64,000 nt of DNA from Chiloscyllium plagiosum (GCF_004010195.1 NC_057718.1:79726514-79790513), one strand, 5' to 3'. Shown: positions 1-64,000, counted from the stretch's first letter. Numbers and translations are program-made. The notes: a model not told the origin generated them from the letters alone.

Positions 1-12
1 ATTAGTTACTTG

Positions 13-228
13 GAGAAAGTGAAGACTGCAGATGCTGGAGAGTCAGTGTCGAAAAGTGTGGTGCTGGAAAAACACAGCAGATCAAGCAGCATCCGAGGAG
101 CAGGAGAGTCGACGTCTTGCGCATAAGACCTTCCTGATGAAGGTCTTATGCTCTAAATGTCGACTCTCTTATTCCTCAGATGTTGCCTGACCTGTTAGGC
201 TTTTCCAGTGCCAAACATTTTGACTCAC
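13..228. mobile_element. Penelope-like terminal-repeat insertion, inverted pair, with decayed hammerhead core
   Basis: Minus copy ~13-133 and plus copy 134-226 (ctgatgaaggtcttatgctctaaatgtc) are reverse complements. Flanks attagttacttg (1-12) and attggttacttg (229-240) look like a TSD. Homologous to the PLE 3' end at 7690-7810. Confidence 0.8.
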
Positions 229-1744
229 ATTGGTTACTTGTCAACCTAACTTGATTGTTGGAAAGAATGTCAACATTAGTCTTTGGTGTGGAGTGACAGA
301 CCAGCAGCATAAACTGGAAAAAAAACTTGAACTTATTTATGCTAGGTTATCAATAAGGTTTATTGACAGTTGAACAAAATGGCTTCATGTTCAAATCCTG
401 TAAAATGCATATCATATCCAAGAACTCAATTTTGCACAAACTGCAGCTAGCCCATCAACATTTTTAATATCTTCCTATGTCCATGTAGCTGCCTGAGTGG
501 ATCATGCAAACACTTACCCCTTAATCCTAACATTTAAACTTGTACTTCTTGAAAGTTGGGAGCTCACATTGATTAAGTTTCAATGATGAATAATAACTTT
601 CAGATGGATGGCTAGTGTCATAGCTATCATGAACTTTAATTGTGCATTTGCATTCTTTCAATGTTATTAAATTAATAAACACAACCAAAGACCCTGCATC
701 CTACTCTGGAAACAAAGTTATAAAATTACAGGATAAATTAAAAAATCATTCATTTCTCAAATTAAATTCAATTCCAATACAGATGGGTTTCAAGGCTCTC
801 AATGAAGTGAGGCATACTTAAACAGTATGCATCTAAATTGTGTTGTGTACAGCTTGATGAGCACCACTTGGCAAAGAATTATGATGCCAGTGGAATTGTG
901 CTCGGGAATCGTGAATTGTTTTTATTGGACTTAGTAGCTACAAATCCTGTGACTCTAAACTGAGTCCAGAGTATGCTCTGAGACTGGAAATTAGGCAGAT
1001 GCCTGTAGAAACCTCACTGTTCAGCACACTGCTCCAAAGGAATTCAAAAGGGTTCCAACTGAGCTTATGTCTCATCCCCTGGAGTCCCAGGCATTTAGTG
1101 GCTGGAAACTACACAGAATCATTTGGCAATATGAACTGGATATCAGTTCTCACTATTTACCCTGACATAAATCTTCTAGTCCTGTCCCAAGACTTGCATG
1201 TTATTGGCAGGTTTATAAGAAAAGTAAATAAATCAGACAACTACTTTAAAATTAATTAGCTTGACTTTTATAATTACAGTAAACAAAACTCCTCCCAGCA
1301 TTGTATTTCTGTTAGTTTCTTTAGATCTCACATTTTAATATTCGAGTGTCTAGCTGGCCCAATATTCAATTTTTCCAATGGTAAAGGGCCCATCAAGAGC
1401 AGAAATTTCAGCTTTAGAGACTGCCTTTGAAAGTTCAAATGAAAAATGATTGGTAAAGGGGTACTTTCTGTTTGATTGGCATATTATACAAATGAATCAG
1501 AGCAATCTAAAGATATACAATGAAGTTTACAAATCCTTCAAGTTAACTGATCCTGCTTAATTCAAGACTACATCAAGGAAAGATGCAAATCTTTTTGCAT
1601 CATGTTTATGGAATGTTGTTATTTGGAAATCCAGACCTGGGATTGACCTCCCTCTGTACAAAACATTGCATCTTAAAATTGGTTGTGATTTTAAACAGAA
1701 ATTATAATTTACCAGCACTTCATTTAATACAATCTAGTGTTCAT

Positions 1745-2315
1745 AGTCGCCGCTTATTGTGTGGTCTCCTCTACATTGGGGAGATGAAATGCAGACTGGG
1801 TGATTGCTTTGTTGAATACCTCTTCTCTATCTGTAAAAATTACCCTAAGCTTCCAGGTCCCTGCCACTTCAACATGACACTTCATTCCCAGGTCAACATT
1901 TCTGTCTCATACCTATTGTGGTGCTCCAGTGAAGCTCAAAACAAGCAGGAGGAATGATACATCTTCTTCCACCTAGGTCCCTTAAAGCACTCAGGACTCA
2001 ACACTGAGTTTAATTTCTGAGCATGAACATCTCCCTCCATGTTTGTTACACATGCCCCCCCACTCCCAAGGCCCTTTTCTACATTGGCTGCTTTCAACAG
2101 CAATCGCACATCCCGTTAACACCCATTCAGTATTTACTTCTGCCTTGGTTTACTATCAACAATCCCTTTGTGTTACCAGCTGTTTTCAGTTCTAATGAAG
2201 GGTCACTATACTCAAAATATTAACTCTGTTTTATCTCTCCACGGATGCTATCTACTGAGTTTCTCCAGCATTTTCTGATTCTGTTTCAGATCTCTAGCAT
2301 CTGCAGTTCTTCATT
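1745..2315 (+). mobile_element. Old Penelope-like element 3' fragment (GIY-YIG endonuclease C-terminus plus terminal repeat)
   Basis: ORF 1583-1957 contains CGLLYIGEMKCRLGDCFVEYL...HFN, similar to 7220-7330. Decayed hammerhead-like tctaatgaagggtcactatactcaaaatatt at ~2191-2221, then a ccagcat...gcatctgcag tail. Confidence 0.75.
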
Positions 2316-2329
2316 TTAAAAAAAATTCT

Positions 2330-2510
2330 ATGGGGACTTGTCAGGATAGATGTGGAGAATTTTAGACGAAGAGGCATAATCTCAGAATAAGGATTTAAGA
2401 CAGAGATGAGGAAGAATTTCTTTTCTCAGAGAATAATGAATCTGTGAAATTCTTTACCACGGATGGCTGTTGCGGCTGAGTTGATAAATATATCAAGATT
2501 GAGAGAGACA
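2330..2510 (+). mobile_element. CR1-type LINE 3' fragment
   Basis: gaggcataatctcagaataa...gagatgaggaagaatttc...tctcagag resembles the ORF2 C-terminus at 22825-22920. Confidence 0.6.
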
Positions 2511-2511
2511 G

Positions 2512-2750
2512 ACTGAAAACAAAAAAAAGGTAGAAATCACAGCAGATCAGGCAGTATCCATGGAGTGAAAGCACACTAATGTTTTGAGTCTAGATTACTT
2601 TTCATCAGAGCTAAGGTAAAGTGTGGAAGGGGCAGCATTTATCCAATAATGGGGGAAGGGGAGGGAGGTTGGGGATTTGGAGTGCTGAGATAGAAAGGAT
2701 GTTGATAGTTCAGATTAAGTAATTGGAATGTGAGAATGGCAGAACAATGA
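2512..2750 (-). mobile_element. Decayed PLE terminal repeat (long stem-II subfamily)
   Basis: Reverse strand reads ctctgatgaaaagtaatctagactcaaaacattag...tggatactgcctgatctgctgtgatt. Same family as 41250-41380. Confidence 0.6.
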
Positions 2751-2753
2751 TGT

Positions 2754-2886
2754 GGTGAAAATGAGGACTGCAGACGCTGGAGATTAGAGTCAAGATTAGA
2801 GTGGTGCTGGAAATGCACAGCAGGGCAGGCAGCATCCGAGAAGCAGGAAAATTGACGTTTTGGGCAAAAACCCTTCATCAGGAATG
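2754..2886 (-). mobile_element. PLE terminal repeat with hammerhead core (core G mutated)
   Basis: Reverse strand reads cctgatgaagggtttttgcccaaaacgtc. Begins with the ggtgaaaatgaggactgcagacgctggagat tail seen in other copies. Confidence 0.8.
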
Positions 2887-5095
2887 AGCAAATGTTGCAA
2901 GCTACTGGGATTCTTCTGCTAAAGCACCTAGCTTTAAAAAGAATCCTGCTAAATACAATCTAAGATTTAACTCTGAAATTGGTGATCTGTTATATGCTGT
3001 GAGACAGTTTACTGTAGGCTATACCGTGAGGCACCACTGCTGAGCTACATGTTTTTAAGGATGTGGAGAGGCAATGACTTGGCACCATCTTTTATTTCAT
3101 GTACCTTTTCATGTTTTTGGAATTGCAGGCTTGCAGTTGCAGATTTCTCTGTGTTGGCAGTATGCATGGCAAATAAGGAATGAAAACATCACACAAATCT
3201 TTTTTATCTTTGCATCAATTTTGAGAATAAAAATCGCATAACATACCAAAGCCTGGGCACACATAAAACTCTTCTAAATAGTATTTTCTTGAAGGGCACT
3301 GTAGAGCTGTGCTCTTAGGATCTTTTATACACATTTTCAAAAATAAAGAGGTAGTGCACTCACTGCGCCTCAGTACTGTAGCCTTTCATTTTGATTTTAG
3401 TTTCATAGCAGTTAGTAACCACTGTAACCACCATTAGTTTTTGTAGTCTCATTATTCTAAATCAATGCAATGTTAGAAATGGCTTATCTCTTTAAAAACT
3501 TATACACTAGCAAAAAGAAAATGATCTCTGCCTTCTTGTTGATCAATGCCATATATACTGTCCATACTCTCAGAAATTGATGTTATTGACTTCACTGATG
3601 TCCAAGCTGTTACCTGGTTGGTCTTCAATTAGCTTTCCAAATAGCTACCACCAAGATACTAGAGTCGTTTTGAACATTGTTAACAATAATCTTTCTGCCA
3701 ATTACACATTTTACCTAACTTGGCAATGCTTGCATTATCCCTCATAACATAAGAAACTTGGATATCATGGTACTGGAGAATCTAACATATTTATTATAGA
3801 TGACTACTATACAAAGCATTAGATTATACTAGAACAGCATTGATCAGCATGGTTCCAGTGGCATGCCATGTTTCAAGTAATCCCAGGTAAGAGAGTGTAT
3901 GACACATGGTCTGATACAGTGATGATAACACATGCATGTCTCTTAACATTATACTGACTCTGAGACTTAACAGAACATCAAGTAATCTGGTCTGATCAGA
4001 TCGGGGTAGTCTTGGGTTAGATAGTATTTGGAGGTTTTGACAGTCGAGAGAATTGTTGGGATTAGTGAGAGTGACTGGGGAGTGCGATGAGGGGTTCTGT
4101 GGTTAACTGAGCATTAGCTGGGTCTTTTCTGTCTCACATATCCTTGGCAATTATCTCAGTAAGTACATCTGTACAGCTGAAATCTCTGACTCTGATTAGA
4201 TCAGGGAAATTAATCAGGGAAAAGTTGAAAATTCTTGTCTCCTGCAAGCTGGATATCAGAGGAATTGGGTCTAAATAATTTCATTTAAACTAATAATAGA
4301 AAATGACCAGAAAATATGGAAAACTGCTTAATTGAAGAATAATTTATTTAACTGATTTAATTTGGAGCCTAGCACAGTAGATTGGAAATGGTGTTTGTAG
4401 GATTATGCAGTAATGAAGAAATGAAAGCATTTTGGGAAGAGAGATTCCAAGCATAAACTAGGCACAGTTGAGACTTGAGAATGATGTGGACAAAATGGAG
4501 AAATGGGTGGAAACTTAGTAGATAGGAAAGTATAAGGTGATGGGAAGATGGACAAAAAGCAATGTGTGTTCTGATTTTGAAAACTAAATGAGTAGAGATA
4601 TAATGGTGTCTATAAGCATAAATATTTAAATGTGGAAGGGTAGGTTTCTAAGGCGGTTAAAAACTTTTAGATAGTTGAATTTATAGATATTGATAAAATA
4701 TATCAAAGTGGATAAATCTTGCTAAAACTTCATAAATCACTAGTCAGGCCTAAATCGAGGTGCTGCAGACAACTTTAGGCATCACAAAAAAAAATAAAGG
4801 TCTTAGAAATGTCTCCAGGAATATTTACAAGATATCTACAATACTATATATGCATTTATGTATGATGATGGTCAAAATAAGGTTCATGTTTCAAACTACA
4901 AAAAAAAGTTTTGATAAGCTTTGCTTATGCAACCAAAATAATTTACCTTAGAATTTGTATCACCTGAAACATTTTTATGTTGTAATGAAGGCTGTTACAG
5001 CATTTGTGCTAAGACCTGTAAACTGATTATAGATTTATGATCTGACTGCAACCTCCAGTGTGCATAGCAAAGCCCAATCAGTCAAATACTTTCCT

Positions 5096-5109
5096 GTTGC
5101 CATGGAAAC
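5096..5109. promoter_or_regulatory. Candidate RFX X-box, with CCAAT box 18 bp upstream
   Basis: GTTGCCATGGAAAC is a near-palindromic X-box, and CCAAT lies at 5074-5078, in sequence I do not recognise as repeat. Motif match only. Confidence 0.3.
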
Positions 5110-5462
5110 TGTTACCTACGGACAGACTGGACTGTTACATCACCATATAGCATATTATTTATTTGCAATTTTCTCCCCTCCACTTGCTAGGCACAAGCTC
5201 ATAAGTATTGTTTGTTGCCTCATTCTTACAGCATTTATTTATAAGTGACCTTTGATAATGAGTATTGGCAAAGTATTTAACTGCAATGGCATCACAAATC
5301 TGTACTCACCCAATGTCTAAATATGAGCATTTCCAAAGGATTTACTAAATGGAGATAACAATTGGATAATCTGCCAATTCTCCCCCTAAAAGCCTCGTGT
5401 CCACTGCTGAGCTGAACAAGTTGGCACAGATTGAACATTGATTCTGGAACTTTCTTGGTTTG

Positions 5463-5562
5463 AGGGGAATTCCTGAAGAAGGGTTCATGCCCGAAACGTC
5501 GATTCTCCTGCCCCTTGGATGCTGCCTGACCTGCTGCGCCTTTCCAGCAACACATTTTCAGC
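5463..5562 (+). mobile_element. 100-bp PLE terminal-repeat insertion with intact hammerhead core
   Basis: CTGAAGA-A-GGGT-TCAT-GCCC-GAAAC-GTC at 5473-5500. Perfect 15-bp TSD aactttcttggtttg at 5448-5462 and 5563-5577. Confidence 0.88.
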
Positions 5563-5598
5563 AACTTTCTTGGTTTGCTTGGCTCATGTACTTATTGG

Positions 5599-5773
5599 GA
5601 GAAGGTGAGGACTGCAGATGCTGGAGATCAGAGTCGAGAATGTAGTGCTGGAAAAGTACAGTAGGTCAGGCAGCACCCAAGGAACAGGAGAATCAACATT
5701 TCGGGCGTAAGTCCTTCATCAGGAATCAGGATGCTGCCTGACCTGCTGTGCTTTTCTAGCACTACATTCTCGA
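5599..5773. mobile_element. PLE terminal-repeat insertion, inverted pair
   Basis: Minus copy 5599-5727 with tail and hammerhead-like core; short plus copy 5728-5776. Flanking direct repeat ctcatgtacttattgg at 5583-5598 and 5774-5789. Confidence 0.88.
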
Positions 5774-6234
5774 CTCATGTACTTATTGGACTCACTTGCT
5801 GAACCACTGGGAGAGCAGAGAATCCTGTTAATAGTTCAATTATATTTTGTAAACTCAGTTTGCATAAAGTGAAAAAACAGTAAGAATTCTGAAGAACCAT
5901 AAGGAATTCCAAATTCAATATGCACTAGAAAGCTTTTCTCTAACAGACATATGGATCCAGCAGAAATTGAACTAAACATTTAATAAAATTAAGAAAGTAT
6001 TCCATACTTATGGAAGTGAAATATTGAACTACAAACTTAGGGAAATCGTATTTGGGATTTTGCTAACACCAAATTACCTGTGGCAATTTTCACCACCATC
6101 AGAGGAAAGGAGTAATTAAAGGATCTGGCAAGTTGACAGGCTCATTTGATTTCATGTTATTAATTGAGGTCAGACAAATGATAAAGGTCCCTCTTGTGGT
6201 ACAGAGGCAGTGTTCCCACCACTGAACGAGGAGG

Positions 6235-7810
6235 CCTGGGAACTGGTTCTCACCATTAACAACTTTTCCTTCCAATCCTCCCACTTCCTCCAAACCAAAG
6301 GGGTAGCCGTGGGCACCTGCTTGGGCTCCAGCTATGCCTGCCTTTTTGTCGGGAACGTGGAACAGTCAATCTTTCGCAGTTACACCGGCACCATTCCCCA
6401 CCTTTTCCTCCATTACATCGATGACTGTATTGGTGCCACCTCGTGCTCCCACGAGGAGGTTGAACAGTTCATCAACTTCACTAACACCTTTCACCCGGAC
6501 CTCAGATTCACCTGGACCATCTCGGACAACTCCTTCCCCTTCCTGGATCTCTCCATTTCCATCTCCATCGAACGACTAACCACAGACATCTACTACAAAC
6601 ACACCAACTCCCACAGGTACCTAGACTACACCTCCTCCCACCCTGCCTCCTGTAAAAATGCCATCTCTTATTCCCAATTCCTCCGCCTCTGCAGCATCTG
6701 TTTCCAGGATGACCAAGTCCACCATAGAAAATCCCAGATGGCCTCCTTCTTCAAAGACCGCAATTTCCCTTCCAACGTGGTCGACGATGCCCTCCAGTGC
6801 ATCTCCTCCATTTCCGACACCTCCGCCCTTGAACCCCAACCCTCCCAACGCAACAAGGACAGAACTCCCCTGGTCCTCAGCTTCCACCCCATCAACTTCC
6901 GTTTCAATCACATCATCCTCCGCCACTTCTGCCACCTACAAAAGACCTCACTACTAGGGATATATTTCCCTCCTCACCCTTATCAGCGTTTTGGAGAGAC
7001 CATTCCTCCCGCAACTCCCTTGTCAGATCCATGTCCACCTCCACCCCCCAATCAGCCCACACCCCACTTCCAGCACCTAGCTCTGCCACTGCAAGAAGTG
7101 CAAAATACGCGCCCACACTTCCCCCCTCACCTCGGTCCAAGGTCCCAGAGGATCCTTCCACATCCGACAGAAATTCACTTGTACTTCCACAAACGTTATC
7201 TACTATATCCAATGCACCCGATGTGGTCTCCTCTACATCAGGGAGACAAAACGCCAGAGAACATCTCTGGGACAGCCGCACCAACTAACCCCACCACCCC
7301 GTGGCTGAATACTTTTATTCCCCCTCCCACTCCGCCAAGGACATGCAAGTCCTGGGCTTTCTCCATTGCCAAACCCTAACCACCCGACACCTGGAAGAAG
7401 AATGCCTCATCTTCCACGTTGGGACCCTGCAACCACATGGGAATAATGTGGATTTCACCAGTTTCCTCATTTCCCCTACTCCATCTTATCCCAGTCCCAA
7501 GTCTCCAATCTGGCACTGTCCTTTTGACCTGTCCTACCTGTCCATTGTCTTTCCCATCTTTCTGCTTCACCCTCCTCTCTGACTTATCACCTTCTCCCCC
7601 ACCTTAATCTACCTATCTCATTCTCAGCTACCTTGCCCCAGCCCCACCCTCCTCCCATTTATCTCTCAGCAACTCGGCCCACAAACCTTATTCCTGATGA
7701 AGGGCATATGCCCGAAATGTCGACTCTCCTGCTCCTCAGATGCTGCCTGGCCTGCTGTGCTTTTCTGGCACCACACTCTATGACTCTGATCTCCAGTCCT
7801 CACTTTCTCC
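6235..7810 (+). mobile_element. 5'-truncated Penelope-like retroelement (Neptune-like): RT, Cys-rich linker, GIY-YIG endonuclease and hammerhead-bearing 3' repeat; frameshifted
   Basis: RT motifs QTKGVAVG..YACLF, YIDD (6414-6425), FLD and YYKHTNSHRYLDYTSSHP..KNAISYSQFLRL. Other frames give CHCKKCK (~7084), VIYYIQCTRCGLLYIRET (7195-7248) and EEECLIFHVGTLQPHGNN. Hammerhead core at 7694-7721. Confidence 0.92.
7694..7721 (+). ncRNA. Minimal hammerhead ribozyme motif in PLE 3' repeat
   Basis: CTGATGA-A-GGGC-ATAT-GCCC-GAAAT-GTC. The C>T at the stem-III CpG differs from other copies. Confidence 0.7.
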
Positions 7811-9543
7811 ATATATGTAAACATGTCTTATAAAACATAGTTCGGGGACAACCTTCCTGATAACTTTATTTTGCCATCGACAAATCACAATAAAGATGCA
7901 TTTCTCTATTATAGATCAGTTAATGTTTAAATTGTACTTTATCAAGGAGAAAAATAAATGAGTTACCCATCCCCTCTTCAGTTCTCATGCAGTATTGAGA
8001 ACCCCGTAAATAAGTAATTGATTGTCAGTAAAGTGAAATCAAAAGCAACAAAACTATTACTTCTGCTTTGATAATGAACATTGTAAAATCATCTCAACAC
8101 TTAACAGATATATCAGAGGTAGGACATAATGTCACTGAAAATAAGTAAAAATAGGAACGCTCAGCAAGTGCATTAGTTTAGAATTTAAATTATGACACTA
8201 AAAATTACACTTTTCAATTAAGCTCAATATAGCCTTTTCTACAACATTGTCAGTGATAGATGCCTTTTCTTTGCCAGATTTCCCATACTTCCACACACTC
8301 TTGTTCTGCTATAACCATTCACACCTCCCTTGCACCCACTCTTTGCTTCTTTAGTTCTTCTTTAGGATTCCCTTTTGCCTTACACCATTAATTCAGTTAT
8401 CATTTAATTAATCATATTTTCTCCCTATCACAGATCCCCATCTTTCTCCTATGCTTCCCTTCACTTTACCATGACTTTGTATGTGTTGAGATGCTCTTAA
8501 TCTCCAACGTCTTCCAGTTCAAATGAAAGATCATCAGCTGAAGCATTGGTCCCAATATCTACTGGAAGGTGGGAGGGTGCAAGTGAAGTTTTGTGAATGG
8601 AGAGGACTTTATTATTATAGTCACAGTGACATTTACAGCACAGATTAAGGCCATTCAGCCCACCAATGCTGGTGCTGGTCAACAAAGATGACATTAATTC
8701 CATTTTCCAGCTCTTACCTTGTAGCCTGGAAGCGATGGCACAAGTGAATATCTAAGTACGACTAAAACATTTCAAGACTTTCTGACTCAACCACCCATTG
8801 AAGAAAATCCAAACAGGATGCAGGAAGGTTGCAAATTAGTCACAAGTGGAGAGGCTGTTTCAGGAGAGAAGAAGTGAGAGGCTGGAGCTTGGGGTGGGAA
8901 AGGGAAGCAATTTCAGAATGGAGGAGAATAGGAGTTCTGGAGTCACCAGGCGAACTTTACAATTGCAGCCCTGAGTGATTAGTAGAGGGTAAGACAAAGG
9001 CTTCTTTGAAGGAAGTCTTCCTACTTCTCCTAGCCTGCATGGAATACTGCTAAATGCACTTAACCTCTTGAGCTGGTAACTCTTACTTTTCTTTCAGTGC
9101 CACTAACATGTGCAAACTTTGCTTTTCTCTTCATAGATGCTACTTCACCTGTTGAGAGTTTCCAACATTTTCCCGCTTTACCTACATTTGTACCTACATC
9201 TAGAAGTAGCTTATTGAAAGAAAGACAAGTCAGTTAAAGGTAAAAATGGAATGGACTGCAGTTTGGACTGAGAGAGAAGCTGAGAATTTAGGGAGTGAGG
9301 CAATCTTACAGGTCAATCTCTTTCTAAAAATGTAACCACTTACAGTTTAACTGAAAATTACTGTTTAAGTAAAGTTTAAGTTTGTTCAAGACTTAGGCAG
9401 AGATTAAATGCACTGATAACTGGATAGTAGCTATAATAATCTTCGAGGGGAAAGTGAGGACTGCAGATGCTGGAGATCAGAGCTGAAAATGTGTTGCTGG
9501 AAAAGCGCAGCAGGTCAGGCAGCATCCAAGGAACAGGAGAATC

Positions 9544-9571
9544 GACGTTTCGGGCATAAGCCCTTCTTCAG
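9544..9571 (-). ncRNA. Minimal hammerhead ribozyme motif, intact core, PRKN-sense strand
   Basis: Reverse strand reads CTGAAGA-A-GGGC-TTAT-GCCC-GAAAC-GTC. The mirror copy at 9838-9865 ends in GTT. Confidence 0.75.
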
Positions 9572-9586
9572 GAATGAGGAAAGTGT

Positions 9587-9666
9587 NNNNNNNNNNNNNN
9601 NNNNNNNNNNNNNNNNNNNNNNNNNNNNNNNNNNNNNNNNNNNNNNNNNNNNNNNNNNNNNNNNNN
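9587..9666. other. Assembly gap (80 N)
   Basis: Run of N. Confidence 1.
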
Positions 9667-11894
9667 AGCACCGCCTTCCTAACCTGCAATCTTCTTCCTG
9701 ACCTCTCCGCTCCCACCCCACTCCGGCCTATCACCCTCACCTTGACCTCCTTCCACCTATCGCATTTCCAACGCCCCTCCCCCAAGTCCCTCCTCCCTAC
9801 CTTTTATCTTAGCCGGCTGGGCACACTTCCCTCATTCCTGAAGAAGGGCTTATGCCCGAAACGTTGATTCTCCTGTTCCTTGGATGCTGCCTGACCTGCT
9901 GTGCTTTTCCAGCAACACATTTTCAGCAGTAGCTATAATAAATTAATTATGCAGCTCGTTTGATCAGTTCTACTGCAGCAGAGCTGACTTTTCCCATTTT
10001 CAGTCAGGAAAGTATGGGGGTTCTGAGGGCAACTTGCATTGAGTGTTGCTTGCACTGAGTGAGAAGCTGGGAATTTGGTGAGTGAAGGAGGGATTAAGGA
10101 GATACCCTTTTCCTTTTTTATCTTTTCCACTCCACTGGTGCTGGCCAACAAAGTTCCCCTTGATGCCTGCTATCTCCCACACTGTTCCATTTTTAAACAT
10201 TTCCCTGGTCAAGCTCACTTCCTGCACAGTTAACAACAGCTGCTCCAATCACAATGCATTTCCCCCTTTAAAATTTGTAGTCTAGCTTTTAAACATTTCT
10301 AGATATCGTTAAGTGATGTTAGCCATTCACAATGCCAGTGTTTGCTGATGGATTCAGGCAAATGATAATGTGGTTAATGGTTAGAGTCTGAAATCAGAAA
10401 TTGAACTTTGCTCCCTCTGTGCTTTAGCCTGAAGAGAAAATCTGGCGTGTTGTGTTTTGATTTGAATGTAAGAGAAGTTTCCACAAAACAGTTACAAAAA
10501 TAAAGTCATAGATTCTCAATGGATCAACCTCAGGAAATAGCCTCAGGAAATTATAACCATTACCTATTTGTTCAGGACTGAAAAAACACTTGCCCTTCAT
10601 TTTTAAGTCATGCACCATTTAGTCATAGATAGTCATTTATAAATAGTTAATTTCATAATTCCCATCCATGTATTCAACTCACTCAATGGCCTCATCCATC
10701 TCCCTCTGCCTTAGTATATCTTTGAGCCCTACAACTTTCACAGATTCATGTATTCCTCTAATTCTGATCTTCTGTACATTTCTGATATTTATTGCCCCAT
10801 CACCGTTGATGTGCCTTCAGATATCTAGGCCTAATGGCTGGAATTCCATCTTTAAACTTCTCTGCCTTTCTGCCTCTCTTTACTAACCCTGCCACCCCAA
10901 AAACACTCCTCAGACCCAACTCATTTGCTCAAATATCCCCTTTAGTAATACTTTTGTGAAGAAACGAGGGTCAATTTAAAGCCAGTCTAAGTGGATCCTG
11001 TTGTTGAAATGAATAGGAGCTGCTTTATATTTTAGAATTCTATACTGGTAAACAGATTAGGATTTTCAATGATATGGCAACAAGTGAGCCTCACTGAATT
11101 ATGCACATACACTGCACTAGCTGCTGAGAGATTCTGCTTTTGGCTTCTGTCCATGTCTTCATTACTACAATCGCAACCTCACCACAGGGAGGTTAAGCTA
11201 AACATCAACTCTAATCCCCTGGCTGCTGAACCATCATCTGGAAAGTTAATAGTGCTATCAGGCCCTTTGATACCTCAGCTAGCTATAGGAATAATTTCAA
11301 TCGAACTGCTAACCTGATCATGTTAATGGCAAATAAAATAACTTGTTTCCCAGTCAGTTTGGGGCTTCACTGAATAATTTTCAGTCAATGGCCCCTCAAG
11401 AATTACTGAAGAGCTGCCAAATATTAATTGAAACAATTAATGGAATGGATCATGTGAAGAACCTGGATACTAGTGCAGCATAATCTATTCTGGTTAAGAA
11501 GTCTTTACAGGATTAATTCTGAAAGAGCTGGAGTTACAATTACTTGAAGAAGTCCCAAAAGGTTAGTAGACTACATGGTAATTAGAAGTTTCTAATATGT
11601 AGTATTTCTCAGGGAATGGTGTTTTACACTAAGTACCAAGGTATCTTCACAGCACAATCCAAGAAAGTCACAAGAACTCTCTTAGAGAGGCATTGTTGTT
11701 TTCATCAAGCTCTCTTTTAAATTTAATGATTCTGAAATCCACAGAGCCTTCAGCCTTTGTAGACATGTTCCATTTTTTATGGGGAGAATTCCACTCCAGT
11801 ATTGTAAACAAAGAGCAATATTTGTAAGACAACAAAAAGACAGAAATCCTGCTTATAATTATTATTGTCTTATACTAAACTTACTTCAAATATA

Positions 11895-12185
11895 TGGTGG
11901 CTCAGTGTTTAGCACGGCTGCCTCACAGTATCAGGGACCCGGGTTTGATTCTACCCTCAGGTGACTGTCGTGTGGAGTTTGCATGTTCTTCCAGTGTCTG
12001 CATTGCTTTCCACTGTGTGCTCTGGTTTACTTTGACAGTCCAAAGATGTGCAGCTTAAGTGGATTGGCCATGCTAAATTGCCCATAGTGTGCAGGGATTG
12101 GGTAGGGGTGTGGATCAGGGTGGGATGCTCTTTGGAGGACTTGATGGGCCAAGTGGCCTGCTTCTACACTGTAAGGATTCTATGA
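11895..12185 (+). mobile_element. HE1/V-SINE-type tRNA-derived SINE, diverged
   Basis: A box tggctcagtgtt, B box ggtttgattct, central gtggagtttgcatgttct...cagtccaaagatgtgcag...ggccatgctaaattgccc, LINE-like 3' tail. Confidence 0.85.
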
Positions 12186-15100
12186 AAAGCTGAGAGGTAG
12201 GGAAGATCTAGCAGAAAAAGGCAAGAACAGGGGTCCAATGTTGGATGTGAATGCTAGGCAGATGTAAAACTTGGAAATACGAATTGGGAACAGAAGTAAG
12301 CCATTTGATTCCTCAAGTTACTCCACTATCATGGCTGATCTAATTGTGGCCTTTTATTTATTCTTTCATGGGACACGGGCACTGCAGGCTAGTCCATTGT
12401 TTATTGTCCATTCCTAATCACCCAAGGAGTGCCCCAGTATCCTCAGTGAAGATGAAGCCATGACCTGAGGCCCTCTATGCCACCACCACACTGAAAAGGA
12501 AGTGTGTGAATTCTCGGAGGTTGTATTGGCAAGGAGTTCAACTACAGTGTCCAGCAATACATAGAAAATCATCTAAGTAAGTACTCTATCTAGATTAGAC
12601 CCAGGGCTCAAGCTGATAATCACATCTCACACTTACAATCACATGTCTGCAGCACATAGATGAGAAAATGCTCAAAGGGTACGGCACTCAGGATTGCCAG
12701 AGACCAGGCACCTAACCAGCTCCAGGAAAAGCCATGCCCTATTGGCCACAAGAGATGTGATCAATCTTCAAGAAAGATGCACAGGAATTTCAGGCAAGCC
12801 AGAGGCACTCAGCAAGTTGGAATAAAAGGTAAAGGAGTCTGTCTATGTTCCCAATGCTGTAACTGCTCTGTTATGCAAATGCTTGGCTGACTTCATGGAA
12901 AGGTTGGTGAGCCCCTTGAAGATCCAAGTCCAGCAGAATGCTCAATGGCTGCTGGATTTGGATCTGCACTCAACTACTCTCACCATGGCTGCTCAACATC
13001 AATAACAGAGTTAGGGTGGGTGGGTGGGGGATGGGGGAGGGAGGGGGTGGATGAGGAAGGGGGCGTCAATCCCCACACCAAATGCCCCTTCCTCACCAAG
13101 AGATAGGGATGGTACCATTAGGCACCCACCTTTTCAGACAGACTGTAGCAGTTCCTTCTCAGGACATTCCAGAAGTCTTCCTGCCTGTGAACCAAATATA
13201 ACTAGCAGTTCAAGCCCAGGAGGGTACGTCTGCCTGTGTGTAGGACATTCTCATCAAGGGATTTACTAAGCCAAAAGACACCAGAAGACCACCAAAGTCT
13301 TCAAAGTCTATAGACCACACAACACAACAGGCTTGCTCCATAGCAAGTCAGCCTGCATCTAGACATAATCATAGAGAAAGAAGAAGAAAAAAAGACATTC
13401 CTAGGGCTTATTAATGACAAAGCTGTTCAATCATCATATAATATCTGCAACTTTGTAAATATAGTTCACTTCCACTACAATAATATCTGCTGTAGTCTGA
13501 TTGTGCCACTAGCCTTTGGTCAGGTACAGCAATGGTAAAGAAGTGGTGCATCTTCAACTTACAAAAAGATGATCTTACATTGCAACCATCAAACATAGTT
13601 TCTCAGAATGAATGAAGTGGGTGACTGAAGGTAGCTCTATGCATCAGGGAATGACATACCTAAAAATTGGGGATTGCAGCCAAGGAATGATGGAGTAATA
13701 AAAATTGAAAATGTTAGAGAAACTCAGCAGATCTGGTGGCATCTGTCGAGAGAAAAGCAATTTTGAATGCAATAAATCTTCAGAACCCAAGACTTTAGAT
13801 GAATGTCCACGACCCTGAGTCTAAAGTTAACATGTAGGAAAGGAATTGGAGCCTGAGATATTCAAATCATTCACTTCTCATTCACAATAGAGGGAATAAA
13901 TGGTGCACTGTGAATGCTTCCACACATTTTAGGAGGGGAAGTTTTGTCACATATCTAGTCTTCAACAAATAACTTGAAATATTTAAGGCTGTGAGATGGC
14001 CAATGACCAACTTACACATTACATATCCTTAACTGTGCAATGCTCTACTGAAACAAATATATGAATTACAAACCATTGTGCTTTAAGCACTATCAAAGAG
14101 GATGCTCAGGAATAGCAATAACACAGGGAAGGCTCATAATCCTCTGAACCTTTGAAAGCTTGTGAAAGAGAAATGCTCAGAAAGACCATTCTCAAGATGA
14201 GTTAAAAATTTGGTAGTCCTCATAAGGGAATGCACTGCCTGAAATTACTTGTATGGCCTTTACACAAGAGCAATTGTAGCACAAACATCCAGAAGAGAGA
14301 TGTAATGCAAGTCCTCATTGTATAATTATTGCTTTACTGCTAATGCTAGACTAGGATAAAGTTTGTGCAAGCATTCTAGCTTATGAAGAGATGAGGATAT
14401 CAGTTCCACATTTGAAAAGAGAACTGAATTTTTTACTATATAGAGCAATGAATGGTGAAAACAACTAAGTCAGTTACCAATGGGAAATACATTCAGTGAA
14501 GGGTTGTCTGCTAACTGCACAAATTAAATTAGAACTGACAAACAGAAAGCTGAAACATTATAGTTGCATGTAGCTAGAAGGTACTCTCTGGCTTCTCTGT
14601 AACATTGTCCTGTCTTTCTCTCTTTAATGATGCTCCTGTCACATCTCAGATCCACACTTTCATCTTCTTCCTCAGACGATTCGTCTCACTTCTGTACCTC
14701 CTCCTTTTCTGACATGTTTTCCCTTTGCTGACTGAAATTGTGGAGGGCACAGCACACCACTATGTTACAGGATGCCCTGGCTGGATGGTACTGCTTCAGA
14801 GATCAGAATTTCAATTTTTAGAGGTCTATGGTCTGTTGCACATTAGCCCTGGTTGAAGCGTGAGCAGAAAGCACATTTGATATTCCTTGTCATCCACCAA
14901 CCATCATTGTTTAAATAAGACTTACACCTGTGAGTGCTCCAGTATGTACAAATCTTGGTAACTCCTTGAATTTCTAGTGCAGACCTACAAAATCTGGCTG
15001 TTATGGTCATAAGTGAATTGTAATTTAAGGGACTGGATTCCTTTTCTCTTCAAAAACATTTCTGTTGATGATGGAGCACTCTCAAAGCTATGTGGGTATA

Positions 15101-15589
15101 ATTGATTGCATATTGCACTTTCAGCAAGGTAGTAATGTATGACAAACCTGATTTCTTGGCTGCTTGACTGGCCTTGTCAAGGGGGAGTGGGATAAATAGG
15201 TGGTCTCTGCATGAGTGATATCCCAATGCCTTTATGAGTAGAGGACTGAGAAATGACTGAGAAATGAATGCTCTCTGAAAGTACCCCTTTAGCAAAGATT
15301 GAAGGAGAGCTGAATCCTGAGGGCTATCACGATGGGATTGCCATTGGGTCCCTATGACTGCAGCTCCTCATCAAGCAACTGTTATAGCTGTGACATGATA
15401 GATTGGGATATCCAGAATCTTCTTCTGTAGCAGACCTTAGTCATTTGCAAACTGCTGTGCCAAAGTGAGTACATACAGCTCTGCAGCAGAACTCTCTGCC
15501 TCCTCGGAGAATTTTGTTGTGCTGCTTAGAGATGCTGTGCAGCAGTCAGTAGTGGCTCTGCCTTGATATCCCCAAAATTGCCCTTTTTC

Positions 15590-16430
15590 AAATGTAAAAC
15601 AACCATCTTAGATCCACTCTTCTCTTCCTCAAGCTGAATATGATATTCAATCATATTATGATCACTACTACCTGAGGGCACCTGCATTATGAGATCAATA
15701 ATTAATCCTGTTTCATTTCACATTACAAAATCTTGTTTTGCCTCTACCTTGTTTGGCTCCAAAGTATGCTGCTCTAAGAAACTGTTCTGAATCACTGTAT
15801 GACCTCACTGTTCAGGCTACTTTTGTCAACCTAATTCATCTAATCTATATGCGGATTAAAATTGCCCAGAGTTTTCACTGTACCATTCTCACAAGCCCCA
15901 TTAGTTCTTAGTGAATACCCTGTCTTTCAGTGTTATTACCATTTGGGGACCAAATGCTACACATACAAGTGATAACTACTTGCATTATCTCTCGTATAAA
16001 CATTAAATTGATTCTTCATCTTAATCTACAGAATTAAGGTCATCTCTTTTTTTTATAGCAAGGTCATTCTTAATTAACACTTAACTTCCTCGTTCCTATC
16101 TTTCCTATATGTCTTCAGGTCACACTTTTTATTATCTTGCAGCCATGGCTAAGTTCTGATTGCATCATCAATTCATCTGCTTTGCCATGAATGCTGCATC
16201 CAGTTAGATATCAAGCCCCTAGTTCTGTCCTTTTCACTATTTTTGAAACATCCAGCCTGATTTGCTGGTGCACTTTTAGGTTTGTATGCTCTTTCTCTTC
16301 TTGTCATGCTTTAATCATAATTTCCCTCGTTGCTACCTTGCTCCCTTGCCTTATCTTTCCAATTCAATTTCTCACAACTTCTAAAACTTGACTCTTTGAC
16401 CCCATTATTTAGCTTAAAACTCTCTCTCTA
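15590..16430 (-). mobile_element. Old CR1-type LINE, APE endonuclease region relic
   Basis: Reverse strand agtgatcataatatgattgaa = SDHNMIE (APE SDH motif) at ~15647-15667; surrounding sequence is decayed. Confidence 0.5.
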
Positions 16431-16432
16431 CT

Positions 16433-16624
16433 AACATGGCCAATTCACCTAACCTGCACATTTTTATACTGTGGGAGGAAACCGGAGCACCCGGAGGAAA
16501 CCCACGCAGACACACGAGGAGAATGTGCAAACTCCACACAGACAGTTGCCTGAGGCGGGAATTGAACCTGTGTCTCTGGCGCTGTGAGGCAGCAATGCTA
16601 ACCGCTGTACCACAGTGCTGCCCC
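16433..16624 (-). mobile_element. HE1/V-SINE-type SINE, 5' part only
   Basis: Close match to 62210-62396. Confidence 0.9.
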
Positions 16625-17399
16625 CAAGGGAAGAAGAAGGGAGGAAAACGGGGAAAATTAAAATCTAAAATTATACAAATTATTCATGATGGAGCACTCA
16701 GAGAAAATGAAATGTGAAATAAAGGAACAGAAAAATAGAGATTTAGAATTAGCAAAGGCATTGCATTTTACATACTTCAGGCAAAAGGTAAATGAATAAA
16801 ATCATTTACATTTGCATTTTCATTTATTTTATCAAAATAACTGCTGTGAAACTACGTATTAGAAAATATTACACATTTATGATCAATTTTAGTTGGAATA
16901 ACTACTTGAAAGAAGATTGTAAGTTGTGCATATGATATATTACTTATTGGAGAACAGATTATAAATATGCACAAATGCAGTCTCGAACTGATTTAACTGT
17001 AAGTATTGAATTGTTTATTATCAAAATTGTCTGTAAAGAGTTCAGCAGCCATACATGAGCAGACTGCAGATAAGGAATGACTCATTATTATGGCAGGTTA
17101 TTTGTTACAACATGGTTTGATAATTTTTTTAAATTTCTATACTGATCGGTTATAGTGAACTTTGTTGCTCAAGTTTGGCAAATAACAAGTCCCAGAGGTG
17201 GTGAAAATGCCTGTTTAACAATTCTTCTCCAAATGCAGCATACTGCATGAAGCAACATTGGACATGATCAGAAAGTGAGAAACCGAAAAGGATAAATTAC
17301 ATACAGAAAAGAGGTGGAGGATAGGAAAGAGAGACTGAGAGTGGGAAAAGATAATAAATAACAATCATGATTTTGAAAGTATTTGCATGTCTAAAAATG

Positions 17400-17525
17400 A
17401 AATGTTTGCATTTATTTGGCACCTGTCATAATAGAAAGTTCCAAAGGGCCTTAATAATAAATTACTTATGAAATGTAGTCACTGTCGTAATGTAGGAGCT
17501 GTGGCAGCTAATTAGAGTGTACAGA
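17400..17525 (-). mobile_element. Deu-domain SINE (SacSINE1/AmnSINE1-like) fragment
   Basis: Reverse strand ...aattagctgccacagctcctacattacgacagtgactacatttcataagtaa...aaatgcaaac resembles the recalled Deu-SINE 3' consensus. Related copies at ~30610-30810, ~39465-39555 and ~56115-56225. Confidence 0.6.
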
Positions 17526-18059
17526 AAGAAGATAAAGAGAAACAGCAAAGGAGGAGATGTGAAGAATTCAAGAGTAAGAAATAAACAGAGATCAGCAGAA
17601 AATTAAACTAATTGTTGTCTCTGAGTAAAGTCTGCAAATACAGCAGCAGCACTGGGGCAAAAATGATAAAGTGCTGAATCAATGTCCCTGGATACTGAGT
17701 TCTCACACACTAAATGCAAATGAGTCAATGGTAGTCATTCTCAGATTCATCCATTGTTTTCAGAATGGCATAAGCATTCTGCCAAGTAATTAATATCCCC
17801 CTACTATTGTGTCAGGATATAATGAATGATCTGGGTAAAACATCCCCCTCATCTAAATTTCATACCACAGTCTCAATGATCAGTCTGCAGACTACCCCTT
17901 GCTTATATACAACCATTACAGGTTTGTGTGGGAATCATGTGATTGTCCATTGGCTTAAAGTCTGGAACATGACATGCAATGCATTCAGAAGGGAAACCAG
18001 ACATTGCATACATATTAATTATTGAAAGTAGAAGATTCCTCCACTATGTCAGATTAACA

Positions 18060-19027
18060 AGACAAGACACAGGATGGTGGTAATAGGTTTCTTTTTAGAC
18101 TGGTGGCCTATGACCAGTGGTGTGCAACAAGGATCAGTGCTGGATTCACTGCTTTTCATCATTTATATAAATGATTTGGATTTGAACATAAGGGCACGGT
18201 TAATAAGTTTGCAGATGACACCAAATTGATGATGTAATGGACAGTAAAGAAAATTATCCCAGAGTACAACGGGACCTTAATCAGGCCAAGGAATGGCAGG
18301 TAAAGTTCCGTTTAGATAAATCTGAAGTGTTGCATTTTGTGAAATACACCAGGGCAGGACTTATACAGTTAATGGTAGGGCCCTAGGGAGTGTTGTCAAA
18401 CAGACAGACTGAAAGGTACAGGTGTGTAGTTCCTTGTAAATGGAGTCAGAGGTAGACAAGATGGTGAAGACAACATTTGGCACGCTTGCCTTCATTTGTC
18501 AGAACATTGAGTATAGGACTGGGATGTCATTATTGCGACTGTACAGGACTGGTGAAGCCACTTTTAGAGTACCGTGTACAATTCTAGAGGGTTTCCATTA
18601 TAGGGAGAGGCTGAATAGGCTTGGGCTATTTTCCAAGTGTCGGAGACAAGCGGTGACCTCATAGAGATTTATAAAATCATGAGAGGCATGGATAGGGTGA
18701 AAAGTCGAGGTCTTTTTCCTTGGTTGGGGGAGTCCAAAAGACAGTATAGTTTGAGGTGAGAGAGGAGAGATTTAAAAAGGACCTGTGGGGTAACTCCTTC
18801 ACACCAAGGCTGGTGCGTGTATGGAACAAGCTATCAGAGGGAGTGGTGGAAGCGGATACAATCACAGCATTTAAAAGGCATCTGGATGGTTATATGAATA
18901 GGAAAGTTTTAGAGGGACGTGGACTAAATGCTGGCAAATGGGATTAGGTCAGATTGGGATATCTAGTCGGCACATTTGAGTTGGACGGAAGGGTCTGCTT
19001 CAGTGCTGAATGACTCAATGAATCTAT
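18060..19027 (+). mobile_element. CR1-type LINE, 3' ~1 kb of ORF2 plus 3' UTR
   Basis: GVQQGSVL and FADDTK-type RT motifs at ~18118-18225; C-terminal RFKKDLWGNSFTPRLVRVWNKL; typical 3' tail. Confidence 0.9.
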
Positions 19028-19097
19028 CAGTAATAAAATCCAAATAGCATAGTTCTGTCTACATTTAAAGTTCATTATTTAATATAACTGAGAGTAA

Positions 19098-19168
19098 GTA
19101 TGTAAGTTAGCTCACTGAGCTTGAAGGTTTGTTTCCAGACATTTTGTTACCACATTAGGTAACACTGA
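19098..19168 (-). mobile_element. Relic of the Poseidon-like PLE terminal repeat
   Basis: tgtaagttagctcactgagcttgaaggtttgtttccagacattttgttacc...aggtaaca aligns with 52589-52652. Confidence 0.6.
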
Positions 19169-20512
19169 GAGTTTCTTAGTCAAAGAATACTGCATGAAAT
19201 GAACGGTGCCATTCTGAACCTAAATAGGATTAGATTATCTCAAAATTACAAATAAGTCATCTTTGATAATTTCACAAAATAAAAGGAAAATAGCAATTAT
19301 TATTCATAGCTCCTGTGCAAAGGGCCTTGAAATTATTTTTCTGATTACTTTGAAGTGGTTCACAGCCCACTACACTCAGAGACACCTAAGTGTGAAAGTT
19401 TTAAACTAGTATTTCTTTGTGCTCTGTTTTATGGTATTTTATGATTTTTGAAGTGTAAACTCACTCCAATTTTAGTCTGTTTATAAAGTTGAACTACAAA
19501 AGAGAAAAAAATGAGGTCTGACCTTGGAAGTTCAAAGCTCTTTGCTTCATACTGTGCCTCCAAGTTCTAATGGAAAAATGACTGATAAATTGAAACAGTT
19601 TCTGTGCTTTAGTGTGTGCGCCCATGGCCAACCTAATGCCTCAGGTCCCACCTACAGAAACTAATGAGCTCTGGGCTCCTCTGTAGCTTTCCCAGACAGT
19701 TGCACAGCAAGGAGGATTTCAATTTCAGGTTGCTGCCTCAAGTCCTTGGAGAAAGGTGGGGGATTGATCAAGAGCGAAAGACAGATAAAAAACCAGTAGG
19801 GAAAGAAGCAATCAAGAGGGAGGGGGAAAGCGATCAGGCGAAGTGTGCAGAGATTAGGTGGGGTGAAGGTTATAGCTCAGGCTGGCTTCACATGCAGCTG
19901 AAGGATCACTGGTTATACCACATAGAGATCACACTTATCTAAATGCAGCTAACTCAGAGATGGCTATATTTAGGGTAGCCTCCAATTCAAACTGACTATG
20001 CCTTCCATTACATTGCAAAGGTTAGTTCAGTTCTACTGGCAACTCCATAAATAACAAACCAGTCTGTAGTTATGTGTTACAGGACCTATACAAGATCCAG
20101 GCTTGCACTGAAAAGTGGCAACAAAATTTACAACACGTAATTGTCAGGCAGTGACCTTCTCGAACAAGGAGAGGGTTCAAACATCTTCCATTAACTTTTA
20201 CTGGAATTATCATGGATGAATCCCATTCCATGAACATCCTGGGAGGATTGCCATGAACCAGAAACATAACTGAACTATCAGATTAAATACTGTGACTACA
20301 GGAATAAATTACTAACTTGGATTTCTACAGCAAGTCTTTATCAAGGAAGCAGATGCAACACAGGGCATGGTGACAGAGGAAGAAATTCAGTCACCAGGAA
20401 AGTTCACAATTGATAAGGCAGAGGTATTAAAAGAGTACTAAAAGAGATGGTGGGAGAAATATCAAGTGCACTAGTGGTCATTTTCCAACATTCACTGGAC
20501 TCAGGGGCAGTT

Positions 20513-21522
20513 AAAGTCATAGAGTCATAGAGATGTACAGCATGGAAACAGACCCTTCAGTCCAACCTGTCCACGCCGACCAGATATCCCAACCCAATCT
20601 AGTCCCACCTGCCAGCACCCGGCCCATGTCCCTCTAAACCCTTCCTATTCATATACCCATCCAAATGCCTCTTAAATGTTGCAATTGTACCAGCCTCCAC
20701 CACATCCTCTGGCAGCTCATTCCATACATGTACCACCCTCTGCATGAAAAAGTTGCCCCTTAGGTCTCTTTTATATCTTTCCCCTCTCATCCTAAACCTA
20801 TGCCCTTGGGACTCCCCGACCCCAGGGAAAAGACTTGGTCTAGTTATCCTATCCATGCCCCTCATAATTTTGTAAACCTCTATAAGGTCACCCCTCAGCC
20901 TCCGACGCTCCAGGGAAAACAGCTCCAGCCAGTTCAGCCCCTCCCTATAGCTCAGGTCCTTCAACCCTGGCAACGTCCTTGTAAATCTTTTCTGAACCCT
21001 TTCAAGTTTCACAACATCTTTCCGATAGGAAGGAGACCAGAATTGCNNNNNNNNNNNNNNNNNNNNNNNNNNNNNNNNNNNNNNNNNNNNNNNNNNNNNN
21101 NNNNNNNNNNNNNNNNNNNNNNNNNNNNNNNNNNNNNNNNNNNNNNNNNNNCTTTCCCAAAACGCAGCACTTCGCATTTATCTGAATTAAACTCCATCTG
21201 CCACTTCTCAGCCCATTAGCCCATCTGGTCAAGATCCTGTTGTAATCTGAGGTAACCCTCTTTGCTATCCACTACACCTCCAATTTTGGTGTCATCTGTA
21301 AACTTACTAACTGTACCTCTTATGCTCGCATCCAAATCATTTCTGTAAATGACAAAAAGTAGAGGGCCCAGCACTGATCCTTGTGGCACTCTACTGGTCA
21401 CAGGCCTCCAATCTAAAAAAGAACCCTCCACCACCACCCTCTGTCTTCTGTATCCAAATGGCTAGTTCTCCCTGTATTCCATGAGATCTAACCTTGCTAA
21501 TCAGTCTCCCATGGGGAACCTT
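20513..21522 (-). mobile_element. Young CR1-type LINE, 5'-truncated, nested (contains a 105-N gap at 21047-21151)
   Basis: ORFs 21216-21437 (VPQGSVLGP..FTDDTK) and 20599-21177 (ERRRLRGDLIEVYKI..VWNELP); repeated ctatgact tail at 20515-20531. Confidence 0.93.
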
Positions 21523-22665
21523 GTTCCAGCAGATTGGAAAACAGCAAATGCGATGGTACTGTTTAAAAAGGGAGGTAGACAAAAGGTGGGAAGTTATAGA
21601 CCGGTTAGCTTAACGAATGTAGTGGGGAAGATGCTTGAGTCTATAATCAAGGAAGAAATAGCAAGGCATCTAGATAGAAATTGTCTCATTGGGCAGATGC
21701 AGCATGGGTTTATGAAGGGCAGGTCATGCTTAACAAATCTTTTGGAATTCTATGAAGACATTACAAGCAAGGTGGACTTCGGGGACCCAATATATGTGGT
21801 GTACCTAGATTTCCAAAAGGCATTCAACAAGGTGTTGCACAAAAGGCTGCTACATAAGATAAAGATGCATGATGTCACAGGTAAAGTATTGGTAATACCA
21901 CATAGGGTGGAGGATTGGTTGACTAACAGAAAGTAAACGGTGGGGATAAATGTGTGCTATTCTGGTTGGCAATCAGAAACTAGTGATGTGCCTCAGGGAT
22001 CAGTTTTGGGACCGCAATTATTCACATCTACATAGATGATTTGGAGTTGGTGACCACGTGCAGTGTATCAAAATTTGCAGATGACACTAAGATGAGTGGC
22101 AGAGCAAAGTGTGCAGAGGACTATCAAACTTTGCAGAGGAACACAGATACTTTAAGTGAGTGGGCTGGCAGATGGTCTGGCAGATGGAATACAATGTTAA
22201 TAAATGTGAAGTCATCTATTTTGGTCAGAGTAACAATAAAAAGGACTATTACTTGAATGGTAAAAAGTTGCAGCATGCTGATTTGCAGAGGGACCTGGGT
22301 GTCCTTGTGCATGAATCACAGAAGGTTGGTCTGCAGCTACAACAAATAATTAAGAAGGCAAATGGAATTTTGTCCTTCATTGCTAAAGGGATTGAGTTTA
22401 AGTTCTAACTGTACGAGGTGCTGGTGAGGCCCCACCTGGAGTACAGTGTGCAGTTGTGGTCTCCTTACTTGAGAAAGGATATACTGGCACTAGAGGGGGT
22501 GCAAAGGAGATTCTCGAGGTTGTTTCTGGAGTTGAGGGGGTTGGCTAATGAGGAGAAACTGAGTAAACTGGGATTATATTCATTGGAATTCAGGAGAATG
22601 CAACACAGAAACATATAGAGTTATGAAAGGAATAGATAAGATAGAAGTAGAGAGGATGTTTCCAC

Positions 22666-22792
22666 TAGGTGAAAGTGAGGACTGCAGATGCTGGAGATTA
22701 GAGTCGAGAGTGTGGTGCTGGAAATGTACAGCAGGTCAGGCAGCATCTGAGGAGCAGGAAGATCAACGTTTCGGGCAGGAGCCCTTCATCAG
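22666..22792 (-). mobile_element. PLE terminal repeat with intact hammerhead core, inserted in CR1
   Basis: Reverse strand CTGATGA-A-GGGC-TCCT-GCCC-GAAAC-GTT (22792-22765). Flanking direct repeat aggatgtttccac at 22653-22665 and 22791-22803. Confidence 0.87.
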
Positions 22793-23529
22793 GATGTTTC
22801 CACCCATCAGGTGAAACTAGGACAAGAGGGCATAGTCTCATGATTAGAGGGAGCAGATTTAAGACTGAATTGAGAAGGAACTTCTTCATCCAGAGGGTTG
22901 TAAATCTATGGAATTCCTTGCCCAGTGAAGTAGTTGACGATACTTCATGTAAATGTTTTTAAAGCTAAGATAGATATTTTTATGATCAGTAAAGGATTTA
23001 AGGGATAAGGTGAGAGTGCGGTTAAGTGGAGCTGAGTCCACAAAAAGATCAGCCACGATCTAATTGAATGGCGGAGCAGGCTCAAAGGGCCAGACGGCCT
23101 AATCCTGCTCCTAGTTCTTATGTTCTTATGTATTGGATAGGCTTTCGGTGATTGACAAGGCACTGGGACAAGGCACAGGCGCCAACTGAGATGTATCCAA
23201 GGACACTGAAGGAAGAGAGAAAGGAACTTATGGGGGGATAGGCCATAATTTTTCAGTCTTTCTTAGATTCAGGGGTAGTGCTAGTAAATTTGTTTGAGAA
23301 AGGATGGGAACAGGAGAAATGCGCAGGGTAAGTTCAGCAAGTAAAGACCAGGTAAGTGTCTAGAAACTACAGTCAGAATCTTATAAGTCCAGAACAATGT
23401 GCTTTGGCAAACATGGGGCAAAATTGTGTGGGAGATCTTATGAAGCCATTTGCAGTATTGGACTTATCTTGTTGCATCGTTTATGTTTTTGCTGAGCAAT
23501 GAAGCCAGTTTCTTGCTAGGCAGCAGCAA

Positions 23530-24296
23530 GTTATAGAGTTATAGCTTCATAATCATACAGGGTAAAAACAGACCCTTCGATCCAACTCTACAATGCTGAC
23601 CAGATATCCTAAACTGAACTAGTCTCATTTGACTGTGTTTGGCCCATATCCCTCTAAGCCTTTTGTATTCATGCACCTGTCTAAATGTCTTTTAAGTGTT
23701 TTAGTCTTACAGCATTTATCACTTCCTCTGGCAGCTCATTCCACACATGTACCACCCTCTATGTGAAAAAGTTGCCCATCAGGTTCCTTTGAAATCTATC
23801 CCCTCTCACCTTAAATCTATGCCTTCTCATTTTGGACTCCTGTACTCAGGGAAATAAAACTTTGGCTATTTACTTTATCAATGCCCCTCGTAATTTTATA
23901 AATCTCAGCCTCCTATGCTCTGGGGAAAATAAGTCACAGCCTATCAGCCTCTCCTTATAACCCAAACTTTCCAGTCTTGGTAACATACTTGTAAATCATT
24001 TTGCACCCTTTCCAGTTTAATAACATCCTACCTCTAGCAGATCAACCTTAATTGTACGCAGTACTCAAAATATGGTCTTACCAATGTCTTGTGCAGCTGT
24101 AACATGACATTTAAACTCCTGTACTTAATGGTCTGACTGATGAAAGCAAGTGTGCCAAACACCTTCTTTAAAATCTTGTCTACCTGTGAAGCTACTTTCA
24201 AGGAACTGTGTACCTCCACCCTGGCTCTCCCTGTTTGACAACACTCCCCAGTACCCAAACATTAACTAAGTCCTGCCCTGGTTTGTCTTATCAAAG
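23530..24296 (-). mobile_element. CR1-type LINE 3' fragment
   Basis: ORF 24034-24258 (KVFGTLAFISQTIKYRS..LVRPYFEYCVQ); 3' tail homologous to 20520-20700. Confidence 0.9.
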
Positions 24297-24830
24297 GTTT
24301 CTGAGTTATCAATTAAGGGGGATTATTGCTTGTCAATTGCCTTATTAACACTCCAACTCACCTCATTAATATTCAGCTTCATACCTTACCAAACACCACT
24401 GAACAAGCTAGACTTTGAAAATTCTCAGTATAGAAGTCAGAGTGACTATTTGATGACTTCAACTTGCTGTTTGCTCCAAATGCCCTCCATTTTGGACATT
24501 AGGCATTGAGATCTCAGGGCATGCTTTATGGCCACACACAACCCCACATCCATATTGACTTGTGTCAGCCTCTAAGAATGTTCATGGCACATCTCCAATT
24601 CACTTACAGGATGCATCTGCATTTCAATGCTGCACTGATGGCTGCACCAACAATTATCATTGTAATGCTGCTGCAAGTACAATGTGCATTCAGGGACACA
24701 CACCCAGCACAGTTCCTTGCCTTCATTGTGTTTACTCATTTTCAGCCTATATGAATCCTTACAGCAACTCTGCCTTGCATTTTCTTGACTTGCTTTCTTG
24801 TGCTTTGACCCCTCAGCTGGGTTCATCGTA

Positions 24831-24930
24831 CTGAAGAAGAGTCACTGGACCGGAATCATTAACTCTTCTTTCCCTCCACAGATGCTGTCAAACCTACTGA
24901 GTTTTCCAGGAAGCTTATTATGTTTGACAG
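24831..24930 (+). mobile_element. Decayed PLE terminal repeat
   Basis: ctgaagaagagtcactggaccggaatcattaactc...ccacagatgctgtcaaacctactgagttttccag. Confidence 0.55.
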
Positions 24931-25879
24931 CAGTCCTCAGATGAGTCAATGGAGATAGCCTTTAATCAGACATTCCCGGTAGAGTAGGTCAAGGGCAGCC
25001 TCTGGTACAAGACCAGGAGCTTTGATACAGTCAGTTAGCCAGATTCAGATTGCTCTCCATGAATGTGGTGAGGAACCAAATGTTTAGCAGCAACACCACT
25101 GTCCCCACACCTCCACTAGCCCATCACTCCACCTCCGCCCATCTTGACTTTCCACGTTCTATCGTGGCTGTTTTCCTCCAGAAATTAGAAAGAGACAGGT
25201 ATTGTGGCAGATGAAAGTGGGTGGCACAACCAAGGTTAGTGGTTGAGGGTGGTAACAGGGAGTGAAGGAAGATGTTGCAGGCAACAGTGACAGTGGTAGA
25301 ACATGAGCTTTGGTGGGAGGTGGATAAGGTAACGGAAATTGAGTGAGTGTGAGTGTTGGAGAGAAGATGGTGGCACTTACATTGGTGATGTAGAGAAGGT
25401 TGTGATGCATCCTTCCAGGTTGTTGAGACTGCACTTGACCTAGATGGGGCAGGTTGGCATAGTCTGATGTCATGGCTTCCTCTACTGGTCCTGGGGGGAA
25501 TAGATGTCCTGACATTGCACCACCTCATCTAGCAGAAGCATCAGCACCCTCTCTGCCAAGCGGAGTGTCAAATTTCCAGTGCCTGAACCAGATGTCAGGA
25601 ATTATGCAGTGCAGATCTAGACTGGTAGCACTTGTCTGGGTGCACAACAACATTTTAAAGATTCCACTGGTGCTATGGATGCTAGTTAATTCCAGTTTTT
25701 CCCAATCATGGTGAGTTGTTCTGGGAGTGGCACATGGTAAGATGAGGTTAGATCGGATGTGAGGCATGGGCAAAGTAGCTAATTAGCGAGGTGGGCATGG
25801 TAAAATATGGTGAGAAATCTCACACGGTGAGAAACTTTCCAAAAAGCTTGACAAAACTCACACTTAGCCAATGAAAGAT

Positions 25880-26540
25880 AAGAGTCAGCCACTTAAGCCA
25901 GACATAATTAATAGCTACATGGACAGCCTTATGTACAAATGTGGGTTAACTAATGAGAACAATCATGGATTTGTTAAGGGAAAATCATACCTAAATAACT
26001 TGCTGGAGCTTTTCTGAAGAGATAACAGTGAAGTTTGATGACGATAATCCTGCCAAAGTGTTGTACATTAACTTCCAAAAGGCACTTCATATAGTACCAC
26101 ACAGCAAACCAGAGCAAATCTACAGCTTATGGATAAAAAGGGAAAAATAACAACATGGATACAAAATTGGATTAGTGATAGAAAACAGGGCAACAGATAA
26201 TGGATATTTTTCAGGTTGGAGAAAGGTTTGTGCTAGTGTTAACCACGGATCAGTTTTGGGATCCTTGCATTTCCTAACATATATTAATAATCTAGACCTT
26301 AGTGTACAGAGAACAATTCCCAATGTTTCAGAAGATACCAAACTTGGAAATGGTCTAAACTGTGTGGAGGGAGTTATAGAACTTCAAAAGACAAGTTGGT
26401 GGAGTGGGAGTTAGGTGGCAGATGAAATTCTTGTGGACAAGTGTGAAGTATTACACTTTGGTTGGAAGAGCTTACAGAATCTGCACAAAATACAGGGCAC
26501 TACTCTAAAAGGTGTACGGAGCAGACAGACCTAGGTTTCT
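25880..26540 (+). mobile_element. Old CR1-type LINE RT fragment
   Basis: HGFVKGKSYLNNLLE and NFQKA motifs; ORF 26175-26414 (GSVLGSLHFLTYINNL..EDTKLG). Confidence 0.8.
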
Positions 26541-27732
26541 TAAACAGTACCTGCCAAACCCACTGTCTGTATTTCCTATAGGAACAATGTCCTATGTAAC
26601 ATCATTTTGATTTAGAAATAATCATTCACCATCACTGAGTCAAATTCTTCGATTCACTCTTTTTCACCACTGTGCATGCACCTATACCTCATTAACGGTA
26701 GCTGAAGAAGAGGGTCACCACCACCTTCCTCATGGCAATTACAGCTCCACGATAAATATTGGCATAGCCAGCAACACGCACATTCTTTGAATTAATAAAC
26801 TAAAAAGAAATTGAAATGCAAAGGAGCTGACATCTGTTTCAAATTTGAGTCCTAGAATCTTTATCTGCCTTTACTAATGCAGTGTGTGGTGTACTTCCCA
26901 CAAGTGATGAGTGTATATACCATACCCACTATATTTGATAATTAATTGTTCTCAAAAGGAATTGCATTTACTTTTTACAATTCCATCAAAATAAAGAAAG
27001 GCAATGGTTTCATAGATTCTATAATTTTCAACATATACTTGTGATTGGTAAGTATTACCCTGCCTGAATAAAATTGTCTTTATATTTGAGAAAGCATGTA
27101 GCTTTACAGAAACAATCAACTTTGTTAGTAAGGGCATAATTTTGATTTCATGGGCTAAATGCAGCTTTAGTAAGTCCACTGTGATTGGATAAAGGACCTT
27201 TAAATGTTAATTATTACTGCGAAGATACTGCATTTATTTTGCTTGGCAAAACTCAGCTAAAACCTGCTTAAGCAAGCATAAATGAAAATCTATTTTGTAA
27301 CAAGAAAGCAAATCAAATTGTCCTGCTAACTGTTCTCCAGTGCACAGAAAGACAACTATTGAAGTCAGGTCGTGATTGTGTAATTAGATCGAGGGGACTA
27401 CTTCATAGGATCATTAAGATTTATTTCCCTATTGGAAATTGGTTGCAACTATTTTGGGAGAAAATTATCCTCTTGGAATAGCTGAAAACTGAACACATTT
27501 CTCCAGATCTGTTCTCTGCCAAACAGTGGAGCCTGGGGATAAAGCATACCTCAGCTGTCATGCATGTATTCAAAGATTTTCTGATTTAAAGTGAATACTT
27601 TTCATGGTATTTAATTTATCTTTGCTATATAAGCCCAGTAATTAATCCTTCATTAACAGAAGGCATTTAAAGTATACCAGCTTCCTTGACGTTTATTAAT
27701 TTTCCATTAAATGTGCCTTCAGCTGAGTGTAG

Positions 27733-27737
<5 letters not shown>

Positions 27738-27765
<28 letters not shown>
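27738..27765. repeat. (TA)n microsatellite
   Basis: About 14 TA units. Confidence 0.95.
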
Positions 27766-27773
<8 letters not shown>

Positions 27774-29215
27774 CATTAATCATCTGTGGAAATTGAAACT
27801 CATGTTGACATTATACAATTTACTCTCCATTTTAATTTCTGCTTTTCAACTTAATGCTGCATACAATGATTTTGAGAAAGATCTGCTGCTGATTTAGATC
27901 AATACCAATACTTTTAAGTTGTACCGACAAGTGAACATCTTATTGCAAACACAAAATTTGACATTGTAAAGGAAAAAAAAAACAATCTCACAACACTAAA
28001 CAGACTCCATTGATGTATTTCTCTCAAATGCAATGCTAGGCATACAGTAACCTATTCATATCTGATAGAAAGAGAGAACAAAAACTTTGGATACACATAG
28101 CAGCTCAATCAATATCAGTGGAAAAACTGTGGACTCTTGACATTTCAGGTGCATGCCCTTCTTCCAAATTGAGAACTAATAAATTTGTATATTTGCTGAC
28201 TTGGAGTTCTATAGTGTGAATGTATTGGGAGCTCATGGGATGCAATGGTACTATCCATAATTTTTGAGCCAAGAGGGCTGGGTTCAAGTCCTACCTGCTC
28301 CAGAGTCATGTAATAACAACACTGCATAGGTCGATGTAGAAAATATCCAGAGTTGCAGTAGAGTGGGCTTTTGTGGTGCAATGTTAATGTCCCTAACTCT
28401 GAGACAGGCAGTCCAGGTTAAAGTCTCACCTGGCCCAGCGAGATATAATAAAGTTTCTGAACAGGTTGATTAAAAATAAAATCCAGAGTTGATGCAGAGA
28501 AGATCTTTCCACTTGTGGGAAGTGAAAAGGTAAGGGGCACAAATAAAAGATAGGCACTAATAAAGTAAGCAAAAAATTTATGAGGAGCATTTTTGCTCAG
28601 AATTTTAAGATTATGGAATGGATCACCATTAGGAGCAGTTAAAGTGATTATTACAAATACATTTAGTCCAGTATGTGAGGGTAAAAGGAATAAAAGGATT
28701 ATGCTTATAAAATGTGTACCATCTACATATGTTTATAGAATGTGTAACAACTTGCCAAGCCTCTTGTGACAACACCTTCCAAATCTGTGGCCTCTCCCAC
28801 GAGAAGGACAAGGGCAGCTATTGCAATTGGAGCATTACCACTTACAAGTTCCCCTTCAAACTGCACACCAACCTGATTTGGAACTATATTGCCAATCCTT
28901 CACCATTATTGGGTCAAAAATCTTACAACTGCCTTTCTATCAGTACTGTGGGTATACCTTCACCTCAAGGACTGTAGCAGCTCAAGAAGGTGGCTCTCCA
29001 ACACTTTCTCATAGACTTACTATAGATGGGTAAAAAATACTGGCCTTTTCAGCAATTATCACATCCCATCAACTAATTTAAAAATATTCAACTGACCATT
29101 TTCAAGCCATTTCTGCAGCATTTCTGCCAATCTCCCATTGAGGTATGGAGGGTGACAAGCAGTAGGCCTGCAGAATTTTGACACACAGAATTTTACAAGA
29201 GCCATGAACTGCTAT

Positions 29216-30515
29216 TGTTATGGAAGTTTATTACATATTATAATGGCAATTTGGATTATTAAGTAGAATTAAATGACTTTTTGTTTTCAGTGTTGTAAAG
29301 ATCTGATCTGCTTTTCAAGAAAGGGTCAGAAGGTATTTTCGGGCAATGAGATAAGTACAAACTTCTGAAGAAATCACATGAAGGAAGGTAAAGGATTAGA
29401 TAAGGGTATGATAATTACTGGACTTTTTATTAAGTAGAACTTTAACGACACACAGCGACACATAACCAAGAGCAACAAAGAGGTTGAGTTCAGAAGAAAA
29501 TATCCATATGAGCAGAAGCACAGTTTAGTTTATGGAAGTCCTCAGGCTATCAGAGCTGGAAAGAAGTCTTAAAAACTGTTTTAGCAGCCTCAAAGTAGGT
29601 AAAGTCAGAGAAAGTCATTGAGTTAACCTGTTGATGTGTCTTCAGGAGAGAAAAAGAAAATTGTATTTGATGAATGTATGGGATTTTACTGAAACGAAAC
29701 ACTTGTAATCTTATTAGTTTAGTAAGAATTTTATTCTGGACTCCCTGCGAGAGGAAAGATGCTGTGAAACCTGATAGGGTACAGAAATGATTTTCAAGGA
29801 TGTTGCCAGAGTTAGAGGGTTTGAGTTTTAGGGACAGGCTGAATAGACTAGGGCATGGAAGGCTGAGGGGTAACATTATAGAGGTTTATAAAATCATGAG
29901 GGGCATTGATGGAGTGAATAGACAGGGGCAGGGTAACCCAAAACTAGAGGGCATAGGTTTGGGTGAGATGGGAAAGATTCAAAAAGGACCGAAGGGACAA
30001 CATTCTCATTCAGAGGGTGGTATGTATATGGATTGAGCTGCCAAAGGAGGTGCTGGAGGCCGGTACAATTGAAACATTTAAAAGACACCTGGATGGATAT
30101 ATGAAAAGGAAGGGTTTAGAGGGATAAGGGCCAAATGCTAGAAAATGGAACTAGATTAATTTAGGATATCTAGTCAGCATGGGTGAGTTGGATTGAGGGT
30201 TCTGTTTCCATTGTGTACATCTCTACAATTCTATGACTCTATGTGAATAGTGATACTTTACTGGACTTGACTGTCTGTAGATAATATTACTTTGCTGTTT
30301 ATATAAAATATTTCCAAATTATCTTATATATATCTTTTTGTTTTGCATTCTGTTTGTGCAATAAACTTACATTCTTGCATAAAAGTAAACTGACAATCTC
30401 AAGTGAATATGTTCAGTGACATGTTAGCTAAATTGTAAAAAGGAACTTATGGTCTATCAACTCAGGTTTCTGAAATCTAACTTGCTAGGTATTATCATCA
30501 GTTGAGGTCATAGCA
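29216..30515 (+). mobile_element. Candidate solo LTR interrupted by a CR1 fragment
   Basis: Starts TGTTATG (29216) and ends CATAGCA (30515). Flanks ctat/ctgt may be a 4-bp TSD with one mismatch; AATAAA at ~30360. Structural inference only. Confidence 0.4.
29725..30242 (+). mobile_element. CR1-type LINE 3' fragment
   Basis: MLPELEGLSFRDRLNRLG..RLRGNIIEVYKIMRG; tail ctatgactctat. Confidence 0.9.
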
Positions 30516-31853
30516 CTGTCACTATGACCACCATTTGGTAGTACATCAAACAGAAAGAGAAGTTCTCTAAGATTATAGAGAGAAGCTGGACATTTTAATT
30601 AAGTGGTGCCTCTCATAACTGCATGATATCCTAAAGCGCATTTTGAAGTAGAGTCACACTGTGATATAAGAAACACAGCAACTAATTTGCCCAGAACAAT
30701 ATCCCACAAACATCAATGAATAAATGATCTGATCATTTGTTTCTGTAATGCTAATTGAGAGATAGTGATTGGTCAGCATGTACTCTTTGAATAATGCCAC
30801 AAAATCTTTTCTGTATCTAAAATGATGGAACGAGAAATCTATTTACCGAGAATGAACACATTCTACTTTACAAAAGGTTTATGCTACTCCATTTCTATAC
30901 GGGATATACTTTGAATAATTTCCTATTTTTAAACAGCCAATAAGACATGCAAACAAAGTACAAAACTGGCATGCAATGTACTCACCATTGATGATTAGCT
31001 ATATTCAAGAAAGGATTCAAGGGAAATAACAAAAAAGAAAAACACAGGTCACGTTTAAACCTTGTATTTTCTTTTAGGTTGGCAGCAATTAAGGATCCTG
31101 TTCAAACAGGAGAGAAATAGTCACAGATAAAAACTTTGCTGCAAAGTGTAATTAATATCAGATGGTATGGTTGTGCAGTTAGCTGGAGCAGAAATTCAAT
31201 GTTACCGAAATGCCATGGTACAATCGGACATGTCATCCATTGTAGTGAAACAGAAGAAATTGAGACAAAATGGAAAATCTTAACTCGCAAGATTGGGTGG
31301 ACTGATATCCCATTAATAGGTAAAGTAATTGATTATTGAATTGCAATGAAAATTAGCTTTTTTAGAGAATTAGAATCTGAGGGATTTTGCAGTACAGAAA
31401 AGAGGTCATTCAGCCCATCATGTCCACGCTGGCCATCAAACATCCATTTATTATAATTCCATTTTTTTAGCACGCGGCATCACCTTGTATATTATGGCAT
31501 TTCAAGTATTCACTAAATAGTTCTTAACTGTCTTGAGGATTCCCACCTCTTTCACCCTTTTAGGCAGAGAGTTCCAGATAACCACAACCACCTAGGTGAT
31601 CGTTTTTTCCTCAAAATTCCTCTAAACATCTCGCTCCTTACATTAAGACCATGCCCTTAGTTATTGACTCCTCTAATAAAGGGAAAAGTTTCTTGCTATT
31701 GTATGCTGTCTATGAACCTCAGAACTTTGTATGCCTCAATCACATACCCTCTCAACCTTCTCCGCTCTGAGGAAAAGAACTTAAGCCTATCTTGTCTCGC
31801 TTCATAGTTGAATCACTCAAGCCCAGGCATCATCCTGGTGAATCTCTTTTGCA

Positions 31854-31949
31854 GAGTAGATAAAGTGTAGCACTGGAAAAAGCACAGCAGGTCAGGCAGC
31901 ATTTGAGGAGCAGGAGAGTCAACGTATCGGACAGGACCCTTCATCACGA
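31854..31949 (-). mobile_element. Tail-less PLE terminal repeat inserted in CR1
   Basis: Homologous to 5631-5722; decayed core gtgatgaagggtcctgtccgatacgttg. Flanks ctcttttgca (31844-31853) and ctcttctgca (31950-31959). Confidence 0.75.
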
Positions 31950-32304
31950 CTCTTCTGCACCCTCTCTAGTGCAGTCATATCTTCCTACAGACCAGAACTA
32001 CACACGATATTGCAGCTGTGACCTAATTAATGTTGTATATAGCTCTGTCATAACTTTCCTGGCCTTGTATTGAATGCCTTGACAAATAAAGGCAAGTTTT
32101 CCATATGCCTTCTTCAGTACCTTATCTAGCTATGCTGCTGCCTTCAAACCTTCAAGGACATGCATACCAAGATTCCTCTGATCCTTTGTACTTCCTAGGA
32201 TTCTATCATTTACAATGTATTTCCTTGGCTTGGTAGTCCTTCCAAATTGCATTACATTTTTCAGTTTACAATTTACATTAAATTCCATTTGCCATTATTC
32301 AAAA

Positions 32305-33256
32305 GATACGATAGTGAAGAAGGCATTTGGCATGCTTTCCTTTATTGGTCAAAGCACTGCGGAAAGAAGTTGGGAATCATGTTGCGCCTGTGCAGGACAT
32401 TGGTTAGGCCACTTTTGGAATATTGTGTGCAATTCTGAATCTCCCTCCTATTGGAAGGATGTTGTGAAACCTGAAAGGGTTCAGAAAAAAAGTTACAAGG
32501 ATATTGCCGGGGTTAGAGGATTTGGGCTATAGGGAGAGGTTGAATAGGCTGGGGCTGTTTTCCCTGGAGTGTCGGAGGCTGAGGGGTGACTTTATAGAGG
32601 TTTATAAAATCATGAGGGGCATGGATTGGATAAATAGAAATGGTCTTTTCCCTGGGATGGAGGAGTCCAGAACTAGAAGGCATAGGTTTAAGGTGAGAGG
32701 AAAAAGATTTCCAAGGGATCTAAGTTGCAACTTTTTCAAGCAGGGAGTGGTGCATGTGTGGAATGAGCTGTCAGAGGAAGTGGTGGAGGCTGGTACAATT
32801 GTAACATTTAAAACGCATCTGGATGAGTATATGAATAGAAAAGGTTTGGAGGGATATGGGCCAAGTTCTGGCAAATGATTAGATTACTTACAGTGTGGAA
32901 CCAGGCCCTTCGGCCCAACACCAACCCGCCACCCATTCCCCTACATTTACCCCTTAACCTAACAATACGGGCAATTTAGCATGGCCAATTCACCTAGCCT
33001 GCACATTTTTGGACTGTGGGAGGAAACCGGAGCACCTCGAGGAAACCCACGCAGACACAGGGAGAATGTGCAAACTCCACACAGTCAGTCACCTGAGGCA
33101 GGAATTGAACCCGGGTCTCTGGCACTGTGAGGCAGTATTACTAACCACTGTGCCGCCCACCTAGATTAAATGGGACTAGATTAATTTCAGATGTCTGGTT
33201 GGCATGGATGAGTTGGACCGAAGGGTCTGTTTCTATGTTGTACATCTCTGTGACTT
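32305..33256 (+). mobile_element. CR1-type LINE 3' fragment nested in antisense CR1; its 3' UTR is split by a SINE
   Basis: ORF 32504-32878 is the ORF2 C-terminus. ggcaaat (32870-32876) resumes as aaatgggactaga at ~33168. Confidence 0.9.
32877..33158 (-). mobile_element. HE1/V-SINE-type SINE
   Basis: tRNA-like A/B boxes at 33105-33155, central domain and (TAATC)n tail; close to 62077-62396. Confidence 0.92.
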
Positions 33257-34230
33257 TACAACCACGACTCTATGATCTGTTTGTCTATATTGCCTTGTAG
33301 TTTAAGGCTTTCCTCTTTGTTATCTATCATACCACTAATTTTCATGTATAATCTGCAAATTACTGCAATAATCTGCATATTACTGTTTATACCTCCTGCA
33401 TTTATTTCTAGATTATTAATGTACACTACAAATGGTACAGGACCCAGAACTGAACCCCTGGGGTATGCCACTTCCAGTCACAAAAACACCTTTCGCACAA
33501 AAACTCTCTGCTTCTTGCCACTAAGCCAAATTTTGGATCACATTTGCCAAATTGCTCTACATCTTATTCGGTCTTAGCTTCTTAATCAGTATGTCATGTG
33601 ACATCTCGTCAAAAGCCTTAGTGAAGTCCACGTAGACAACATTAACAGCATTATCGTCATCTATACTCCAAGTCGCCTCCTCGAAAAATTCAATCAAATT
33701 TGTTAGACATGATCTCTTCCTTACAATGTCATGCTGAGTGCCCTTGAATCATCCTTGCCTCTCCAAGTGGAAATTAATTCTGTCACTCAGAATTTTTCTC
33801 AATAGTTTCCTTATCACTGATTTTAAACTGAGTGGCCTGTAGTTTCCTAATTTATCCTTACCACCTTTCTTGAATAATGGTACCACATTAGCTGTCGTCC
33901 AGACGTTTGGCACCCCTCCTGGGGCCAGAGAGAATTTGAATTAATGTCAGAACCCTCTGCAATCCCACAGCAGCCTTAGATACAACTTAACTGGGCCTGA
34001 GATTTCTCTACTTTCAAGCTTACTAAAATTGCGAATGCCTCCTCTCTCTCAATGATAATTCATTGGAATATGTCACAGTCTTCCTCCCTGAACTCTATCT
34101 ATAACGTCCATCTCTACAGTGAATGGAGACGTAACATACTCATTTAAAACCTCAGCCATGTCTTCCACCGCTACAACAGATTGCCACTTTAGCCCCAAAT
34201 CAGATTTTCTTTGCCCTTGCTTCCAATATA

Positions 34231-34404
34231 CAGAGGAACCTTGATTATCCAAAGGTCGTGGGCAGCGAATATTTCGTTCGGTTAATCAAATTCCAGATAG
34301 TTGAATGCTGGATAACGTAGTTTAGCCAGGCATCAGGATCTTGTGATCTTGCCGGATAATCTGATATTTGGATAATAGAATGCCAGATAATTGAGGTTCC
34401 TCTG
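34231..34404. mobile_element. 174-bp Tc1/mariner-pogo (Tigger-like) MITE
   Basis: TIRs cagaggaaccttgattatc and gataattgaggttcctctg match at 17/19; TA on both sides; internal ggataa repeats. Confidence 0.88.
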
Positions 34405-34989
34405 TATTTACAAAATGCTTTATGTTTTCCTTAATGTTTTCTGACAGTGTTGTTCCATGTTCCCTCTTTGCTCTAATTTTGTTTTTCAGCAACTCTTCAT
34501 ATCTAAGTTTTATGGAAGTATGTTTGTATTTCTGCAAGAAACCTGTTCACTGTAGTTGTGACTTTAATTTGTTCAGAAGGACAGGTACTTATGAAAGCAA
34601 TTAATGTCCTACTGAGACAATAATTACATTTTAAACATTGAATTTCACTGACCTTTAAATTTAACTTCTGTAGCATGGGCTTCACAGACCCGTGAATGAC
34701 ACTGGTGAAGTGGGGCAGGTATTGAGCTACATTGCATTTGGCCAGTTAAATTTGCGATTGCCCTATCTAATTTAAAATTCAACTATGCAACTGGTGTCTC
34801 AATTCCTTCTGGCAAATGTTTGGTGGACATTCTTATGTTGAAATAGTTTCATCAAAACTGTGGAACAATTTAACTGAGAAGATCAGGATGGCGGTGTGCA
34901 ATAGAGGATTTTTTAGAGAATAGTGGAGGTGGAAATGAACTATCATTGCATGGCAGCATCACTCTGTGATCTCCATTTGCAGAGGGAAG

Positions 34990-35720
34990 AAGATGCATAA
35001 CATAGAATGGAGAACTTAGAGAAAGAGGTACTGAGTAGAGAACTTCTGTACAGTCACCCGTTAGACATGTGGTCATATGTTCCAGTGCCTGTAAAGGTCA
35101 CTATTGCCCTCAATTTCTTTGTCCTTGGTCTTTCCAGTTATCACTGGCATGTTTCCAGCATTCATGTTATAGATTAATATTCAGATGACTAAAGGTTGAT
35201 GGGATTTTTTTTGTCAAGGTGTCCACTTCTGTGAAATTTCTCTCTCAATGACAATTATCAGGCAATTGGTTTATCACTCTGGCTTACTTTCTAAAGCTGG
35301 AGTGTGTAACTGAATACCCATATATAACACTGGCATCATCGTTTGTACAAGAGGTTTCCATCAATCGTAAGGAGTTTTGCTCCATCAATTCACAGCTGAT
35401 ATAAGGAGTTTCATGTCAGTGCGTGCCAGATTCCCTGGCAACTGTAAAGATGCCATTGTCTGACTGTCCTGAGCAGAAGAGCTATTTAAATGCTAGTTCA
35501 TTAGAAATAAAGAGTCGCTTCTTCACATGAAACTCATTACTTATGTAAGAATCCCCAACACTGAGGCTCAAGAACACTAAAGGGAAGGCACATGACCACC
35601 AGCTGTATCATTGAACAAGAGTCAGGTTGAGGAAAACTTTCGAGGCATGCTTCAGTACTTTCCAGCAAGAGTAATGAGAATCATGGTGATAGACAATGGC
35701 CTAGACAGTGGAATGTACAA
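34990..35720 (+). mobile_element. PIF/Harbinger transposase relic
   Basis: Fragmented translations VPVPVKVTIALNFFVLG (35079-35129), INRKEFCSINSQL (35360-35398), FMSVRARFPGNCKDAIV (35410-35460) and LQYFPARV (~35650) follow the order of Harbinger motifs NRKG.HS.N.Q, A..PGS.HD and LQY.P. Confidence 0.75.
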
Positions 35721-37089
35721 TGTTGCTCAGCATTGAGGAATAGACGTAATGCTGACAAAGGTGCTTGTCTGATAACAACTTTGAAAAGCAGGAAGCTTGT
35801 GGGTAAAATGAACCCATGACCAAGCAGGCCTGCTCTGTTCATTGCTCCCAGAATGTCACATTTGCTCTCCTATATTCCCTATAAGATTAATTTAATTATA
35901 GTAGTTAACAAAGATACATTAGAATACCCAATCAACCTTCAAAACAAGCTCACAACATGAGCATCAATCCCAATCTTTGTATAAAGCTGTTCTTCAATCA
36001 CACATCATTGTTGTGGATGGAAGAGAGGTGGTGGAACTACTTTTTCCCTTTTCACTTCACCTCTTGGTTGTCCACAGAAATGTGTGTTTAGAGGGAATTG
36101 TTTTAAAACTTTGAATGTTGTAACATTTAGCAACGTACATGAAACAACCTTTAAGGTAAATTTAAATCAGTAGAAAAGATAATGTTCATTCACACATTTT
36201 CCCAACAGCATAAGCATAATGAAAAACATTCACATGCAGAAACATTATTCTAAACACAAAGGTTGTTTAAGTTGCCAGCAGATATACAAATAAAAGTTAT
36301 ATGTTTAATTGTAGTTCTTAAAGATGCATGTGTTGCTGGGGGGTCTAGATGGTTCTCTCTCAGAGTTTTTTTAGGTAAACAGAAGTTGAGAGCCTCTGAA
36401 CTTTCAGACAAAGTCCTAGCTAAGTTTCTGTCGAGATGAAATCTTTGCAGGTAAAGGTAAATTAGTCCCTTTCTGTCACTGCCTGGATTGACTGGCTGTT
36501 CAATCAGGATTCTATTCTTTTCACTGTAGCAATTGTCTCTCTTGCTCATTTCCACACTGCCTTGATTCTGGTTTGTTCTTAGAATAATAAAGTTAGTTTT
36601 CTGAAGGTAGTTTCAAACATGTGAGTACATTGTCACTGGGGTAATGCACCAAAAATCAAGTTTCACTATTCTTGGAGTCATTTTTTAGACTTTTTAAAGC
36701 GTGCAAAATTTCTCAACTTATCTCACTTTCAGATCAATGTTGAAAGAAAGCATGTGCCAAACTTCTATGTTGAACAAGAATTTTTGTTATTGCAAGCAAT
36801 TAAACAGGACCTCAGCCAGAACAGGAATTAAACAAATGCTATTAGCATTATCAGCATCACAAATAAGTCATCCATCCAACTGAGCTATCCAACCTCCCCC
36901 TAACTGAGGCGCTGACTGCAGAAAATAGACAAAGACATTCGAGGAGTTTCATACCTGATAGTAGTATTTCTTGTTTCTCACTCACTTCATTATCATTAAG
37001 TAAGATTTGTTAAGAAGCATTCAGAATCAAAACTGCACAAGCTTTAAAAACATATGTTTCTTTACTTATTGACAGAGTTCAGCTGATAT

Positions 37090-37770
37090 ATGGGAATGGT
37101 AGCCTTCAGTCCACTTGGTCAACTTGAAACAAGCAGAGTACCTTGAGGGCGAGTGCTTAGGCCTCAGCTATTTATAATTTATTATTAATGACTTAGACAA
37201 TGAGATTGAAAGCAATGCATCCAATTTGGTGCATAGCTTGGCCCAAATATAATGTATGAGGAAGATACAAGAAAGCTACACCACGATGTAGACAGTTTAA
37301 GTGAGGGTGGTAGACAGAGTAGAACATTAATATATGTGAGATTATTTACTTTGATAGTAGGAATAGTAAAGCAAAATCTTTTTTAAAATGGCACTAAACC
37401 TTCGAACATTGGGTGTACTTGCACATGTAACACAGGAAAATAGCACACAGATAGCAATTAGGAAGGCAATGGATTTTCTTTTGCAAGGGGAGTGGAGGGC
37501 TAGAAAAAGGAAGAATTTCACATTTGTCAAGAACCTTTGTGAGACTACACCTGAAAAACTGTCAATCTGGAATATACCAGTTTTGGTTTCCAGACCTAAG
37601 GAAGAAACACTGCACCGGGAGGTGGTACAGTGAGGGTTAGTTCTTGCGTTAAGAAGGTGTACTATGATGTGAATTTGAGTAATTTGAGAGTATAATCTCA
37701 AGGGCAGACACTAAAAACCTGTGTCCCAAGCATTGGAATCTAGAATACGGGGGGCATAGTTTCAGGACCG
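37090..37770 (+). mobile_element. Very old CR1-type LINE RT/3' relic
   Basis: gtgcttaggcctcagctatttataatttattattaatgacttaga = VLRPQLFI..INDL; later tctagaatacgggggcatag resembles the SRTRGH motif. Confidence 0.6.
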
Positions 37771-38639
37771 CAGTTTGTTTATGTTTTCCAATGTATCACC
37801 CAATCAGTGCTGTGCTTCATATATAATATTTCCTGCAAGGTGCACTGTGTAGACCAGGTAGACTGATGTTAGCTCTTCATAGCCCTTCTCACTATTGGCA
37901 CAAACAAATTGACAACATCACAATATCAGTAACTGTTGCTATTCATTCACTACCATGAAAGTGGAATGCATTCCCCTCCCCCTATCATTTATTACAATGA
38001 ACAGAATGACTTTAGCTAAGCATTACTTTATGATTAATACTTTTGCTCTCTTAAATTTTTTCAATTCTAGTATCTATTGTACTATGAACTTTGGCCCTTC
38101 ACTTAAGTTTATCAATAAAAACAGTTTGAATGATCTAATCTGTGTTGGTTCCTCATCTATAATAAGAGAGGAGACAGTAACATGATGGTAATGTCACTGG
38201 GCTCCTGTTCTATAGGACCTGCATAACAGGGGTTCAAATCCCATGACAGTAGCTGGTGGAATTTGTTCAATGAATAAAGTGTGGAATTGAAAATTAGTCA
38301 TTCAAGCCATTTCTTGGTGGTTGGAAAAGTTAATTTGGTTCACAAATTTCTTTTAAGGAAGGAAACCTGCTGCATGTATTTAGTTTGCTCTATACATGAT
38401 TCCAGACAGACAGTAATGTGGTTGGCTCAAGTTTCTTCTGAAATGATCCAGCAAGACGTTCAGGTCAAAGAGCAACTAGTGATGGGCAACAAATTCTAGC
38501 CTTGCCAGCAACGTGCACTCATGAAAGATTAAATTTGTTTTTACCTAAAGATTAAATTAAAACAATCTTCCTCCATTCCAATATCCATCAGAGATCTCTT
38601 TGCATCTCTGATGATAGCCTCTTCCATGTTTCCAATATT

Positions 38640-39125
38640 CTTTGCTCCACCATTGGTATTACTTCAGTTGCCTAGACCCTGGACTATGAAATTACCTCCC
38701 TAAATTTCTTCGCTGTAATAATGTGAGGTCAACACTTTTAGGAGCAAACATTAATAAGTTTTATTTAAATATATCTGTTTACAAGGCAAAGTAGGGAAGG
38801 ATTGCTTGTAAAACCTCACAGAGTCAGGCTCCAGTACCATTTAGTCTGACATCACTTTGACCTAGCTTCATTCACAATGTTCAGTTGCTTTTCTTGGAGT
38901 AAAGGTATAATTAATCCTTTACCCTACATCCATCCCTCTGCCTCTCTCTCTGAGCTTAAATCAATCCTTAAAACCAATCTCCATGACAAAGCATTGGATC
39001 ACCTGTTCTAATATCGTCTTATATGGCTTCGTGTCATTTTGTTTCATAATGCTCCTGTGAAGCCATGCCTTGGGACATTGCACTGCATTAAACATGCTAC
39101 ATAAATGCACGCTGTTGCTGTTGTG
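38640..39125 (+). mobile_element. L2-like LINE 3' end, with a 215-bp TGTA...TACA insertion (38714-38928)
   Basis: ccttaaaaccaatctccatgacaaagc...cctgtgaagc..ttgggacatt...ataaatgcacgctgttgctgttg tail; a related copy lies at ~10800-11005. Confidence 0.5.
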
Positions 39126-41244
39126 CTTTACATTTACTTTGTTAGATCGCATGAAGTCAAAATAGCTAATTATTTTTCAAAGCATATCATTCCAAAGAAG
39201 GAGACTTTGGTACCAGTGAGCTTGAAATATGAATGAGATGTTAAAAATCTCTTCATATCTCATGATTCACATTGGGAAGCTACATAGAAGAAGGTCATAA
39301 GATGACAGGATAGTCACAGATAAACATGTTGCTAGGTCCTTCCTGACGCATCCAGAAAACCCACAATCCACTCAGTACAATTTTGATCTGTTTATAACTG
39401 ATTCCAGACTTTTAGCTTCCACCAGTCTCCTGAGGTAAATTCTACATGTAAAATAGCAAAAGGTTTGTACTTACATAGTATTTTTCATGACCACAAAGTG
39501 CTTTACAATCAATTAAGTGTTTTATGAGCTCAAGTCACTGTTGTAATGCAGGAATGTTGATAATGTTTTGTGCAAAGAAGGGTTATATCATTCCTAACAT
39601 TTCTTTTCACCATTTTAAATCCTGCTAGCCACATTTTTTGGCTGTTTGAGTTTCTTGTCATTGTGCTGCAGTAAACAGAGAATATGATTCAAACTTTTCA
39701 ATGAACTGAAGATCTGCTGTATCGATTGGTCTGGAACTTCTACTGTCATTTGTGTTTGCCCTGTACTTATGCTATTTCATAAATGACTCTTATCTTCTTG
39801 GAGGCATTATGATGAGTTCCTTTTCATCAAGCAAGGAAAGTAGAAGTTTGTTCTCTGTTTCTATGACCACTTTTAAATCAATGATATTGTCTGAGAACCT
39901 CTTGCAAGCCCATGTGACTAAGTGCGATTTGTATTCTATGATTGAATACTTTATGTCAGACAATATTTGTGACACACAATAAACCATTCCTTGACATGCA
40001 TTTGGTTGTTCTTGAAAAAGGACTGCCCAACCGACTAGACGAACGATCTGCTGGAATGTGGTCCACAGTGAGAGGTTATAACTCACTAAGATATCTGGCA
40101 AAAATTGTTCTTCCTTGATCCTTTGAAATGTCTGTTCCTAAAATTCATTACAACACCATGCTTAAGATTCTCTAGTAGTTTTCTTGAGGGACTCATGTTT
40201 TTCTGCACAAATTTTTCATGCTAACTATTCCAAGGAATTGTTGAAAGATCTTGGACAGAGGTAGAAATTGTAAATTCACTAGTTGGTTTTATCTTTTGTA
40301 GGTTTGCCATTTTGCCCTTGTAATCAGAAATATTTTCCTCGGAAAAAAAAGTCATTTTTGAGAATTTGCACTTTTCATTAAGTGCATTAATTTCATTAAT
40401 TGTCTATGTTTTTCTTGTAGACAATTCAATACCACTCTAATGCTCAGGTCATGTTCTTTATCAGTTCATCATGTGGTATATGGGATCCATATGGTATATT
40501 ACACATTTGAGGTCTTGTAGAATATTCAATACTGTTCTTTGGAAAGTTTGCTGATATAATATCAAATTACAACTATTAAAACAAATAAAATCCAAATAGA
40601 GTAACGATAGTTGTCAGTAAGATTGAATTCTTATCTATAGGATTTGACAGACGCCGCTATTCACATCCAGCTTTGTGAACATGATACATTTGGACAACTG
40701 GCATCTACTTCAAGCATCAGACAAATTATACGTTTAGGATGGAGCTATTACAGAGCACCACTCTATCAGCTGAGGAAAAATCTGGTCAACACTTCAAACT
40801 GAAGTTGGGCTTGCATCATGAGTGGTGTAGCATCTTTTGTGAGATGAAAAGACATATATATATATATAGAGAGAGAGATATAGCATCTTTTCACAAAGTA
40901 ATACCATATTCGGTCTTTAGTCTGCCAAAATCAGCAATCAATTTTGCAGTCTTTTCTGAAGTGACTCCTGGATTCATGCTGCTTAACTTCATCCTCTTTC
41001 CTGATAACATTTGGGTCTGTAGAAATCTGTTGACATAATTTTTTTAAAATCCTCATTCTATAAAACTTACGGATTTTTTAATATCTGCTTTTTTTGTGCT
41101 GGATTGTCACTTGTAGTTTTCCTTTAATTTTTCGTTCATTCCATCTGGGACTGTGCAGATGTAGGCCATGTTGGTTTGCTGTCTGATTAAACAGTTACAC
41201 CTGCTCCAGTGTCCAGTTTAAAGATGGTGATGAAGAATCTGACA

Positions 41245-41382
41245 AAGAGCTCTGATGATGAGCCATCTAAACTCGTTACATTAGCTCACTTTCTTTCTAT
41301 GTATGGATGCTGCCTGACCCGCTGTGATCTCGAGTGTTTTTGTTTTCAGTATACATTCCAGCACCTGCAGTAATTTGCTTCC
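41245..41382 (+). mobile_element. Decayed PLE terminal repeat inserted in the Gypsy protease region
   Basis: ctctgatgatgagccatctaaactcgttacattagc...ggatgctgcctgacccgctgtgatc...ccagcacctgcag. Confidence 0.65.
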
Positions 41383-41936
41383 AAAACTGGTGATATGATA
41401 GGATGACATATCTGTGTTCCATAATGTATGATTAAAGTAATTGATCTAACTAAAGACATTTTTCTATTTCTCTTCTGTTGCAATTTGTTTAATTTTTTTT
41501 CCTGCAAGAGGCCCCACAATTTCCTCCCTAATCTCCCACAAAGTCCTGGGATCCACTAGATCAGGTCCTGGAGATTTATCCACCTATATATTTTCTTAAG
41601 ACCTACAGCCCTTCTATAATGTGAACTTTTTCAAAACATCAATATGTGTTGCCCTGAGTTCTCTAGTCTCCATTTCTTTCGCCATAGTAAAAACTAATGC
41701 AAAATATTTATTTAACATCTCTCCCATCTCCTAATGTTCAATACAAAGATGACCTCTTTGATTTTTAAGGGACCCTACTCTCTCTTTCTAGTTATTCTGT
41801 TGCTCTTAAAGTACTTGTAGAATCTCTCTGGATTATCCTTAACCTTATTTGCCATAGCTATCTTATATCCTTTCTTTGCCTTCCTGATCTCTGTCTTAAA
41901 AATGCCCCTACATTCTTTATACTGTTCATGTGTTTA

Positions 41937-41983
41937 TACATATAAATATATAAATTCATATATATATATATATATATATATAT
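41937..41983. repeat. Imperfect (TA)n microsatellite
   Basis: Visible TA run. Confidence 0.9.
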
Positions 41984-42577
41984 CTTATTGTTGACTAAAC
42001 CTCAATACCTTTATTCATTCAGAAATATTTGTATTATCTATAAATACAGGTGAGGTGCCGAATGACTGAACAATGGCTAATGTTGTGCCTTTGTTTAAGA
42101 AGGGATATTAGGTGAAGCCCAGGAACTATAGATCTATGAGCCTGATTTTGGTGGTGGGTAAGTTGTTAGAAGTGATTTTGAAAGATAGGATTTATATGCA
42201 TTTTCAGAGGAAAGGAATGATTAGGGATAGTCATCATGGTTTTGTGCAAGGAAAATTGTGTCTCACAAACTTGATTGAGTTTTTTGAGGAAGTAACCAAG
42301 GAAGTTGATGAGGGCAGAGCATTAGACATTGTTTACTTGGATTTTAGTAAAGCATTTGACAAGGTTCTGCATGGTGGACTAATTCGTAACGTTAGATCAC
42401 ATGGGATTCAGCGTAAGCTTGCCAATTAAATACAAAATTGGTTTAACGACACGAGAGAGAGACTGATGGTAGAGGGCTGTTTTTCAGACTGAGAACCTGT
42501 GACCAGCAGTATTCCATATGGATCATGGCTGGGTCCACTTTTGTTTGTCAATTATATAAATGACTTAGATGAGAATA

Positions 42578-42803
42578 CAGGAAGTCCCCGGGTTACGAAC
42601 ACCTGACTTACGAATGTCCCATACTTACGAACTGACCTCTGGCTTCTCATTTTTAAAAATTATTTTTAAAAATCCGACTTATCGACAATGTTTCATCCTA
42701 ATGAACAGGTGGACTAGTTTGCCCATATCTGTTCCAACTTACACATAAATTTGGCTTACAAATAGCGGAAAACAGAACTCGTTCGTAACCTGGAGACTTC
42801 CTG
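42578..42803. mobile_element. 226-bp Tigger/pogo-like MITE inserted in CR1
   Basis: TIRs caggaagtccccgggttacgaac and gttcgtaacctggagacttcctg match at 21/23; TA at 42576-42577 and 42804-42805; internal acttacgaa repeats. Confidence 0.9.
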
Positions 42804-43082
42804 TACAGGAAGCATGGTTGGTAAATTTGTGGATGACACCAAGTTTGATGATACAGTGGACAGTGAAGAAGGTAATCAAAGTTACAAAGAGATCTTGATC
42901 AATTGGGTCAATGGGATGAAGAGTGTCAAAAGGAGTTTAATTTGGATTATTGTGAGGTATTACATTTTGGTAAAACAAACAAAAACAAGACTTATACAAT
43001 TGAAAGTAGGGCCTTGGGCAGTGTGTAGAACAGAGAGACCATGGGTTCATATACATAATTCTTTGAAGTTTCCATATAGATA

Positions 43083-43266
43083 AAGACAAAAAACCTGCAG
43101 ATGCAGAAATCCAAAGTCGACAAGCAGGAGGCTGGAAGAACGCAGCAAGCCAAGCAGCATCAGGGGAGAGAGAGATCAATGTTTCAGGTGTAACCTGAAG
43201 AAGGACATAACCTGAAGAAAGGTTATACCTGAAATGTTGACTTCTCTACCTTCTGATACTGCCTGG
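43083..43266. mobile_element. PLE terminal-repeat inverted pair (another subfamily) inserted in CR1
   Basis: Minus copy ~43083-43195, then plus copy cctgaagaaaggttatacctgaaatgttgac (core with AGGT/ACCT stem) and gatactgcctgg. Confidence 0.72.
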
Positions 43267-44169
43267 TGGTTAAGAAGGCATTTAGAATGCATGCCTTCAT
43301 TGCTCAGACCTCTGAATATCGGAGTTGGGACATTATGTTGAGGTTGTGCAGAATGGTAAGACCTCTGCTGGAGTTCTGTGTCCAGGTCTGGTCATCCTGT
43401 TATAGGAAGGATATTATTAAGCTGGAGAAGGTTGTGAAGAGATTTACCAGGATGTTGCTGGAAATGGAGGGTTTGTGATGGAAGGACAGGCTGCATAAGC
43501 TGAGGCATTTTTCACTGGAGCATAGGAGGTTGAGAGGTGACATAACAGAGCTTTATAAAATCATGAGAGGTATAGATAAGGAGAATGGCAAGTGTCTTTT
43601 TTTCCAGTGTGTAGATTTCAAGACTGGGGGCATTTTTCTAAGGTGAGAGGAGAAAGATTTAAAAATGACATGAGAGACAATTTTTTTACACAAAGAGTGG
43701 TTTGTGTGTGGAATGAATTCCGGATGAAGTAGTGGATGTGGCTACAGTTACAATGTTTAAAACACATTTAGATAAATACATGAATAGGAAATACTTGGAG
43801 GGATATGGGCCAAGTGTAGGTAGGTGGGGCTAGTTTAGGATTATTATCAGCATGAACTGGTTGGACCTAAGGGTCTTTTCTGTGCTGTATGACTTTATGA
43901 CTAATAACTCTTATGTCTGACAAAGTTTCATCTATAACTTTGAAGATAAAGATATTATGTTGGTAAATCTTTCCAAAAATGGTTAATTTTCTTTTAGTGA
44001 TAGCGTTCTGCTTTGTTTCAGAACAGTTTGCACTTGTGGGTCTTTTAGGTGCTGTAGTATTGGCAGTGCATTATGGTGTTTGTACTTTTCTTCCAGTTAT
44101 ACCTTTTCCTCTGGTGATTCTTTTACAGTCTTGAGGAACTGTATCATCACTGAAGGTTTAACCAATCCT

Positions 44170-44288
44170 TGGATAAGCACATGGATGATGATAGGATAGT
44201 GTAGGGGGACGAATTGAGAATAGTTCATAGGTTGGCGCAACATCGAGGGCCGAAGGGCCTGTTCTGCACTGTATTGTTCTATGTTCTA
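44170..44288 (+). mobile_element. LINE 3' tail fragment
   Basis: ggataagcacatggatg...gggccgaagggcctgttctgcactgtattgttctatgttcta. Confidence 0.7.
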
Positions 44289-46119
44289 CGTTTCCTGAAA
44301 CAAGGATTTCTTCATCTCTTAAAACTGCACGACCTACCTTTGGACCTCTGCTTGTCTCACCATGCAGTAAGTCTGACAGGGGTTCATCATCAATAACTAC
44401 TGCAATGCAGTTGCATCGTAATTCTGTCTTAAACTTTCCACAATTGCATCCTTCAACTAGCCTGCAAAGATAATTAATAAAAAGTATCTACTGTTCACCT
44501 GGGTTTTGGATCTTTCTATAAAATTAGGCCCTTTCTAGAATTTTGTTAGTTCTCAAGTTGACATAATTGTTAAAGGCTTTTTATCAAAGACTCCTTCAAA
44601 TTGATGTGATATCTCACTGTCTTGCAATACATCGTCTGCTACTGCTCCCATGGAATAAAGTAATGTGTGGACTTGTTCTTGATCAGACTTGCGGTCAAAG
44701 TTTGAAGCAATTCCATAACTCAAAGATTTTATCCGTTAAAGTGCCTAGATTATAGTTTAATTTAGTCCTTCCAAGTGTTTCAAACCATTTTTGTCAGGTA
44801 TATTTAGTTTGTTAGATAGTTTACTTGTTGTTTTAAGTATCCAGTGCTCAGCATTCTCCTCACTGCTCATCCTTATGCTGACTTCTGCTACAAGCCTAAG
44901 CATTCCTTAAAAATTCTGTCTACTGGACTAGGTATTCATTTTTAAAGTAATGCAAAACTGTTGAAAACTGCTTTACTTTCCTTTGTTAATATCTCCATTC
45001 CCTCATCTGAGAGTATTCAATAAATGCAGCCAGGTTTTAGTTTTGCTTTCCTTTCTAACTCACAGTGTTGACCTTGGATCAGATCTACTGTTGGTTTATA
45101 TCACCCGGTCCCATACCTAACAAGCATTTATTTATCTCTGTCTTGAAAATTTTAATCAACCCTGGTGCAATGGTCTTATGAGGTAAGAGAGTTCCGTATT
45201 TTCACTAAACCTGAAGTAAATATGTGCTTTCTGATTTCATCCTGAAAGGACTAGCAATTAGCTGTGCCTTCTTACCTTTTTCCATGCAAGGAAATAGGTT
45301 ATCAGTGTCCATTGTAGTAAATCTTTTGCCAGATTGTATACACATGGCTTATATTCCCTAGGGTTATAGAGGTTGAATGGTGATCTACATAAGTTGTTTA
45401 AAATGATGGGTAGTTGCAAATGAATCCACAGCACTAAGGGATACAAAAAGATAACTCCTCCAACAATGTATCATCCTCTCAGTGCTGTACTGAATAGCGG
45501 CTTAGATTATACACTCAGACATTTGAAGTGGGGCTTGAATCCACAACTTTCTCTCTCATAAGAAAGACTGTTACTCCTGGGTCTCAGGTATTGGCCTCTC
45601 TGTTGTTGAATTATTGTTAATATTAATTAAAAACAGTAGAAATTTGAACAACAGTTCCAGAACAAACTTTTCAGCATTTCCTCCACCCTAAAATTACTTC
45701 CCTAACAGTAAAACTGCTTTCTAACTTTCAGCCTACTTCACGAATCTATTCAACTCAACCTTAAAATATAATCAATGACCCTGCTTCCGTCATCGAATTC
45801 TGTGGCAGAAAATTCAGCAGACCTATGACTCTATGAGAGAAATAAATTCTCCTGACTTGGTCTTAAATGGAAGTCATCATTCCCTCTAAGTAGCTGCTCT
45901 CAGGATCTGTGCATGCAAATGGGTGTGCTGACGCTGTTCCCAGCATTCACTTTTGGATTTGTAAACTATTGCCGTGCACAGACCTTGGAACACAGACCTT
46001 GGAGGTCTGTCAAAAAGAAATAAATATAAGAGGGAATGTAAATTGGAGGCCTCTTATTTTAAAATATGCCCCCTAATTCTAGTTTTTACCATCAAGGGGA
46101 ATTCTTTCAAGTATTCTTT

Positions 46120-46400
46120 TAACAGCCACCCTGGACAAGGGGAGATAGGTTTAGGGCAAGGGGCAGAAAGTTTAGATGGGATGTGAGGAAACATTTTTTC
46201 CAGAGGATGGTAGGAATCTGGAAGTCAATGCCTGTAAGGGTGGTAGAGGTGGATACCCTCATAACATTTAAGAAGTATTCAGATGTACGCTTGTTATATG
46301 GGCCAAGTGCTGGAAAATGGGATGAAAATAGTTAGTGTTCGTTTCTTTGACAGGCACAGAATTGATGGGTCAAAGGGTTTTTTCTGATTGTATGACCCTG
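46120..46400 (+). mobile_element. CR1-type LINE 3' fragment
   Basis: acaaggggagataggtttag...gtggtagaggtggataccctcataacatttaagaag...gggccaagtgctggaaaatggga. Confidence 0.75.
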
Positions 46401-47989
46401 CCAAGACCTCTCAGTGTATTATATGCTTCGACAAGATGATCTCTCATTCTTCAGAAGTCCGATGGTTATGCACCCAAGCTGTCCAAACTTTACTTAGAAG
46501 ATAGAGACCAAAAGACAGTACTGTACCCTGTGCAATTACAGCAAAACCTCCCCACTTTTATATTCTATTTCCCTCACAATTAACATCAACAGATGATTTT
46601 CCCCCACAACCCCACCCTTTGTTACATGTTGAACTTGCAGACTAATGTTGTGTGGTACTTACACCTGGATAGCCAGCTCATTCTATACTGCACAGTTCTG
46701 CAATCTCAATCCATTTAAATATTAGGCTTCCTTTAGGAACATAGGGTTGAATTTTCAAAGCCCTTGAACTATGTGGGCAATGGCAAGCCAGTTGGGAAAG
46801 TATGGCAAGATTGGAAAAGTGAAACTCTTAATGTTGAGAAAAGAAAGTCTGACTCTGCAATCATTTTTTGAATAATGAGACAAGAATTTTGCTTGTGAGT
46901 GGCAAGAAATCTATTTGCCAAGTGAGTATCTAATTTTACCTAATTTCTGTCCATTTTCCAATTCATCTACACGTCAGAGAGGAACTAGATGGTGGCAATT
47001 TTGACACCATGGTCAGAGAGAGATACCTATGCGCTACAGCTCATTGTTTGCTCCTCTAGACTTATAACGAGGCCAATAGTCCCCAACATCTTAGGGTACA
47101 TTCCATGGGTAGCAACCACCTACAATAACTTATTCATGGAGGTTGGCATCAGATGCACACCTGCCTTACCCCAACATCATGGCATGTCTCTGAAATACAT
47201 AGAAAGAATTCTCCACTTCAATGTTGCTCTTTGGAGTACACTGTCAACTACTGTTAGAACGTTGCTGCAAGGGATTGTGTCATGGATTCAATCAGGGTAC
47301 TTCGCAGGGTTTATCATTTTCTCTCTTAGTACTCACTCATTTTGAGTATGCTTGAATGCTCACATCATCTCTGCCTTGCCTTGTCCTTTTGCACTTTACT
47401 GCCTTATTTAGACTTGAAGGCTCACAATGTTGCATTGCATCAAACAACTGTTTGAAGGCTTTCCAGTGTGTAGTGCTCCCACAACAAACAATGGGAAATA
47501 CTTTCCAATGCTGGGAAAGAGTAGTATTCCCTTAGATTAGTTCTAAGATGGTATGGTGCTAAGCATAGGTAGCCTTTATGGCTTGACTATTGTAGCTGCA
47601 GTTACAATGACAGTCAGTCAGATAGTTAATGATGTAAAAATAACAATACATTTATTTGTTTTTTTTTGTTTTTTCCCTATTTATGCCCTGAAAAGCTTTT
47701 GTTTATCATTTCTCTCCCACCCATGTGTACTATGTAAGGCAGTTTCTGGTTGGCAGTGTTTGATCTGGAGCACAGGTCTTTAAATATGGTGCTGAAAATC
47801 CTGGAAAGTTCCTACAATGGCGAGTATTTCAGCCATTGCTTAGCACAAGCAGGGTGCTAGGGAGATGTGATGCATACATAATAAAGTTAGCAGCAGAGAA
47901 TTGCATGAGATTACTTGATAGAACTCATGGAAAGAAACCTTCCATGAAACTCTCCAAATTGACACTTAGCTGTTTTTTAGTGAATTTGG

Positions 47990-49070
47990 AATGCTCCTCC
48001 TTTTCCAAGTCCTAAATGGCTAGCTCCTTATTATGAGACCATATTCTCTGGTTTTTAGAATCCCACACATCCCAACCAGGGAAAACAGGCTTTCTGCATC
48101 TACTCTTTCTAGCTCCTTCAGTATTTTTAAAGTTTCAGTGAAATCAGCACTCTTCCCGCTAAAATATTAGGAATATAGGCCCAGTCACCTCAGTCTCTGC
48201 TTGTAGGACAGTCCCACTCTTGCTGGAATTATTTTATTCCTGCTATGGAAAATACATCCTTCCTTCAAAAACAGAACCAAAACTGTAGAAGGTGTGAGAA
48301 TCATGTAAGTTCCATGCAATTGAAACAAACCACCTTTACTCTTGTAGATATTTAGATACTTTCTAATCAACCTTAGGAGGAGGAAGGATGTGAACCCAGG
48401 CCTCCTGACTCAGAGGTAGGAATGCTTTCAAAACCCTTTGTGATAAAGATAAACATACCTTTTTCCTACCTCTTGAATTACAAAGATTTCTGGGACGTTA
48501 CTTGTGTCTTCTACAATGAAGACATTCACAAAATACTTGTCCAATGATTTCCTCACAACTAATTATCCAAAAATTGCATTCTACAGAGGGATAGCACTCA
48601 CTAAATTCCTGGAGAAGCTCTTATTATCTATTTATGTATTCCTGGCTAGCTTTCTCTCCCACTTCAATGTTTCCCTCCTTATGTTTTTTAGTGATTCTTT
48701 GCTGCTGGTTATATTCTGACCAGCCTTCTGACCTGCCACTAATCTTATTTTTCATTTATATCATCTTATAGACTTTTTCTTTCAATTTGATACTACCTTT
48801 AACTTCCTCAGTTGGCCACAAATGATGCATCCTTTCCCTAGAGTTTTTTTCTTTCTCATTGCAATGTATCTTTGATGAAGGTTATGAAATGTCTCCTTAA
48901 ATGTCTGCCACTGTCACACTACGGATTTACTATTTAACCTAATTTTCCAGTTCACTCTAGCCAATTCTATCTCCAAGCTCTTGTAATTGCCTTCATTTAA
49001 GTTTAAATCACTAGTCTTTGATGCACCTTTCTTTCTCTATCATAACAACTGTAAAATTCAATCATGTTAT
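47990..49070 (-). mobile_element. Old CR1-type LINE fragments
   Basis: Reverse-strand similarity to the ORF2 C-terminus (48030-48330) and to the endonuclease/linker region (48500-49070). Confidence 0.55.
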
Positions 49071-51440
49071 GAGAATTACTTCCAGCTCTTCCTTCATTCC
49101 CTTATTTTCCTTTTTTGAATTGTATGTCTGATTTAGTACTGTTGAAACCCACCCTGACAAACAGACCATATAATTTCCATGGTTCCCTCGACCCACCCTC
49201 ACCTCTAACTCCAATACGTCATATCTCATCCTTGTCCTGCCTTCAATTCTAAATATTTGCTGGTTGTTTGGACCAGATTTTTGATTCTTTGTTTCGCTCA
49301 GTCTTTTGTCTTGTACTATGATAGGCAACCACTCTCATGGCTTTGCTAATGCTTTTGGTTATAAAACAGATGGCATTGGGATTGAATTTCACAAGTTATC
49401 CCAACTCCTATCAGCAAATTCATTAAATAACATGAACAAAATGGGTACACATGATGGTTTTTTACCTATTTGTGCTACTTCTCCAGGAATTACATTCATC
49501 ACCCACAGAAAAGCCTGTTCAAAAATTCCAGGTACATATCAAGTTAGATTCTGAACTGTTTAGTTGTGGGTTTGGAGTGTACCTCTCTCTAGTCTCCCAA
49601 GGGTACTCTGCTGGAGTCTGTGGAACTGCCTACAAGAACACTTTATTAACAACTTGATCCATATACTCATTATCTTCAAACTAAGTTAGAGCCTCTGCTC
49701 CCTTTCAGCCCTCTGCTCAGTCATGTGACTCTGACATCATCATAATGTAAGCTTTTGATGTTAATCCCGTTCCATTATATGAACTACATAGCGATTCTCA
49801 ATCTATTTTATTAAAGTTCCCTATGAAAATAGCTTTGCTGTTTTCACATGTGGACTCTGTGGACCAAAAATTAATTTGGAATGAAAGAAAAGTAAATTTA
49901 TACAAATAGATCAGTGCGGTGCGTGAATCAGAAGGCAAGGTTACTTGGAAAAACTGCACTTGAGACCAATGTATTTCAGACACTTTTAAATAAAAACCTT
50001 CCTTGTGTGTGGCACACCATGTCCTTTAATGATATAAATATTTATGGTCTCCAAGCTCCATATATTTCCCTTTTGCACAAGTTCCAGAAGATGCCTGAGG
50101 CAAATGACAACCACCACTAAATCAATTCATCATCCTTTGCTATAGCAATTGCGAAGGCAAATGCAATTAAAATGATTTTTAAAAATATATTGCATGTATA
50201 ATACAACACAATTTCTTAGTCATGAATTTTAGATTTCTCCCTAATAAATCTAGATTACTGATGTCGCAAGCTGTTAATACCCTTATGTGTCAATGCATCA
50301 AGGATTTGGGACAGTTTGACAAGTTGCAACTAATGCAGGCAATAAAAGTAACCCAGAATTAAACCCCTTACATACAACTGAAACAAACTCTTAAAATAAT
50401 TCACAAATGACTGTAACATGTAATCCATTCTTGGGTTCAGATGATTAAAGATCATCCATATTTGGTTTTGTAAAATTTCACACGTTCTTGACACACCTTG
50501 ATAAACTTTGATCATTTTTATTTATTTTGATTTTTTATCTCACAGAACGTAATGACAAACTAATTAGAATGCACACAGTCTTCATTATGATAAGGATCTT
50601 GGGAGTCAAGTATGCTACATACCATTCGTTGCACAGCATAATAATATCCAAAGCCAATGGATATCAGCCTTATCAAAAAGTTCTTATATAAATGGGAAGT
50701 GAAAAATAATTTAGGAGAGATGAATCCTGTAATTCTTATAGTACATGATTGGCCTATGATAAGTGTCAAGCAGCAACTAGCTTTGACCATATGATTAACT
50801 GTGTAGTCACACTGCAACGAAGAATCAAGACCAATCCAAACAAAGTGATGATGAGAAGCTATTACCAGTAAATGAAGGTTAGAATTCTTTAGGGAAGAGA
50901 AACAATCTTGCAATCTATATAACAATGACCCATGGGACATAATTTACATTCCACTAATTGGCTTACAAGATGATCCATAAGTGATAAAGTCACATTCAAA
51001 ATTGGAGGTCTTTATGACACACCTTGTTTCCATTGCATACTAACAAATAATGAACAAATGGAACTGAAAAAGTTGTGAAAGGAATGCAGAATATAAGCAC
51101 ATTAAAATTCTATCACTCCTAAAATGACTGCATTTTCAAAGTTATTGCAGATCAATGAATCAGCATCACTTCTCACTGTATCACACCACATGCAACAACA
51201 ATAGATCAATCAATCAACATTGTAGTCCTTTGCCTTCACCCTACGAACATAGTGTCTGGGCAGGAGTATGGAATTCGTGATTTTACCTTTTATGTTTTAG
51301 TTTGAGTTACAACTGGGTTGCTTGCTGTGTTTTATATTACATAACATTTACAGATAAGCACAAGCCATCCGACAGGTAAATGCAAACATTCTACTCCATG
51401 TAAGCTTCATCCCACCTTAATTCATCTTACCCTATCAATA

Positions 51441-51600
51441 CAGAACAACCTTGATTATCCAAATGAGACATGCAGGGAATATTTTGTTTCAGATAATTGA
51501 TTGTTCGGATAACTGATTGTTCGGATAATGGATAACATTTTTACAGGACTTTGAGATCTTGTTCGGATAATCCGAAATTTGGATAATTGATGTTGTTCTG
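51441..51600. mobile_element. 160-bp Tigger-like MITE related to 34231-34404
   Basis: TIRs cagaacaaccttgattatcc and ggataattgatgttgttctg; TA on the left (51439-51440), TT on the right; repeated ttcggataa. Confidence 0.82.
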
Positions 51601-52579
51601 TTTATGTTTATTTCTTTCTCCTTTGTGTACTTATGTAGCTCCAAGCCTACTTCAAAAACACCATGTGGTAGAAAGTTTCACATTCTAATTGATTTCTATG
51701 TGAAGACATTTCTTCTGAATTCAATACTAAATTTATTAGTGACTATCTCATATTTATAGTCTCCAGTTTTGGACTTGTCAATCAGTGGAACCATGAGCTG
51801 AAACAGGCATGATGGAACGACTGGAGTGGAGTTGGAGGGTGGCAAGAGAATCAGTTGGGAGTACATCAATTGAATTTTTGACATTAAGAAAGCTGTCCCC
51901 AATTAAATTGGAGATGGGAAGGACACAATGCAGGAATTCCACTTGCTGGCAGCAGGAATTGGGTTCATTTATGAATCAGGCAAAGCCAAATATCTCTGAA
52001 CCCACTTAGATTTAGTGGAGTTTTAGGAATTCAAATTGTTCTCCTGTGGCTTCTCTTGTACTGGCTCAGTGCCTTGCACACAGGGTGTTCTGTGACAGGC
52101 AATGCCTACTGCTATCATCCTTCTACAACTTCTATAGATCCTCTAAATTTTTTCTGCAATTGGAAACCAGAACTGAGAGTGTTTGTACTGTGAACATGTT
52201 CTTCACTGTACTTGAAATTTTGTTCTAGTTATTAAACTGTGATGTGGGGCTGAAATTTTGTTTGGACAGGAAGGTACACTTGTGTCTACAAATAGCCACA
52301 CAGTTATTTTTGCAGGAAATCTAATTTTCTTTCACATTCTCAATTACTGAAGATTTTCTGGCCTTCTTATGAGTTAGGAATGTCTAGTGTATAAAATACA
52401 TACCAACTTCTCCTAAGGTCAGATTACCAGGGAATGAAAAGGAATTTCCTTCCCCACATTATTTTTGTCTGACGGTGTTGGATTTTGGAAGCCCATGAAA
52501 ATCTTGCCAGTTTTGAGAGTATGTGAAGAAAATGGAAACCCAACCGTGGAGTCTAGAGTCTAATGAAAGATAAGTATAA

Positions 52580-53493
52580 GGTTTAGGGTGTAGGTTTGCT
52601 CGCTGAGCTGTAGGTTTGATATCCAGGCGTTTCATTACCTGGCTAGGTAACATCATCAGTGGCGACCTCCAAGTGAAGCGAAGCTGTTGTCTCCTGCTTT
52701 CTATTTATATCTTTCTCCTGGATGGGGTTCCTGGGCTTTGTGGTGATGTCATTTCCTGTTTGTTTTCTGAGGGGTTAATAGATGGCATCTAGATCTATAT
52801 GCTTGTTTATGGCATTGTGGTTGGCGTGCCAGGCCTCTAGGAATTCTCTGGCATGTCTTTGCTTAGCCTGTCCCAGGATAGATGTGTTGTCCCAGTCGAA
52901 ATGGTGATTTTTTTCATCCGTGTGTAGGGCTATGAGGGAGAGGGGGTCATGTTTTTTTGTGGCTAGCTGGTGTTCGTGTATGCTGGTGACTAACTTTCTT
53001 CCTGTTTGTCCACAAACACTACGTAGGACAAACAGGAAGAACGTTAGTCACCAGGATACATGAACACCATCTAGCCACAAAAAAGACACAACCCCTTCTC
53101 CCTCATAGTCCTACACACGGATGAAAAAAACCACCATTTCGATTGGGACAACACATCTATCCTGGGGCAGGCTAAGCAAAGACATGCCAGAGAATTCCTC
53201 GAGGCCTGGCACTCCAACCACAACGCCATAAACAAGCACATAGATCTAGATGCCATCTATCAACCCCTCAGAAAACAAACAGGAAATGACATCACCACAA
53301 ACCCCAGGAACCCCATCCAGGAGAAAGATATAAATAGAAAGCAGGAGACAACAGCTTCGCTTCACTTGGAGTTCGCCATTGATGATGTTACCTAGCCAGG
53401 TAATGAAACGTCAGGATATCAAACTTACAGCTCAGCGAGCAAACCTACACCCTAAACCTCAACCTGAGCTACAAACCTTCACAAACCTTGCGA
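52580..53493. mobile_element. Poseidon-like PLE 3' end as a long inverted repeat (GIY-YIG C-terminus and hammerhead motif in each arm)
   Basis: Arms 52579-53011 and 53026-53459 with a 14-nt spacer. The plus arm translates KHYVGQTGRTLVTRIHEH..HHFDWDNTSILGQAKQRHAREFLEAWHS..INKHIDL (one frameshift). 34-nt extra tail at 53460-53493; 10-bp TSD ataagtataa at 52570-52579 and 53494-53503. Confidence 0.93.
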
Positions 53494-55011
53494 ATAAGTA
53501 TAAAGTATTTTCACAGCTTCAAATATCATGATTAGGTGTGGTGTTACAAAGTAGGTATGTTTTTAATGCAGCAACATAAAGAGATTTGTCCTTACTGGTA
53601 TCGAACAGCCTTGTGTATTTGTTCACACGCATGACAGTGCTTTTCCAGTGAAGAAAACACATGTCCTGTCAACTACGCAATCATATTTTCTACCTCAATT
53701 TAAATAGGTCTGGTTGATTAAGTAAACTGTTTTTGACACTTGAGAGGTTATCTGAACTTGAAAAACATTTAACCATCTGTACATTGATTGATGGGGCACT
53801 CTTCTTTGAAATTGAAATGAGCATCTCCTGTACTTTTCTTTTCAGAGAGCCAGTAGATAGCTGTAGCTGTTATCAATGATTGACTAAGTTTTAAGTGCTT
53901 CCATACTCTTCAGGCAATTTAATATAGCTTGAAATTGATCTGTGAACCAGACATGCACGTAAAAATACAAAAATGGTGTGTGAAGTGACATGTTGGTCAT
54001 GTGTACAGTTTCTAAGCAGCAAAAGTATGCAGGGGCTATCCCAGAGGCCAGAAGAAGATTTAATCTATCATCTCTATTAGACATGAAGTGAAGGAACAGT
54101 GCCTCCAGAATAGCTGTCCTCAAGTGCTTATTTTTTAACCAGGATGTAAAAAGAATTAATGCTGAAGCAAAAAAGTTTGAAATAAATCAAGCATATAAAT
54201 AAATCAAACTCTGATAGTTTGACTTTGATTAGCTATTCTAACCATCTTCTCTCACCTTATAACAATTAAGTAAAATTAAATAGAAATGTTAAAAATTAAT
54301 ACAGCAGCAAACATAGAAAGTATATAAATGTGGCTAGCATGCAACAAATGTAAAACACAGAAACATGCTATTTTGCTGCAGTACTGTGTCTATATTCCAC
54401 AAAAGGCTCTTGAAGCTCTATTTACTTAATTTCACCCTATCAACATAACGTTCTACTCCTTCCTCCCTTGCCGTTTGTGTAGCTTTCATCAAATGCATCT
54501 ATATTATTCATCTCAACGATTTGGTAACAAGTTTGCCTTCTCATTCTTTCTCAGAGGAGCACATTCCTAGCTATGTGAGTTGTTCAATACTGTGTGTGAG
54601 CAGGTTCTAAACTGATACACCTCTGAATTATCTATCATTTATTTAGGATAGAACTGGAAACAGTGGTGCTTAAGAATTGAATTCTACAAGCAAGAAATTG
54701 TGGGTTGGAGTGGTGGTTGTAATGTAAAAAGAAAGGCATGCACATAAACATAAATATTTCTCAAGATAGAACAATTTTAATCTTGCTTGACTGATGAATA
54801 ACTCCATCATATTCTTTTTAGAATATAAATTCTCTCTTCTCTCTCATGTTAATATTTGCAGTCAAATTATTAAACTGCGCTTTTTTATTTAATTGTAGAG
54901 TAATAAAGGTTTTAAAATAGAGTTGGGGAGAAATCTGCTTTCATTTTTTTGTCATTTTAGTCAATATAATACTCTCATATGGCAAAACGTCTGTACAGTA
55001 ATAGCACTTAC

Positions 55012-55148
55012 CCACACAGGGGAGGGAATATCCAAGTTCTGGGTCATGGATAAATTGCCGGTCATTCAGCCGTGTCACGCAATATAGATGGAAACAATCC
55101 AAGCATATGACATGTCGATCCACACAAGGAAATATCAACACTGGATCA
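55012..55148 (-). CDS. PRKN: Parkin RBR E3 ubiquitin ligase, internal coding exon (RING1; equivalent to human exon 7)
   Basis: Translates as [45 protein letters not shown], matching recalled human Parkin [45 protein letters not shown]. Acceptor is tgtcttttcttgccctgtttAG (AG at 55150-55149); donor is GTAAGT (55011-55006). The 137-bp length and phase-1 end match human exon 7 as I recall it. Confidence 0.97.
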
Positions 55149-57194
55149 CTAAACAGGGCAAGAAAAGACACAATTGTTATACAAGTTAATTTTTAAGAAA
55201 GAATTAATGTTAAAGTTGCATTGGCTCCACCCAACCATATTGGGACTTATTGATACATGCAACTTTTCTAGAAGTCAGTAGCATAAATGTACAAGACAGA
55301 AAGAGAAAGGGCTAGTCTAGGATAATGCATACATACCAGCGCAAAACACCAACTGTCCAATAATTATAATTATGAACAAAAATCTCTCCAAAAGGACCTG
55401 TTAGCTGTGTTCTAACAGACACTAGGCTGCTCCAGTTCCTTGAAATCTCTGTTAGAGATACTGATACCAAACTCATTAACTCAATATTAAGGCTTCTAAT
55501 GAGGCTAACGGGCCGTTAATTGGAAGTGAGCAGATTCTCTGATTTCCCCCACCATAACCCCCAAGTCATAATTTTGAAAATCATAGACTGTCCTTGGAGA
55601 TGTAAGAGGCTGGGGTTGCTCCAGGATTGCAATTATTAGATCACGAAACATTGATTCCTGACCCCATGGCACTGGAAAATTCAGTCTGTGCTTACCAGTT
55701 AGGTTTGCAGGAAAGCAATTAGGAACGGTAACTTCAGGAACTTTTCCCTCCTTGATCTAATGTGCAGAGGAGTTATACTTTCTGCAATGAATGTTCTCTG
55801 ACCTAGTGCTGCTAACCCAGTAATCAGGGAATGACTCCAATATTTAGAATTTTTTTTATTTTTTTAACCCTTTGTCCAAAACTACATAAGACATTCTAAA
55901 CATCTTCTGCCCAAGCAAGTAAAAGAGATGCAAAGTAATATAATAATTATTTATTTATACATAAATAATACTTATATATGCACTACATTATTTCAAAAGA
56001 GAACCTTAATACACATTGTGCATAAACTACCTTATTCTTAATGTCCCAATTATTCATCTACTCACACATTTGTCAGCTCTGTTAGTAATAGGAAATTATG
56101 AAGGAAGAGGAAGAATTTACATATATACAGTAACTAATTAGGACCTCAAGAAATCTTAGGGCATTTTACAGCCATTATAATACATACAAAGTGTTTTCAC
56201 TATCATCATGTCAGAAATGCAGAACACTGTCAAAGAATTAGGTTCAATTTTGCAACGACGCCTTAAGCTAAACTACTCAACAATGTTACACTACTGACTG
56301 CTGTCATGATTGTTGACATCAACATGTCAATTATGTTTTTGTTACCATCAGACTTGGCTATTCCAGTAATCTCTTGCCCAACTATTCCTATGAAATGAAT
56401 GTAATGTCCCTCGACTGGGCACTTAGTACCTATCAATGAAAAAAAGTAGCCATATCCCACCTTCACCATCCCCACCCCACATTTTTTTATTCATTCACAG
56501 GATGAGGGCATCATGGTTCAGGTCAATATTTACTGCCCACTGTAACTGCCCAGAGGACAGTCAAGAGTCAACCACATTGCTGTGGATCTGGAGTATGTGC
56601 AGCATGACTGCAGACAAATTAATCAGGATTTAGGAGATTCATCATCACCCATCGGTTCCTAAGTATATTTGGGAAGACTTCCTAACATCGGAAATCCCAC
56701 ACAGGCACTCTTACATCTGATGACGGCTCCACCAACATGTGCGCCATTAAATCCAGCCAGGAATCTTTTCCAGCAGTATAAGGAAGAAACCACTTATGGT
56801 TTCATGAGCCTATTGCCTTAAATGAGAGGTAGAGAGCTGGTGGAAGCCATCCACACAATTCCCAACATAGAAATGTAGAAGTGGCAATACTCGCAATGGG
56901 TGGGGTTTCAGCTTACCTGGGAATTAGAGTTGACAAATGTGGAGCCCAAAGTATCTGGTGACCCAATTAATTATGAATGACCTAGATAATATGATTTGGC
57001 TTTGAAAGTGATTTCAATATGATCATTTTCCTTACAGTAAATTGCACCACTGTTACCTCAATGCCAATCTTTCATCTCTAACAGAGTCTCCACATGTATA
57101 ATTTCAACTTAGTGGAGGTTGCTCTGATAACTCTTCAGAAAGGCTAACTTCTTCTGAAGATGCATTGCCACATCACATTTAGAAAGTGAGAGTG

Positions 57195-58440
57195 TTTTAA
57201 AAGTAGTACAGTGAGAATTCAGGACTCTGAATTCCTCTAAGGGTGAAGGGCAAGGGCAACAAGTTCAGAGAATCCTGGATGTCACGACACATCGAGAGTT
57301 GATAAAGAAAAATAAAGAAGTATATGTCAAGTACAGCGTATAAAAACAGGGAAGGTCCTTCAAAGTGTATTGAGTATAGAGGATTGCTTAAAAAAGAAAT
57401 TATGAAGAAAAAAAGGGGGCATGAAATAGCTTTGGTGTCTAGGATTAAGAAAAACCTCAAAGCATTTTATAAATACATTAAGAGTAAGAGGATTACCAGA
57501 GAAAGAGTGGGGCCTAAAAGCTCAATCTGAGTGTGGGGCCGGATGAGGTATTAGACAAATACTTATCATCTATACTCACAGAAGAGAAGACACTGTACCT
57601 TGGGATTTCAGTTGGGATGGTTAGAATATGTTAAAATTAATAAGGAGGAGGCATTAGATATTTTAGCAGGGATAAAGGTCCATTGGTAAATTGGGCAGAG
57701 CAATGGCAGATGAAATTTAATCCTGATAAGTGTGAGGTGGAAGGTCTAGTAATGGAATGGTATGCCCAATGAGTGGTAAGTTCCTAGTTAGTACTTAGGC
57801 ACCAAAGGGACTTTGGCATACAAGTCCATAGATCCTTGAAGGTGTCGGCAGATGTAGAGAGGGTGGCAAAAAGACATACAGGATGCTTGCCTTATTAGTG
57901 GGGGTGGAGAATATAGGAATAAGGAAATCTTGTTGCAACTTTATAAAGCATTGGCTAGGCCACAGGTAGAATTTTGCAGTTCTGGTCACCACACTTTTAG
58001 AAGGATATGATTGCACTAGAAAGGGTGCAGAGAAGATTCACTAGGATGTTGCTTGGGATGAAAAGTCTAGTTATAAGGAGAGATTGGATGGGTTGGGTTG
58101 GTTTTCCTTGGAGCAGAGGAGGCTATTGGAAGATCTGATTGAGGTATACAAAATGATGAGAGGAATAGACAGGGTAGATCATGTGAATTTTTCTCCCTGG
58201 CAGGTATATCTAAGATCAGAGGACACACGTTTCAGGTGAAGATGAAGTGGTTTAGAGGAGATCTGAGAAAAACATTTTTCACACGGGGGTAGTAGAAATA
58301 TGGAACTTAAAATGTCAGGGTACACAGTAGGCTATGGACAAAGTGCAGGTAAGTGGGATGAGTGTAGTTTGGTATTTGTTGGTCGGCATACACATGGTGG
58401 GCTAAAGGGTTTGTTTCTATGCACTTTAGTGGGACCATAT
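57195..58440 (+). mobile_element. CR1-type LINE with a large internal deletion of the RT core
   Basis: KRGHEIALVSRIKKNLKAFYKYIKSKRITRERVGP linker; at ~57680 the sequence jumps to WAEQWQMKFNPDKCEV and runs on to the 3' tail. Confidence 0.85.
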
Positions 58441-59384
58441 AGACAGAACATTGGGCTAATACAGTGGAAATAGTGGAAGAGTAAATAGTGGAAAGGCCAC
58501 ACTGAAGAATGCAGTCCTCTCCAAGCTCTATCCAGCTGGACATAGGTACTGTGACTCAAAGGACTTTGAAAAGAAGAAGGATTGAGTAGCAGTGGAGAAT
58601 GTGCAACACAGCGACCGGCCTTCCAAGCACGGTAATCAAACTTGCAGAGAGAATGAAGAGTTCCACTTCAAGCATGCGCAGATTGATGTCATAAAGCATT
58701 ATAATGATGTGGTCTGACATGAACAGAGCAATCGACACACACATATGCACCTCCACCTGTCTCTCAGGCTCCTTCAGTACTTGGGTGCAAGAAAGCTGTG
58801 GCCAGTGCAAAGCGTGGCACCTGTAGCTGACAAGTATTATTAATGGCGAGAAGTGACCCAAAGCTGCTTGTGATAAATTGCAAATGTTTAGCCTAAGTAA
58901 TTCTTCCCATAAGCTGAACCAAAAGTAAAACATCAGTTTACAAAAAAGGCTGAAATGTGGGTAAAGCTTGATTTCCTTTTCTACTTGCAAAACATATACA
59001 TTTTCCTTCATCTGTAATTACAATGTTCTGCAAAACTAAACAGAGGGATTCCAAGAAACACACAATTAACAAAAAAGCAAACTTTGTCCAGCAACCCAAT
59101 ATTGTCAAACTGATGAGGCATAGAATGCTGGAATTCTTTTCCTTGAATAAAACATATTTATCTAAATTTAAAAATAGGAAAACAAATTATTAAATAAGGA
59201 AAAGAACTAAGTGCTAAATGTGTTTTTTAAATATCACTTATCATATGCTACATTCATAGAATCACAGAATCATAAAAAGTTACAATATTGAAGGATGGCA
59301 TTTGACCCAATGAGATCATGCTAGCCAACAAGGAGCTATTCAGTCTGATCCTACAGTCCAGACCTCAATTAAAGGCCTTGAATG

Positions 59385-60005
59385 TCATAGAATCATAAAG
59401 TCATACAGATGTACAGCACGGGAACAGACCCTTCAGTCCAACTCATCCATACTGGCCAGATATCATAAATTAATCTGCCATCATTTGGCCCATATCCCTC
59501 TGAATTCTTCTTATTCATATGCCCATCTAGATGCCTTTTAAATGTTGTAGTTGTACCAGCCTCCACCATTTCCTCTGGCAGCTCATTCCAAACACGCACC
59601 ACACTCTGCGTGAAAAAGTTGGTTCTTAGGTCCCTTTTAAATCTTTCCCCTCTCATCCTAAACCTATGCCCTCTAGTTCTGGACTCCCCCAACCCAGGGA
59701 AAATACCTTGTCTATTTATCCTATTCATGCCCCTCATGGTTTTATAAACCTCTATAAGGTCACCTCTCAGCTTTCGACGCTCCAGAGAAAACAGCCTCAG
59801 CCTATTCAGTCTCTCCTTATAGCTTAAACTCTCCAACTCTGGCAACATCCTTGTAAATCTTTTATAAAACCTTTCAAGTTTCACAACATCCTTCCTACAG
59901 GAGGGAGAGCAGAATTGCACGCAATATTCCAAAAGTTGCCTAACCAATGACCTATAAAGCCGCAACATGACCTCCCAACTCCTATACTCCATGCTCTGAC
60001 CAATA
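59385..60005 (-). mobile_element. CR1-type LINE 3' fragment with open ORF2 C-terminus
   Basis: ORF 59393-59992: EYRSWEVMLRLYRSLVRQLLEYCVQF..RRKLRGDLIEVYK..VWNELP. Confidence 0.93.
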
Positions 60006-61244
60006 ATTCAAGTGCATATCCATATCCATGTTTTGAAAATAACATTATGAGGGCTTGTGTGTCTACTAGTGTCTTAGGCAGAGAGGTCCAGATCCCCACC
60101 ACCCTTTCAATTCAAAACTGCTCCCTTGACTTGAATCTAAATCATCTACCTGCCTTACTGTAAATCTATGTTAGCTGGTTAAGGAACCCTCAACCCAAGA
60201 GGAGTGGGCCTGCCTATCCATTCTAGCCAGATTCTTCATAATGTTTACACAATTCAATTAGATCTCCCCTCAGCTGCCTCTGTTCCAAATTAAGCAACCC
60301 TTGTCTATCCGATAACTCAATGATTATTACCGTATAGTAATACCCATGTAAATCTCCTTCAACCCTCTCAAACACAATTACAATACAGGACTTTGCGATG
60401 AGACAGTGAAAAAATGGGAGTATAATTCCAAGTCAGGAAGCTGTGTAGCTTGGAGGTGATGGTGATGGTGTTTTCATGTGCTTCCTGACTTTGCCTTTCA
60501 AGGTGGAAGTCTATGAATTTGGCAAGTGTTGTCAAAATAGACTTGATGAGTTGCTTCAATGCACCATGTGGAATGTGTATACCACTGCCAATGTGTGCTC
60601 AGTTGGAAGGGAATGAAGGTGAGGTGTCCATTTGTCAAATGTTCTGTGTGTTGTCAGAGCTTTGTCATTCATATTTATGCTTCCTGGATGTTGAACAGGC
60701 TTTTTGACTCTTCACTGAGGTGAGTTACTCACCACAGAATTTCCAGCCTCTAATTGCTCTTGTTTTAGTGAATGATAAAGCTCAAGGAGTTTAACCAAGA
60801 TTGTTCACCAGGCTTGATGGTAATGGAAGGTTAAGTGATATGCAAGGCCAAGATATTACAGATGGTGGGTTGAATATAATTCCGTTGCTTCCTATAGCTC
60901 ACAATTCCTCATGATTCCCTAATTTCAAGTTGCTGGATCTGATCTGAATTTGTTCCATGCAACATTGTTAAACTGCCACACTATGTTATGGAAGATGTCC
61001 TCAATGTGATGACAGGACATTTCCAGAAGAGCTCAATGGTGGTCTACCTCCAACAAATGTCATCGATAGGTAGATCGGTGAGACCAAGTAGACTAAACAT
61101 TCAGTCCCATCCACCTTATCTTAGAGCTCTTCTCGCATAGTGGTAATGACCCTTCCTCTGAGCTAGAAGACCTGTGTTCAAGTCCTCCTTGCATGTCGTG
61201 TCATAATATATCTGAACAAATTGATTAAGGAATAATTATGTATA

Positions 61245-63165
61245 TCTCATTCAGGACACTCCTCAGCCTTCTTAGCTCCAAGGAAAACAACATCAACCTA
61301 TCTAGTCTCTTTCTTTTAGAAAAAAATCCAGTCCAGATAGCATGTGCATGAGTCTCTTCTACATCATCTCCAGTATAATCGCATCCTTCCTACTGTGTAG
61401 TGACTAGGACTGCACATAGAACTCCAACTTTGACCTCACCACATCTTGTTTAATTCCATTATGACTACCTGGCTTTTGTATTCGACACCTCAATGAATAA
61501 AGACAAGTATTCCATATACCTCTTAACCATACTATCCACCTACTTTGTTGCCTTCAAGGATCTATAGACATATACACTGTTGTCCCTCTGTTTTCAATAC
61601 TTCCTAGGGCCCTACCATTTATCATGTATTTTTACCTTTTACCTAAATTCATCACCTCACACTTATCAGGAGAAAATTCCATTTGCCATTGTTCTGCCCA
61701 CCTGACCAGCCCCTCTATATTGTCCTATAAACTCCCAAAGCTTTCTTCTTGCTATTTACCACACCACTACATTTTTCTGTCATCTGTGAACTTACTGATC
61801 AAACCTCTAACATTCATGTTGAAATCATTAATGTACACTACAAACAACAAGGAACCCAACACTGCAGTATGCCATTAGACACATTAACAACCTTTGAACA
61901 ACATTCCATGCCACTTTCCATTAAGCCAACTTTGGATTCAATTTGTCAAATTGCCCGAATCCCCTGGGTCTTAGACCAATCTTTCACATAACACCTTGTC
62001 AAAAGCTTTTCTGAGGTCCATGCAGACTGCATCAACTGCACAACCTTCATCTACACATCTAGTCACATCCTTGAAAAGATTAGATTAGATTAGATTACTT
62101 ACAGTGTGGAAACAGGCCCTTTGGCCCAACAAGTCCACACCGCCCCGCCGAAGCGCAACCCACCCATATCCCTACATTTACCCCTTACCTAACACTACGG
62201 GCAATTTAGCATGGCCAATTCACCTGACCTGCACATCTTTGGACTGTGGGAGGAAACCGGAGCACCCGGAGGAAACCCACGCAGACACGGGGAGAACGTG
62301 CAAACTCCACACAGTCAGTCGCCTGAGGCGGGTATTGAACCCGGGTCTCTGGCGCTGTGAGGCAGCAGTGCTAACCACTGTGCCACCGTGCCGCCCAAAA
62401 CTTTCATGAAACCTGTCAGATATGATCTCCCCTGACAAAACCATGCCTATTATCCTTGATTAATCCTTGTCTCTCCAAGTGAAGATTGGCTCAGTGGCTT
62501 TTAGTTCCTCAATTTATCCCTACCACTCTTCTTGAATAACTGTACAACATTAGCAGTCTTCCAGTTCTGCGACCATTCAGGATTTGAAAGTAAATGTTGC
62601 AACCTTCTTCCCTTCCTCCCATAACAGTCTGGAACATAGCTCAAAAGTGTATCGAGGCTTATCCAATTTTAAGCTTGCTAAAACTACTACTATCTCCCTC
62701 CCTATCAATGGGAATTTGCTCAACTTTCTCACAGACCTCAATGCTGATTTACATATCTATACTTTCCTACTCTATAGTGAATAAAGATGCAAAGTACTCA
62801 TTCAAGCCTTACTGATGTCTCCCAGACCCTCACATACAGATTACCATGTTGGTCTCTAATGGACCCTGCTCTTTTCCTTGATTATCCTCTTGCCTCTAAT
62901 ATATTTACAAAGGACCTTTAAATTTTCCTTTACCTGAATCATCTTTTTTTTAATCACACCCATCTTTGCTCCTTTACCTTTTTTCTAAGTATCCTTCTGC
63001 ACTCCCTATATACCTCTAAAACGTCTGCTGTTTTTTGGCCATAGGTATCTACCATACCCTTCCCTTTTTTTCCCTTATCGAATCCTGTACATTCCTTGAC
63101 CTCCAGATTTCTCTGCGCTGGTTGGTCCCAACCCTGATCTTTGTGGGAACATGTTGGCTTTGCAC
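61245..63165 (-). mobile_element. Older CR1-type LINE interrupted by a SINE
   Basis: Reverse strand gives VCMDLRKAFDKV (~61993-62030) and a QWQMEFSPDKCEV-like motif (~61655-61693); linker region at 62750-63100. Confidence 0.82.
62077..62396 (-). mobile_element. Full-length young HE1/V-SINE-type SINE
   Basis: Reverse strand gggcggcacggTGGCACAGTGGttagc (A box), GGTTCAATACC (B box), central domain, LINE-like 3' end, (TAATC)4 tail; CpGs retained. Confidence 0.94.
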
Positions 63166-63194
63166 TCTCACTGTTTCGTTTTTGAATTAATATC

Positions 63195-63560
63195 TCAGAA
63201 ATTGTGGCATTGGAGGAAATTACAGAGATACAGAAGGATGAGGCTATGGCAGGATTTGAACGCAAGGTTAAGAATTTTAGAAGCAAGATATTGTTTGACC
63301 AGGAGCCAATGGAAGTCAGTATATACTGAGGTGATAGGGATCACCCCAGGGGAATTAGAACTTTTGATTACTTCACATTTACAGAAGGTAGAATGAGGGG
63401 GACCAGCAAGGAAGATTTTAAATTAGCTGAGTCTAACAGTGATAAAGGCATGGATCAGGGTTTCATTTGAAGAGAAGTTAAGATGGGTGAGATTGGGCAT
63501 TATTATGAAATTGGATATAGTGATCTTAGAGATGGTGCAACTTGACGCAAGAAACTTATG
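63195..63560 (-). mobile_element. Possible L2-like LINE fragment
   Basis: Reverse strand tgacttccattggctcctggtcaaacaa...ttctaaaattcttaacctt resembles an LHWLPV..I.FKIL motif. Confidence 0.5.
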
Positions 63561-63800
63561 TCAAGATCAATTGCTGAGCAGATATCACAGTGTCAGAATA
63601 ATTATAAAAGATTTTTCAGGAAATGATCCAAGAATCACCAGAAGGAAATGATAAAATCTTTTAGACGAGGCATGAAAAAACCTGCTGTTGAACCTGTGAG
63701 AGCAACTATTACATTTTGCAATCATCTGGCACAGTAGGCTATTCTAAGAAACTATAAGAGTAGCATAAAAGTCTACATTGGTGTCCACTACATTTTTTTA

Positions 63801-63953
63801 TGATGTGGAGGTGCCGGTATTGAGCTGGGATGGACAAAGTTAAAAGTCACACTACACCAGATTATAGTCCAATAGGTTTATTTGGAAGTACAAACTTTCG
63901 AAGCACTACTCTTTCATCAGGTAGCTATAGCCCGGTGTTGTGTGAATTTTAAC
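63801..63953. mobile_element. PLE terminal-repeat inverted pair, third family, decayed hammerhead core
   Basis: Reverse strand ctgatgaaagagtagtgcttcgaaagttt (63920-63892). 63925-63953 is an inverted copy of 63839-63867, and the left arm has a ~38-nt extra tail (63801-63838). Confidence 0.7.
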
Positions 63954-64000
63954 AACTTTTTTTAGCAAGTAAAATATCATCACTAAAATATAAGACATCT

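Follow-up and report, generated by a model that had tools for sequence, protein, structure and literature searches.

A 64,000-nt stretch of the Chiloscyllium plagiosum genome, here called the window, was read from its sequence alone as Parkin intron carrying more than a dozen minimal hammerhead-ribozyme motifs that stem from several families of Penelope-like elements (PLEs). The locus raises the question of whether a giant intron of this kind holds latent self-cleavage sites that matter to its gene, or only the debris of retrotransposition. Our answer, which we regard as very probable, is that the motifs are minimal type I hammerheads in the pLTRs of at least five PLE families, and that the Parkin-intron copies are likely inert by-products of retrotransposition.

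Location and detection of the hammerhead cores

The intronic setting had been recognized correctly. PRKN exon 7, which belongs to the RING1 region, lies at 55010..55150 on the minus strand, with approximate boundaries (E=7e-19; PF17978, E=2.3e-22), so that Parkin pre-mRNA corresponds to the minus strand of the window and the window comprises intron 7 together with 9 kb of intron 6. A search with PF01485 located none of the downstream Parkin exons, and these were located by motif scans; the Parkin-wide survey covers 910 kb from exon 12 to exon 2, with the gene on the minus strand.

The five cores named in the sequence-only reading, starting at 5473, 7694, 9544, 9838 and 22765, are all present (Table 1), although only four of them are fully intact, the core at 7694 having acquired U15.2–G16.2 through CpG decay. 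A descriptor composed of CUGANGAN, a stem of at least 4 bp and GAAA matches the window seven times, compared with a mean of 0.115 and a maximum of 1 in 200 dinucleotide shuffles, and addition of a paired ANNUH gives six matches against 0.03 in shuffles; chance is excluded by this large excess. Profile HMMs recognize 24 family fragments in the window, among them four that had not been listed before (13702, 19095, 28088 and 43109). Ten of the 12 positions listed as decayed cores are recovered with their hammerhead part, whereas those at 2600 and 41252 score by the tail alone, their cores being recognizable by eye and strongly decayed. The CUGANGA / GAAA / UH core is intact in four window copies and broken in most of the others, and the only two intact cores in sense orientation are 13 kb apart. 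No tandem arrays of the motif are present in the 64-kb window. The Rfam search proposed in the sequence-only reading did not detect the motifs, as none of its eight matches was to a hammerhead family, even at E≤10; the Rfam hammerhead models miss these minimal forms.

Table 1. Hammerhead-bearing repeats and related fragments in the window
Feature	Position	Strand	Remarks
Family A head-to-head pair	43..226	43-140 minus, 129-226 plus	Both cores decayed; predicted single long hairpin
Family C stub	2187..2284	+	Decayed core at 2191; stem I AGUU/AACU
Old A/C-like fragment	2534..2615	-	Core near 2600; tail score only
Family A stub	2786..2886	-	G12 lost through CpG decay
Family A stub	5469..5563	+	Intact core 5473-5500, antisense to Parkin; 15-bp target-site duplication
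Family A fold-back insertion	5598..5778	-	Core 5695-5722, stem II broken; 16-bp target-site duplication
Neptune-type PLE, 5'-truncated, frameshifted	6168..7812	+	In order: RT C-terminal part, CxxC linker, GIY-YIG-like stretch, 3' UTR, hammerhead 7694-7721, tail
Young family A inverted insertion	9447..9928	both	Intact cores 9544-9571 minus (sense to Parkin) and 9838-9865 plus; arms 102/105 identical; 14-bp target-site duplication; 80-base N stretch within
Family C tail fragment	13702..13755	-	Profile HMM
Family D fragment, decayed	19095..19164	-	Profile HMM
Family A stub	22668..22795	-	Intact core 22765-22792, sense to Parkin; 13-bp target-site duplication
Family C stub	24828..24912	+	Core decayed
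Old family A-like fragment	28088..28164	-	Core decayed
Family A/B-like stub	31861..31952	-	Decayed core near 31930
Very old fragment	41245..41330	+	Core near 41252 scarcely recognizable; tail score only
Family B head-to-head pair	43109..43308	both	Plus copy: core 43212-43238 kept, stems I and III damaged
Family D (Poseidon-like) inverted insertion	52580..53495	both	Endonuclease C-terminal remnants; cores both broken, 52626-52659 minus (U16.1 to C) and 53379-53412 plus (C3 to U); 10-bp target-site duplication
Family E stub (AGCU-type stem III)	63827..63954	-	Decayed core 63892-63920; inverted tail piece

Families and covarying stems

An origin from several PLE families is borne out, since there are five repeat families (A to E) and four of them are tied to PLE coding remnants. 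The core letters CUGANGA / GAAA / UH are invariant across the family representatives while stem II differs between families, as had been described, and the stems covary. Among eight representatives 54 of the 56 cells of stems I, II and III are paired, against a mean of 26.8 and a maximum of 41 in 20,000 shuffles, a null that ignores relatedness between the families. In an alignment of families A–D 92 % of cells are paired, a value reached in none of 500 shuffles, with slid controls at 17–42 %; family E, which MAFFT placed one column off, was omitted from this alignment and scored by motif anchoring among the eight representatives. Changes in helix II are compensatory, with three of its four pairs varying on both sides and 97.5 % of cells paired (families A–D). 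Within family D (n=25), stem I pair 3, both columns of which are free in the pattern, is C-G in 13 copies, G-C in 9, U-A in 2 and U-G in 1, and helix II pair 3 is U-A in 13, C-G in 10, U-G in 1 and U-U in 1.

Stem III is palindromic and has no loop, in agreement with the sequence-only reading, and reads ACGU in families A–D and AGCU in family E. The 2–3 bp attributed to stem I hold for families A, D and E but not for B and C, where helix I is 4 bp; it is 3 bp in D and E, and in A consists of 2 bp, a U-U mismatch at pair 3 and 1 bp more. The extra nucleotide between A9 and G10.1 is A in families A, B, C and E and U in family D, and G10.1-C11.1 is a G-C pair in seven of the eight representatives and G-U in D1. 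AGGU/ACCU, the stem at 43212, probably arose by decay from the family B GGGU/ACCC or is a minor variant of it. Monomers are predicted to be weak, as had been supposed: no family has a helix III loop, and thus the stable helix III of monomer-active hammerheads is absent. By calculated folding energies the double hammerhead would be less stable than two monomers for six of six representatives, lying 1–6 kcal/mol above the two monomers and 5–15 above the cofold minimum.

Link to Penelope-like elements and structure of the insertions

Directly upstream of the hammerhead at 7694 are RT, a CxxC linker and a GIY-YIG-like stretch; the succession of CxxC and a VIYYIQCxxCxxxYIxET-type stretch occupies 7080–7286 and is found also at two further loci, L208 and L216. 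The CxxC linker is reported as a feature of Neptune-clade PLEs (Craig et al.), and on this character families A, B and E are assigned to the Neptune type. A Neptune-type GIY-YIG domain stands upstream of family B in L216 (PF01541, E=0.0014, below the curated cut-off) and a GIY-YIG-type remnant upstream of family E in L100 and L104. Family D, which we take to be Poseidon-like from the likeness of its motifs, shows homology to the endonuclease C terminus upstream of the motif in 11 of 15 copies, a window copy being the query and two of the 11 being the window's own; a Pfam search of the family D and E remnants gave nothing significant. Family C is linked to PLE ORFs by weak upstream matches in two of 36 cases and by tail homology with families A and B.

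The copies are 5'-truncated insertions that end in the tail, often with a target-site duplication of 10–16 bp and often with an inverted partner, and the longer ones continue directly into PLE 3' UTR and ORF remnants. All of the insertion traits of EN+ PLEs are seen, namely 5' truncation, an optional 30–40 bp tail and an adjacent inverted 5' copy. The 3' ends form two clusters, at about +53..+67 and +90..+100, the second being bounded by the length of the reference. Close neighbours of the same family (179 copies) comprise 36 diverging pairs as against seven on the same strand. Same-strand pairs 2.4–3.8 kb apart were considered as full-length tandem elements and proved to be separate insertions or host duplications; no full-length ORF is readable, and three long inverted loci have N interiors.

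5' starts, cut site and RNA reads

In family A, 40 of 85 5' starts fall at the start of helix I, within −8..+2 of C3, 19 of these 40 having an inverted copy directly upstream, and one of the 85 is near the cut site. Family C and part of family E start equally sharply, whereas family D copies mostly reach well upstream of the motif, so that a sharp start at helix I is not universal. For the young family A subtype, genome-wide starts number 34 at +1 (the cut site), 18 at +2 and 27 at −1; inspection of 30 of the +1 loci gave 13 flagged fold-backs, seven indels, five inverted element pieces (by eye) and about five host junctions. No cleavage footprint at the cut site is found among these start positions, and since there is no excess of starts there the insertion templates were likely uncut. 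A related RNA run contains abundant family A RNA (2,570 reads), in which reads cross the cut site and no pile of read ends occurs at it, although this fragmented poly(A) single-cell library, perhaps from another species, could hide such ends. A candidate intron end some 25 nt 5' of the motif (polypyrimidine and AG) was rejected, as the RNA reads contain no canonical joint.

Abundance, strand and decay

Five tight patterns have 56,661 matches genome-wide (A 32,185; E 14,393; D 9,695; B 249; C 139), and the reversed-pattern controls all gave 0. The 910 kb of Parkin contain 301 copies, 154 sense and 147 antisense, and the intact cores are divided into 22 sense and 16 antisense (p=0.42); the 95 % CI of the sense fraction for these 38 copies, 0.41–0.74, rules out strong purging but not mild selection. 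Density is 331 copies and 42 intact cores per Mb, and exact young motifs occur at the genome average (12 observed, 14.7 expected). These figures lend no support to latent cleavage sites of any consequence in the giant intron, with half of the copies antisense, intact sense copies neither depleted nor enriched and density at background; an intron-specific role of the motifs is not supported. Within a family, the intact sense copies in Parkin are for the most part separated by tens of kb. For two such copies of family A, elsewhere in the gene, a further intact sense copy is found at 1.6 and 4.0 kb, so that cis-dimers are conceivable.

The rate of decay is about the same in cores and in the tail that flanks them, core columns being slightly less mutated: in 83 family A copies non-CpG changes amount to 29/829 (3.5 %) in the core and 83/1566 (5.3 %) in the tail (p=0.053), and CpG columns are mutated in 109/496. 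We note that the core is A-rich and that a base-matched core–tail comparison differs mainly at A. A sense-strand excess of core mutations (15/260 versus 6/269) was absent in new sequence (3/150 versus 5/150).

Origin and fate of the motifs

The motifs are ordinary PLE end-pieces, present in tens of thousands genome-wide and equally on both Parkin strands, and the intronic copies are therefore most likely inert passengers. The fold would be selected on active master elements rather than on single genomic copies. In the masters it may work as a dimer through the 4-bp palindromic helix III, and an element protein is probably required, as in the anole Poseidon element. Reverse transcription would begin within the tail, often covering only about 95–130 nt, and end at a fixed point, the start of helix I, which is the likely 5' end of uncut element RNA. 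A motif inserted singly, far from any partner for helix III, is expected to leave the host pre-mRNA uncut.

It is very improbable that the sense copies are latent conditional sites which, given element protein or a trans copy, cleave nascent Parkin RNA and so affect splicing or yield. Such sites would be provided by the 22 intact sense cores, the abundance of family A RNA could in principle supply partners in trans, cleavage assisted by protein has been reported for the anole element (PMC11167929), and RECK and C10orf118 are reported to have conserved intronic hammerheads (PMC3088659); yet neither number nor intactness is strand-biased, there is no local enrichment, the hint of sense-strand core mutation was not replicated, the double hammerhead is predicted to be energetically above two monomers, and reads cross the cut site with no end pile, though the library type could mask ends. 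An origin as non-LTR retrozymes or a SINE family that replicates itself through circular RNA is largely refuted. The copies are mostly short and non-coding, and retrozymes, including those of one chondrichthyan, are reported to stem from PLE pLTRs (bioRxiv 10.64898/2026.07.22.740005), but the missing tandem arrays in the window, the predominance of diverging neighbours and the continuation of longer copies into PLE 3' UTR and ORF remnants all argue otherwise.

Another reading is about the master elements and can hold alongside inert copies in introns, namely that the fold is retained there for a non-catalytic task, as a mark of the RNA 5' end or promoter, as an RT stop or in fold-back priming of the second strand. 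The sharp starts at helix I, the inverted copies upstream of many family A starts and the absent cut-site footprint are in keeping with it, as are the stem I mismatch of family A, the most successful family, the reported indifference of insertion in vitro to catalytic mutants and the Naiad PLEs, reported to be entirely without hammerheads. We nevertheless consider it unlikely, since all five families keep every catalytic core letter, the UH triplet and the helix III palindrome either unchanged or changing in concert, which points to catalysis at some step, and since family D lacks the sharp start. A related proposal, which we put forward tentatively, is that the Neptune hammerhead fold is the 5' boundary of the template, uncut RNA being copied as far as helix I, often folding back, and the resulting stubs flooding the genome. 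If so, stubs would number roughly a million and intact cores more than 100,000 (extrapolated from the Parkin densities per Mb), PLE reverse transcription would have left a fossil map of itself in the genome, and hammerhead cleavage would lie off the path that makes most insertions.

For inert PLE end-pieces, which remain our preferred reading, the consequence for Parkin itself is small, with repeats at background density and no strand bias. That a vertebrate gene bears 22 core-intact sense hammerheads and no sign of purging speaks in favour of lone PLE hammerheads being silent, and the young families are ready test material for the role of PLE hammerheads.

Comparison with known systems

The motifs belong to the already described minimal PLE hammerheads (min-HHRs; Cervera and De la Peña 2014, PMC4209133). 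As reported there, they have type I topology, an intact core with the extra nucleotide between A9 and G10.1 and the G10.1-C11.1 pair, a palindromic 15.2-16.2 with no loop 3, and an occurrence as many scattered single copies of truncated PLEs with close opposite-strand pairs; single min-HHRs are described as inactive and dimers as weak. Helix I of families A, D and E (2–3 bp) is shorter than the 4–5 bp of the published min-HHRs, and since known PLE min-HHRs have 4–5 bp in Schistosoma and 2 bp in D. virilis the present families fall within the short range. With at least 56,661 pattern matches, copy number is well above the figures published for motifs of this class, some 4,000 for coelacanth and 9,000 for Xenopus, which were obtained by a different method. 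Sharks are unnamed in the searched text and two supplements of that report, and literature searches, with subscription journals mostly outside their coverage, found no paper that deals specifically with the PLE hammerheads of sharks.

The green anole Poseidon element PAc is also similar, its pLTR hammerhead preceding a tail that ends preferentially at one of two positions about 30–35 nt apart. Its hammerhead is reported to cleave only with protein, uncut RNA being the main insertion substrate (Frangieh et al. 2024, PMC11167929); insertion from uncut RNA, which is likely here too, and the lack of RNA reads ending at the cut site are shared, and the sharp helix I start with no cut-site excess is an in vivo counterpart of that in vitro result. 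Unlike PAc, which was tested biochemically, the families here are known from sequence, and families A, B and E are of Neptune type, only D being Poseidon-like. The hammerheads of RECK and C10orf118 likewise lie in introns of vertebrate genes and have a proposed repeat origin, but they are reported to occur singly, to be conserved between species and to cleave in vitro as monomers (Perreault et al. 2011, PMC3088659), whereas the present motifs are multi-copy, without a helix III loop, on either strand and neutrally decaying. Non-LTR retrozymes share the type I hammerhead and PLE pLTR ancestry; they are reported to form tandem arrays and to be depleted from Xenopus introns (bioRxiv 10.64898/2026.07.22.740005), in contrast to the stubs described here, which are dispersed or inverted and occupy the Parkin intron at genome-average density.

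Hammerhead cores and their structure

All five hammerhead cores named in the sequence-only reading are present in the window, four of them fully intact, and the descriptor CUGANGAN followed by a stem of 4 bp or longer and then GAAA has seven matches there against a mean of 0.115 and a maximum of 1 in 200 dinucleotide shuffles of the window. Profile HMMs built from descriptor-type hits delineate 24 family fragments in the window and recover 10 of the 12 cores listed as decayed with their hammerhead part, whereas those at 2600 and 41252 score by their tails only. An Rfam scan of the window, the check first proposed, found no hammerhead.

Features of the window and their positions
Feature	Position	Strand	Remark
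Hammerhead core	5473-5500	+	intact
Hammerhead core	7694-7721	+	C of stem III palindrome lost
Hammerhead core	9544-9571	-	intact
Hammerhead core	9838-9865	+	intact
Hammerhead core	22765-22792	-	intact
Polypyrimidine run and AG	7655-7693; 9803-9837		~25 nt upstream of family A motif
Cut-site palindrome	9834-9870
Fold-back copies	43-226; 5598-5778
LINE 3' fragments	18415-24220; 29733-30241; 32468-32878; 42112-43839; 59388-60007
RVT_1 matches	21466; 42112		within LINE fragments
Short interspersed repeat	11970-12123; 16432-16623; 32929-33166; 62089-62409		79-93% alike
Parkin exon 7	~55010-55150	-

The motifs fall into five families (A-E), which differ in stem II and in their tails. Eight family representatives share invariant core letters, and the stems covary across families: at seven variable pairs 54 of 56 cells are standard pairs, against a mean of 26.8 and a maximum of 41 in 20,000 shuffles, which ignore the relatedness of the families, so that shuffle fractions are not probabilities. 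Pair-counting in families A-D gives 92% paired; 0 of 500 such shuffles reach this, and slid partners give 17-42%. Family D is the cleanest case, both columns being free in the search pattern; among 25 loci stem I pair 3 is C-G 13 times, G-C nine times, U-A twice and U-G once, and pair 4 is never paired. Helix III is a loopless palindrome in all families, as first proposed (ACGU; AGCU in family E). The 2-3 bp proposed for stem I hold for families A (2 bp plus a mismatch), D and E (3 bp) but not for B and C (4 bp). A second short palindrome is centred at or near the cut site in families A, B and C and is absent from D. It reads GUC|GAC in B and in older A copies, GUU|AAC in C and UC|GA in young A copies; in B and C its source is a repeat of the cleavage triplet in the 5' strand of helix I. 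The palindrome could permit an inactive pairing to compete.

Families and their carriers

The proposal that several Penelope-like element (PLE) families supplied the motifs is borne out, with PLE coding remnants upstream in A, B, D and E, and weakly in C. A truncated, frameshifted element ends in the copy at 7694; this element carries the C-terminal part of a reverse transcriptase (RT), then a CxxC linker and a stretch resembling GIY-YIG, which is the Neptune layout described by Craig et al. Remnants of the same kind precede family B and E copies. In family D, 11 of 15 copies have an endonuclease C-terminal remnant ~105-155 nt upstream. Weak upstream matches occur in only 2 of 36 family C copies, but the C tail is common to A and B. 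Exact patterns match the genome (3.56 Gb) 32,185 times for A, 14,393 for E, 9,695 for D (not every one intact, since this pattern leaves some stem positions free), 249 for B and 139 for C; reversed-pattern controls gave 0 matches for each.

Target-site duplications of 10-16 bp flank 5 of 13 window insertions examined, and 8-bp matches at two more may be chance. Elsewhere in the genome one PLE landed in another, a family E copy sitting directly in the tail of a D copy. At another such locus two near-identical family A stubs 3.7 kb apart with identical flanks are a post-insertion local duplication of host DNA, not a tandem element. The window holds many LINE 3' fragments, which we take to be CR1/L2-like, and four copies of a short repeat presumably resembling a shark tRNA-derived SINE.

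Insertion starts and templates

For 85 family A copies taken from the first 564 kb, the 5' end lies within -8 to +2 of core residue C3, the start of helix I, in 40 and near the cut site in one; an inverted copy lies directly upstream of 19 of the 40. In 30 young copies from across the genome, selected for a complete motif, upstream element sequence is at most 6 nt in 22. Genome-wide, cut-site-start patterns have 34 matches against 18 and 27 at neighbouring positions, with true host junctions at only ~5 of 30 loci inspected. Given the helix I starts and lack of a cut-site excess, insertion templates of this young family A subtype were likely uncut. The sharp start is not universal, since family D copies mostly reach far upstream of the motif. 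In 14 of 27 genome-wide matches the GAAACGUC core has been lost by deletion between two CGA repeats; this microhomology lesion recurs and takes out the catalytic strand.

Intronic copies and Parkin

On the minus strand, exons 2-12 of Parkin cover 932 kb (NC_057718.1:79415955-80348137; exon 3 placed by a weak motif match, exon 1 not located). Intron 7 is ~233 kb, and exon 8 is 178 kb ahead of the start of the window. As Parkin is on the minus strand, its pre-mRNA holds minus-strand motifs only, and the sense intact cores in the window are just two, 13 kb apart. The stretch from exon 12 to exon 2 (909,820 non-N bases) holds 154 sense and 147 antisense copies, 301 in all (p=0.73), with 22 sense and 16 antisense intact cores (p=0.42; CI of the sense fraction 0.41-0.74) and 12 exact young motifs against 14.7 expected at the genome rate. 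Intact sense family A copies are spaced by 1.6, 4.0 and 13 kb, the remaining ten gaps exceeding 38 kb. In 83 family A copies spanning motif and tail, 29 of 829 cells in non-CpG core columns are off the majority against 83 of 1566 in tail columns (p=0.053), and 109 of 496 in CpG columns, three of which lie in the core or helix III. A sense-strand excess of core damage, hinted at in the first sample, was gone in new sequence. By strand, intactness, density and decay the Parkin copies show no sign of use or purging, and the data allow mild selection.

Reads came from a single poly(A) single-cell run of 2026, made on the same organism or a related one. Family A drew 2,570 raw reads on both strands, depth climbing smoothly across the cut site, and no read-end pile was called on it, nor on family D (113 reads), in a library that shows cleavage ends poorly. 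Loose ends in 118 reads at 9834 mark the stub boundary. The polypyrimidine run and AG upstream of the family A motif resemble a 3' splice site, with no canonical joint there in the reads; in D. virilis Penelope an intron ends at helix I.

We are confident in a joint reading in which the fold would be selected in active master elements, cleaving there as a dimer, probably with protein help; most insertions would be short cDNAs that begin in the tail and stop where uncut RNA has a fixed 5' boundary; and lone intronic copies would be inert and not cut. That the fold has a non-catalytic role in the masters is compatible with this explanation, and we take it seriously as a minority possibility. Conditional cleavage of Parkin pre-mRNA is very unlikely. 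The giant intron with many latent cleavage sites envisaged in the sequence-only reading is not supported: the Parkin copies show no strand bias and near-neutral decay, and the window has only two intact sense cores. In fold-back copies the motif is predicted to be buried in long hairpins. Also very unlikely is that the repeats are retrozymes; an array of these was rejected, close neighbours among 179 copies being mostly diverging pairs (36, against 7 on the same strand). A RECK-type ribozyme, a single conserved intronic hammerhead active as a monomer, was also rejected for the window motifs.

Comparison with known elements

A literature search of incomplete coverage found no paper devoted to families A-E in sharks. 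The 3' ends form two clusters ~30-35 nt apart, like the pair of internal sites at which RT starts in the Poseidon element PAc of green anole (PMC11167929). In 6 of 6 representatives, two monomers are predicted to be more stable than a double-hammerhead fold, which fits the minimal hammerheads described in PMC4209133, reported to be inactive singly and weak as dimers. Judged by all the sequence features examined, the motif is the minimal hammerhead of the end repeats (pLTRs) of metazoan PLEs, and the window hammerheads are real, well supported and of an already known class.
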